This document shows positions 1 through 64,000 of a stretch of 64,000 nt of DNA, piece after piece (positions within the stretch are counted from its first letter, which is position 1; the number at the start of each line of letters is the position of its first letter). Position numbers and translations under genes: made by a program. The stretch covers positions 28,644,001 to 28,708,000 of the forward strand of contig OZ281497.1 of the NCBI GenBank assembly GCA_965637545.1, written 5' to 3'. Under the pieces are notes generated by a model, which was not told the DNA's origin, ran no database searches, and worked only from the letters and a program-made list of their open reading frames with translations. Source of the DNA: Phallusia mammillata. Lineage: Eukaryota.

Positions 1-150
1 AACACGCAACAATTGCCATCCTTCTAGCAACCTCGACCCCAAAGCAATTTGCTTGAGATGAATTACCTAAACAAAAACCTTTAGCAACAACAAACTCTCG
101 ATCAATGTATAATGGGAATGTTGGCCAGGGCCAAGAGGAAGCAATAAGAA
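1..150 (-). repeat. Reversed copy of the intergenic repeat found upstream of U10/U11/U15
   Basis: Reverse complement (tgatcgagagtttgttgttgc..ctaaagg..gtcgaggttgctagaag) aligns by eye with ~37245-37440, ~39905-40100 and ~55835-56030. Confidence 0.6.
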
Positions 151-151
151 A

Positions 152-1020
152 GGCAACACAGCCATCGTCGCTTCTACTATAAGCGGATGCGTTATATTAA
201 TCATAATCTACATCGCCATTGTTGTTGTTGTTGTTTCATCACACATTAAAAGAAGGTAACCAATAAACGTTTCTTTGAAGCAGAAAATAAAGTTGAACCT
301 TTTTAAGCGATAAGAATATTAACCTGTCGTTTTTTCAACTTGGTGAGTAAGACCTTTCGACTCAGACCTAACCACTTGTGCTGATGCATTGTGGTTTTTT
401 TCCATCATTCAGGAAGTAAATTACCTTCAACTTTCGCAGGAGAAACAAACCCGTAAACAAAGCAGTAGTGACTAAATACAACGCAGGAGGTTGGAAAATA
501 ATCATAGTTACTAATACATCGTAATTTTCTTGTATGTGGAAAACAATCAAATCTAATTGCGATGATAGACTTTAATGTGTACACTCTTACAGTTTTCTTT
601 TCCTTACGTTTTATCCCTAATTTTTGATGGTAGTTGTTTAGTATGCATATGTTGTATTTAACAGCCGACAAATTTGAACCCGAAGAAACGTACAACATTC
701 CTCAAACCCAATGTCCACCGTGGTACCAACAAGCTGATGACGTCAACCACTATGACGCAATCCAGGGGTCAATAGCGGGAAGCAGCAATGCTCAGGTCAG
801 AAAGTTGATACAATTAACAAAGGTTCACGACAATGGACAACAATCACATGTTCGAAAATACGATCACAATCAATTGGATGAAGTCAGTTACGATACTTTG
901 CAACTATCTCAACATGTGGAAGTCCACGATCAATTTGCAAGCGGCAGCAATTCAACTAATATCTATGATAACAGAAACGACCCTAAACCGAATTTAGCCT
1001 ACGATAAATTACAACTATGA
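152..1020 (+). CDS. U0: 3' part of CTLD-receptor family gene (TM exon, 50-nt exon, class A tail); 5' part not in window
   Basis: TM remnant 152-255 (GNTAIVASTISGCVILIIIYIAIVVVVVSSHIKRR, GT at 256), exon 440-489 (RRNKPVNKAVVTKYNAG), last exon 665-1020 (ETYNIP..NHYDAI..VSYDTL..IYDN..LAYDKLQL*). Upstream of 152 the sequence switches to a reversed repeat and no in-phase acceptor is visible. Confidence 0.75.
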
Positions 1021-1914
1021 TTTAGCATTTTGTCGTCATGTTGCTGTTTTCCTTCTCTATTTTTTACCTGAAATAGTATTGAAATTCCCAAACCTGTCTA
1101 CTGTAAGTTGTAGTCTACGACAGTCCAACTTTTTCGTATGTTGTGTTAATTTAACAAAATGCATATTTGTAACCCTTTGCTTTAAACAGCAATATAACGG
1201 TTATGCTACGTCGTATGGGTAACATAGATGCCTTTTCAACCGATTGTTTTACAAACTGAAAAATGGTTGTTTTAAAGATTTTTTCGCGACATGGTTCAAA
1301 ATTGTTTCGAAATGAATTTATATCTTCAGTTTGCGTTTAAAACTGCTGTCAAAATCACAGTATAAGTTATTAGCTGTGTTTCAGAAATCATGGAAACATT
1401 ATTGCAACCTAATTGTCTCGATACTGCATTAAAACATCTTTTGTTGCCTATACTTAGCGCTACGTAAAATATTAAAGATGGACTCGATTAATTCTGCATC
1501 AGAAAAACAGGAAATATAGCAAACCATTATGTATCTCCACGTGATGACAAGGAGCGAAAGTGGGATGACGTGATCTGATTGAAATTTTGACAATAGTTTT
1601 TTTCAGCATCAGGAACTCCGCCAGCACTATAAGGTAGTTATTTAGTTCAAACTATAAACAACAATGCAGCAAAATGTATTTTACGAGAATACAACCGTAG
1701 AATAAGTTTTTTAGTTTACTTATTAGAGTCAAAATAAAAGCTTTTAGAGACAACAAATTTTGTCGTAAATGATTAACTTTTGAGCTTGTCGGCTATAAAT
1801 GTTTAATTTATTCAGTTTCTTGTTTTTTAAACACCAAGAAAGTTGTTTACTAGTAGGAGATTCAAATCATTAATAAAAAGTAAGTAAACAGTGTTAAAAA
1901 CGATAAAAACAAAT

Positions 1915-2671
1915 ATGAAGTTGTTAGTTTTGTTGTGTTTAACTGTTTGTGCTGAGGGACGAATTTGGTATAACTTTAATGGATTCCAATATTCCATCGA
2001 AATGACTCCAGTCACTTCATATGCTGAAGCTAAAATGGGATGTTCTGCGTTGGAAGCCAATGTAGCTAATGTCAAAACCGCAGCAATCTTTAAGTTTTTG
2101 AAAACATACATAAACTTGACAGGTAATAATTTTAAACGACAAATTTTATATTTTTAATAAAATGGTGTTTTTGACATTTCTATTTTTTGTCCCTATGTGA
2201 TACTGCATACATAACTATTTGGGTGACTTCATGCATCAAGAATACGAGCCTAAATACTAGTATGATATGATCAAACCATTTAATATAATAACAACAAAGA
2301 AAATTTGAAGCTCCGAGAATGCAGTTACACGTTATTTGATAATCAATACAAAAGTAGCAAATCTTACAAGAAAATAACTAAAAAATCTTATCTAATGGCG
2401 AGTTGCAATTGTTTAAGATTTCCCTTACTCATTTTACATTGGTGGAAAAAGAATCATGGGCACACATAGTTTTCGATGGAATGATGGAAGCAATGCTACT
2501 GTTCCTAAAGATATGTGGGGCGGTAGGCAGCCAAATAATATGGGCGGAATAGAAGATTGCGTCACAATGGGTTACGCTTATTCTCTTGTTTCATCTTACA
2601 AATTGTATGACGTAAAGTGCACAAGACACAATGCGAGATATATTTGTGAGAAAGGCACTAAAGGTGAGTAA
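1915..2671 (+). CDS. U1: signal peptide + CTLD only (no stalk/TM exon before next copy)
   Basis: Exon 1915-2122 (MKLLVLLCLTVCAEG..SYAEAKMGC..INLT, GT 2123). Exon 2418-2663 (DFPYSFYIGG..WNDGS..QPNN..DCVTMG..LYDVKC..YICEK). Reading through the donor gives GE-stop at 2671. Confidence 0.8.
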
Positions 2672-2829
2672 AACTAATAGGGAGAGTGTCAAATACTTTT
2701 TAACATCATAATCTTGAAAATACTGAACAGGCGTTTCGTCCACCAGGCTGCATATTTAACAAATTTGTCATTCAACTGGTGTAATACTAAACAAAATACT
2801 AATTGTTGTTTCAAGAACTTGTATTTTTG

Positions 2830-3060
2830 CTAACGTTTCGCCCACCAGAACGAGATTAACGATATAATCCGAGCACAGCAAGCGAAAATGCACAAGCGCA
2901 GCGGGATATAGCGTAAAGTAACACCGCATCAATTGGAACGATGCCCAAGTTTCAAAACAGGAACCTAATTGGTCGAAAAGATTGGTCTTTGAAAGTTGCC
3001 TCATAAATTCTAATCCAAATGTTTTAAACCGTAACGACAGCAAAAACCTCAGTGCATTTT
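2830..3060 (+). mobile_element. Penelope-like element (PLE) remnant, C-terminal part of GIY-YIG region
   Basis: 2922-3050 translates HRINWNDAQVSKQEPNWSKRLVFESCLINSNPNVLNRNDS, resembling the PLE endonuclease tail (IxW..EPxW.KR..ES..I...N.LNR). Confidence 0.55.
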
Positions 3061-3791
3061 TCCTCGACATTTTGCGTCCTACTTCCTCTTCAAATATCGG
3101 ACATTAGTTACGCACTGTCACAATATAGCACACTAAACCCATCACTGAAAGCGTTTGTTCTATTATAATTACTTTACGCTATATCCCGCTGCTCAACTCA
3201 ACTAAACGTACATATCAAGTATTAGTAATGTGATGTAAAAGACAAAAAATGCATGAAAAATGCTCAAAACATCTCCAAATTACAGTGCAGTAAACTATAA
3301 TTGCCTGGGCCATAAACAATTAAGTATATCCATGGGATGACAAGGAACGAAAGGAACATGACGTCATCTCAATAGAATTTCCGTGTTATAGTTTGTGTGC
3401 ACACGAACGCCGTATATAGTTTTCTGCGGTATGGAGGAGCTATCAAATGTGGAAACAAACAGCAATACATCTGTATTAAAACAAATTTAATACATTAAAC
3501 CGATTTATGGCGAAAAGTGTAGTTAAGTTTAGGTATGGATTTATAAATCTCAGTCAAATAACCCACTAAAGAAAAAAAATTACTTGATGTAAAAAAATTT
3601 ATTAGGCACTTATATGTCAACACTTACAATATACAAATTAATTCTGTAAAAGTTTGTAATTAAATATATTTAGCATGTTCAAGTTATCGTACTGCATTTA
3701 TTTTTGTTGTTTCTTAATGACTGTAATGACCAAATAAGTTGCAGATGCCGATAAACGTATTCTGTAATATTGTATAACTTTTTTACCTAAG

Positions 3792-6637
3792 ATGACAGGT
3801 TTTCGTTACGTTGTGTTTATTTGTTTGTGCTGAAGGACGAACTTGGCATAACTTCAATGGATTTCAATATTCTATCGAAATGACTCCAGTCACTTCATAT
3901 GCTAAAGCAGACATGGGATGTTCTGCATTGCAAGCTAACGTAGCTAACATAAAAACCACAGAAATCTTTGAGTTTTTGAAGTCATACATAAACTTGACAG
4001 GTAAGTTTAGACATTTTCTTTGCATTGTACTACAAGCAAACCTAAAACAAGTGTGTGTAAAGTAACAAACGTATTTTTGACCTGCCGGTTTTTATTTTTA
4101 TCTGTCAGAGAGGTTGTTTCGACTTTTTTTGTTTTTTATGATTTTCCTAGTAAATGAACTGGCGATCTACCAGAAAGGATCGTGACGTCACTGCCTGTTT
4201 AATCTTCCCCTTACTTCGTGCACGTGTTGCTTTGCTTTCTGGTTAATTCACGTTGTTTAAAATTTGTGTTGGGAATCGACTGTTTTATTTTAGACAAACC
4301 CTTTTCGCTTTTCATCGGTGCAAAAAGAGTCGGGAGCACAACCAAGTTTCGATGGAATGATGGAAGCAGTGTTTCTCTTACAACTGTGTGGTATAGTGGG
4401 CAACCCAATAATCTACACATGAATGATAACTGCGTCACAATGGGACATACGGACTACATTATAGACTCAACTGATCTCTATTGGTATGACGTACCATGCA
4501 CAAGACACAAAGCGAGATACATTTGTGAGAAAATGATTTCAGGTAAACCTGGTTGGGATACAGAAATTTGTTTGAAATAGGCATTTTACAATATGAATCG
4601 AAATACCGACTTAACCATATAAAACCTGGATTATTAGGTATATTTCTCAACAGGATTTCTATTATGTTCCGCCACAATTTGTTGAAACAATAAAAACTCA
4701 CAAGTTACTAACAAGAATAGTATTTTGTTGGCAACCAATGTGACAAAAATTCTAAAACAATTTTATCTTTTTTACATCATGCGTGAATCTTTGCAATCTG
4801 ATCAAAATTGTAGAAATCAACCGTTTTTTCTTTATTATAGCCAACACGTCAGCAACTCAAACAACCAAAACAAACGTCAAAATATCCAACATTAAAGGAA
4901 GCAACACCGCACCATCCACCACCATCAGTTTGGCCACAGTAGTCGTAACCAGCAAACCACACTCAACAACCAATACCGCACCATCTACCACCATCAATTT
5001 GACCACAGCAGTCGGAACCAGCCAACCACACTCAACAACCAACACCGCACCATCTACAACCATCGATTTGACCACAGCAGTCGGAACCAGTCAACCACAC
5101 TCAACAACCAATGCCGCACCATTCACCACTGCCGGTTTAACGACACCAAAGGGAACCAACCAACCACGTTTAACAATCGACACCGCACCATCTACCACCA
5201 TCGGTTTAACGACACCAATAGGAACGAGCCAACCAAGCTCAGCAACCATCTCTTCTACACCATCTAACATATCACAAGGCAAGAAATGTCTAACTGGCTT
5301 TCTTTTTTATCCTTAGGTTGTGTTGACACAAGTTTTTGTTTGTCTAAATTAGCTGTAACCCTCTTTAAAACTTCAAGGTTTTCCTCGTTAAAAAAATCCT
5401 GCATAAAGGAAAAACAGAACCTTAGGCAAAACTATTTAGTGTGTTTCACTCCAAAATCTGAGATGTAATGTTCAGCTTTCCGTGTGTGTTTTAATCTCCC
5501 TGTAGTCTCAAAGTTGGTGTTTAGAGATTTATTAATCTATGCTAGTTAATTATAAAGCGAAACTAAAAGCAATCTGTCATGTTTTCAAAGTAATGAAGGG
5601 ATTCTATTGTTAGTAATTTTTGGAGATCGTTTAACTCGTTGCTTGCCCCAGAAGAGTTCTATAAATAATAATAACTTTTCTTTAAGGTTCAAAATTAGCC
5701 ACCATAGTATCAGCAACATGTGGGAGTGTCATCGTCATTAGCTGCATTGTCATTGTCGTTGTGACTATGCAAAAACGGAAAAGAAGGTAATAAGCAAGTT
5801 TTTTTGGCTTAAATCCATGCAAGCTGCATTAAATTTTTCTGCCAAAGAGAAATTGATTGAAACGCCTTAACGTATTATTTAAGGATCTATTAAAAGGGCA
5901 AGAGGATATTGTTAAACACCGGAACAACATGCTTACATACACATTTATAAATACACTCTTGTTGGTCAATACAGTTAAAACTGACATATGTTTGCATCGC
6001 AGAAACAAGATGTCAGCGAGAACTGAAGATGAAAGTGTGTACGTTGACATGAGTAAGTTTTCACAATGAAGCTTAAGTGAAATACAAAACCACAAACATT
6101 TTGGCAAACACGTTCATCTCATTTCAGCAACTTAAATATGATTTTATCTAAATAAGCGTTTTTCAAACCAAGTTATAATAAACATTTTATTGTTATAAAC
6201 AGCTGGAAATCGTCAGATTATAGAAAAACACAGCAATCCACCAATCTACATGAATACCTTAGGAAAACCTTCACCGCAGCAACCTGATGACAACAATCCT
6301 AATTACGTCACCAAAGAACGAGGTCCTTATGACACGATTATTGTTTCTTGATATTTTTTGTTGTGTATCAATGTGCAGCTTAACATGCAGTTAAATGCAT
6401 TTGTACTTTGTTTTTTTCCATACTTGTGCAAACATTTTGCTCGCGATTTTGTCTTATTTTAAAATTATACTCGTTTTAGTTGATGGAAAGATAGCAAAAA
6501 CCAACAAGGATCCGCCAACTTACGTCAATTGCTCCGTACAACCTACCACGTCACAACAATCACAAGCTGATGACGTCAATCCTTGTAGCATGATCGGAGA
6601 GCGACAACCTGATTATATCACAATTGATCCATTTTAA
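3792..6637 (+). CDS. U2: CTLD-mucin-TM receptor, class B tail; start codon out of frame by 1 nt
   Basis: Exons ~3792-4000, 4294-4542, 4841-5278 (GC donor), 5687-5786 (TM), 6003-6052 (YVDM), 6203-6322 (IYMN, NPNY), 6480-6637 (TYVN, DYITI*). All phases are compatible. ATG 3792 runs into TGA in its own frame; the CTLD frame starts at GTT 3799. Confidence 0.8.
4903..5247 (+). repeat. 5 x 69-nt (23-aa) tandem repeat in U2 mucin stalk
   Basis: NTAPSTTISLATVVVTSKPHSTT / NTAPSTTINLTTAVGTSQPHSTT / NTAPSTTIDLTTAVGTSQPHSTT / NAAPFTTAGLTTPKGTNQPRLTI / DTAPSTTIGLTTPIGTSQPSSAT. Confidence 0.9.
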
Positions 6638-7802
6638 GCATTTTATCCGCAAGGTTTATAAATGTTTGGATAAAGTGAATCTGCTTTTGCAATCTATTTT
6701 GTATTTCGCCATATTTCGCTTTCTCGTTATCCTGATACAAATCACTTTTTAGTCAGGTTAAGAATTTGCTGGAAATTGTGTTACTTATGATGGTAATGTT
6801 AACTGATTTAAATGTCAGTAATTCGTTTAGGCCGCAGTAGATTGATTTCGTGTTGCGCCCCTTCCTTGTCTGCCATATACAGTGACTTATATGTGAGCAT
6901 GTCAGAGGTTTGCATGTTGCTTTACCGTTTCATACTTACCACAGTCTTATACGAACTCGAAGTTCCTGGTTTTGATTTCGACACTTTGTGTTTGTATTTG
7001 TAATTTGTAAAACCCTTTTTATTAACTGATTTCAAACAATAAACAGATGTAAACTTGAATCAAGCAATTAACATTTGTAAAGGACAAAGTTTGACATCAG
7101 GCGACAACGTTGACAACAAAATTAAGTAGCTTAGCCGATAAACGCAGCACTTGGAGTTTCGTTAAAGTTTTCGTTCAAGCACCAAAATGATTCTAAGTGC
7201 GACTTTGCACACATGGGTTGTAACGACACGTTTGTAATAATGGAGTTAGATTTTGACTTTAAACATCTCCTATGATCAGGTCTAAGGCAAATCAGTTGTT
7301 ATCACTTAAATATTTGCACCACTTCAAACCTGTCGGGATTCCGAAACGGTTTTGTGCATTTAACCTAGAATATTTTACACTTAGTCCATCTTTATTCTTA
7401 AAAAACAGGATTGTTTTTAACTTATACAAGAAACGAAACTTCCCCTACGTCATTACAGTAAAACTTCGCTTTTATAGTTTCGGTGTCGTCAATCAATTTA
7501 GTGAAACAATCATGTGACTTAAAGCATAAGGGATACATTTTTAAAAACTGTTAAACCAGTGATCTTAAGAGCATTAAAAGTGTGGCTAAACACAATTAAA
7601 CAGTAAGTATTACAAGAACACTACAAATAAAAATTGTCAGTATTACCGATGCATTTCTTTCAGAAAAGTTCTTACACTTGTTTCCATTTAACACATCTAG
7701 CTGAAACGGCAGAGCAACAAATATGTTTAACTGGAAATTGATATTTATTACGTTTTTTTAATAACAATATAGCCATGGTATATGACGTTTAAATCAACTC
7801 GT

Positions 7803-9215
7803 TCAAAAATTCATGTATTCAGCTCCTGCCTCTTGAATGACGTCATAAGGACTTTCCTGATTGGATTGTTGAGGTTGTGACGTAGAAGATTGTTTGGAAT
7901 CATTGATATAGATTGGTGGGTTGTTGCGTGGTTCTTCGAATTGAATATTTTCACCTGCGTTAAGTGTATGATATAGAATGTGCTTTCATGAGCATTTGCT
8001 TGTCTGTTATAACAGACAGATTGTTTCAAATTTCAAGAATAATTTAAACATCTCTTGAATAAATGTCTTAGAGTTACACGAACCATTGTTTTTCTTTCTG
8101 TATACAGCGTTTTCTAGTATTCTATTTTCCGCTTTGTTTCTGTAAATACAATCGAGTCATTTACTTCAGATAAATTTAAACATTTTCCTCAAAGTTTGTG
8201 AAGTTGTCATAAGCTGTTCTGGTTTTTACAACAATCTACAAATTTAACGATACATTTAATTTGCTCGACCCAGATTAACGAACACGTAGTTTCTGCTACT
8301 TATTGGGAACAGGTTCATGTGGTTCCATTTGTAATTCAAACATAACGTTGCAAAACAAATCAGTTGCATTGCAAGTCTGCATTGAAACACACAACTTACC
8401 TTTTATCACGTTTTTGCAGCGTCATAAAGACAATGACGATGCACATTACAATGACGCAAGCGGAAGCTGTTATGCCAACAATGAGAGCGATATTATTTGT
8501 GGCTGCACCTGACCAAGATAATAATGTTAAAATGAAGATAGAAACAAGCAATTGTTGTTGTTTTTTTAAAAGTTGCAAATCTAAACAGAAATACATATAA
8601 CGTTGTCAAGTGTTCAAACTTACTTTCAGCTGGTTTTTGGCAAACGTATCTCGACTGGTATTGTGTGCATGGTACATCGTGCCAAAGATAAAACTGTTTC
8701 TGCTCGGAGGTGTAACCTATTGAGACACAATTATCCAGACCAGCATAGGAGTTTGGTTGTCCATTATCCCACATAGTTGATGAAACTATACTCCCATCGG
8801 TCCATTGAAAGTTGATTGTGTTTCCGATTCTTGTCGCACCGATGTACAGTGAGTAAGGAGCTTCTGTATATGTAATGTTATTTTTGTGTATGCAAAAACA
8901 TTAGGCACGTTTTTTTTGTAAATTATGTAATGTAACCTAAAATTTAAGGTTAAATAAAAATATAACAACGAAAGTCTGTTTTATGCACTGACTAAAACAG
9001 TCGATTCGGAGAAACAATAACTCATGAAAACCAGACAACAAACGTGGCAGTACTTGTCAGGTCTATGAATTTCTTCAAAAAATCAAAGATGTCTGTAGTT
9101 TTGACGTTAGCCAAATTAGCTTGCAACGCAGAACAATTCCTCTCTGCTTCAGCAAATGAATTGACTGGAGTCATTTCGATAGAATATTGAAATCCTTGAA
9201 AGGTATGCCAAGTTC
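7803..9215 (-). CDS. U3: inverted stalk-less CTLD-TM receptor; its own first exon is defective
   Basis: Minus-strand exons 9054-~9215 (TWHTFQGFQYSIEM..; in-frame TGA where paralogs have CGA, no ATG found), 8624-8863 (CTLD C-half), 8400-8508 (TM), 8084-8139, 7803-7954 (NPPIYIN..SPYDVI..EYMNF*). Confidence 0.7.
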
Positions 9216-9573
9216 ATGCAAGGTGTAGCATGTTTAAAACAAGCGCACAAACACACCAAAAGGATGTGTAAAGCTGCGTCGACTTTTTTCTAATGTAACC
9301 TTTGTGGACAACCGTACGTCTTTTAGGAACTGCTTTAGCATGCAAAAGTTCATTTAAAAGTGGAACTCAAAGTGTAAAAAAACTCATGTTTTCCCAAGGT
9401 TTGAGTTGATAAGCGCAACTGCATTCTACTGACAAAGTTGGTGGTGAAAAATGCGTGTAGCTTATCTTACTACCGTGCTCTCTAAAGTGCACCGAAACGT
9501 GTCATTGGCTTTATTCTTTATTCTTAACAATCTGGATTAATGCCTGTCGCAACATCCGCCTCTTTGTCTCGAA

Positions 9574-10396
9574 CTAATCAATAATAAAATTCATAGTAAA
9601 ACTGATATACATGATATAACATGATTCGATCAATCCCATGCAGCCCTTAACTAATAAAATCAACAAAAACCAAAGTATTGCCAACAACCCAAACTTATTT
9701 TGAACAAGTTTTTGGCAAACGTATCTCGACTGGTATTGTGTGCATGGTACATCGTGCCAAAGATAAAACGGAATCTGCTCGGAGGTGTAACCCATTGAGA
9801 CACAATTATCCAAACCAGCATAGGAGTTCGGTTGTCCTTTATTCCACATAGTTGATGAAACTATACTCCCATCGGTCCATTGAAAGTTGATTGTGTTTCC
9901 GATTCTTGTCGCACCGATGTACAGTGAGTAAGGAGCTTCTACAAATATAAATATGTAAAGTGAATGTGTGCATGTAACTCATTAAGGACGGTCATCGATT
10001 AAAATAAATCTACTTTAAATCGTTGAGTGTTTTGCTTTTTTTGCTTACACATTTAATTTTATTTAAAACAATTTTTAAAACAAATGTTGTAATGCTAAAT
10101 AAAGTTTTAAAAAAAGGTGTTTCAGCGGCTGAATACCAAAAACAGTCATAACAAGGAAACTTAAAACCAGTTGCTTAATTACCTGTCAAGTTTATAAATG
10201 ACTTTAAAAATTCGAAGGTTTGGTTAGTTTTAACGTTAGCTACATTAGCTTGCAACGCAGAACATTTCATCTCTGCTTCAGCATATGAATTGACTGGAGT
10301 CATTTCGATGGAATATTGAAATCCATTGAAGTTATGCCAAGTTCGTCCCTCAGCATAAACAGTTAAACACAGCATAAACAATAAAACTAAACCCAT
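9574..10396 (-). CDS. U4: inverted signal peptide + CTLD; second-exon donor mutated
   Basis: Exon 10183-10396 (MGLVLLFMLCLTVYAEG..INLT), exon 9699-9938. The homologous donor reads ATAAGT instead of GTAAGT, so the frame runs on to a stop at 9574. Confidence 0.75.
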
Positions 10397-11030
10397 GTTC
10401 GTGTTGCAGAGCAAAACTTTTTAGAAACTTGCCCTATTTTTCCTTGCTCTGGTGTCTTTTAGCAGAACTTCATAAAACAAAATGAATTTTATTTGATGCA
10501 TCAAATGTCTTAAATGTTATTTATAGCCTTTTATGAAACTTAATGACAGTTTTCTGCCACTCAGTATAGGTAATTAACCATCTAAAAACAGCGATTGCGA
10601 AGTTAGAAGCATTAAAGCCTATGGGCTTAAACTTCACATTCACTTTGTTCTCGTTCTATTATAACTACTGGCTCTGTCTAGCCATAACTAAAGAGGTCCC
10701 TGTTTCAAAATATTATCACCAAGTGCGCGCACGGGTCGACCGACGCATTCGGTTCCTCCACCGGAAGTTCGGTTTAAGGTTGGGGATTTTTCTTGTGGGT
10801 CATGATGTATTAGCCTCAGGATGCACGCATTGACCGAAGCAGTTGCTCCGAGTGTGATTGTTAGTGAACGAATATTCAAACCTTTTTCGGTGTTTGTAAA
10901 TAGCTCGTACGTTTTTTCGTTGTTTTGACTTGAAAACATGACAAAATACATGGCATAAAGCATACATGCCCAAATAATGATTAAGAAATATATTTGACAA
11001 TCAGTTTTAAAACAAACCCTTTTATCCTAT

Positions 11031-11110
11031 CTGGAAGTCCATGATCAATTTGCAAGCGGCAGCAATCCGATATATATATTCATGATAACAGACATTACCA
11101 CGTGACAAAA
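11031..11110 (+). pseudogene. Isolated fragment of class A tail
   Basis: ggaagtccatgatcaatttgcaagcggcagcaatcc..gataacagaca matches the VEVHDQFASGSN..DNRH segment of 665-1020 and 23392-23816. Confidence 0.6.
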
Positions 11111-11648
11111 GAAACGAAAGCGTGGTTGATAATTCCGTGCGATTCCCAGCGTACGAATATCATTTTTCGTGTCTTCGGGTTATGTCATATGTTTCATAGA
11201 TGGATTGGATTGTCGTCTTGTCGCGACGCAATATGGACTTTTGTTCCTTCTCTGGAAGGACGGGATAAGGTTTGGGTATTACATCATGTGTTGTGGTGTT
11301 TTAGTTACCTTTTCATAAACATGTGACCTCAAGTCTATTTACTTTCGGCCTTGGTAAAATCTTGTTATGTTCCACTTCGTATCATTTTTTTCTACGAGAT
11401 GCTTATCGTTTTTCCGATGATTCTCTTGCTTAAATTCTCTTGGTTTGTGTCACAGTAGAAACATGCCGAAACTTAACGTCTCTTATGCAAAGGTTGGTTG
11501 ATTGGCTAGTTTGCGATTGCAATTACTCAACGACAAAAAAGTTGACTACCTTTCTGCTACGAAAATGTGCTAAGAAAGTCTTTGAACCACTAAGGGTGAT
11601 TTCAAGTTTATTGGAAAACGAGCTTAACCTGTACTATAGTAACCAAAC

Positions 11649-12627
11649 ATGGCGATGTTAGATTTATTATTTACGTTGCGCTCATCTGTTTTGCTGTAGC
11701 AAAACTTTAATGGATTTCAAAATTTTATTATAATGACTCCACTCAATTCATATGCTGCAGCATTTTGCGTGGAATGCTAATGTAGCCAACGTTAAACCGA
11801 ATATTTACGGTTTAAATACCGGACAGGTGTTTTGATCAATAAAGAACGTCAAGCTGTCCAGGAGTTGCAAGTCCTGTTGGATGCGTGTAAAAGGTGGAGC
11901 AACGAGAAACAGGTATTTATAAGGAGGCAATGGCGATACAAGAAAAAGACAATAGGATGTGTCGATTCGCATGAATGAACACGGGGTGAGGTCGCTACAT
12001 TCTTGTATAAGTCAGTTAATGGAAAATGTCTAGTTTCAATAAAATATTGTCGATTTGAGCAAAATTGTAACAAAATTGTTTTGTTCATTGTATATTGTAG
12101 CAAGGACGGTAATCAGAGCAAGCAATAACAAGGTGTCATCCACTATCAACACAAAAATCAAACAAACTGCCATTTTAGCTATAACCACTCCAGCTAACAC
12201 CTGTATATCAATTGAAATCACAGGCAAACCGCCATTCACCACCACAACAACAATAACCACACCGGTCACCAAAAGCAACCACACCAACTTCCACAAACTA
12301 AACCGACGACCAGCACCAAATCAATCATCCCATTCTACGCCGTTAAAGCAACATCTACCACCCATGCAACACCACACACTAAGGGTACTAATGCAGTAAC
12401 CCGAAACTTCCCACTGTTTCTCATCATTTGAACCACGCAGTCGGAACCAGCAAACCATTTCCTGCAACCAACACATCACAAATACACAAAAAACATTAAC
12501 TTTTCAAAGTGTTGAAGCACACAACAACCCAACAATCAACCGACGTCAATAACTCCTAGCTGATGACGACAATACCTATTGCGTCAGCCAAGATCGACGT
12601 CCTGATTACATGACATTTGATCCATAA
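11649..12627 (+). pseudogene. U5: decayed copy (broken exon 1, stalk, end of class B tail; no CTLD exon 2 or TM)
   Basis: 11649-11826 is exon 1 with deletions, ~12101-12480 is a Thr-rich stalk with degenerate donor, ~12520-12627 is DDDNTYCVSQDRRPDYMTFDP*. Confidence 0.7.
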
Positions 12628-13356
12628 TAACAATTATACTCGTGTTTAACAATGTTTAAATTAGGTGCGACCAGTTTGTTGGTTAGTTTGTTTCTGTACA
12701 ACTTTTCTGTGCCGTGTTTTAAACATTCTTGTTTATTAATCAATCGACATCGACCGTTTCATTGTAATCTTAGCCGGCCTGCAAGAGTTTGTTTCCCGCT
12801 GTTGAAAGCAGTTTAACCGCTTGCAATTGATTAAAAACCTGGCTTCGTTTCACAGTTGTTTTATTGTCGAATTTGTATTATTACAGCTAACACTTGAAAC
12901 GTGTCACAAAATACATCAAAATAAAACATCATGTAAATGAAAACGCATCTGTGTTCATAGTTTAAGCGTTTTCTAGATAAACAGGAACATGTGACATTGC
13001 ATAGGAGTTACGTGTTATTTAATGTAATCCAGTGGTTGAGAAGTGAAGTTGATGGCTGTTGTGCAGGTGTCATAATGTATCCGCTATGGCATTACAAACT
13101 TAAATTGAATAGGTTTTTGTGATCAACCGTGTCAGTAGTTTTACTGTAGTAACAGCCGCCAAATGTTCCTCTCACAGTGCAATGTTTAGTAAGTCGAGCG
13201 TTTAACAAGCTTTGAAGTCATTTTATTAGTAAAGTATGAGACACGTTGGGTTTATTTTAGTTGGTAACAAAACGCCAAAATTACAATCGTACGTAATCAC
13301 AAATTAAGTTAAGCTCCGTGTTGGACAGGTGAAGATCGCGTGTTGTTTGTTTAAGT

Positions 13357-13701
13357 CAGGTGTGTGCAACCTGCGACCCGCGGGTCCAATGCAGCCTATT
13401 AACTAAAGGTTGTGAGGTCCGCAGATACGCTTGAATTTCAAATGTACCGGCAAACAAGTCCAACCATTATGTATTTTATTATGCACCCAGTGCTATTTTC
13501 TTTATTAGCAGATCAGTTTTATTTTTCTGAACCCTAAAAAGAATGCACCTAGAATCACATGCGAATTTTATTTGCTAACTTAATATAGGCATATATTTGG
13601 GTTGAAACAACGTAAAATCACCGTGTGTTTTTCACACGTGCGTCCCGCGATTTAATTATGGTAATTGTATTGTGTCCACAGTGACAAAGGTCGCACCCCC
13701 G
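13357..13701. mobile_element. hAT-type MITE (copy 1)
   Basis: Begins CAGGTGTGTGCAACCT, ends AGGTCGCACCCCCG (imperfect TIRs); flanks gtttaagt / gttttaag approximate an 8-bp TSD; non-coding interior. Confidence 0.55.
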
Positions 13702-14292
13702 GTTTTAAGTAGTCAGAGCTAAACACTCTGTAAGCAATCAGATTGTTTTCGGTAAAAACAAATAAAGTGTACAGCTGTAATTCTTCACATATGTATATAT
13801 GTATTATGTTTGTTCATGGGTCAAGCGCGCCGGGCCAAACAGCCAACTGTCCCGTAATGTGTAAAAACTCGGTGGATTATTTTTTCGAAAGTCTTGCGCC
13901 CCCAACGGTCAAGGATTTCAATGACATGGGGTCACAAGTGTAAAAATGTCATAAATCTATTCTGAAATATGTTTTTTTATTTTATGCATTGTTTTTGCAA
14001 ACGTCTCTCGTTTGAACAAACAAAAAAAATGACATTTCACAAAACCTAAACTTTAAATCTTGCGATTAAGAATTGAGCTGCAATCTCTATAAAAACAGAT
14101 TAAAGCAAATAATATTGGTTAAATGTGACAAATTTAACAGGTATTTTTCAGAAGATCAACCAGCTTGCAAACGTTCGTTTTCCGCCGTTTAAAGTCGGAG
14201 TCTCAGGACCGCTTATCTTACTATTGGTCAAAGGCCTGGCTAGCTTTATACCGCTTTGTAGGATTACTTTATTACTTCAGTTTATCTGTTGG

Positions 14293-14850
14293 ATATTGCG
14301 TGACTTCGGCATAGCGGTTGGCGTCCAACCTGCCAATGCTCTCCGCAAGCTACTGAGTCACCCCAAAAGATCCCAGCAATATCTTTTAAATATCAAACAA
14401 CAAAGTGTTGATATTCTTTTCCTTGCACCGAATGTCCGGTAATATATATCGGGGGACTGGAAGGTCGCTCAACCCTCGCCAAATAGAACATGAACGAGAT
14501 GTCGCCAACAGCGAGACAACCATATTGATTTCAAGGCAGCCATAATGATTTCATTGGGGCGTCTGTTGTGGCCCGGGAGCCTGACTACATGAAACGTTTA
14601 TTTCCCGATTCATGGAAAATTCAGCAACGGGGCAACACAATGAACATCAAAACAGACGCAATGGTCTAAGCGTTTGTTATCGCACAGTGTTTTTGTTGCG
14701 TTGTGACGTAGTGTTTCGTTGTCTTTAGTTTAATTCTCTTTTCCTTTGTTGATCGTGCACTGCACTACTCGCATTCATTATTTATCCTGATGAACACCCT
14801 GTATAGAACGTCGAAACGTCGGTATAAAAATACAATTGCCAGTAGAGCTA
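14293..14850 (+). mobile_element. Decayed Penelope-like element 3' fragment
   Basis: LRDFGIAVGVQPANALRKLLSHPK matches the PLE ORF at 33134-33664, followed by frameshifted GIY-YIG remnants and a CTGATGA..GAAACGTC end. Confidence 0.8.
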
Positions 14851-15289
14851 TAAAAATATAAGATGAACAACCACATCTAGTGAAACTTGCTAGATCAATG
14901 CTTGAATAAGAGGAAGCGAAAGTTTTCTTTGCCGAATCTTTAAAAACGATTCATAATGTGATTCCACACCACTTAAATACATAGTGTCTACACTGCACAC
15001 TAACAAAATAGACAAACTCACTTGTTGCAACAAGTTTGTGATAATTCGGTTTATTCTTGACGTCATGGTCATTCTACAGACCGAAGGCACAAGTCACGTG
15101 ATTCAGTTTTTGTGCAGTTTTATAAAAGCACATTTTGACATCCACAGTCATGATTGCAAACAAATTTGTGTATTTAAGTAAATCATTGTAAATTAATGAC
15201 CCATTATGATAGGTCTTCAATAGAAACTTAATGCTATAAATAAACTGCACCCATCTTTAATCAAATTAAAAAGGATTGTCGTTTATTCA

Positions 15290-15305
15290 TGACAAAGAAC
15301 GAAAG
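15290..15305 (+). promoter_or_regulatory. Conserved 16-nt upstream motif TGACAARKARCRAAAG
   Basis: Also at 1545-1560, 3338-3353, 21259-21274 and 40682-40697, i.e. 348-454 nt upstream of five ATGs, including copies whose flanks are otherwise diverged. Confidence 0.45.
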
Positions 15306-15637
15306 TGCAGCACGGCATCTTCACAAAGCTTCCGCATTATAGTTTATGTGTTTAGGGAACCAAGTCAGTTATTCGTTTGTGCTTGTTGTTGTGAAGGAAA
15401 GTTTGATTGCGTTTTGCAGGTAGTTTGTGGTTAGCATGTAAACATGTAATTTACATTTGCGGGTCAATTTTCGTAGCGCTTTTAACATTCAACGATATAT
15501 GTATTCTTACATGATTTGCATTAACTGCTGATTATTTTTCTTGTCTATGTGTTACTTTCTCGTTTTTTCATAACGGCCCTCAAAACACTTAAACCAAACT
15601 GTGTCTTAATATTTTTGCATGCTTTTGCAGAATAAAC

Positions 15638-18581
15638 ATGGCGTTGTTAGTTTTGTTGTTTATGTTGTGTTTGTCAATTTCTGCTGAAGGAACTACTTGG
15701 CATAACGTCAATGGATCTCAATATTCCATCGAAATGACTCCAGTCACTTCATATGCTGAAGCAGAGTACTATTGTTCAGTGTTGCAAGCTAATGTAGCTA
15801 ATGTTAAAAACAACGAAACCTTTGAATACTTAAAGTCATTCATAAACCTGACAGGTATTAATTGTCCAGTTTTGTTATGTTTTAACGACAAATTTGGCAT
15901 TTTAAATTTTGCAAAAGGATTATAGTACGCATTGTGCAACTATATAGCGCATACATTAGGCATGATGTTTTATCATAAGAAATAACGTCTTTAAACAATG
16001 ACAAAATAAACTCGACTTCTATCGTCACAAAAATGGCAGTACTAATTCTTGTCAATGAATTATTATTTGGAAGACACTCTGTTGTAAATTAAGCGACTGT
16101 CTGGTTTAGATGAGCCCTTCTCGTTTTACATTGGTGCTAAAAGTGTCGGAAACACAACCAAGTTTCAATGGAATGATGGAAGCGATGTTTCTGTTCCAAA
16201 ATCTATGTGGTACCCTGGACAACCAGATAACAATAGAAGTGATAATTGCGTCACAATGGGTTATTACATTCGCCCTGTTGATCGCGTGTTATACCGATGG
16301 CATGACGTGCGATGCACATTACACGATGCAAGATACATTTGTGAGAAAAATATGACAGGTTGGAAATGCTATTGAGGTCTTTGGTGTCAAACAAAAGTTA
16401 TTGTAAACTCATAAATTGCATTATATCATTAATCATGTTGTGCAAAGTACAAGTTTAATGTCAGTATTTTAAGGAATGTGTCGTCAATTTGATGTTCTTA
16501 AAACCTTTTTACTTAAAATTTCTGAGAGGACAAAAACAACCCAATCTTCTTATTACAGCCACAACCATACTTTCGTCCACCAAATCAACAGCAACAAGTT
16601 CAACACTATCTACGACAGAACCATCAACAGGTTTCTAACATTTCACCAAACCCGCCATTTTTACCATATTAACATCAACTACTGTTACGGAATTATTTCG
16701 ACAGCTTTGGGAATACGGCTAAAAGACGTTTCAAGTGGCGATGTTAAATCCCAGTCGATCTGTTTATGTCTAATTCTATACATCTTAAACCAAAACTGCC
16801 TCCCTAATTCGGAAACGGCCCGAACCCTGTAATAACGGCTCACCACTAAGCCAAAGAGAGACCACAAACTGGTTTCACTAATGGGCGCCTTGTTTAAATA
16901 AAACGATAAAAAGCATTCGCACAAAACAACTCCGAATTCGACAAGTTCCACTACAAGTCAACGCCAGCAAATACACGACACAAAAGTACACAGTGCTACT
17001 CGTACGGCACCCAGAAGACTGACCATGCTTTCTTCTCAAGCACGTTTTACCACACCAATTACGTTGATTAACATATCACGTGATTCCAAGAGGCACATCC
17101 GGGTATCGCAGAACCAACAAGCGTGAACACGCAACTGGCACATATGAGGCGAACGTATAAAACATAGGAAAAGCATCATGTGTAACAAGAACCATTAAGT
17201 GAAGATACTGTGTGGTGAGAATCATACGCAAAACAATTAAGTGGAGAAATGAGTGGCGAAACATAACAACGATTAGACAAAACAATTAAGTGAATAAATG
17301 AGTGGCGAAACACAGGATAATACACGTTATGTGCATGAAGGTGTGTAATGATCTGAACAAATATAACAAAGTAACGTGAAAGAATAATGAAAATACGTGT
17401 GTGAAGGTAAATTATACAAAAGACGCGTCATAAATAAAACGTGATTAAAATTCGCCACACTACTGTCAAAAGTGCTCAAAAAGAGTTTTTCTACTACGAA
17501 TACAACAAAGGGTAAAAAATAAATAATCTAAATATTTTTGATTGAAAGGAGAATTAATGTTATGTTGGCAAAACGAAATCAAAATTAATTGCTAGCTATA
17601 TGGACGATGGAGTACATGAGTTTTTGTTTCTGATTTTGCAGTTCCAGCAAAGATCAACACAGTCATTATCACTTCAGCAATAGGCGGATGCGTCATATTA
17701 GTCACAATCTACATCGCCATTGTCTTTGTTATGTCACATAAGAAAAGGAGGTAACACATTTGTGTGCAAATGCAATAGGGAATAATGCTGTCACTATTTG
17801 TTTACCTGAATAAAAAATGCATCCAAGCACACAGACGATAATCAGCCTGACTTCTCATTTCTGTTAACTCAAAACTTTGTTACATGCATCTTTACCGTTT
17901 AAACTTGTGGGAAGTAACCCTATGTTCTCGTTCGCAGGAGAAACGAAGCGTCTAATGAAGCAGCAGTGATTTACGACAACGCAGAGGGTAGGAAACATAA
18001 CGCAGTGCCTTATATACTAAATATAACAACTTTTTTGTTTCGAAAACAAGTGACTTGATATGTATACTTTCTAACCAAATTGTTTCTGATTCGTCATTCT
18101 TTCTTACCAGCAAAAAAGTTGATTATTCAAAATCAATGAAATTGACTAAAGATTATGCAATAAATGTGTTAAACAGATGATGGATCTATCTTCTCTCAGC
18201 CGCCAACGTCACAACAGCAACCTGGTGACATCAGTCCTTATTACGTCACCCATCCACAAGGTTCTGATTGCATATTTTAAGTCCTCAATAAGTATTTATA
18301 ATCTGTGTTTCGAAGGTGCGTTTTGATCATCCGTTTTTGTTTGTTTATGTTCATATTATATCGATAAAAGCGAGTTTCTAATCAGATACAAAATGCATAT
18401 TGTTGCAAAGTTGTGTTCGTTTTAATTAGATGGAATTCAACGAAATGTTAAAACACACAACCCACCAACCTATGTCAACAACTCGATACAATCAACCACG
18501 TCACAATCACAAACTGATGACGCCAATCCCTATTGCGTCAGCCAAGATCGACGTCCTGAATACATAACATTTGATCCATAA
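15638..18581 (+). CDS. U6: CTLD (QPD) receptor, hybrid class B tail, stalk exon interrupted by solo LTR
   Basis: Exons 15638-15854, 16110-16358, stalk from 16559 (possible donor after 16630; otherwise TAA then LTR), TM 17642-17750, 17938-17987 (VIYDNA), 18177-18260, 18430-18581 (TYVN..NPY..EYITFDP*). About 310 aa if the short stalk is used. Confidence 0.7.
16683..17459. mobile_element. Solo LTR (777 bp), Ty3/Gypsy-like by 4-bp TSD
   Basis: TGTTACGG...CGCCACA termini; CTAC duplicated at 16679-16682 and 17460-17463; empty site present in sister U7 (catccactactgtcaaaag); AATAAA near the right end. Confidence 0.85.
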
Positions 18582-19310
18582 TAAGAATTTCACTTGTGTT
18601 TAACAATTATTAAATGAAGTGCAACCAAATTATTGGTTAGTTTGTTTCTGTACAACTTGCCGTGTTTTGAACATTCTTGTTTATTAATCAATCGACATCG
18701 ACCGTTGCATTGTAATCTTAGCGGGCCTGCAGGCGTTTGTTTCCCGCTGTTGAAAACAGTTTAACCGCTTGCAATTGATTAAAAACCTGGCTTCGTTTCA
18801 CAGTTGTTTTATTGTCGAATTTGTATTATTACAGCTAACACCTGAAACGTGTCGCAAAATACATCAAAATAAAACATACTGTATACGAAAACACATCTGT
18901 ATTCATAGTTTAAGCGTTTCTAGATAAACAGGACATGTGACATGCATTGCATAGGAGTTACGTGTTATTTAACGCAATCCAGTAACTGGTTGAGTAGTGA
19001 AGTTGATGGCTGTTGTGTAGGTGTCATAATGTATCCGCTATGGCATTACAAACTTAAATTGAATAGTTTATTGTGATTAACCGTGTCAGTAGTTTTACTG
19101 TAGTAACAGCCGCCAAATGTTCCTCTCATAGTGCAAAGTTTAGTAAGTCGAGCGTTTAACAAGCTTTGAAGTCATTTTATTAGTAAAGTATGAGACACGT
19201 TGGGTTTATTTTAGTTGGTAACAAAACGCCAAAATTACAATCGTACGTAATCACAAATTAAGTTAAGCTCCGTGTTGGACAGGTGAAAATCGCTTGTTGT
19301 TTGTTTAAGT

Positions 19311-19654
19311 CAGGGGTGTGCAACCTGCGACCCGCAGGTCCAATGCAGCCTATAAACTAAAGGTTGTGAGGTCCGCAGATACGCTTGAATTTCAAATGTA
19401 CTGGCAAACAAGTCCAACCATTATGTATTTTATCATGCACCCAGTGCTATTTTCTTTATTAGCAGATCAGTTCTATTTTTCTGAACCCTAAAAAGAATGC
19501 GCCTAGAATCACATGCGAATTTTATTTTTGACATAATATAGGCATATATTTGGTTTGAAACAACGTAAAATCACTGTGTGTTTCACAGGTGCGTCCTGCG
19601 ATCTAATTATGGTAATTGTATTGTGCCCACAGTGACAAAGTTTGCACACCCATG
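19311..19654. mobile_element. hAT-type MITE (copy 2, within duplication)
   Basis: CAGGGGTGTGCAAC ... GTTTGCACACCCATG; paralogous to 13357-13701. Confidence 0.55.
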
Positions 19655-20249
19655 GTTTTAAGTTGTCACAGTCAAACACTTCATGAGCAATCAAATTGTT
19701 TTCGGTAGAAAGAAATAAAGTGTACAGCTGTAATTCTTCACATATGTATACATGTATTATGTTTGTTCATGGGTCAGGCGCGCCGAACCAATCGGCCAAG
19801 TTCCTGTCCCGTATTGTGTAAAAACTCGGTGGATTTTTTTTCGAAAGTCTACCGTTGGGGGCGGTCAAGGATTTCAAAAACATGGGGTCACAAGCGTAAA
19901 AATGTCATAAATCTATTCTGAAATGTGTTTATGTTTTTATGCATTGTTTTTGCAAACGTCTCTCGTTTGAACAAACAAAAAAAATTGACATTTCACAAAA
20001 CCTAAGCTTTAATTCTTGCGATTAAGAATTGAGCTGCAATCTCTATACAAACAGATTGAAGCAAATAATATTTGTTAAATGTGACAAATTTATCAGGTGT
20101 TTTTTCAGAAGATCAGCCGGCTTGCAAACGTTCGTTTATCGCCGTTTAAAGCCGGAGTCCCAGGACCGCTTGTCTTAATATTGGTCAAAGGCCTGGCTAG
20201 CTTTATACCGCTTTGTAGGATTACTTTATTACTTCAGTTTATCTGTTGG

Positions 20250-20807
20250 ATATTGCGTGACTTCGACATAGCGGTTGGCGTCCAACCTGCCAATGCTCTC
20301 CGCAAGCTACTGAGTCACCCCAAAAGATCCCAGCAATATCTTTTAAATATCAAACAACAAAGTGTTGATATTCTTTTCCTTGCACCGAATGTCCGGTAAT
20401 ATATATCGGGGGACTGGAAGGTCACTCAACCCTCGCCAAATAAAACATGAACGAGATGTCGCCAACAGCGAGACAACCATATTGATTTCAAGGCAGCCAT
20501 AATGATTTCATTGGGGCGTCTGTTGTGGCCCGGGAGCCTGACTACATGAAAAGTTTATTTCCCGATTCATGGAAAATTCAGCAACGGGGAAACACAATGA
20601 ACATCAAAACAGACGCAATGGTCTAAACATTTGTTATCGCACAGTGTTTTTGTTGCGTTGTGACGTATTGTTTCGTTGTCTTTAGTTTAATTCTCTTTTC
20701 CTTTGTTGATCGTGCACTGCACTACTCGCATTCATTATTTATCCTGATGAACACCCTGTATAGAACGTCGAAACGTCGGTATAAAAATACAATTGCCAGT
20801 AGAGCTA
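20250..20807 (+). mobile_element. Decayed Penelope-like element 3' fragment (duplicate)
   Basis: Near-identical to 14293-14850. Confidence 0.8.
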
Positions 20808-21613
20808 TAAAAATATAAGATGAACAACCACATCTAGTGAAACTTGATCGTCCAATGCTTCAATAAGAGGAAGCGAAAGTTTTCTCTGCCGAATCTTTAA
20901 AAACGATTCATAATGTGACTCCACACCACCTAAATACATAGTGTCTACACTGCACACTAACAAAATAGACAAACTCACTTGTTGCAACAAGTTTGTGATA
21001 ATTCGGTTTATTCTTGACGTCATGGTCATTCTACAGACCGAAGGCACAAGTCACGTGATTTAGTTTTTGTGCAGTTTTATAAAAGCACATTTTGACATTT
21101 AAATCCACATCCACAGTCAGGATTGAAAACAAATTTGTGCATTTAAGTAAATCATTGTAAATTAATGTCCCATTATGATAGGTCTCCAATGGAAACTCAA
21201 TGCTATAAATAAACTGCACCCATCTTTAATCAAATTAAAAAGGATTGTCGTTTATTCGTGACAAAGAACGAAAGTGCAGCACGGCATCTTCACAAAGCTT
21301 CCGCATTATAGTTTCTGTGTTGAGGGAACCAAGTCAGTTATTCGTTTGTGCTTGTTGTTGTGAAGGAAAGTTTGATTGTGTTTTGCAGGTAGTTTGTGGT
21401 TAGCATGTAAACATGTTCGTTATATTTGCGGGTCGACTTTCGTAGCGCTTTTAACATTCAACGATATATGTGTATTCTTATATGGTTTGCATTAACTATG
21501 CTGATTATTTTTCTTGGATTTATGTTACATTCTCATTTCTTTTTCATAACGGCTTTCGAAGCAATTTAACGAAACTTTGTCTTAATATTTTTGCATGCTT
21601 TTGCAGAACAAAC

Positions 21614-23816
21614 ATGGCGTTGTTAGTTTTGCTGTTTATGTTGTGGTCGTCTGTTTCTGCTGAAGGACGAACTTGGCATAACTTTAATGGATTTCAATAT
21701 TCCATCGAAATGACTCCTGTCACTTCATATGCTGAAGCAAAGCAATATTGTTCTGAATTGCATGCTAATGTAGCTAACGTTAAAAACAACGAAACCTTTG
21801 AATACTTGAAGTCATTCATAAACCTGACAGGTATTAATTATCCAGTTTTGTTATGTTTTAACGACAAATTTGGCATTTTAAATTTGCAAAAGGATTATAG
21901 TACGCATTGTGCAAATATATAGCGGATACGTTAGGCATGATGTTTAATCATAAGAAATAACGTCTTTAAACAATGACAAAATAAACCCGACTACTATCGT
22001 CACAAAAATGGCAGTACTAGTTCTTGTCAATGAATTATTATTTGGAAGACACTCTGTTGTAAATTATGCGACTGTCTGGTTTCTAAACTTTAGATGAGCC
22101 CTTCTCGTTTTACATCGGTGCTAAAAGTGTCGGAAACACACATAAGTTTCGATGGAATGATGGAAGCGATGTTTCTGTACCAATATCTATGTGGTTCGAT
22201 CGACAACCAAATGACCATAGAAGTGATAGTTGTGTTACAATGGGTTATTTCAATCGCCCTGTTGATCACGTGTTTTATCGATGGCATGACGTGCGATGCA
22301 CATTACACGATGCAAGATACATTTGTGAGAAAAGTATGACAGGTGGGAAACGTTTTTTGTGGTCTTTTGGTTTAAAAACAACAGTTACTGTAAACTCATC
22401 AATTGCATTATATCATAAGCACATTGCGCAATGTACAAGTTTTATGTGAGGATTGTAGGGAATGTGTCGTTAATTTAATGTTCTTTATACCTTTTTACTA
22501 ACAATTTCTAGGAGGACAAAAACAACCCAATCTTCTTATTACAGCCACAACCATACTTCCGTCCATGAAATCAACAACAAGTTCAACACTATCTACGGCA
22601 GCACCAACAACAGGTTTTAAACATTTCCCCAAAACATCAATTTTACCCATATTAACATCCACTACTGTCAAAAGTGCTGCCAAGAGTTTTTCTACTAGGA
22701 ATACAACAAAGGGTAAAAAATAAATAATCTAAATATTTTTGATTAAAAGGAGAATTAATCTCATGTTGGCAAAACGAAATGAAAACTAATTGCTAGTTAA
22801 ATGGACGATGGAGTACAATAGTTTTTGTTTGTGATTTTGCAGTGCCAGCAAAGATCAACACAGTCATTATTGCTTCAGCAATAGGCGGATGCGTCATATT
22901 AGTCATAATCTGCATCGCCATTGTCTTTATTACGTCACGTAAGAAAAGAAGGTAACAAATAACTGCGCAAATACGGAATAATGCTGCTATTGTTCGTTAA
23001 CCTGAATAAAAAATGTTCAACCATCTAAGCACCAGCGATAATCAGCCTGACTTCTCATTTCTGTTAACTTAAAACTTTGTTACTTGCATCTTTATCATTA
23101 AAACTTGCGGGAAGTAACCCTATGTTTTCGTTCGCAGGAGAAACAAAGCGTCTAATGAAGCAGCAGTGATTTATAACAACGCAGAGGGTGGGAAACATAC
23201 CACAGTTCCTTATAAGTTCCTTATATATACTTGATATAATGACTTTTTTGTTTCGAAAACAAAAGACTTAATATGCACTTTTCTAACGTAGTTGTTTCTG
23301 GTTTGTCATTCTCTTAACAAGTTTGAAACGTCGGTTATTTAATTTAATCAATAACAATTATTGATGATTGTAAAATAAATGTGTTAAACAGATGATAGAT
23401 TTGAACCCGAAGAAACTTACAACATTCCTCAAACTGAAGAAAACAGCTTGGCCAACCATTCAACACAGTCGCCATCACGTCATCAAAACGATGACGTCAA
23501 CCATTATGACGCAATTCAAGAGTCACGTCTGGAAACCGTTGCACAGCCAGTAGCGGGAAGCAGCGATGTCTATGCTCAGATCAGAAATTTGAATCAATTA
23601 ACAAAGGTTCACGACAATGGACAACAATCACACGTTCGAAAATACGATCACAATCAATTGGATGACGTCAATTACGACACTTTGCAACTATCTCAACATG
23701 TGGAAATCCACGATCAATTTGCAAGCGGCAGCAATTCAACTAATATCTATGACAACAGACACGGGGCTAATGACGAATCGGATTCACCTTACGATGAATT
23801 ACGACGTGACAAATAA
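21614..23816 (+). CDS. U7: intact CTLD-mucin-TM receptor with class A tail (~405 aa)
   Basis: Exons 21614-21830, 22094-22342, 22545-22712, 22843-22951, 23138-23187, 23392-23816; all GT-AG and in frame. Tail has TYNIP, HYDAI, VYAQI, KYDH, VNYDTL, IYDN, SPYDEL. Confidence 0.9.
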
Positions 23817-25334
23817 ACTAAACCAACAGAGTTTAGTTAAAATATGTGATAAAGATTATTATGTTCATTTGCAGAAATGAAATCCCATTTATTGTAGAAA
23901 AACGTTGTCGCACTAATTGCCTTGTGTATGTATACAAAAAGGTTTTTAGGTAAGATTGCATTATTGTGGTTAAGATTGTACCATTTTACAAACCCATCTT
24001 TGTCTTTATATTTGTGTATTTATTATGTTTGTTATTTTCACGGGCGTTTGGTCTTCACAAGTCCATGACTGTATCTTAACGTTTATTTTGGTTTTATTGC
24101 AAATAAATAATAACTTAAGGTTGATCTTAAAGAAATCTGTGTTGGTTAACCATGAAAAGTAAGCTGTTTTGCATATTTATTTACATATTGTCAGTCATGC
24201 AACAAACATGTATTTAGTTGTAAATACACATCGTTGGAATTTCTTCAAAGTTTTCGACGACATTGACATTTGTTATTACCCGGCAAAACTGTTATGTCAT
24301 ATCAACACTTGACCACAGAAAGATTAACATCAATTGTTTTACATTGCAAGCGGACATAAAAAAAGACGGACATTAGGGCTATTTAAAAATACAGGTTGGT
24401 TTTGGGTTACTGGCTACTTGCTGTAGCTTGTAGAGACATGTGCAAAAAATGAATAGATTACCTAATTCCCAGAAGACGATTTACTTATTAACAACAATGC
24501 GACATAAGACGCTTTACAACCTTCAAGTCCAAAAGAATGTTCTTTCGTTTTACTCAATAAAATATAATCTACATGCTTTTCTAAGAAACCGCCAACAGAG
24601 TGTATATTGGTACAAAAAAACTGTGTTGTAATGTTGTGTGAAAATATTGTTTGTTGACATAAATTTTAAAATAATTTTTTGCAAAACTACTAGAAATGTG
24701 TCCAAACAGTGTGCACTGTATGAGGCTTACGTTTTATGTATCGGCTCCCATGCTGAAATATATAAAATACTATCAGATAATATGAGATATCGCCCTATCG
24801 CAATTCCCATGTTCTTTCCCTGCGACCAATAGACGCTATAACCATGTGTCTCTAGAATGGATTTGTTTTAAACCCACCACCAAAAAACAAGCGTTTTGTT
24901 TGCATTACATTTAACACAATGCAGTATAGTTATTCACTTCACTGGATTTGCCTTCGCCGAGAAAGTTTTTCATCGAACTGGAGTTCAACCTAATGTTGTA
25001 AACTTTAATATTGCGGCGGTGAAAATATTTAAATTCTATTCAAATGTCAAACCACTTAAGAATGGATTAAACTTTTCTCCTTTACTTGAACGAGTTGATC
25101 GGAAGCCGATAGAAAAAGATTGGCAATTATACTTTGAAAAGTCAGGATATTTCATCACATTGAAGACAGTTGTTAGTTGAAGAATTGTGTTCAATCTGTG
25201 TAGAGGTTAAGGACCGCCAAGCTTTACTGTTTTATTTTTTTTATTGTCGCTGTAGCGATTTACCAAAAAGCGCGTTTCTAATTAAACCAGCACAACTCAT
25301 ATATAAGCTATTGCTGCCAGGCATAATATCAAGT

Positions 25335-25405
25335 TTGTAGAGCTCTTCTGGCAAATGTAATTTTATTCCGACGTTTCGACGTCCTATACAGGTCGTCTTC
25401 ATCAG
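25335..25405 (-). mobile_element. PLE terminal fragment carrying minimal hammerhead motif
   Basis: Reverse complement: CTGATGA AGACGACCTGTATAGGACGTC GAAACGTC GGAATAAAATTACATTTGCCAGAAGAGCT; same end as the PLE at 32679-33720. Confidence 0.75.
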
Positions 25406-25668
25406 CACAACTCATACAAAGATTAAAATGATTAGATTTCTTGTTTTAGTAATTTAATTAGAATTATCTACTTTTTGTTCGAGATTATCTATTATGCTAA
25501 CAGACTATTACCATTAACCTATAATTTTAACGTGACTGAAGCATTTGTTGCAATGCCATTGAAATACTGATTGCCGTAAGCACAGAACGTTGTAAACTAC
25601 TGGTGTATAACTTACATATGCTATGATAATACAATGAAGAGCAGTTTTAGATTTTTATGGACAAACAC

Positions 25669-26600
25669 ATAAAGTTGCTCATTTTATTGCTCCTTTCGTG
25701 TTTATCTGTTTCTTCTCAAAACCGAACTTGGCATAACTTCAATGGATTTCAATATTTAATCGAAATGACTCCAGTCAGTTCATATGCTGAGGATGAGATG
25801 GCATGTTCTGCGTTGTAGGCTAATCTAGCTAACATTAAAACTACAGCGATTAACAACTTTTACAGAAATATTCGTTATCAATCAGGTATTTTTTTGTCTT
25901 CTCAGGACGGTAGTAATAAGTTTCAAGATATTTTGACTTTGTTTGTATTTTTAAATAATGGATATCAACATAATTTCTATGATCTGTAAATTGACGCGAA
26001 TTCTGAAAAATAGATGGCATAAAGTAAGGCGGAATGTTTTTTGTTTATCTTTAGAAACCTTATATTGGGTATATATTGGTGCCAAGAGAGTTGGAAACAC
26101 AAACAAGTTTCAGTGGAATGATGGAAGCAATGTTTCAATTTCAAAGAACATTTGGATGAGTGGACAACCAAATAACTTTCGGGGACAACAAAATTTTGTT
26201 GTAATAAGTTATGTATGCACTGAGCTGAACACGCGTTCTGAAGGGATGGATGTGAGTTGTGCATTAAATAGTTCGGGGTATATTTGCCAGAGGATTAATC
26301 CAGGTGAGTTGCCGCAAATTTATGTGAACTATATTTGGAAGTCTGGATTCGGCGTATGGTGCACGTCCTTAGAAAAACATGGCACCGCATTTTGCACTCA
26401 TTAAATGATACGCGTATCACGCCGACATCTATAACAATTTGGTCCGCAAAGTCTTCAACTACTGCAACCGCGTTACTAATGACCGAAGAAACCACTAAAA
26501 ACATATCACCAATTACCGAAGCAATCATAAACACAACATTCTAAATTATTGAATCTAACGGCACGACGGTAACATCAATTGATTACACAAGACAAAAGAA
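25669..26600 (+). pseudogene. U8a: inactivated CTLD copy (paralog of U13)
   Basis: ATG replaced by ATA (25669), in-frame TAG at 25816-25818, exon 2 26055-26303 lost a conserved Cys (NC to NF) and Trp (WMD to GMD), stalk has a stop. Confidence 0.8.
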
Positions 26601-27144
26601 GAAGCTTTTTGTTTCAGATAGTACTCAAAAATCGTGGGTTTATTAGTTGCTAAGGGACGCCGAAAGCAGCAGCCGTGTGCGATCTATTAGTGAGGTCAAT
26701 ATTGTGTTGTGTCCACACTTTCAGTCCTATCTACATGTATACATCTGCAATTCACTTTGTTCTCTTGTTGATTTTACTGCTTTTATTAGTTGTATTTGCT
26801 ACTTAAGTTTTACATTTCATTTGAGACATTAGAATTGTCCAAGCGTTATGTGTTTTTTTACAAGTACATGTTCGCTTGTCTGTTTCATGAGATTTTTTAT
26901 TGACTTCTAGCAATTAGGAAAAAAGAATAACGCCAAAACAGACGGAAAAAGCTACATGTTTATTTTTCAAAAGTTTCGGCAAATTCTCTGCCATATTAAC
27001 AACCATATCAACACTATTTTCCGCTAACACTGCATCCTAAAGTTTGCCAACTTTGAAACAAGTGCACGGTTCAGGGTTTTGTACGTATGTAAATGAACAC
27101 GGCTAAACAATTTGAAAAAAAATGTTTATTTTTATATTTTGTAG

Positions 27145-29447
27145 CTTCACCGAAACTCAACACACTCATCGTCGCTTCGGAAATAAGCGGATGCGTCATG
27201 TTAGTCATAATCTGCATCGTCATTGTCTTTGTTACGTCACACAAGAAAAGAAGGTAACTGTTTCTGGATTTAAACGCACTTCAAGATCCATTAACCAACA
27301 TCGTTCCAGCCACGTCGGACGGAACCAGCCAACCACACTCAGCAACCAGCAATTTAACCCCATCAAGTACAGCACAAGGCAAGAACATTTCTCAATTTAA
27401 GTTCTACGACCACCTACATCATTTTTGTAAAAAATGGCACAACACACTAAACGTGCATATTTTTTTCTTTTATTGTTTGAGTTTAATTTTCCAAAGTTAA
27501 AAACCTGAGAAGTAATGTAGACAATAATCGTTGTGATAAACTTATTTAGGTTCAACAGTCGGAGCAAAAGTCAACATCAATATCGTCTTCATGGCCTCAG
27601 CTGTATGCGCCAGTGTGGTTGTCATAATCTACATTGTCGTTGCCATTGTGACTTTGCGAAAACGAAATAAAAGGCAAGCAGGTCTTTGTTTACAGCGCAA
27701 ATCGATCCGTGATGCAAGAAAGTAATAAGTGTTTAGCTAAAGTAAAAGTGATTTAGGTTGCGCGCAAAGGACAATCATAGTCCAGCATAAAACTGCAATA
27801 ATCCCAAACACACTTTTTAAAGGTAGGCTCAATTGAATAAAGTGGACGGGGTTATTATATAAACAAGTTAGACGGATTCATCATATCCACACACAGTGTT
27901 TTTTTGAGGTGTTTTGGGGGACCGAAACGGTCCCCAAAATTTCTCCAGCGGTTTCCAAAAATTTGCCAGTAACCTAACAAATAATTCGTTTAAGCAAATA
28001 TGGCTATTTTTGGTATTTAAATGAAACACTTGCGGTCTCTTAAAACTACTTAGCGGTCACCCAAACCAAATCTTAAAAAAACCTGTCCACACATATGTAT
28101 TTATTAACGTGATTGAAAGTTAAGTAATATTTTCTTCTCAGAAATGGGTTGTCAATAAGAAATAAAAATGAAAGTGAATACCTTGACATGAGTAAGTACT
28201 TCTATTATTTATAATCAAGTTTCGTAAAGTTAAGTACTTTTATCTTTTCTAGTCGGAATTATTTGTATTTGTCTGATTTCGATGAAGAATTGTGTTTGTT
28301 TCAAACAGCTGGAAATCGTCGCATCAAAGAAACACATAACAATTCACCATTTTACATCAACAACTCTCTACAACGTTCAGCGTCCAACAAGCGGCTGTTG
28401 ATCTTTACTACGTCAGTCATGAACAAGGTTAAATATTTTTTCCTGTATAAACGTTTAAATGTGCCGCAAAACAGTTCTGTTTTGATTTTGTAGGTTTATT
28501 TTGTTCCCTCCCAAGTCGTGTTTACCAACACTGCGCCAACTCACTCTCTTGTGAGCCGGAGTCACATAACGCTTTATAATACGGTGTAGCTGCAGCGCGT
28601 TTCGGTATCATTCACCATTTGTGCCCTTAACTGTTTTGCGCTTAAAAACGTTTTAACGTTGCGCAGCTATTTTCGGATTGGTGATTGTTTTTAGTGCTGT
28701 TGTGTGGCTATGTTTTCTTTCAACAAGCGAAGTAAACTCAACTCAGTTTGTATCAGTTTGTTCTTTCATGTTAACGTAAAAGCTTTATAATCAGGTTCAA
28801 AAAGTTTATGTAAAAACTCACTTCAAATACAAGTAAAACTGGAGTTAATATAGAAAACCGGAACAATCCACCAATCTGCTTTTTAGACACTTGAATTACA
28901 TACACAAGTGAAACAGCTTTTCTCGCATTCGAATCTGTTTTGAGAAACATCAAAACTACAAATAAAAAACGTTTTTCTTTTAAACAGCTGAAAATTGTCG
29001 GTTTATTAAATCACACAATGATCCATAAATGTACGTTAACAACTGATTTGTTTGTGTGAAGCCTGTACAGTTACCTACCTTCGTCAGACCAAAACAATTT
29101 AATATAAAAATTGTTTGTGTTAAACAGGGGACAAAATCGGACAACAAGAAACATGGAACATTCCTCAAATCGAAGAAAGCAGTTTCGCCAACCATTTAAC
29201 ACAATCGTTTTCACGCCTTCAATATGGTGACGTCAACCATTTCCGCGAAATCTTGGAACCACATCACACAAACCAGATTGTTGACAAAGTGGGACAATCA
29301 GCAGCGGGAAGCAACGATGTCTATGCTCAGGTCAGAAAGTTGAAACAATCAACAAAGGTTCACAACAATGAACAACAATCACATGTTCGAAAATACGATC
29401 ACAATAATTTGAATAAAGTCAGTTACGACACTTTGCAACTATCTTAA
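27145..29447 (+). pseudogene. U8b: mosaic of orphan TM and tail exons
   Basis: TM 27145-27253, stalk end ~27290-27378 (GC donor), second TM 27550-27673 (GC donor), 28142-28191 (EYLDM), frameshifted 28309-28427, degenerate 28988-29045, class A exon 29128-29447 with premature TAA. Confidence 0.7.
27894..28085. mobile_element. hAT-type MITE, 192 bp, perfect 8-bp TSD
   Basis: TCCACACA at 27886-27893 and 28086-28093; termini CAGTGTTTTTTT / AAAAAAACCTG; internal hairpin ggggaccg-aaa-cggtcccc. Confidence 0.85.
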
Positions 29448-30989
29448 TATGTGGAAATCCACGATCAAATTGCAAGCGGCAGCAATCCAACTAACATATA
29501 TAATATTACACAGAGGGCTAATAACTAATCAGGAATATAATATTAATTTAATATGGCAAAATATTATTTTAATATAACAAGTAAATTGGCACGCGTCGTT
29601 GGTTAAGTAAAAGTCATTGAGTAAAAGTTATTAATCGTGAATTGGCTGTGATATTTTGTGTTTATTGGCACATCACTATTAAAGTTAGACTGACTATCCA
29701 TGAATACTGTCAAAATAAAAAAGCTTAAACTAATGTTGTATCTTAAGCTATGTAGATAATATTTGCATTTTTATTCAAATGTTACATCGACGAACTCATC
29801 GAAAACTTTTGTCCTCTACATGAACTAGAGAATACGTTAGTAGTTCAACTCAGATTTAATGCAAACGCAGGCAAGTGTATTGGTTCTTGTCGCAAAAACG
29901 AAATGTGGGTTAACACATATTCACATATTCTGCTAGTCGAGTAGTCATTGATTGATGGCTGTTAAGTGTAGGTGTAATATACCTTGCGTCATATAACGCA
30001 ATATCCTGTATTATTCCAAGGCATTGGAAAAAATCTATTTTTATTACTTCCTCTTAATCCTTTCCAATTTCCTACATAACATCGTTTGTACGAGTTGGTG
30101 TTTGCAGCGGGCTGTTGAATAAATTTATTGTGTTCAATTGTGTGAGCAGTTTTAATGCAGTGGTAGCCATAAATTGTTCCTCTCTCAGTGCAAAGTTTAG
30201 TAAAGTCGTGCGTGTAACAAACGCTGATGATAAAGTGAAATTCAGACATCTGTTAGTTTTACCAGCAGATTATGAGAGACATATTTGGTTTATATAACTT
30301 GGTCAACATAATAAACACGCGTCACAAACAAAGTTGAGGTGCATGTTGGATAATTGAAAAACGGATCTTCATTATTTAAGTAAGAGCTTAACACTTTGGT
30401 TCTATCTGCAAGCTTATTGTTTCATGCAAAATAAATAAAGTGCAAAATAACAGCTGTAATTCTTCACTTTTGCCTACTCGAAAATTAAAATATATCCCAC
30501 AAACTTTGGACTCGCATTGTTTTTTTGTTTGTTTTTTTTCACGTGGGTTCGAATTCAGGACACTCCCGGGGACGAATCCCGATCAAGGTTTTTTTTTATG
30601 TCTGAATGTGGGTCAGGCGCGCCACCCGCATTGTGTGCGACCCCGCTGGTTTGTACTGGGAATCTGGCGACCCCCAACGGTCATGGTTTTAGCAACAAGG
30701 AGTCACAAGTGTAAACAATATCATAAATCTATTCTGACATACCATGATAATCTTTAGATTCTATCGACAACCTTCATACTGTTTTGTTCTCTTCGTTGTT
30801 TTCATTTTTACAAAGCCAGCAGCGGTTGTTTTTATTTTTATGTTTATATTTACGCACTACCTAATTGTGTAACTGGTTATATGGCTTTGTAGACAAAGTT
30901 AACAAATGCCAAATTGTTCACTTAAATAAATCATGGATTCGAGAACTTTCTATATTCTACTACACTGCCTAAAGACCCTGCTAAAACAG

Positions 30990-32687
30990 AGATGGGTACA
31001 AACATCACTACAACAACAACAACAACTCTCATCTCAGCAACTACACCAACCACGCCTACAACGAACACCAACAAATCAATCATACCATCCAGCACAGTCG
31101 AGGCAACATCTGCTATCCATGCAATAACACCAAGCAAGTCTACTGCTATAGAAACCCCAAACTCCACACTGTTTCTGAGCATTTTTACCACATCAGTCAG
31201 AACCAGACAAGCATTCTCATCAACCAGCACATCACAAGGTACACGGATATTTAACTTAAACATTCTATTTCTGGTCAAAAAAAAACGACATTAATGTAAC
31301 CCTTTACATTATTTATTGAAATGCAGCGGGTTTTGTTTTGAGAGAATTACAGTTATTATGAAAACTCTTTCTCGTCGGTCAAAAATTTATTTAAACATCT
31401 TTTAGTGACTTGAATTTCTGCAGATTATCGTAGATTATATTCACTTGACATGACTTATGCAAGCTTTTACAGGAAGCAACGCCATCGTCATCATTTCCTC
31501 AACAGCGTGTGGGAGTGTCGCGTTCATAATCAGCATTGTCATTGCTATTGTGACGTTGCGAAAACGTAAAAGGGGGTAAGCGACATGTTTTCCTCCAAAG
31601 AACAATGCTCGACTTCGTTACAACAAAAACAAATGTGCTATGTTGCTTGAAACAAAGTTGTTTACCTAATGTAAAGTAAATATACTTAATATGTCTACAT
31701 GTGTACATTGTCAACGGTACAGAAACTAAATATATTTGATTCACAGGAACATATTGTCGGTGGAGTTTGAAAAAGAAAGTGCATATGTGAACATAAGTAA
31801 GTGGATTAAGTGGACCGAGTGTGGTCACGTGATCAATTTGGCAGCTCATGCTGTGATTGCCAAAAAGACAGATTTTTGCGTAAAAGGAGAGTTTTTATAA
31901 TCGTGGAACAATTACACGCGGGCCAACATGATGAAATGCAAAGTGAGGCTTAAATGCCGATTAGCTATCGGTCACTTTTACATCCTTTAATTACGGTTTT
32001 TGTCAACGGTTTTATCTACGTTTTATGGCCGTTTTGCGCCAGTATCTTCTCAAGCTCACCCCTTTGGTGTTTTAAGATCGACTGTGTTTGGTGACTGACA
32101 TAATGAAGACGCCCTGTATAGGACGTAGCATGATATTCATATATTTTTTGCCGGATGAACAAAGAAAAGTCTAGATACAAGATTTTTTAACAAAAACTGT
32201 TGTTTGCACAAAATATTGGTTTAATTTTAACCCAACTGTTTTTCGCATAGATTCGGATTTAGTTGTACTGTTTCTTTGCTTCAAGTGGTAAAATAAACAA
32301 AGCTTTTGGTAAATGCTTTTATATTTTAAACAGCTGGAAATCGACAGATCCTAGAATCACACACGAACCCACCAATCTACGCCAACAACTCCTTACAACC
32401 TTTAAGATCACAACAAATACCTGATGACATCAGTCCCTATTGCGTCACCCAAGAACAAGGTGCCGTGGAAGTAGTTATTTCTTATGGTGCACATTTAACT
32501 GCAGGTTTAGATTGTAAAATATCACAATTAAACAACCGTTTGGGGATTTGTTTTTATTTCAACAAAAAGAGACATTTTGGACGAAAACTAATGTTAAGCA
32601 GAATTGTGTATGTTTTATTTAGATGGGAATTGCCTGATTGCACAATCACACAAAGGCTCGCCAACCTACGTCAAGAACCAAGTTTAA
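30990..32687 (+). CDS. U9: headless stalk-TM-class B tail cassette, last exon cut by PLE
   Basis: Exons 30990-31238 (Thr-rich), 31473-31575 (TM), 31747-31796 (SAYVNI), 32334-32459 (IYAN, SPY), 32623-32687 (TYVKNQV*). No CTLD exons found between 26303 and 30990. Confidence 0.7.
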
Positions 32688-33720
32688 AGAGCTCTTCTGG
32701 CAAATGTGATTTCATTCCGACGTTTCGACGTCCTATACAGGTGGTCTTCATCAGGGTAAATAACACTGAATGCGACTAGTACAGTGCACGATAAACAAAG
32801 GAAAAAAGAATAGAACGCAAGCACGTAACAAGGCAACGAAACACACCGCGCGATAACAAATGATTGGCCCTCTAATCTTTAAGCAGGTGTCTGTAGCACG
32901 CTGGTAGCATCACGTCTGTTTTGATGTTCATTGTGTTGACCCGTTGGTGAATATTCATGACTCAAGAAATAGTCTTTTCCTGTAGTCAGGCTCCCGGGCC
33001 ACAACACAGCCGTACTGAAATCAATACGGTGGCCTTGTGATACCGCGTGATTGGACAGGGCCGACTTCTTTGCGTCGCTGTTGGCAACATCCCGTTGATG
33101 TTCTTTTCGGCGGGTGTTGAGTGACCTTCCAGTCTACCCGATATATATTAACGGACACTCGGCGCAGGGAATAGAATATACAACACCACGTTGTTCAAGG
33201 GTGTCGATTGGATCTTTTGGGTGACCCAGTAGCTTGCGGAGAGTATTGGCAGGTTGAACGCCAACCGCTACGCCGAAGTCACGCAACATACGCCGTAGAA
33301 TATCCGTCAATTTCGGTATGTACGGTGTCACAAAACCCTCTGTTTTTGGATTAGTCACCTGTTTGGGACACGTTGCCCGTCCATCACGGTGAATCCAGTT
33401 GGGGTAGCCGTTGTATTTCAAGGCTTTGCGAACCTTAGCCAGTTCCGCCTCGCAGTCGTCGCTATGAGTGCACAAGCGTCGTGCCTGATCTTTTAGGGAA
33501 CGAACCACCCCTCTTTTCTGGTATGTGGGGTGATGAGATCGAAAATTGAGATACCTGCCGGTACTCGTTGGCTTGTGGTACACTCTCGAGTACAAGACGC
33601 CGTCATTGGTTCTTGTGACTTGAACGTCTAAAAATGGAAGACAGTTTACCGATTGGAGTTTCATGGTAAACTGAATGCCTGGTTGCGCCTCGTTGAGATG
33701 CTGTAAAAATGCCTCAACCT
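32679..33720 (-). mobile_element. 5'-truncated Penelope-like retroelement (RT C-terminus/thumb + GIY-YIG endonuclease)
   Basis: FLQHLN..IQFTM..LPFLDV..VYHKPTSTGRYLNFRSHHP..NGYP..GVVYSIPCAECPLIYIG then a stop, followed by TGRSLNTRRKEH..SAL..H..HRIDF; hammerhead-like end at 32719-32754. Confidence 0.92.
32719..32754 (-). ncRNA. Minimal hammerhead ribozyme motif in PLE terminal repeat
   Basis: CTGATGA-AGACCACCTGTATAGGACGTC-GAA-ACGT-C: conserved core, stem II hairpin, palindromic ACGT in place of helix III. Confidence 0.6.
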
Positions 33721-33721
33721 A

Positions 33722-34049
33722 CGATGACGTCAACCATTATGATGCAATTCGAGAATCATCTCAGGAAACCGTTGCACAGCCAGCAGCGGAAAGCAGCAAC
33801 GTCTATGCTCAGATCAGAAAGTCGAATCAATCAACAAAGATTTACAACAATGGACAACAATCACATGTTCAAAAATACGATCGCAATCAATTGGATGAAT
33901 ATAGTTACGACACTTTGCAACTATCTCAACATGTGGAAGTCCACGATCAATTTGCAAGCGAAAGCATTCCAACTAATATCTATGATAATAGATACGAGGC
34001 TAATGACGAATCGGATTCACCTTACGATGAATTACAACGTGACAAATAA
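33722..34049 (+). pseudogene. Class A tail fragment right of the PLE (acceptor and first codons lost)
   Basis: DDVNHYDAI..NVYAQI..EYSYDTL..IYDN..SPYDELQRDK*. Confidence 0.8.
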
Positions 34050-35934
34050 ACAAAACAAAATGAGATTTAGCTTACATACGAGATAACGATTATTGTGTAT
34101 ATTTGCAGTTACGACATCGCATGATTGTTGAAAAAATGCGGCTGCACTGATTGCACTGTGTATATGTTTACTTAATTTGGTAGTATTTATGCTCTGCTGT
34201 TTTTTGGCTAAGGTTGCATTGTTGTGGTTAAGATTGCACCATTGTACAGATCCATCTAGGTCTTCTGTGTATTGTTTAAAACAAAAAGTTGCAAGCTAAC
34301 GTAATTAACGTCAAAACTACGGAAATGAGCAGCTTTTATAAAAGACTTTGAATGCCTCCAGATAGATTTTAGGTTACTAGCAACTTGCTGTAGCTTGTAT
34401 GGACATTTCCAAAAAAAGGTAACTTAACCCCCAGAAAATGATTTGCTTAAAACAAAACTTGCAAAATAAAACGATAACCATCTTCAATTCTAAGAGAATG
34501 TTCTTTCGTTTTACTGTATTAGACTAGAATTTATTTGATTTTTGAAGAAACAGCCTACAGCGTCTTTATTGGTACAAGACTAGTCGGAACAGCCGTAAGT
34601 TAAAGTGGAATGAAGGAAGTGAAGTTCTGTCTTAGCAACTATTTGGGGAGAAGGACAACCGAACATTTTTCGTAAAACAAACTGTGTTGTAATATTGTGC
34701 AAAAATATTAACCATTTGTGGTTCGGCACGATGGTTGAACAAATAAAATGCAACTGCATAATATAAAACATCGCCCTAATGCAACCAACATGTTCTTTCT
34801 CTGCGACTAAGTTTTTTTTTCTTTTGTAAACGACAACGGAATTTACAGCGAAAAAACGGCCCATTTGCAAAAAGACATGCTGCTGTCGACGTTACCCTTA
34901 AACTTTGTTTCGGCAATATATGTATTCCATAACATTTTTTTGGGAAGGTTTTTAAACTAGGAAACCAACACACATGTTACATAATTAGGACTGTGTGTGT
35001 CACTGATTACGCTCCAACGTTCAAACTCATGTTGCAAACTGAGTCATTTTGAGAATATTCAAATTCTTTTCAGATCTCAATCCATAAACGTTCGCAATGA
35101 ATGGATTGGTTTGTTTTGTCTTTTTACCAGTATTGATATAAGTTAGCATGATGGATTGAGCGGCAAATTATTTTTTCTTGGATAAAAAAGTCTTAGATAA
35201 AATAGATTGTTAATGTAAACAGAGTATTTTATCTACACTGTTCTGCGCTTTACAATGCTTAAAGATTCAAATTAATACCGTGAACTGAGCGATGTTAAGA
35301 ATATTCAAATTCGATGCAAATAATTTGCGATAACTTTCAAAACCATTGATTCCTATAGATGTTTTTTTCTTTAGTTAACAAATTCTTTAAATGGCGAAAG
35401 AACTAGATTTGCGATTATACTAAATGTCTATTGTAGTTGCAGCGTATTATGCAGGGGCATGTTTAAGTTGAAGAATCGTGATTAACGTAAATATGCGTTA
35501 ATGCTATTTTTGTTGGACCAAACAATGCGACCGGAATCGCTTTAAAACTATACTGGTCTCTTTGAATAACTAACGCGAACATTTAATGAAGCCGGCGAAC
35601 TATGATATTGTTTATTAGTACATATATTTATATTATGTATATACATATTTTCAAGCATATAATTATTACAACTGACACACATGAAACTGCAAAAAAACAC
35701 AAATTTGTATTACAAAGAGTTGAACAGTTCGTATTCGTCGCCAAATTGTTGTGTATTTTTTTTTCAATTTGCATGAAACTTGTGACTTTTGGTGCCCAGC
35801 GACCATCCTATTGTTTTAAACCGTCCGTCACTGTTACTTAAAACTATTATTAGATTATCGTGTATTAAACCTTGTCGCGTTACGCGCTCAGATGCCAGTA
35901 AGTTGAGCTTATCTTGTAGAACTAATATTAGATA

Positions 35935-37760
35935 AACATGCCACTAATTTAAATCATAGCATTTTAAACAATCCTGTCTGGTTGCCAAGATACATCATCA
36001 TGTTTGCTAACAAAATATGATTTAAGATTCATGCAAAGCTTTTTCCATATCCAAAGTATGTATATCAATAAACTTATGTTGTGATTTATGGTCATCGACA
36101 ATTGTTCAGAGATAAAAATAACTTCGAGCATGTTATTTGGCAAACGTCGAGCATGTTATTAAGTAAGTACCGAAAATCGCAGAAGCGGGTTGCACATGTA
36201 AGCTTGGTTTAGGCGTCATGAGCATAGCGTAAAGGTACGTAAACCCTGAACCGAATAGCCCCATACAGCTTGAAACTCTGAAACGTACACGTTATTATTA
36301 GAGATTGGCCGAAAGTTCTTTGCACTATCCTCATATATTGCCTGTCTATTAGGAACCTGTTTACCATGCAACGAATTTAAGCAATGACGCATCTCCGTTA
36401 CCAGTTTTATACTGTGTCACGTCCCATTATCAGACGAACGATGTGCTATTTTTACTAATCAACGTGGGTGTTCGTTTACAACATTTGTTAACCGGTAACA
36501 GCTAAAAAAATTTAAGTGCTGTTTAATATGCCATACCATTATCGGTCATTGCATGAAGCTAGTTGGCAAGGTTTGATGATGTGCAGAAAGATTAATTTGG
36601 CAATCATCGGCGCCAGTAGAATTTGGCAAAGGGGGACAAATTTTGATAATAGTCTACTTACATGGAAGCATTATTTATGCAGGCATAAGGCATAAATTAT
36701 ATACAGGAGAATTGCATTGTCCAAAACCTAAAAGCCACCTTGTCCCTACGTGTCCGCGCTATGTTTGCAAGTCATATTCGGGAAGGATGGTCAAGGTTTA
36801 GCTTCAACTGGTTCTTAAAATGTTTTATTTCAACAACTGAGTTTAGGATACAGGCACTCTACAGATCCTATTTCTCAGATCCAAAGTTATAGCTTATGTA
36901 CTACAAGCATTGTTAGCTTCATGTACAAAACCAACTGCTTAGTTTTTATTTTAGCTCATAGAATGTAACAATATGCTATAATACACAATACAGTGCGGAT
37001 TTGGTTATGCCAAAAATATTTTTTGGAAACTGTCAGCAATTCTGTTCACTCCGATGTAGTAACCCTAATGGCCTAATGCAATAACAGTGTATCAGAACAT
37101 GTACTTCTCTTTGCCGGTAACGTGTAATCTGGTAACGAGTTAGGTAGTCAGGTTGTAAGCCATTAACTGTATAGGTGTAACAGTAGAGCGTGCGTCGCAT
37201 CGTTTACGCAATATCCGCTAATGTTCCAAGTCATTGGAAACTTCAATCTATTCTTATTACTTCCTCGTAGAATTTGCAAAAAAACTTTCCCGATATTAAT
37301 TAATCGAGCGTTTGTTGTTGCACGAAACTGAAGGCTCGAAGGTCTAGGCAATTCATTTCAAACGAATTGTGTCGTGTTGAGGTTGATAGAACACGCGCTT
37401 ATGTAAAACAAACACAAGTTGGTGTGTCTAAAACGGGTTGTCGGAACGAACTCTATGCGATCAACAGATGAGATGATTACAAAACGTACAAATAATTTGA
37501 AACATTAACATTAGTTGCATATGTATAAAATTAAGCAAGATCGTGGGAGTAACAAGCCCCATAGTTGGTGAAATTCTGATAAGCGGCGTTTTTAAGCCGT
37601 AGAACTTAAGCTGTAATGAGTCTATTCCACTTGCAGATATAAAAATCAAAGACCCAATAGCAACATAAACAGCACATATCCCGTAACATAAAATAACTCT
37701 ACTGTATTGAGAAATAAGGGACAAAGGTTTGTTTTGTTTCACAAATAAACTTCTTCAGGA
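35935..37760 (+). repeat. Long upstream block shared with 39330-40400, 54600-56190 and partly 61715-62165
   Basis: Shared strings such as cagacgaacgatgtg..gtgggtgttcgtttacaac, agagcgtgcgtcgcatcgt..cattggaaacttcaatctattcttattacttcctcgt, cgggttgtcggaacga. Confidence 0.7.
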
Positions 37761-37999
37761 AAGTTTAAATTGTGTTTTTACGGGTAGTTTGTAGTAAGCA
37801 TGTAAACATGTTTACATTTACCGGTCAACTTTTTTGGCGCTTTTAATATTCAACGTTATATGTGTTCTTACATGGTTTGCATTAACTGCCGATTCTGTTT
37901 ATTTGGCTGTGTTACATTCTCATTCTTTTCATAACGGCTTTCAAAGTACTCTAACAAAACTGTGTCTTAAATATTTTTACATGATTTTGCAGAACAAAC

Positions 38000-38823
38000 A
38001 TGCCGTTCTTAATGTTTTTGTTTATGTCATGTTTTTCTGTTTATGCTGAAGGACGTACTTGGCATAACTTTAATGGATTTCAATATTCCTTCGTAAAGAC
38101 TCCAGTTACTTCATATGCTGAAGCAGAGAGGAAATGTGCTGCGTTGCAAGCGAATGTAGCTAACGTCAAAACTATAGAAATCTTTGAGTTTTTGAAGTCG
38201 CATATCAATCTGAAAGGTATGTTCAATTCTGTTTTCCACATAGTAGAACGAAAACGGAAATAAATTAGTTTGGATTAATTTTTGTGAGTTAAACAATACT
38301 TCGAACGTTTTTATTTGTCAACGTAATTTACTAATAATGACGTCAAATAGGTTGTATTGACCACAATATGATAATTATTTTACACTTAAGTGGTAAAGAT
38401 TAGCATTTTTTTACATTTTTACTGAAAAAGGGACTTTACCTTTATTTGTATTTGAAGTTATGCATTGCTGTTGTCAGCTAACTATTTATTGTTATGTAAA
38501 GTTATTACATAAGTTATTTTAGCAAATACTAAACTAAGCAGGTCTTGACTCTTTTAGATTACCCTTACTCGTTTTACATCGGTGCAAAAAGAATCGGAAA
38601 CACAAATAAGTTTCGGTGGAATGATGGAAGTGATGTTTCTCTAACTACAACCATGTGGTACAGTGGGCAACCAAATAACAGATACGGAAAGGATGATTGC
38701 GTTACAATGGGTTACGAAAGTTATTCTGTAAACCAAGTACAATATCGATGGCATGACGTACCATGTACAAGACACAGCTCGAGATACATTTGTGAGAAAA
38801 TCATTACAGGTGAGAAAAAGTAA
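38000..38823 (+). CDS. U10: signal peptide + CTLD only
   Basis: Exons 38000-38216 and 38558-38809; read-through gives GEKK* at 38823; no TM exon before U11. Confidence 0.8.
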
Positions 38824-40417
38824 TATTGCGAGTTAAAATTTGAAATACGAGTTACAAATATTACGTTAAAAAAATGATGGAACAAAGATAAACACATGCA
38901 GGTGTTCAAAGTGTTAATAAATGCAATCCAATGACGTCGTACAAATAACAAACTCTAACAGCGTTGACAGGCCCCACGAAAGAGGGTAAAGCCGATGCGC
39001 CGCGTCAGGATCCATAAACATTATAGGGGCCAATAAATATCAAATGTAAAAATAAAAACAGTGCATATTTATTTTGTTGATTTACAGCTAGATATGTTGC
39101 TACTAATTTGCGATTACAGCATCTTCTTTTCTATTTTCATAGAAATGATGGTCCATATAAATATGTTTAGTTTTTGAAAGGGGCCACAAACAGTCTCGTA
39201 CCATTACATTTTTTCCTCTTTAAGGCCCAAAGCGTTAATGTTGTTGTAATTTTTTGAAATAAACGGAAACAAATAACTGCTTGGATGACATTTTTTTCCA
39301 AAGCTTGGCAAAAAAATACGGTTACATAAAAGCATTATTTATGCAAGCATAAGGCATAAATTATATACAGGAGAATTGCATTGTCCAAAACCTAAACGCC
39401 ACGTTTTCCCTACGTGTCCGCGCCATGTTTACAAGTCATATTCGGGAAGTATGGTCAATGTTTAGCTTCAACTGGTCCTTAATGTTTTATTTCAACAACT
39501 GAGATTAGGATACAGGCACTCTACAGATCCTATTTCTCGAAGTTATAGCTTATGTACTACAAGCATTGTTAGCTTCATGTACAAAACCAACTGCTTAGTT
39601 TTTATTTTAGCTCATAGAATGTAACAATATGCTATAATACACAATACAGTGTGGGTTTGGTTATGCCAAAAATATTTTTTTGAAACTGTCAGCAATTTTG
39701 TTCACTCCGATGTGGTAACCCTAATGGCCTAATGTAATAACAGTGTATCAGAACATGTACTTCTCTTTGCCGGTAACGTGTGATCTGGTAACGAGTTAGG
39801 TAGTCAGGTTTTAAGCCATTAACTGTATAGGTGTAATAGTAGAGCGTGCGTCGCATCGTTTACGCAATATCCGCTAATGTTCCAAGTCATTGGAAACTTC
39901 AATCTATTCTTATTACTTCCTCGTAGAATTTGCAAAAAAACTTTCCGGATATTAATTAATCGAGCGTTTGTTGTTGCACGAAACTAAAGGCTCGAAGGTC
40001 TAGGCAATTCATTTCAAACGAATTGTGTCGTGTTGAGGTTGATAGAACACGCGCTTATGCAAAACAAACACAAGTTGGTGTGTCTAAAACGGGTTGTCGG
40101 AACGAACTCTATGCGATCAACAGATGCGATGATTACAAAACGTACAAATAATTCAAAACATTAACATTTGTTGCATATTTATAAAATTAAGCAAGATCGT
40201 GTAAGTAACAAGCCCCAAAGTAAGTGAAATTCTGATAAGCGGCGTTTTTAAGCAATAGAACTTAAGCTGTAATGAGTCTATTCCACTTGCAGATATAAAA
40301 ATCAAAGACCCAATAGCAACATAAACAGCACATATCCCGTAACATAAAAAAACTGTACTGTATTGAGAAATAAGGCACAAAGGTTTGATTTGTTTCACAG
40401 ATAAACTTAAATACAAT

Positions 40418-40492
40418 ATGAATTCCATTATTTTCTTGGTTTTATTGATATGCGCGGTGGTTGATTCGAGAAATTGGCATGAAGTCACGTGA
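40418..40492 (+). pseudogene. Truncated U15-type first exon (MNSIIFLVLLICAVVDSRNWHEVT*)
   Basis: Aligns with 56357 onward (MNFYILLVLLMCAMADSQTWHE), then switches at aagtcacgtgatt to the U6/U7-type upstream region. Confidence 0.75.
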
Positions 40493-41030
40493 TTTAATGT
40501 TCATGCACTTTTATAAAAGCACATTTTGACATCCAAAGTCAAGGTTGCCAACGAATTTGAGCATTTAAGTAAGTCATTTCAATTTAATTGGTCCCATTAA
40601 GACAGGTCTTCAATAAAATCTGAAAATGATAAATAAACAGCACACATGCTCAATCAAAATAATAGGATTGTCTTTTGTTCATGACAAGTAACAAAAGTGT
40701 CGCACGTCATTTCCATAAAACTTCTGCATTGTAGTTTCTGTGTTTCGGGGAAGCAAGTCAGTTAGTCGTTTGTGTTTGTTGTTGTGCAGGAAAGTTTAAA
40801 TTGTGTTTTTACGGGTAGTTTGTAGTTAGCATGTAAACATGTTTACATTTACCGGTCAATTTTTTTGGCGCTTTTAATATTCAACGTTATATGTGTTCTT
40901 ACATGGTTTGCATTAACTGCCGATTCTGTTTATTTGGCTGTGTTACATTCTCATTCTTTTCATAACGGCTTTCAAAGTACTCTAACAAAACTGTGTCTTA
41001 AATATTTTTACATGATTTTGCAGAACAAAC

Positions 41031-43387
41031 ATGTCGTTCTTAATGTTTTTGATTATGTCATGTTTTTCTGTTTATGCTGAAGGACGCACTTGGCACAACT
41101 TTGATGGATCTCAATATTCCATTGAAATGACTCCAGTCACTTCATATGCTGAAGCAGAGAGGAATTGTTCTGCGTTGCAAGCGAATGTAGCTAACGTCAA
41201 AACTATCGATATCTTTGAGTTTTTAAAGTCACGTATCAATCTGAACGGTATGTTCAATTCTTTTTTCCACATCAACGTAATTTACTAATAATGACGTCAA
41301 ATAAGTTGTAATGACCACAATGTGATAATTATTTTACAAGTGGTAAAGATTAGCATTTTTTTACATTTTTACTAAAATACAGACTTTACCTTTATTTGTA
41401 TTTGAAGTTATCCATTGCTGTTGTCAGCTGACTATTTCTTGTTATGTAAAGTTATTACATAAGTTATTTTAGCAAATACTAAACTAAGCAGGTCTTGACT
41501 CTTTTAGATTACCCTTACTCGTTTTACATCGGTGCAAAAAGAATCGGAAACACAAATAAGTTTCGGTGGAATGATGGAAGTGATGTTTCTCTAACTACAA
41601 CCATGTGGTACAGTGGGCAACCAAATAACAGATACGGAAAGGATGATTGCGTTACAATGGGTTACAAAAGTTATTCTGTAAACCAAGTACAATATCGATG
41701 GCATGACGTACCATGTACAAGACACAGCTCGAGATACATTTGTGAGAAAATCATTACAGGTGAGAAAAAGTAATATTGCGAGTTAAAATTTGAAATACGA
41801 GTTACAAATATTACGTTAAAAAAATGATGGAACAAAGATAAACACATGCAGGTGTTCAAAGTGTTAATAAATGCAATCCAATGACGTCGTACAAATAACA
41901 AACTCTAACAGCGTTGACAGGCCCCACGAAAGAGGGTAAAGCCGATGCGCCGCGTCAGGACCCATAAACATTATAGGGGCCAATAAATATCAAATGTAAA
42001 AATAAAAACAGTACATATTTATTTTGTTGCTTTACAGCTAGATATGTTGCTACTAATTTGCGATTACAGCATCTTCTATTTCTTATTTCATAGAAATGAT
42101 GGTCCATGTAAATATGTTTAGTTTTTGAAAGGGGCCACAAACAGTCTCGAACCATTACATTTTTTCTTCTTTAGGGCCCTAAGCGTTAATGTTGTTGTTT
42201 TATATTTTATGAAATCACCGCAAACAAATTACTGCTTTGATGACTTTTTCCTCAAAGTTTAGCAAAAAAGCCTTAAAATTATGTATTACTGCTCCCGCTA
42301 AAGTGCCATCAAGCAAACCAACTACTTTAGTCTTATCAACGTCTACAGAAAACACAGAACCAAATCAGATTAAAACACTTATTCAATTAAAAATCGAAAT
42401 TTATCTTAAAACCGATTTCTTGACGCACTAGTAGAATATTGTTTTTGTGTTTTTGCAGCTCCAGCAAAAGCCAACATAGCCTTCATCGCTTCTATAATAG
42501 GCGGATGCGTCATATTAGTCATAATGTGCCTCGCCATTGTTTTTGTTAAGTCACGCAATAATAGAAGGTAACATATTTGTGTGCAAAATAGAATAATACT
42601 GCCATTATTAATTTACCTTTTAAAAGTATTGTATACTTTACCTACAAGGATAGGCTAGTTTTCCTATGTTTGTTTTTTAAAAATTTTCTTTTCTGCATCT
42701 TTTGAACTTGCAGAAAATAAAATTATGTTTACTTTCGCAGGAGAAGCAAAGCCTCTAATGAAGCAGCAGTAATTTATAACAACGCAGGGGGTAAGAAATA
42801 CCATAGTTCCTTATATACTAGACATAACAACGGTTTTGTTTTGAAAACAAGTGACGTAATATGTACACTTTTCTAACGTAGTTGTTTATAATTCGTCATT
42901 CTTTTTACAAACCTAAAAAGTTGGTTATTCAATATGATTAATAAAAATGTCTGAAGATTATGTAATAAATGGGTTAAACAGATGATGGATCTATCTTCTC
43001 TCAACCGCCAAATTCACAACAGCAACTTGGTGACATCAGTCCTTATTACGTCACCATTTCACAAGGTCCTGATTGCATATTCTAAGTCCTCAATGTGCAT
43101 TTCTTTAATCTGTACTTCGAAGGCGCGTATCGATCACCCTTTTTTTGTTTGTTTATATCTTGGCGATAAAAGCGAGTTTCTAATCAGGTACAAAGTGCAT
43201 ATTCTTGTAAAACCTGTGTTTGTTTTGATTAGATGGAACTCATCTAAATGTTAAAACACACAAAGACTCACCAAACTGCGTTAATAACTCCGTACAATTA
43301 ATCACGTCCCAACCACAAGCTGATGACGTCAATCCCTATTGCGTCAGCCAAGATCGATGTCCTGATTACATAACATTTAATTCTTAA
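41031..43387 (+). CDS. U11: CTLD-TM receptor with hybrid class B tail; stalk exon appears to lack splice sites (~288 aa if skipped)
   Basis: Exons 41031-41247, 41508-41759, TM 42459-42567, 42741-42790, 42982-43065, 43233-43387 (NPYC..DYITFNS*). The stalk-like ORF ~42211-42363 has gaaccaa|atcag where U12 has gaaccag|gtcag. Confidence 0.8.
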
Positions 43388-44469
43388 TAAGTATTTTACT
43401 CGACGTGTTCAACAATCTTCAAATAAAGTGTAACCAAATTATTGCTTCGTTTGTTCCTCTACCATTCGCCGTGCTTTGAACATTGGTGTTTATTATTCAA
43501 TCGACATCGACAGTTGCATTGTAATCTTAGCGGGCCTGCAGGCGATTATTTCCCGCTGTTGAAAGCAGTGCAACCGCTTACAATTAACTAAAAACCTGAC
43601 TTTGTTTCTTAACTGTTTATATGATCGAATTTGTATTATTACGGGTAACACTTGAAATGTGTCTCAAGATACATTAAACTAAAACATCATGTAAATGAAA
43701 ACCCATCTGTGTTCATAGTTTCTCCATTAAGCTTTACTACTTAAAGAGTAATATATAAAAAATCGTGTATACGTGCTATTCAATGTAATCCAATAACTAG
43801 TTAAGTACTGAACTGGATGGCTGTTAGCGTGTAGGTGTAATGTAAATGCCTCAAGGGATTTCAAACTTCAATTAATTAGTTTATTGTGTTAAACTGTGTT
43901 AGCAGTTTCACTGTGGTAATAGCCACAAACTGTTCCTCTGCGAGTGCAAAGTTTAGTATGTAGTAAACTTATATATTTTTATGCATTATTTTGTTTTTGA
44001 AAACGTCCCTCATTTGAACAAACAAAAATGTAATTGGATATTCCGAAAAAAAAACGAGCTTTAATTTTTGCAATTAAGAATTGGGCCACAAACTCTATAA
44101 AAACAGATTCAAACAAATGATATTTGAGAAATGGGACAATTTTTTTTTTCGAAAGATCAACGGACTTGCAAACGTTCTCGCCGTTGAAAGTCGCAGTCCG
44201 TTTCAGCTTATATTACTTTCGGTCAAAGGCCTGTCTAGCTTTATATCCGCTTTGTTGGATTATTTTATCACTTCCCTTTATTCGTGCTATTGGTTGTTTT
44301 ATCTATAAAAGTTGTAACGTGTCATCAATTACATGAAAATAAATGTGTAAAAACACAGCTGTGTTCTGTAAGTTTAGTAAAGGTAAAGTTGCATGACGTC
44401 ATTGGAGGATAAGTTCATGTAATGCGTTTCGACAAAAAACAAGAATACAGAAAAATAACGTCACATCTC

Positions 44470-44638
44470 AAACGGCTTCCACAAGCAGGTGACCCATCCA
44501 AAAGCAGAGGTTTTTGAAACACTTCCAAACACACTGAAACTAACGGATATTTTACGACGTATGTTGCGCGACATCGGCATAGTGGATGGCATCCAACCTA
44601 CCAACACTCTCCGCAAGCTTCTGAATCACCCAAAAGAT
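44470..44638 (+). mobile_element. PLE internal fragment
   Basis: actaacggatattttacgacgtatgttgcgcgac..ccaacactctccgcaagctt..cacccaaaagat matches the KLTDILRRMLRD..NTLRKLL.HPKD segment of the 33-kb PLE. Confidence 0.75.
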
Positions 44639-44654
44639 TAAAAATTTAAACAAC

Positions 44655-45649
44655 GAAGTTTATCAACGTCTACAGAAAACACAGAACCAGGTCAGATTAA
44701 AACACTTTTTCAATTAAAAATCGGAATTTACCACGAAACCGGTTTCTTTACGCACCGCGCATACGGTAGATTGTTTTATTTTCTGATTTTACAGCTCCAG
44801 AAAAAGCCAACACAGCCATTATTGCTTCTACAATAGGCGGATGCGTCATATTAGTCATAATCTGCATCGTCATTGTCTTTGTGAGGTCACACAATAAAAG
44901 AAGGTAACATATTTGTATGCAATTGTGACTAATGCTGACATTATTAATTCACCTTTTAAAAGTATTGTTTAACAAGTAAACTCTACCCATGTGTACTTTT
45001 GCAGGAAAAACGAAGCGTCTAATGAAGTAGCAGTGATTTATAACAACGCAGGGGGTAAGAAAATGCGACACTTTTTTTAACAGTTACTGTAACTTTGGTT
45101 GTGTTACGAAAACAATAAATTTTATATGTACGCTTTCCTGGTGTACACAAGTGTAAACAGTTTGTCATGCAGTTTAATTAATATTGAAGATTAAAAAATA
45201 AATGTGTTAAAACAGATGATGGATTTGACCCCGAAGAAACATACAACATCCCTCAAATTGAAGATAACAGCTTGGCCAACCATTCAACACAACCGTTCTC
45301 GTGTCATCAAAACGATGACGTCAACCACTATGACGTAATTCGAGAATCAAGCCAAGAAACCGTTTCACAACCAGTAGCGGGAAGCAGCGATATCTATGCT
45401 CATATCAGGACGTCGAAACAATCAACAAAGGTTCACGACAATGGAGAACAATCACATGTCCGAAAATGGGATCACAACTGGATGAAGTCAGTTACGACAC
45501 TTTGCAACTATCTCAACATGTGGAAGTCCACGATCAATTTGCAAGCGGCAGCAATCCAACTAATATCTATGATAACAGACATGGGGCTGATGAAGAATCG
45601 GATTCACCCTACGATGAATTACGACGTGACAAATAAACACAAGAACTGA
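44655..45649 (+). pseudogene. U12: headless stalk-end/TM/class A tail cassette with tail frameshift
   Basis: Stalk end to 44690, TM 44795-44903, 45005-45054, tail from 45216. A 4-nt deletion at RKWDHNW puts VSYDTL out of frame; the shifted frame stops at 45649. Confidence 0.75.
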
Positions 45650-47670
45650 GATTTGGTTTACATACGTGATGATGATTGTGTATATTTGCAGTAACAAAGT
45701 CCCATGTATTGTCGAAAAAATTGCAAAGCGGTCGCACTAAATGCCTTGTGTATAAGTTTACTTAATCTGGTATCATTTTGTGGTTAAGATTGTACCATTG
45801 TACAAACCAATCTTGGTCTTTATATCTGTCTATTTGTTATGTGTGTTTTTTCACGGCTTTTAGCAAGCCTTTTCCAAATGACCCTAGCGACACCTATACT
45901 AGTGTAAAGTCGATACCAAGTCCATGACTGTTTCCTAAAGTATATTTTTGTTTTAACACGGTAATCGGAAATATACATCTTAAAATCGATCATAAAGAAA
46001 TCTGTGTTGGTTAACCCTGAAAGTGAGCTGTTTTGCATTAAGTATTTGCATACTGCTATTTGCGTAACGAACTTGTAATTAGCAGTATATAAACATGTTA
46101 TCGTTAAAATTTCGTTTCGACAATAAAAGGTATGACATTGACGGTTGATATTTATTGGAAAAACTGTTATGTCACGTCAACACTTTACCACAGAAAGATT
46201 TTTAAAACATAAATTTTTCACAGTTGCAAGCTAGTGTCAAAACTACGGAAATTAGCAGCTGTGTGAAAATCCTTTAAAACGGCCAGGTAGATCCTGGATT
46301 GCTGGCTACTTTGCTGGAACTTGTAGGAACATTTACGAAAGGAATAAGTAACTTATCTCCAGAAAATAGTATACTTAACCACAACTACGCTTGTAACCTT
46401 TAAGAAATCGCATATTGGTGCAAACATTGGTTTATTGATGACAGTTGTAAGTTTAAGTGCAATGAAGGCAGCGATTTTTCAATATCAGCAACTATTTGGG
46501 AAATGAAAAACCAAAGATCAGCGTAAAAACAAAATTGTGTTGTAATATTATGCGAAAATATTGGTCGCTATACGCATTTCAAATGGTCAAATGTGGTGTG
46601 TAATGTGAATATAGAGCAGGATACTTCTGCCAAAAATGTATTCATAAGTAAAATATTGTTTGCTCAAATTAACATCTGAAAGATATTGTTTGTAAGATAG
46701 TAGAAATAGGATAAAACAGTATGCATTATTGAATTGAGTTGAGTTTATTTCGCTGGACAAAACTGTAGCAGCAAAATTGCGCTAAAATAATTCGGAAATA
46801 GCCGGAAATCGCTGTGCAACGTCGGGACGCGTGACAAAGTTGATGGCACATTCGGTGGAAAGAAGGTAAACGCGCTGCAGCTACATTGTATGTGGCTTAC
46901 TTTTAATGTACCCTAACCTTGTGAACAGAATGAATTTATTTTTAAAACATAACAGCAAAGAGAAGTCCTTTATTTGCATATCTTTTTATATTTAATTACC
47001 CATAAGGTAATTACAATGTTTAGTGTTGTTGCTGAAACAAATACACGCCATGAAAGAAGCATCATGTAGTAAATACAGCTGAGCAGGTCATTGGATTTGC
47101 CTTTACCGAAAAAAGTTTTTCTTCGAACCGAAGTTTAACCTAATGTTGTGAACTTTAATTGTGCGTCGATGAAAATATTTAAATTTTATTCAAATATCAC
47201 ACCACGAAAGAATGGCTTAAACTTTTCTCCTTGACTTGAACGATTTGATCGGAAACCGCTAGAAACAGGTTGGTAATTATATTTTAAAAAGTCAGGATAT
47301 TTCATCACATTGAAGACAGTTGTTAGTTGAAAAATTGAGTTCAATCTATACAGAGATTAAATACCACAAAGCTTTCCTGTTTATTGTTTATTGTCACCAT
47401 AACGATTTACAAAAGAAAGCGTGTTTCCAATTAAACCAGCAAAACTTGATGCAAAGACCAAACAATTAGTTTTTTGTTTTAGTGATTCAACTAGATTTAT
47501 CCACTTTTTGTTCGGAATTGTCTAATAAAGTTAGCTGATACTTTCACAATGACTGAAGCATTTCATGAAAGCGCGCGCCATTGAAATACCGGTTGCCGCA
47601 AGCACAAATAGTTGGAAACTGCCTGTAATAATACAATGAAGAGAACTTTTAGGTATTTAGGGACAAATAC

Positions 47671-49276
47671 ATGGTGTTGTTGGTTTTATTACTCCTTTCG
47701 TGTTTATCTGTTTCTGCTGAAAACCGAACTTGGCATAACTTCAATGGATTTCAATATTCCATCGAAATGACTCCAGTAACTTCATATGCTGAGGCTGAGA
47801 TGAGATGTTCTGCGTTGCAAGCCAATCTAGCTAACATTAAAACTACAGCGATTAACAACTTCTTGAAGAAATTTTGTTACCAATCAGGTATTGTTTTCGC
47901 TTTTGCTTCGTCTTCTAAGACATTAAAAATATTTGTTTGTATTTTTAAGCGCGGAACATAACATAATTTTTATTATCAGTATACCGGAATGCTTTTTGTT
48001 TGTCTTTAGAAACCTTATATTGGGTATATATTGGTGCCAAAAGAGTTGGAAACACAAGTAAGTTTCAATGGAATGACGGAAGTAATGTTTTAGTTCCAAA
48101 GAACATGTGGACGAGTGGACAACCAAATAACTTTCGAGGACAAGAAAATTGTATTGTAATAAGTTATGCAACCACTGGGCTGAACACGCGTTCCGAATGG
48201 ATGGATGTGAGTTGTACATCAAACAGTTCGGGATACATTTGCCAGAGGGTTAATCCAGGTGAGAAAATTTTGTTTTTGTAAATAAATACAAAGGTGCTAA
48301 CAAGTCAAAATTTAATGTCAAACCTTATCAGATATAAGTTAACAAAAATATTATCTGAAATATTTTGGAAACTACGGATTTCTTGGTGGATAAAAAGTTT
48401 CAGAAAAATAATGTATTGCACGATACAGTCATCAGTCGAAATGCATGGTTTGATGGTTGGTGTAAACTTTTTATACTCATGATATCTCATGATACAAGAA
48501 AAAGTTCGCTTAACACGCCAAAATCCATAAAGTTTTGTCAACCAAGATTTTAGAACTACTACTACCATGTCACTATTTACCGAAGAAACCGCTACTACCA
48601 TGTCACCATTCATTGAACCAGCCGTCGTCACGATGACATCAATCGATCACACAACTCAAGGTAAGGAGATGTGTGGTTCATATTTATGGTACTGTACAAA
48701 CATTTTGGGTTTCTAGTTGCAACAAAAGTTGGAGAAGTAGTCATCATTACTAGCGTTGGAGTCGCTATCGTCATAATCTGCATCGTTATAGCAGTTGTGA
48801 CGTCGGTGCAACGTAAAAGAAGGTAACAGCATGATTATATAAACTGCTGCATGCTTTGGGCCTAAATACTCATATAGACCGGATATTCTTCATAATGTCG
48901 TCATTTCCATCGTTTTTGTAGGAATGCACGATCAGTAAGAAATGCAAATGAGAGTGTCTCCATCAATACTAGTAGGTTATTCGATTTTAGTTCATATTAA
49001 TCGTAATTTTTTGTATTCATAGATAACAAATGCAAGTCAACAATTTTGAATTTATTTTTAATAGTTGAAAATCACCAAATCGAAGAAACAAACAACACGC
49101 CACCAAATCGAAAATCAGCTAGTACGGAACAAAACATGATTGTTGACGAAGTTGCACAGCCAGCAGCGGAAAGCAGCGATGTCTATGCCCAGGTCAGAAA
49201 ATCGAATCAATCAACAAAGGTTCACGACAATGGACGACAAACATGTTCGAAAATACGATCACAATCAATTGGATGA
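47671..49276 (+). CDS. U13: CTLD receptor with tyrosine-poor chimeric tail (~315 aa)
   Basis: Exons 47671-47887, 48010-48258, stalk ~48547-48660 (acceptor tentative), TM 48717-48822, 48922-48971 (no Tyr), 49065-49276 (only DVYAQV; 2-nt deletion before YDHN/VSYDTL). Confidence 0.7.
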
Positions 49277-50356
49277 AGTCAGTTACGACACTTTGCAACT
49301 ATCTCAACATGTGAAAGTCCACGATCAATTTGCAAGCGGCAACAATCCGCAATGAACAAAAAAAACTGAGATTTAGTTTTTGTACCTGCAGATTTATTGT
49401 GTGTATTTTTACGGACGTTTAGCAAAACTTTCAAAAACATTCTAGAGATACCTTAATTCCAAATTTCAGATCCTTTCTGTATTTTTTGCTGTATTGTGTT
49501 TATTTGCATTTTTGTGGTTAAGATTTAATGTACATTCCCATCTTGGTTTTTTTCCTGTAGATTTATCGCATGTTTTATGACGGGTATTTAGCAAGCGTTT
49601 CAAAAGGTTTGACCGTTTCTTAAACGTATATTTTTGTTTTTACACAATTTAACAATATCTTAAGATCGATCACAATAGAATCTGTGTTGGTTAACTACCA
49701 AAAGTGAACTGTTTTGCATATTTAGAAACATTTTGTCAGTCACGCAACAAACATACAATGAACAGTATAGACAGGAACTTGTTAGAATTTCTGTGTATAA
49801 GTTTTCGACAATGATAGGTATGACATTGACATATCAATACTTTACCACAAAAATTGTTAAAACATACAACAAAACAGACATGTAATAAATATAAGGGAAC
49901 TGATAGTGCAAGTAGAGCGTTATATCTACATGCAAATCTTTACTGGTGCAGAGAGGTTCAAAGTACTATTGCAGACTGCGCGATGTTAAAAAAATTCAAA
50001 TTTTATTTAAATTTCACCCCATGAACTTTGAGAATTAATGGATTGATCCGTTCAGGTTGCGAAACAAACACAACGAAGTAAGGAAACTAATTTTTAGTCT
50101 ATAGCCACCTCTCTTGTGCTACGTAACCACTATTAATAGTCGGTTGGTGGTGTGTAAATTGTTGCAAAAAGTGCTTTGGAAGACTTTCAAAATGTAAGGA
50201 CAAAAGTAACAAGATGTGTTGACAGTTAATGCGAACGCAATTTTTCACTTTAGGCCCAAAAGTCGAGAAGTTTCAGAGCATTCCAGAGAAATAAGTATTC
50301 GGGTGTCAACAATTATAACTAGCTTTGGTCATAGTTGTGCTTTGTATACTATACAT

Positions 50357-50912
50357 ATGACGCTGTTAAGTTTGTTGTTTATGTTGTGTTTGTCTGTTTC
50401 TGCTGAAAACCGAACTTGGCATAACTTTAATGGATTTCAATATTCAATCGAAATGACTCCAGTCACTTCATATCATTAAGCAGAGATGGGATGTTCTGTA
50501 ATGTAAGCTAATGTAGCTAACGTTCAAAATATTAACATCTTTGAGATTTTGAAGAAATTTATAAAGTTGACAGGTAATGTTTATCCACATTTGTTATTTC
50601 TTAGCCAGTATGAAATTTTCCATTAAGTTTGAGTGCAGCAGATATTTTAGGCAATTGGTACATGTAAAGATTTATCGCAAAATGACATCATAAAGTTATG
50701 ACGACATTAACCAGACTCCGATGGTCAAAATACAATTCAGGTTTGTATGAATCACTTAATATGTGGTTTGAAACACACATAATCAGATATTGATTGCACG
50801 CATGCGACTTAGTGCTGTGTGTACACTAACATACATTGTAATTTACTCTGGAATGTCTGCTTCAGATGAACCCTTCTCTTTTTTCATCTGTGCTAAAAGT
50901 ATCGAAAACACA
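50357..50912 (+). pseudogene. CTLD pseudogene (U14p)
   Basis: Exon 50357-50573 with TAA at 50477-50479 and a second stop; exon 2 starts at 50866 (DEPFSFFICAK) and is truncated after ~45 nt. Confidence 0.85.
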
Positions 50913-51512
50913 AAGCTATGTGGACCTCGCGTGTCATTTTCAATGTTATCCGGCCTGCAATGGAAAATGTTAATTGACCCCTGTTGTTGATCATCAAAGT
51001 GAAAAACTGTGTTTTGCCAAAAGAAAACCAAACACATGTTATATATTAATGAGACTGTGCGTGTCACTGGTCATGCTTAAAAGTTCAAACTAATGTTGCA
51101 AACTGAGCCATTTTGGGAATATTTAAATTCTATTCAGATCTCACTCCATTAACGTTCGCAGTGAATGGATTGGTTTGTTTTAACTTCTTCCCAATATCCA
51201 TTGAAGTTTGCGAGATATTCTTAACCCATAGTCACCTGTTCTTTAAGTGACTTTTTGATTCATCGGTTAAGGGTAACTAAGTGATGAAAGTAATAATTGC
51301 TAAAGAGTATAACAACGATTATGAATAAGTAGTTTTCAAAACATACAAGATGAACTAATCTTTAATCCTACCGCTTGGCAATGGTGGATTTTCACTTTGT
51401 ATCCAGATTTCGCTTTTTGTTAATTAGTCCGAACACTTTAGCTGCATTACCAACCAAATTCATGACTTGAGAATATGATCTGTATTTTGTTTAATTGAAG
51501 TGCAGAACAAAC

Positions 51513-54134
51513 ATGTCATTGTTAGTTTTGTTAGTTTTATTGTGTTTATCTGTTTCTGCTGGAGGCCAAACTTGGCATAACTTCAATGGATTCCAATATT
51601 CCATCGAAATGACTCCAGTCTCTTCACATGCTGAAGCAGAAATGGGATGTTCTGCGTTGCAAGCTAATGTAGCTAAAGTTAAAACTACGGAAATCTTTGA
51701 GTTTCTAAAGTCACAAATCAACCTGACAGGTGGGTTAGTTATTTCTTAACCTTTTGTTCCTCGCAAAAGTCTCTCCATTTTACACGCAATTAATACTTAA
51801 AAATTTCATGCACCTGGCAATGTAATTTGTAAACTAACTATTTGTTTAGATTATCCTCACTCGTTTTACATCGGAGCAAAAAGAATCGGAAACACAGATA
51901 AGTTTCAGTGGAATGATGGAAGCAATGTATCACTTACAACAAATATGTGGGAAGATGGTCAACCAAATCACCTAAAAGATCATAATTGCGTCACAATGGG
52001 ATGGAATGTATATCAAACAGCTTATCAATGGTTTGATGTACCATGTACAAATTACAATACGAAATACATTTGTGAGAAAATCTCAGGTAAACTAGGGGTA
52101 GTTACACCAACGTAAAACATAGCTTGTCTTTTATGTTTGGAATATGTAATATAGAGAAAGCATAAAATAAAATAGTAGATCAATATTCTCAGATTGAAAT
52201 GTTGTCTTTTCTAACTTAACTAATGTAATATATAGCTACGGATGTGCTTTTAAGCGAAGCGCAAAAAAACCGTGTGATCCTCATTAACAAGAAAATTTAG
52301 TCAGTGTTTTATGCGCAAAAATGCGTAAATTAAAGTTATGTCTAATAGAATTGAAATAATACTTGTACCATTAAATACAGGATTATGGTACAAAACAAGC
52401 TCTTCTTGATTTACTGGACATTAGTAACTCGTGCCAAAACAGGCAACAGTTTTGTTTTGCACGAATTTACTTTGTTCAAGCTAATTGCTTATACTATCAC
52501 AACAAGCGTCACCATGTTCACCATTACAGAAACCATTTTATCAACACCAGTCGGAACCAGCCAACCAGCCTTAGAAGAAACAGCTTTCAGACCATCCAAC
52601 ACGTCACAAGGCAAGAAAATTTCTATGATAAGATTTAATGAGTAGATTATACGTCCACATTTCCTATTTCACCCTTAAAAACACTCTTAACGAAGGCTGG
52701 TACAACACACGTTGCGACAAAGCGTACAATAATGTAAGTATTTCATTTATGTAATGCTGTGCTAACATCACTTGGTGAACATAGAGCAACACAATTGCAC
52801 TGAATCACTATAAGCAGGAAATAACTGCGCAACGTTGAAACGTTTAAAGATAGAGGGCAGCTGAGGGCACAATTGGTTAATAATGGAGGGCTAAACGCAT
52901 TGTAGCTAGATCATGGTGTAAACCGAACCACTGTAACACCTAAATGTTTGCTTTAACATGAGATATCATTTATTTTTCGTATACGGCAGGTTGTGTAAAT
53001 CTTTATGCTAAACAAAAGTCCACAATTTGTTTTTTGTTTTTTCAATTAAGTTTGCAAATATGATTTGGAAATGTTTGGAGAAACTTAAACAATATTAATT
53101 GTAAAAACTTGTAATTTGCCACTTAAAGAAAAAGTCAACATGAACATCGTCATCTTGGCCTCAGCAACGTGCGGAAGCTTGATTGTCATAATGTGCATTG
53201 TCATTGTCATTGTCATTGTGACGTTGCGAAAACGTAAAAGGAGGTAAGCAGGGTTTTCGTTACAGCGCATTAGAATCCGTTATGCAAATAAGTTCAGCTT
53301 GTTTCCATACTAAATCCATTTTCCATGTGTTGAAGCGCAATCATAATTCAGGTTCATAATTCTTTAGGCCCAGATACCATCTTGTAGTAAAATTAGCCTA
53401 ATAAAAAAAATGCGTTACGATATTGTAGCCTAACATAAGCAAGCAGATAGTTTGGCTCAACATATCCACATTTGTTTATTATTTAATCTTATTAAGAATA
53501 AATTAAAGAATAAATTTTCTTCCTAGGAATGATTCGTTAGCGACAAATGAAGGTGAATATGAATACGTTGACATGAGTAAGTAATAACATCGTTGTATTT
53601 GAGGAACAAAAACATTTATTTTTTCCAACATAGCACATTGATTTATTTTGCCTGATTTGGTTTCGTTATATCTAACCACGTTTAGACTTTTACAGTAAGT
53701 GTTTGTCTAAATTCTGAAACAATGTGTTTGTTGTAAACAGCTGAAAATCGTGGGATTATAGAAACACACACGAACCCATCAATGTACCTTAATACCTTTG
53801 GACAACCTTCAACGTCACAACAACACACTGATGAGATCAGTCCTTATTGCGTCACCCATGCACAAGGTACTGAATGAAATGTTCACACATAAGATCACAC
53901 GATTTGACACTAAATTTTGCCATCTCTCTAATTAGGTATAAAATGCACATTGTTGCAAAATTGTGTTTGTTTTGTTTAGATTGCATTCCAGTACATGAAG
54001 AAACATACCAACACCCAACAGCCTATGTCAAAAACTCCGTGCCACCAATCACGTCACAATCACCAGCAGATGACGACAATCCCTATTGCGTCAGCCAAGA
54101 TCGACGTCCTGATTACATAACAATTGATCCTTAA
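51513..54134 (+). CDS. U14: intact CTLD-mucin-TM receptor, class B tail (~355 aa)
   Basis: Exons 51513-51729, 51850-52086 (not in ORF track; GQPNH..NCVTMG..WFDVPC..ICEK), ~52443-52610 (GC donor; acceptor tentative), 53129-53243, 53527-53576 (EYEYVDM), 53741-53866 (MYLN), 53980-54134 (DYITIDP*). Confidence 0.85.
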
Positions 54135-56356
54135 TATGTATTTTACTCCACGTGTTCAAAAATTTTCAAAGATGGCCTAGGCCCGAATCAAGGCGGTTTT
54201 ATCTTATAACGGCCCGTTTACACTGTGCGTATGGCGTATGTTAAAACCTGCGTAGTTTTGATTGTTTCATTTTGTCTGTTTGGTTGCGCACTTGGCTGAT
54301 TGGCTGATTTCGGGCGTTCATGTATCGTAAATATGAGAAACCGATTGCCTACCAAACACTTTTTGCGTATTAAGCCGTCCGCAAAGCGGTTTGTGTTTTT
54401 GCTGTGTACAGGTTATAATTGAAAATGGTTACTTTGCCAAAAATTTAAACTTTGTCCTAAATTAAAAAATATATTGTTAGTATTGTATTGCATTTGCAGT
54501 ATTGTATTTGTGTTATTTGCGTTTGAACATTGTAATTTCGTGCATTTAAATAACTAGTTTTTGTACATTTGACCCATACGTGGTATTAAGATAAGCACGC
54601 ACCAATCTAAACCACAGCATTTTAAACAATTCTGTGTGCCAAGATACAAAATCATGTTTACTAACAAAATACTATTTAATTTAGATTCATGCAAAGCTTT
54701 TCCGAACTACAATGTACACAATAAACTTGTGCTGTGAGTTGTGGTCATCGACAGTGTTGTTTTAAGCTAAAAATAACTTTGAGCATTTTATTTAGCAAAC
54801 TTAAATACGCACCGAAAATCGCAGAAGTGGGTTGCAAAGAAAAGCTAGATTTAGGCGCCATAAGTATACTGTAAAGGGGCGTAAACCCTGAACCGAAAAG
54901 CCCGACACGATTTGCAACTTTGAAACGTACAGGTTATGACTAGAGGAAGGCCAAAAGCTAATGGGACTTTACCTTATATATCGCCTATCAAACTCTTCAT
55001 GAACCTCTTTCCGTGTACTAAGCAACGAACTTAAGCAATGACCCATAACTGGTTTTATATTACATCCCCTAATCAGACGAACGACGTGTTTTTACATGAT
55101 GAACGTGGGTGTTCGTTTACAACTTCTTCAGTGCGAAATGCGTTAGACCGTGTTAACATCCGCAACTACGCATAGGCGCATAGAGTATGCGTTTGTTTCC
55201 GCGGGCGCTAGATCATGTTTACAACATAAATTTCTTCTTCCTTAATGTTAATCAGCAACATCTATACAATCAAATTTAAGTGCTGTTTAAAATACATTAC
55301 CATTATCGATCAGTGCATAAATGCTAGTTAAGTTTTGTTTCCGTTTTGTACAGAGAGAGTAGATTTGCAATCATGAGCGCCGGCAGAAGGGGGATAACTT
55401 TAACCTACTTATATAGATGCATTACTGAAACATTTATTTCTGTAAACACGTTAGCATGAACCATAAATCAAATTCCATTTCCTAAAACGTAAAAGCCCCT
55501 CGTGTCCCTAAGTGTCGGGGCCCATGTTTACAAAGTCATATTCAGGTGGTATGGTCAAAGTTTAACTTCAGCTAGTGTTTAATTTTTATTTTTAACCGAG
55601 ACCAGAAAGTAGCCATACTTCATACCCTATTTCTCGCAGTTAATGCTTATGTATTGCAAGTATCATAAGGTTCATACAAAAAAAAACTAGCACGGGTTCG
55701 TGTAACCTTGTAACCAGTTGAGTAGTCAGGTTGTAGGCTATTAACTGAATATGACATAGGTGTAATAATAGAGCGTGCGTCGCATCGTATAACGCAACAT
55801 CCGCTATTGTTCCTAGTCATTGGAAACTTCAATCTATTCTTATTACTTCCTCGTAAACCTTGCAAAACTTGATAATAAGTGATCGAGAGTTTGTTGTTGC
55901 ACGAAACTAAAGGCTTTTGTCTAGTCAATTCATGTCAAGCAGATTTGTTTGGTGTTGAGGTTGGTAGAACAATGTTAAATGTTACGTGGAATGTAAAACA
56001 AATACGACTTAGTGTGTCTAAAGCGGGTTGCCGGAACGAGCTTTGTGCGATCAACAGATCTGCTTACAGAACGTACACAATATGTCAAAAACAGTTACAC
56101 TTGCATATTTATAAGATTGAGCAAAATCGTGCAAGCAACTCTCTCTAAACGTTTGTGAATTTCTGATAAGCGGCGTTTTTATGTAGGAGAACATGAAACC
56201 AAAGACGAAATAGCAATTTAAAAAGAAAATACGACAAATATATCTGAAGATTTAAAACAAATCTGTTAAGGAAAGAATATGCTGCAAACTAAGTGTATTG
56301 GAAATTACCTTGAGCCCCATTTTTGTGTGTTTGTCACAGATTAACTAACAAGCAAT

Positions 56357-59346
56357 ATGAATTTTTACATTCTTCTGGTTTTATTGATGTGCGCGATGGC
56401 TGATTCGCAAACTTGGCATGAATTCCAGAACTTTAAATATTCTGTCGAAATGACCTCTGTCAATTCATATGCTGAAGCAGAGAAGGGATGTTCTGCGTTG
56501 CAAGCTAATGTAGCTAACGTCAAAACTACGGCAATCTTTGATTTTTTGAAGCTTCATATAAATGTGACAGGTACATGGTTTGAATAAAGATTGGTAATCA
56601 ACTAATCATTTGTGTGCATTTTGTCAATTTCTTTAGACCTAACCACCTGTATCATTATTAATTACGTTGTGTGAGACATTATATTTTGGCGCACAAGTGC
56701 ACAGCCTGTGATCGTGGAAGCACGTGTATTGAAATATCGTGTTGTACTGACAGTCGTGTTGTAACAAGTATTCGTAAAATATACTCTCAAAATAATCATT
56801 TAATAATTTGTTAAATATTTTTGCAAATGTTTGAAAACCTGTAAAGTTATTTTCCACTTGAGTTTTGATGGCTTACAAACAATGATATGAACAAAAGTTT
56901 GCTTTTAAACCAGGTGTACCATATTGCTTTTACATCGGAGCAATGAAAAATTCAAGCACTGGTTTGTTTCAATGGAACGATGGAAGTGACGTCACAACCA
57001 CTCAGTGGTATATGAACGAGCCAAACAACTTTGGAGGGAACGAGAATTGTATAACCATGGGCGACACTCATAATTTTAGATCATCTTTTCCATGGTTTGA
57101 TGTACCGTGCAACAAATACTTTGCCAGATATATTTGTGAGAAACCTATTCCAAGTAAGTTCCCGAAACGTATTTGTAAATTCGATTGTGACAAAAATAAT
57201 ACCAAATAAACTTGTTGCAATTATCTATTATTTGAAATGATAGACAGAATTTTGTGGAACAACACAAACAATTTTCGAAATTAGTAAAAGTTGTGCAAGT
57301 TGTTTAAAATTATTCTCTTTGTTTTTTATAGCAACCACGACAATGAGTACAAGAAGCAGTACAGAGGCATCAACTACTACCAAAACCATACCAACTACAA
57401 CCACCCGAACAACAAAACCTGCACCAAGCATCACTACAACAACTACATCAACTACTACTGCTGCTACAACCACATCAACTACTATTACAATAAAAACCAA
57501 ACCAACTGAAAAGGTCACAACAAGCACAAATGCAAAAACAACAAGTGTGACCGAATCAACCATTCCAGCCACCACAACCACGCCATCCACCACTATTAAT
57601 GTAACCACACCAGTCGGAACCAGCCAACCACCCTTAGCAACCAGCACTTCAACACCGACGAGCACATCACCAGGTAACAACATTTCTCCCACTGTGGTTC
57701 TTTTTTTTAACTTTCTAATGAATATTTTTGAAAGATGCTTTTCCCGTCAAGTCTAGTTTCGTATTACTGAAGTACTAGCAAAACATTTTGCTTTTATCTA
57801 TAGGTGTGCCACCAACAAGCCTTATATATGCATTGATCTTGATAGCTTCACAAAATGCCCAATTAACGCACAGTGATATACTACTTTCCCTGTTCACAAT
57901 TTTAGCAATAAATCAGAAAAACCACACATAATCTTTGAAATTACACAGCATTAGCAAATATTACCAAACATTTACTCCAAATTTTAACCAGTTTAATTTC
58001 CATTTTACCACAGCGGGAGCCAAACAAAACGACTCCAACATGATTATTATTATTGCTGCGTCATGCGGCGGATTCCTCTTAGTCACAATCTGCATTGTTA
58101 TTATCTGTGTGACGTCACGGAAGCGTCGCTCGAGGTAAGTGTGACGTAACATGATTCGAGTAAAACGGAAAAGCTTAAAGCAATTGGAGGATTAATAGAT
58201 AGTCTAAACTGCTACTGGCATTGAAGTGCGCTTCTGCGACTTAGAGTTGTTTTTTATTTGTGTTGAACAATGTAAGTATTGCGCGTGATAAACTTTTATA
58301 CCCCCATAAATGCTATTATGGTACCCTAATTAACACTATATATTCATGAGATTTTTGCAATTGTGTCCCAACTCTAATTGTTAGGGAACCACTACAACTG
58401 AATATTTAAACTAGCAATAGAGCCCGGCCTACAACTTCATCTGCCTGCTTCTTATTAACCCGTTTATATGTTTTACAGCAAACAGGCTCCAGGAGTAAGT
58501 TTGTCTGGTTTGAGGGATTATGACGTAGTAGGTGAGTATAGTTGCAATAAAAATGCAAAATATTTCTGAATGTTAAATGATCAACCTCAAATATCAAAAC
58601 AACTATATAACATAGACCAATAAAGAAACTACATTAGGTCCTTGGAAAATAGGTTAACGCTAAAAGCTGGTAAAAACGTCTGTGGGGTCATAAAAATCCT
58701 ACATTTTAGAAGATCAGGCACATTTAGGTAAATTTAATTTTTTCGTTTTGTGACAGATGACGAATATCAGCCCGAAGAGACGTACAGCATTCCTAAAGCA
58801 GACTTAAGCAGCTTAGCGAAGCCATCTGTACCGAATGATGACAACAGCGTACATTACGAGCCTGCACCACGTGGTAACTTTTATGACGAAACACCTGACG
58901 ACAGTAATCCCTATAGTGACGTCAGAAAGTTGCCACAATCAACAAAGACACGCAACAATGACCAACAATCACATGTACCGGAGGCCACTTATAATTTGGA
59001 ATACAGCACTGCGCGGCAAACCGAAACTGATGTGGAAGCTTACGACCAACTAACGCATGATAAACTGCCCTCTGAAGCGTATGACACTGTAAAGCGATCC
59101 CATAATGAGGCAGACGTTAGTTATGACCAACTAGGACATGCTGAAATATCACCAGCTGATACTTACGACACTGCACGGCCACCAGCAAGCAATTCTGTAG
59201 AATATGACCAACTTGGAAGAGTTGATATACACACTAAACCTTATGATACATTACAAAATACTGCAATGAATTCAAACATGTATAGTCAGCTCAACAAAAC
59301 ACAAAAGACAGACAACACTTATGACACAACGAGTCATGTTAAATAG
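56357..59346 (+). CDS. U15: intact, most divergent member; EPN-type CTLD, 114-aa stalk, 16-Tyr tail (~519 aa)
   Basis: Exons 56357-56570, 56914-57153, 57332-57673, 58014-58134, 58479-58531 (SKQAPGVSLSGLRDYDVV), 58757-59346; all GT-AG, total 1560 nt in one frame. Confidence 0.9.
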
Positions 59347-61222
59347 ACTTTTTTGTTGCACAAACCAAATTGACGTTGCTACGGTTTTGGATTTCGCTTT
59401 GCTGTTTTTACGAGTTTTAGCTCCTATTTTAACAATTAAAGCCATATTACTGTAAATGTATAGTTTTATAATGCAGTTGTTTTATACGTACGGCCTAATA
59501 CAGCAGTTTCTAATGAAATGTAATTTTCCTTCCATTTGTTTCACAGCTTTATTTGCAATATGTGCTGCTTTGACCTTTGTGTTTGTCGTTCTGTTGACAT
59601 CTAACTGTGTTTTGCCAACGTTTTATACATGTTCCCTGCAATTCAGTTTGCAATGAGTTTTGTTATACTAATTTATATTAGGTCCTAACCTTGGCAGACA
59701 CAGATTGGACATTATTCCACGCAGGGATTTTGTGAAAATAAGTGATTTCACCGTAAATACTGTCGTTTTTTTACGCGATATATGATGCTGTCGTATATCA
59801 GCACAGTACACGTAAAATACTGCAAATATAACCACATTTTTTATGTCATAGAGAGGTGACCCGTTTATTTTTTGCCAGATTTGTGGCCAGATTGTTATGT
59901 AAATTAGTTTCTATGACGACAGAACCCGTGACCCTGCAGTGTCCAGCGAGCATCATATTGTTTTAATCCGTCCACCATGATTACTTGGAACTATTATAAG
60001 ATCACAGTCCCAATGAACCTTCCAAAAATACATAGTTTTGTTCAGGGTCATTAGATCGCTTTAAAAAAATTTCCACACAGAAGTGCTTAACCGCACGAGA
60101 CTGAATACGTAATTAACATGTCAAAATGCCACTAAAATGTCGCTTATTTCGTTTTCTCGTTCAAAACGACGCATTAAGCGGCAAAACGCTTTGTCCAAAA
60201 TTGTAAGCAGGCCCGAAACCGTAACCCGGTCCAATTTCGACTTTGGCGGTTTCTCTACCCGTCCAATTGACAGAACGACAAATTATTTTAGCAGAAGCTT
60301 TGTAGTTTTCTGATCCCGCCGCTGCTATTTAGCTTACTCAGCAAAACTGCAGCCAGGCAATCAAAATCGTTGCTTAAAAAACGGGCAGCAATTTCGAAAG
60401 AACTGAACGCCTTTCTGAAGCGGCATTCCTACTGTTAAGTTGCGCAATGTTACGGATGCACTAAAGTTGGTAACAGCAGAAGGCAAAAATTGTGCCTGGC
60501 GCGTAACAAATTACGTTTACCTGTGTGTGGCACAGTAATACGTGTTTGTCAGGTCGAAACTGTTAAGTTATTTTATTATTAGCAAAGTTAACAGAAACAA
60601 TACAACATTAAACGTTTTTAACCATTGTTACTCAGTTTACGTTGTTTTACTGCAAAAACAGTTGCATTTAGTACATTTAACACTAACAAAAACAAATTAA
60701 AACCAGCGTTCTAAGCGGAACGTAACTTTTCGCTTGTTAGCGCATAAAACTCCTTGTTAAACCCTTGTTACGTCACAATTGGCGATTAGATAACAAGCGA
60801 ATACAAGAGATTGAAAGCTCATAGCTTTGGGATAACGACTCCCTGTTATCACGCAACGGTAACGGAACGATTTGAGCCTATTTAATTAACGCACAAAAAT
60901 TTTTAAAAAGGGGGGGCTCCGGGAAATCGTTTTCCTAAGAATTTATTTAGTTTTGTTTTTCTTCTAATGTAACAATATACCTGAATTCCAACTTAAATGT
61001 AGACTAAGTTGAAAATGCTTATAAACCAAGCAATCAATGCAATTGCATAGCATTGAAATTAATAAATAGAGCTTGCCAATATCGGCTTGTTTGCCCTCTT
61101 TCTAATTGATATTCAAATTCTTGCACACACCACTATTGCACATAAAAATGTTGCAATGGCATTATCATTTCAATATAGCAAGTAGGTTGGCACGCAGCGT
61201 TCGGAGAGTTGTCTGGTTAGAT

Positions 61223-61642
61223 CAGGGGTCACCAACCCTATGCCCGCGGGCACCTTGTCGCCCGTTTGCCCCTTTTGATCGCCCGTAGGACTAGATCAAA
61301 AATAGGAAGATGCATTTGTGGTTTGCAAAAACATGCTGCGTCTTGTATTGATTCTGTTGAAAGTAACAACAGCCACTTACTACAAAGTTGGGCGACCACC
61401 ATGCCAATCGACTTTTATTAGTAAACGAGAAAATGTTGTATCATAGGAATCACATAAACCCTGGTTTTGTAAGCATGACAATGATATTACCCGCTACAAA
61501 TCCTAAAATATAGGCACTTGTTTACAAATACATTTTAATTTTTGTGTATGTTATATAATATTGTAAATCTCTTTTTATCTGGTAGCCCTCGAGCTATTTA
61601 GTGATATTATGCCTTCGGCATTAAAAAGGTTGGTGACTCCCG
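61223..61642. mobile_element. hAT-type MITE, 420 bp
   Basis: TIRs CAGGGGTCACCAACC / GGTTGGTGACTCCCG; flanks GGTTAGAT and AGTTAGAT (7/8 TSD). Confidence 0.8.
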
Positions 61643-64000
61643 AGTTAGATACTATACCTATAGGGGACTATTATACCTGAAGGGGACTATTATAATACTC
61701 AAACATGCCACAATTCTGCACCATCATCATCTTAAACAATCACGTCTTGTTGCCATGATATGTTTACTAACAAAACACTATTTAATTTAGATTCTTACAA
61801 AGGTTTTTCAAACTCTAAAATACGTAACAATAAATTTTTGTGGTGATTGTGGTCAATTGGTCATCGACAGCTTCCTTATCTTCAGTATTGTTAACCAACA
61901 ACTCCAAAACAAGCAGATTAAAGAGCTTTTCAAAATAAATTGCAGTTACTGGTCAGTGCATAAAGCTGGTTTGAAAAGTTTATTTCTGTTCTGTGTAGTG
62001 AAAATAAAAGTGGAATGTCCGATTTGTGTTAGTATTGCCAAAGTTTTAGCTTCAACTAACTATTAATTTTTGTTTATTAGGATTTTAGGTTAGGAAACAG
62101 CAACTTTTCAAAACCTATTACATAATTAGGTCATTGGAAACTTAAATCTATTATTATTACTTCCTGTCAGGGTTGTAAGTTGGGTCGGGTTCGGGCTTAT
62201 AGGTTTCATCGAAAGAACGGGCTTGATTCAACTGCTCTTTGCTCTTTTGCACATTCGTCTGACTACAATATGTAGCATGATTTTACTAGCCAGCGGAATA
62301 AGAGCAATATAGTTCTGTAATTAGAGCACAAATAGAGCACAAGTGGAAACGCAATGCACGAACAGTCGAATATATAAACACAAGAGACAAGGACACACTG
62401 TTATTAAGGTGACAAATTCGTTACACAAGAGGTGTTAGATTTATGATGAGTTGTTGACGTATCCTTACATCTGTTTCTTACATGACTTAACTATTAAACA
62501 TATATCAATAGAGATAATACAATTCTAACTTGACAATAGCAAATGCAAAACCCCACAGTTGTATGCGTCGTCAATAAATGCTGGTAATATTTACACAAAT
62601 ATTTTTTAATTTTTTACAATTTTTCTCGTATGACTTTCAAATTAACTCTCATAACTAGTACTCCTTCGAATTTCAGGTCTTTACATCTTGTTTTTTAAAT
62701 GTTATGACCGTTTTTAAAATCGGCGGTTTTATCCGAGTGCCTGCAACTGTAGCAATGCGTATTTTATATTTTTGTGTATTTTTATTTTAGCGGCACATCT
62801 GGCAATTTTGTCTTTCCTTTAAAGTCTAGCGGTCTTAGATGTCCCGTTTTCTAAAACAACACGCTCTAGCACTTACACAATCGTAAACTGTTTCTTGTAG
62901 CCGCCTTCGTTGCACAAGATTTATTTCCTTTGTTTCGGAGCGACGCCACCTTCGCTCCGAGCTACAATAATGCGTTGTCATTTAACTATATATTTGCTAC
63001 TCTAGGAAATCACTAACCAACAGAGTCATTCACTTACTTACTCACTTTAGACGAAGTTATCGCCAACGTTATACTTTACGTTTGTTGTAGTTTTATATAT
63101 ATGTTGTTTAATAAACCTTGTTTAACGCTCTATAGTTGTTATTAGTCAGGAGTCTTCAGAGTTCTTTATTTGTGTAGTCAGATCGTGTATTTTCTTTCCT
63201 TAACTTCTAAGTTGCTAACCTAGTTACACAGCGATATAACTTATTCGCAACAGTACCTTAAATCGCAACACAACCATGCGACTGACGACTGTCAGCTTTT
63301 GCTTATGTTTTCATGCAACGTGTTCCTGTCGTAAGTTGTAATTGTAAGTCTGTTTTACGAATTTTGTGCAAGACACATAGCTGTTCTGCAAAGGTTGTTT
63401 AGTTTTAAGTTGTTTTGTTGGTATTAGTTAGTTTGAGATTTATTCTGGTTTTACCTAAAATTAAATGAAAGCACAAACCAAACATAAACAATTTGTATTT
63501 GTAAAGCCTTACTTACTTAAACACGTCAAGAGTTAATACGGAGGAGCGGTGCAATTTTTGTGAATCAGTATGACTTTCATTGACACCCTAATGTGCACAG
63601 TGGTATTGGGTACGAAAACATGCAAATTGGTACTATAGTCAATCAATTGGCATGTTTTCGGTAAATTGCATGGTTGGTAATTTTCCATGCTGCATTGTTT
63701 AATAGGTCATAGTTATGACACTGACACAACACAGAACAAAAGTCATTGACACCAAACTTGTAATAAAAAATTTGAAGGAAAATTTCTAAAGGTTGAAGAA
63801 TTTTTAACATACGAATTTTACTACTGTTGTTTCAACCAGCAGAACATTGCCTAAAACAAAATCTGAGAATGGTTTATGGGTTATTGTTTAGGCTCAGAAA
63901 AAATACATCTGATGAAAAACAAAGTATTACAAATTTGTTTTTGGTTTAGCTGTGAGGGTATTGTTTTTTTTACCCCAGATTCGACAATTTTTTACCCCAT

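Follow-up and report, generated by a model that had tools for sequence, protein, structure and literature searches.

Tandem genes for probable type I lectin-like receptors with tyrosine-rich tails in the ascidian Phallusia mammillata

Results

Exon families and gene units

The window, by which we mean the whole 64,000-nt stretch of Phallusia mammillata DNA analysed (contig OZ281497.1, 28,644,001-28,708,000, forward strand; all coordinates below are positions within it), holds about 16 tandem units of one lectin-type receptor gene, some intact and many broken. Exon families were defined by six-frame clustering, tblastn with exon peptides and splice-site checks; E-values between paralogues of 1e-20 to 1e-59 show that these families are not chance resemblances, and splice phases are conserved across all of them. 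E1 (217 nt, phase-1 donor, 14 copies) encodes a signal peptide and the N-terminal half of a lectin-like domain (CTLD); nine or ten copies have an ATG and an open frame, while in five the ATG is missing or the exon is broken. The C-terminal half lies on E2 (237-252 nt, phase 1-1), which is open in 12 of 12 copies, with two further fragments; its defects are a lost donor in U4 and one lost cysteine in U8. Downstream come E3, a Thr/Ser/Pro mucin exon (phase 1-1, about 8 copies); E4, a transmembrane (TM) segment followed by RKKRR (13 copies); and E5, a juxtamembrane micro-exon (typically 50 nt, phase 2 to 1, 12 copies of 50-56 nt) whose tyrosine is kept in 10 of 11 aligned copies and lost only in U13. 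The tail is either a single terminal exon (tail A, 7 copies) or one or two modules of ~40 aa (tail B, about 8 sets). A prior sequence-only reading had ascribed one shared exon order to all ~16 units; the exon families and their order stand, whereas only U7 and U15 have all six parts in order with a GT at every donor.

Complete ORFs with GT/GC-AG models are present in five units (U6, U7, U11, U14 and U15), the remainder being partial, hybrid or dead. U7 (21614..23816, +; 416 aa) is the complete canonical gene, with E1 at 21614-21830, E2 at 22094-22342, the mucin exon at 22512-22712, TM at 22843-22951, E5 at 23138-23187 and tail A at 23392-23816, every junction being GT-AG. U15 (56357..59346, +; 519 aa), also complete and the most divergent, comprises E1 56357-56570, E2 56914-57153, mucin 57332-57673, TM 58014-58134, E5 58479-58531 and a long tail A, 58757-59346. 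Complete, too, is U14 (51513..54134, +; E1 51513-51729, E2 51850-52086, TM 53129-53243, E5 53527-53576 with YVDM, tail B 53741-53866 and 53980-54134), in which E3 (52530-52610), as in U2, can be included only via a GC donor, giving a product of 326 aa with E3 and 299 aa without. U11 (41031..43390, +; 288 aa) is complete without a mucin exon (E1 41031-41247, E2 41508-41759, TM 42459-42567, E5 42741-42790, tail B 42982-43065 and 43233-43390). The dead E3 of U6 (15638..18581, +), running from 16529 and carrying an in-frame TAA and a ~770-bp insertion, must be skipped for an open frame, and the other exons (E1 15638-15854, E2 16110-16358, TM 17642-17750, E5 17938-17987, tail B 18177-18260 and 18430-18581) then form an open 286-aa model.

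Three units are head-only. U1 (1915..2663, +; E1 1915-2122 with ATG and signal peptide, E2 2418-2663 with GT donor) joins in frame to the downstream exons of U2 in a 439-aa model. U2 itself (3796..6637, +) has an E1 without ATG (3796-4000), E2 4294-4542, a GC-donor mucin E3 containing five 69-bp repeats (4841-5278), TM 5687-5786, E5 6003-6052 (YVDM) and tail B 6203-6322 and 6480-6637 (PPIY, PPTY, DYITI). U4 (9699..10396, -) retains an intact E1 (10183-10396) and an E2 (9699-9938) whose donor is mutated to AT. U10 (38000..38809, +; E1 38000-38216, E2 38558-38809) belongs to a 3-kb segment that repeats the U11 head in tandem (95.5% identical) and joins in frame to the U11 TM and tail exons. U3 (7806..9270, -) has an E1 without signal peptide (9054-9270; stop), E2 8624-8863, TM ~8399-8506, E5 ~8084-8139 and a single tail B exon, 7806-7952 (PPIY, SPYDVI, YMNF).

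U0 (141..1020, +), cut by the window edge, keeps an open frame through TM ~141-255, E5 440-489 and tail A 665-1020. Two units are headless: U9 (30932..34046, +; mucin 30932-31240, TM ~31478-31573, E5 31747-31796 with YVNI, B1 32330-32464, B2 relic from 32598), where insertion of a repeat element removed the 5' end of tail A (33717-34046), and U12 (44798..45636, +; TM ~44798-44906, E5 45005-45054, tail A from 45212), with a 1-nt frameshift near 45476. U13 (47671..49352, +) has E1 47671-47887, E2 48010-48258, TM 48717-48822, the tyrosine-less E5 at 48922-48971 and a degenerate, frameshifted tail A (49067-49352). Dead remnants make up U5 (11649..12624, +; degenerate E1 11649-11774, mucin-like 12088-12478, tail B2 relic with a stop 12505-12624) and the dead head U13b (50357..50912, +; E1 with two stops, E2 fragment). 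U8 (25669..29543, +) is a dead composite of an E1 with a stop and no ATG, E2 26055-26303 (cysteine lost), two TM exons (from 27148 and from 27564), a mucin relic 27288-27392, E5 28142-28191 (YLDM), a B1 relic from 28305 and a tail A (29124-29543) with a frameshift and the changes Y1 to W and Y2 to F. Transposon-like ORFs at 32882..33664 (-) show a GIY-YIG-like motif by eye, and a Pfam search of them returned no match; copies lie at ~14296-14658 and ~20253-20615 (78% identical).

Recent tandem segmental duplications of 3-6 kb are 92-96% identical and, with the transposon matches, are consistent with birth-and-death turnover; the mixture of five complete ORFs with partial, hybrid and dead copies bears out the earlier proposal of this pattern. 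Purifying selection is indicated by dN/dS values of 0.2-0.5 for E1 and 0.2-0.7 for E2, and no positive or diversifying selection was detected (dN/dS at most 0.94 everywhere). The variable region is the long-loop half of the CTLD. U15 is ~99% identical in DNA runs of other individuals, as estimated from word shares of 0.66-0.84.

Lectin-like domain and topology

Pfam Lectin_C (PF00059) matches the E2 exons at E = 4e-11 and 9e-10 (44.0 and 39.7 bits against a gathering cut-off of 22.6) and matches P0001, a related Phallusia protein introduced below, at 43.5 bits over residues 38-153. The PDB sequence matches of the CTLD include DEC-205 CTLD2 (best), CLEC4D, DCIR, mincle and langerin (E 1e-9 to 1e-4). 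All open copies retain the four canonical core cysteines (C1-C4, C2-C3), in the contexts ..AE..C(S/A)AL.., ..(D/N)C(V/I)TMG.., W.DV.C and Y(I/V)C(E/Q), and FYIGAK replaces the WIGL core motif. The domain is of the short form, since the N-terminal cysteine pair of the long form is absent. At the EPN position most copies have QPN, U6 has QPD and only U15 has a true EPN, while the WND Asn of Ca2+ site 2 is found in no copy (WHD, WYD, WFD, WMD, LYD or WWD instead); lectin activity is therefore doubtful, and these CTLDs may or may not bind carbohydrate. The copies do not show the EPN/QPD-plus-WND signature of true Ca2+-dependent carbohydrate-recognition domains.

A hydrophobic N-terminal signal peptide (M.LLVLL...SAEG) precedes the CTLD, TM and RKKRR follow the CTLD or mucin region, and the tail is C-terminal. 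This order points to type I topology and agrees with the single-CTLD membrane protein predicted earlier. It also led us to reject the type II C-type lectin receptor (CLR) identity implied by the database label 'CLEC4G-like', a name that is misleading because the proteins read as type I. The Pfam search found no domain besides Lectin_C, EGF and sushi included, and E2 splices straight to the mucin or TM exon; membership of the CD93/thrombomodulin group was rejected, there being no EGF-like or sushi module between CTLD and mucin stalk.

Cytoplasmic tails

The E5 tyrosine lies in IYNNA or in YVDM, YLDM or YVNI. Tail A has seven conserved tyrosines, two of them ITIM-like (VxYDTL, SPYDEL), and the ~40-aa modules of tail B carry PPxY(V/I)N, SPYCV and a terminal DYITI. 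The motif types represented are ITIM-like, ITAM-like, YxxM, YxN and PPxY. Open copies retain the tail A tyrosines in 26 of 27 cases, compared with 64% for other residues (P = 0.0002); broken copies show no such excess (10 of 13 against 73%). The earlier description of modular tails with conserved tyrosines is thereby upheld.

We took (I/V/L/S)xYxx(L/V/I) in the cytoplasmic tail as the ITIM pattern and YxxL/I-x6-12-YxxL/I as the ITAM pattern. In tail A the former is matched by VNYDTL/VSYDTL and SPYDEL/SAYDEI, conserved across open copies, with two observed against 0.27-0.33 expected (P = 0.03-0.04 against shuffles; U7 and P0001). The tail B exon of U3 holds the ITIM-pattern SPYDVI, and tail B of U6, U11 and U14 contains no canonical ITIM or ITAM motif. 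Only U15, whose tail A has three YDQL-x9-YDT(V/A/L) units, matches the ITAM pattern, through YDQLGRVDIHTKPYDTL and an overlapping second match (P = 0.001 against shuffles); the two other units end in YDTV and YDTA, and the pattern is absent from all other tails. A motif that had looked like NPxY proved to be NPPxY, that is, PPxY with an extra residue, and we rejected an NPxY/PTB-docking type of tail (LDLR, CED-1/Draper); the NPxY pattern itself gives a single chance match, NPNY in U2.

Relatives and transcripts

Searched against 1.84e9 representative proteins, the tail profile matched only P0001 (CAB3231619.1 / A0A6F9DA46; Phallusia mammillata, 355 aa), automatically named 'C-type lectin domain family 4 member G-like', for which we found no published function. 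P0001 follows E1-E2-E4-E5-tail A exactly, with signal peptide, split CTLD, TM, IxYNA micro-exon and all seven tail A tyrosines; exon by exon, it shares 55-85% identity with the window units, lacks the mucin stalk and is encoded outside the window. In RNA contigs derived from close copies (85-95% identical), three of the predicted junctions appear exactly as modelled, with GT..AG joints at 53576>53741 and 53866>53980 (both U14) and 58531>58757 (U15), and one contig links E3-E4-E5-tail A (U15). No contig at least 95% identical to the window was found; transcription and correct splicing are shown for very close copies, not for the window copies themselves. Between them, P0001 and these contigs argue against the objection that no spliced transcript joins CTLD to TM and tail.

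The searches support a tandemly duplicated gene family that appears restricted to Phallusia. Its suggested novelty holds for the family, which no paper found in our literature search describes and which is represented by one automatically named protein, but not for the ascidian receptor concept: that ascidians have CTLD/Ig membrane receptors with ITIM/ITAM tails is a general idea published since 2003, according to a summary in PMC2248247 and to PMC5465252.

Discussion

CD302, layilin, chondrolectin and the CD93/CD248/CLEC14A/thrombomodulin group are type I proteins with an N-terminal CTLD, as in the Phallusia family, and the CD93 group likewise has a mucin stalk before the TM segment. The Phallusia family differs from that group in lacking EGF or sushi modules, and from all of these proteins in that their tails are short and unrelated and their genes are single-copy and conserved, not tandem arrays; sequence searches revealed no specific affinity to them. 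Vertebrate type II CLRs (DCIR/CLEC4A, Dectin-1, Ly49, NKG2/CD94) resemble the family in their single CTLD, their clustered, rapidly duplicating genes and their signalling via tyrosine motifs (ITIM, hemITAM), to which the Phallusia motifs are comparable by sequence, and CLEC4 CTLDs are among the best matches; however, they have an N-terminal tail and neck in place of a signal peptide and a C-terminal, many-tyrosine tail of 100-220 aa, and the tails are not homologous. The ascidian CD94-like proteins BsCD94-1 and CiCD94-1 are described as type II in PMC5465252, unlike the Phallusia family. Hydractinia Alr, Botryllus fester/uncle fester and the Halocynthia A74 ITAM protein, presented as type I receptors with activating- or inhibitory-type tyrosine tails in PMC9546547, PMC12582321 and PMC5465252, are lineage-specific tandem families like the Phallusia cluster; their ectodomains are Ig-like, SCR or other rather than CTLD, and their recognition or hemocyte function is experimentally shown, whereas the Phallusia family resembles a recognition receptor family and any immune or self/non-self role for it is putative.

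Gene structure, CTLD identity, conserved splice phases and tyrosine-specific conservation are direct observations, and with them in hand we consider the window to be probably part of a large, fast-turning-over tandem cluster encoding type I single-pass receptors with signalling or uptake tails. As to topology, ligand, phosphorylation, binding partners and cell type, we infer the following. The receptor would carry a cleavable signal peptide, one short-form CTLD from two exons, an optional O-glycosylated mucin stalk (a skippable phase 1-1 cassette exon), a TM helix without a charged residue, a basic stop-transfer cluster, the residues of the 50-nt one-tyrosine juxtamembrane exon and a disordered tail, A or B, these two kinds being interchangeable. 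Its CTLD would bind an extracellular ligand, glycan or protein, and receptor clustering would lead Src-type kinases to phosphorylate tail tyrosines, which may recruit SH2 or other adaptors of SHP, Syk, Grb2 and p85 type, while WW-domain ligases may dock on PPxY; adaptor recruitment would then result in signalling and/or internalisation. Most window units are incomplete or dead, which counts against this explanation, as do the lack of RNA contigs at least 95% identical to the window, the replaced WND Asn and the absence of canonical ITIM or ITAM motifs from tail B.

It is possible, if on balance unlikely, that these are instead endocytic or scavenger lectin receptors following the logic of DEC-205, the mannose receptor and CD302, with tail tyrosines acting mainly as unphosphorylated sorting signals: YxxPhi would engage AP-2, and PPxY Nedd4-type ubiquitin ligases, to take up cargo or turn over the receptor instead of signalling through SH2 domains. 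YxxPhi is enriched in tail A (4 against 1.2 expected) and in U15 (8 against 2.3), PPxY occurs in five to six tail B modules, and DEC-205 CTLD2 is the top PDB match; yet seven conserved tyrosines per tail far exceed sorting needs, YVDM, YxN, V/SxYxxL and YxxL-x9-YxxL fit SH2 consensuses, and the two roles can coexist. YxxPhi and PPxY can act without phosphorylation, which counts against the SH2-signalling reading.

An embryonic or epithelial adhesion or mucin-type surface molecule comparable to layilin, CD93 or endosialin, unconnected with defence and linked through its tail to the cytoskeleton or to adaptors, is unlikely: it would suit the type I plan of CTLD, mucin and TM and the origin of the transcripts in small RNA runs of P. 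mammillata, which we presume may be embryo or egg libraries, but EGF and sushi domains are lacking, the tail resembles no known protein in our searches, and fast copy turnover is atypical of developmental adhesion genes. Slightly less likely still, we think, is a convergent recognition locus like the NK complex, in which a variable CTLD head, combinatorially wired to different tails, would let blood cells discriminate non-self or allogeneic targets. Such wiring would come about through exon shuffling, optional stalk exons and the duplication of heads in front of tail exons that they share (U1/U2, U4/U3, U10/U11), with tail A inhibitory-type, U15 activating-type and tail B coupled to PI3K, Grb2 and WW partners. 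There is a similarly slight chance that the window is mostly a pseudogene graveyard, its open frames young undecayed duplicates and its functional members, such as P0001, elsewhere; over half of the units are broken, consist of a head alone or lack one, and the RNA contigs and P0001 stand at the distances from the window given above, but the five complete ORFs, among which U15 is deeply divergent, speak against this, as do a dN/dS under 1 in comparisons of old paralogues and tyrosine conservation specific to open copies. A polymorphic self/non-self complex for allorecognition or gamete self-incompatibility, like the NK gene complex, Botryllus fester/fuhc or Hydractinia Alr, is very improbable despite the tandem birth-and-death array, the exchangeable ITIM-like and ITAM-like tails, the variability in the long-loop half and RNA copies just 85-95% like the reference, since dN/dS never exceeds 1, U15 is ~99% identical between individuals, Phallusia is solitary, and no expression or genetic tie to a compatibility phenotype is known.

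In the receptor cluster that we favour, the CTLD is carried by a type I scaffold, which reverses the topology of the lectin receptors on vertebrate NK and myeloid cells, and whole tail exons with tyrosine motifs are exchanged between ectodomains that are almost identical; should the tails signal, a paired-receptor-like architecture would have been invented independently here. Public protein databases contain the family only as one misnamed entry, and the exon models could serve as a starting point for annotating and experimenting on it in a laboratory model ascidian. No living group is more closely related to vertebrates than the tunicates, which, to our knowledge, have no MHC, TCR or Ig; the way they build diversified recognition receptors therefore bears on how activating and inhibitory receptor logic arose.

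Exon Families and Gene Models

Exon families were defined by clustering stop-free six-frame segments and by tblastn searches with exon peptides, after which splice sites and phases were checked copy by copy; the window is AT-rich (GC 33-43%, ~35% for the most part) and free of N runs, and its coding parts are short exons, which marks it as eukaryotic. Both approaches recovered the repeated families in the order proposed in the sequence-only reading, distributed over tandem paralogous units numbered along the window (U0 to U15, with U13b). E1 (14 copies; 217 nt, with a phase 1 donor ACAG/GT, the slash marking the splice point) encodes the signal peptide and the N-terminal half of the lectin domain, and E2 (12 copies, 12/12 open; 237-252 nt, phase 1-1) encodes its C-terminal half. 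They are followed by a Thr/Ser/Pro-rich mucin exon, E3 (~8 copies, phase 1-1), by E4 (13 copies, ending in phase 2), which specifies a transmembrane (TM) helix and then RKKRR, by the micro-exon E5 (12 copies, usually 50 nt, 53 nt in U15 and 56 nt in U3; phase 2 to 1), and by cytoplasmic tail exons, either tail A, a single terminal exon (7 copies), or tail B, one or two modules of ~40 aa (~8 sets). The exon families of the proposed six-part unit are thus confirmed, while the complete order with ordinary splice sites occurs in U7 and U15 only.

Individual copies differ in how well each exon is preserved. E1 is open with an ATG in U1, U4, U6, U7, U10, U11, U13, U14, and U15, and lacks the ATG or carries stops in U2, U3, U5, U8, and U13b; in E2, the donor is gone in U4 and one core cysteine in U8. 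The mucin exon of U2 consists of a 69-bp repeat present five times, and that of U6 is dead, with an in-frame TAA followed by a ~770-bp insertion (16683-17460) lying between copies of the short direct repeat ACTACTGT; U7 has neither lesion. The E3 donor is GT in U7, U9, and U15, and GC, in the conserved form CAAG/GCAAGAA, in U2 (5279), U8 (27383), and U14 (52611). The latter sequence is the consensus usually seen in introns of the rare GC-AG class, and donor loss in E3 of U2 and U14 was rejected in favor of this form. E5 carries a single, near-universal tyrosine (absent in U13) in the context IYNNA or IYDNA (U6, U7, U11, and U12), KYNAG (U0), YVDM (U2 and U14), YLDM (U8), YVNI (U9), or DYDVV (U15).

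Complete open reading frames were obtained for U7 (416 aa), U15 (519 aa), U14 (326 aa with E3 and 299 aa without it), and U11 (288 aa; mucin exon absent); the U6 model is open at 286 aa provided that its dead E3 is skipped, and U0 is open and truncated by the window edge. The head-only units U1, U4, and U10 each lie immediately upstream of a unit that bears tail exons, and, because the E1-to-E4 junctions are phase 1 throughout, the U1 and U10 heads are predicted to join in frame to the downstream exons of U2 and U11, respectively. U5, U8, U9, U12, U13, and U13b are dead or partial through stops, frameshifts, lost heads, or, in the tail A exon of U9, insertion of a repeat element. Directly before the E1 ATG stands an acceptor-like sequence, (t)tttgcag/aacaaac, in U6 (15624-15637), U7 (21600-21613), U10 (37986-37999), and U11 (41017-41030), with a near-match in U14 (51499-51512), which suggests that these genes have a 5'-UTR exon farther upstream or are trans-spliced to a spliced leader.

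The Lectin-Like Head

Sequence profiles identify the heads as C-type lectin-like domains (CTLDs). E2 matches Pfam Lectin_C above the gathering score, and residues 18-160 of P0001 (CAB3231619.1 / A0A6F9DA46), a Phallusia mammillata protein related to the units, match the solved CTLDs of DEC-205 (CTLD2), CLEC4D, DCIR, mincle, langerin, codakine, and a mosquito lectin with E values from 1e-9 to 1e-4. The domain has the four core cysteines and lacks the additional N-terminal pair, indicating a short-form CTLD. The N-terminal half is strongly conserved; variation is focused between 'MW..GQPNN' and 'W.DV.C', a segment corresponding to the long-loop and beta3-beta4 region, which forms the ligand face of known CTLDs. 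The dN/dS ratios are 0.2-0.5 for E1 and 0.2-0.7 for E2, and a search by dN/dS for positive selection in the CTLD loop returned none (maximum 0.94, over few sites); the CTLD is under constraint, and positive selection is not demonstrable. At the EPN position most copies have QPN, U6 has QPD, and U15 alone has EPN, and the Asn of the WND motif is substituted in all copies; judged from these residues, sugar binding that depends on calcium cannot be taken for granted.

Transmembrane Segment and Cytoplasmic Tails

The TM helix contains no charged residue, so that signaling through a DAP12-type adaptor chain is not suggested, and candidate motifs of the SH2 type (ITIM-like, ITAM-like, YVDM, and YxN) are present in E5 and the tails. 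Tail A has seven aligned tyrosines, in ETYNIP, NHYDAI, DVYAQ(I/V), RKYDHN, (V/S)xYDTL, NIYDNR, and (S)PYDEL. When the open copies in U0, U9, P0001, and U15 are set against U7, 26/27 tyrosines are kept vs. 64% of other residues (Fisher P = 0.0002, for copies that are not independent); in U15, ~1/3 of the tail A residues are shared with U7, yet 6/7 tyrosines are retained. The broken copies in U8 and U12 show no such excess (10/13 tyrosines vs. 73% of other residues). Two ITIM-pattern matches are observed in tail A vs. ~0.3 expected, and the U15 tail has two overlapping ITAM-pattern matches vs. 0.04 expected, both inside three YDQL-x9-YDT(V/A/L) units. Conservation in tail A is highest in a block other than the tyrosine motifs, (K/R)xxQSTK(V/I)xNNxQQSHV (23560-23640 and the corresponding sites of the remaining tail A exons), which persists even in the highly divergent U15 and matches no motif known to us.

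Tail B is built from a repeat module, (H/K)xNPPxY(V/I/M)N ... TSQ ... DD(x)(S/N)PY(C/Y)V(T/S), whose terminal copy has the C-terminal end RP(D/E)YIT(I/F)DP; ITIM and ITAM patterns are absent from it. An NPxY reading of its 'NPPIY' or 'NPPxY' was rejected, the motif being PPxY (WW-domain type) overlapping YxN.

Growth of the Cluster

Self-comparison of the window revealed two tandem duplications of recent origin. One is a 4.2-kb block at 92% identity, which pairs the stretch from the U5 end to the U6 head with that from the U6 end to the U7 head; the other, a 3-kb block at 95.5% identity (36658-39315 vs. 39322-42269), gave rise to the heads of U10 and U11. The similarity between U6 and U7 extends into the first codons of the tail exon, beyond which U6 has tail B and U7 has tail A, a pattern that points to unequal recombination as the means of swapping tail exons. 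Synonymous divergence is a mosaic: E2 of U10 and U11 is the same save for one codon (dS 0), while their E1 has a dS of 0.21, and in distant pairs dS is far lower in E1 than in E2. These contrasts suggest exon-wise gene conversion among units. The birth-and-death pattern proposed earlier fits the recent duplications, the tail exchange, and the mosaic dS.

Repeat-element ORFs were found at 32882-33664 (-), 14296-14658 (+), and 20253-20615 (+), and the tail A exon of U9 has lost its 5' portion to one copy of the element. Pfam returned no match to these transposon-like ORFs; a GIY-YIG-like motif (..VVYSIPCAECPLIYIG/QTGRSLNTRRKEH..) gives the impression that they perhaps derive from a Penelope-like element. 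A further dispersed repeat, with the common ORF fragment ..LRGSNKNRLKFPMT.., lies between units, always on the (-) strand, at 37121-37594, 39777-40250, and 55699-56181, and other members of this family, also (-), lie at 13095-13217, 19049-19171, and 29992-30252.

Transcripts

In runs recorded as RNA the exact-word share of U7 and U15 is small (U7 ≤3% in any RNA run). Four small RNA-type runs were mapped at 85% likeness on 53400-59399, which contains U14 and U15. Their contigs sit on the exons of both units and leave most intron sequence uncovered, and GT..AG joints occur exactly as predicted at E5 to the first tail B exon (53576>53741), between the first and second tail B exons (53866>53980), and at E5 to tail A (58531>58757). 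One 480-nt contig spans U15-type mucin, TM, E5, and tail A exons, and RNA from the second tail B exon runs on into ~570 nt of 3' UTR. A 1.3-kb contig is colinear through introns and hence unspliced. Another (run X22) connects the E1 donor with the mucin acceptor (56570>57332) and omits the second lectin exon, with only 30 nt beyond the joint; this joint is in frame, would destroy the CTLD, and may reflect an isoform, a paralogue, or a chimeric assembly.

All of the RNA pieces are 85-95% identical to the window, whereas word shares place U15 at ~99% in DNA runs of other individuals; the expressed molecules would thus come from closely related paralogues or from strongly diverged haplotypes. On these close copies, splicing occurs as modeled for the family, and none of the contigs reaches window-copy identity.

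Relatives and Proposed Function

A tail A profile run against 1.84 billion representative proteins gave a single match, P0001, which is auto-named 'C-type lectin domain family 4 member G-like'. Its order is E1-E2-E4-E5-tail A, with no mucin stalk, and its identity to the window units (55-85% per exon) marks it as a paralogue from elsewhere. CLEC4 receptors are type II, and the name is misleading for that reason. Word-based protein searches with P0001, whole or as the CTLD alone, returned only P0001 itself, a search for encoding contigs returned no record, and nothing credibly similar to the tail turned up in the ESM Atlas (score 0.89, TM ≤0.33). No such family was described in the literature covered by full-text searches, so that its standing as undescribed holds up, with this auto-named protein as its sole database relative; by these comparisons it appears limited to Phallusia so far. 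The known ascidian CTLD receptors are the CD94-like proteins of Botryllus and Ciona; from Halocynthia, an ITAM-bearing hemocyte glycoprotein has been described as well (PMC5465252). The CD94-like proteins are type II, in contrast to the window family, with its predicted type I topology and exchangeable tail exons. The more general point that CTLD or Ig membrane receptors carrying ITIM/ITAM are encoded in an ascidian genome goes back to a 2003 Ciona survey, as relayed in PMC2248247.

We consider it probable that the units form a type I surface receptor family, the best-supported reading, in which the lectin-like head would recognize an extracellular ligand and the tail would work through tyrosine-based motifs. 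The tail tyrosines may act through phosphorylation, as sorting or ubiquitin-ligase signals (YxxPhi and PPxY), or in both ways. A mainly endocytic role is compatible with the same reading and is a tentative possibility beside the SH2-type candidates. A role in developmental adhesion is unlikely. That the window units are mostly pseudogenes is a little less likely still, with broken units on one side and open models and a constrained CTLD on the other. Allorecognition or self-incompatibility is possible at a very low probability. The observations of the sequence-only reading are borne out by the exon families, the splice phases, and the Pfam Lectin_C match, and its interpretation is supported in part. 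CTLD receptors with tyrosine-motif tails were known already; what the Phallusia receptor family would bring to them is type I topology, interchangeable tail exons, and a mucin stalk that can be absent.
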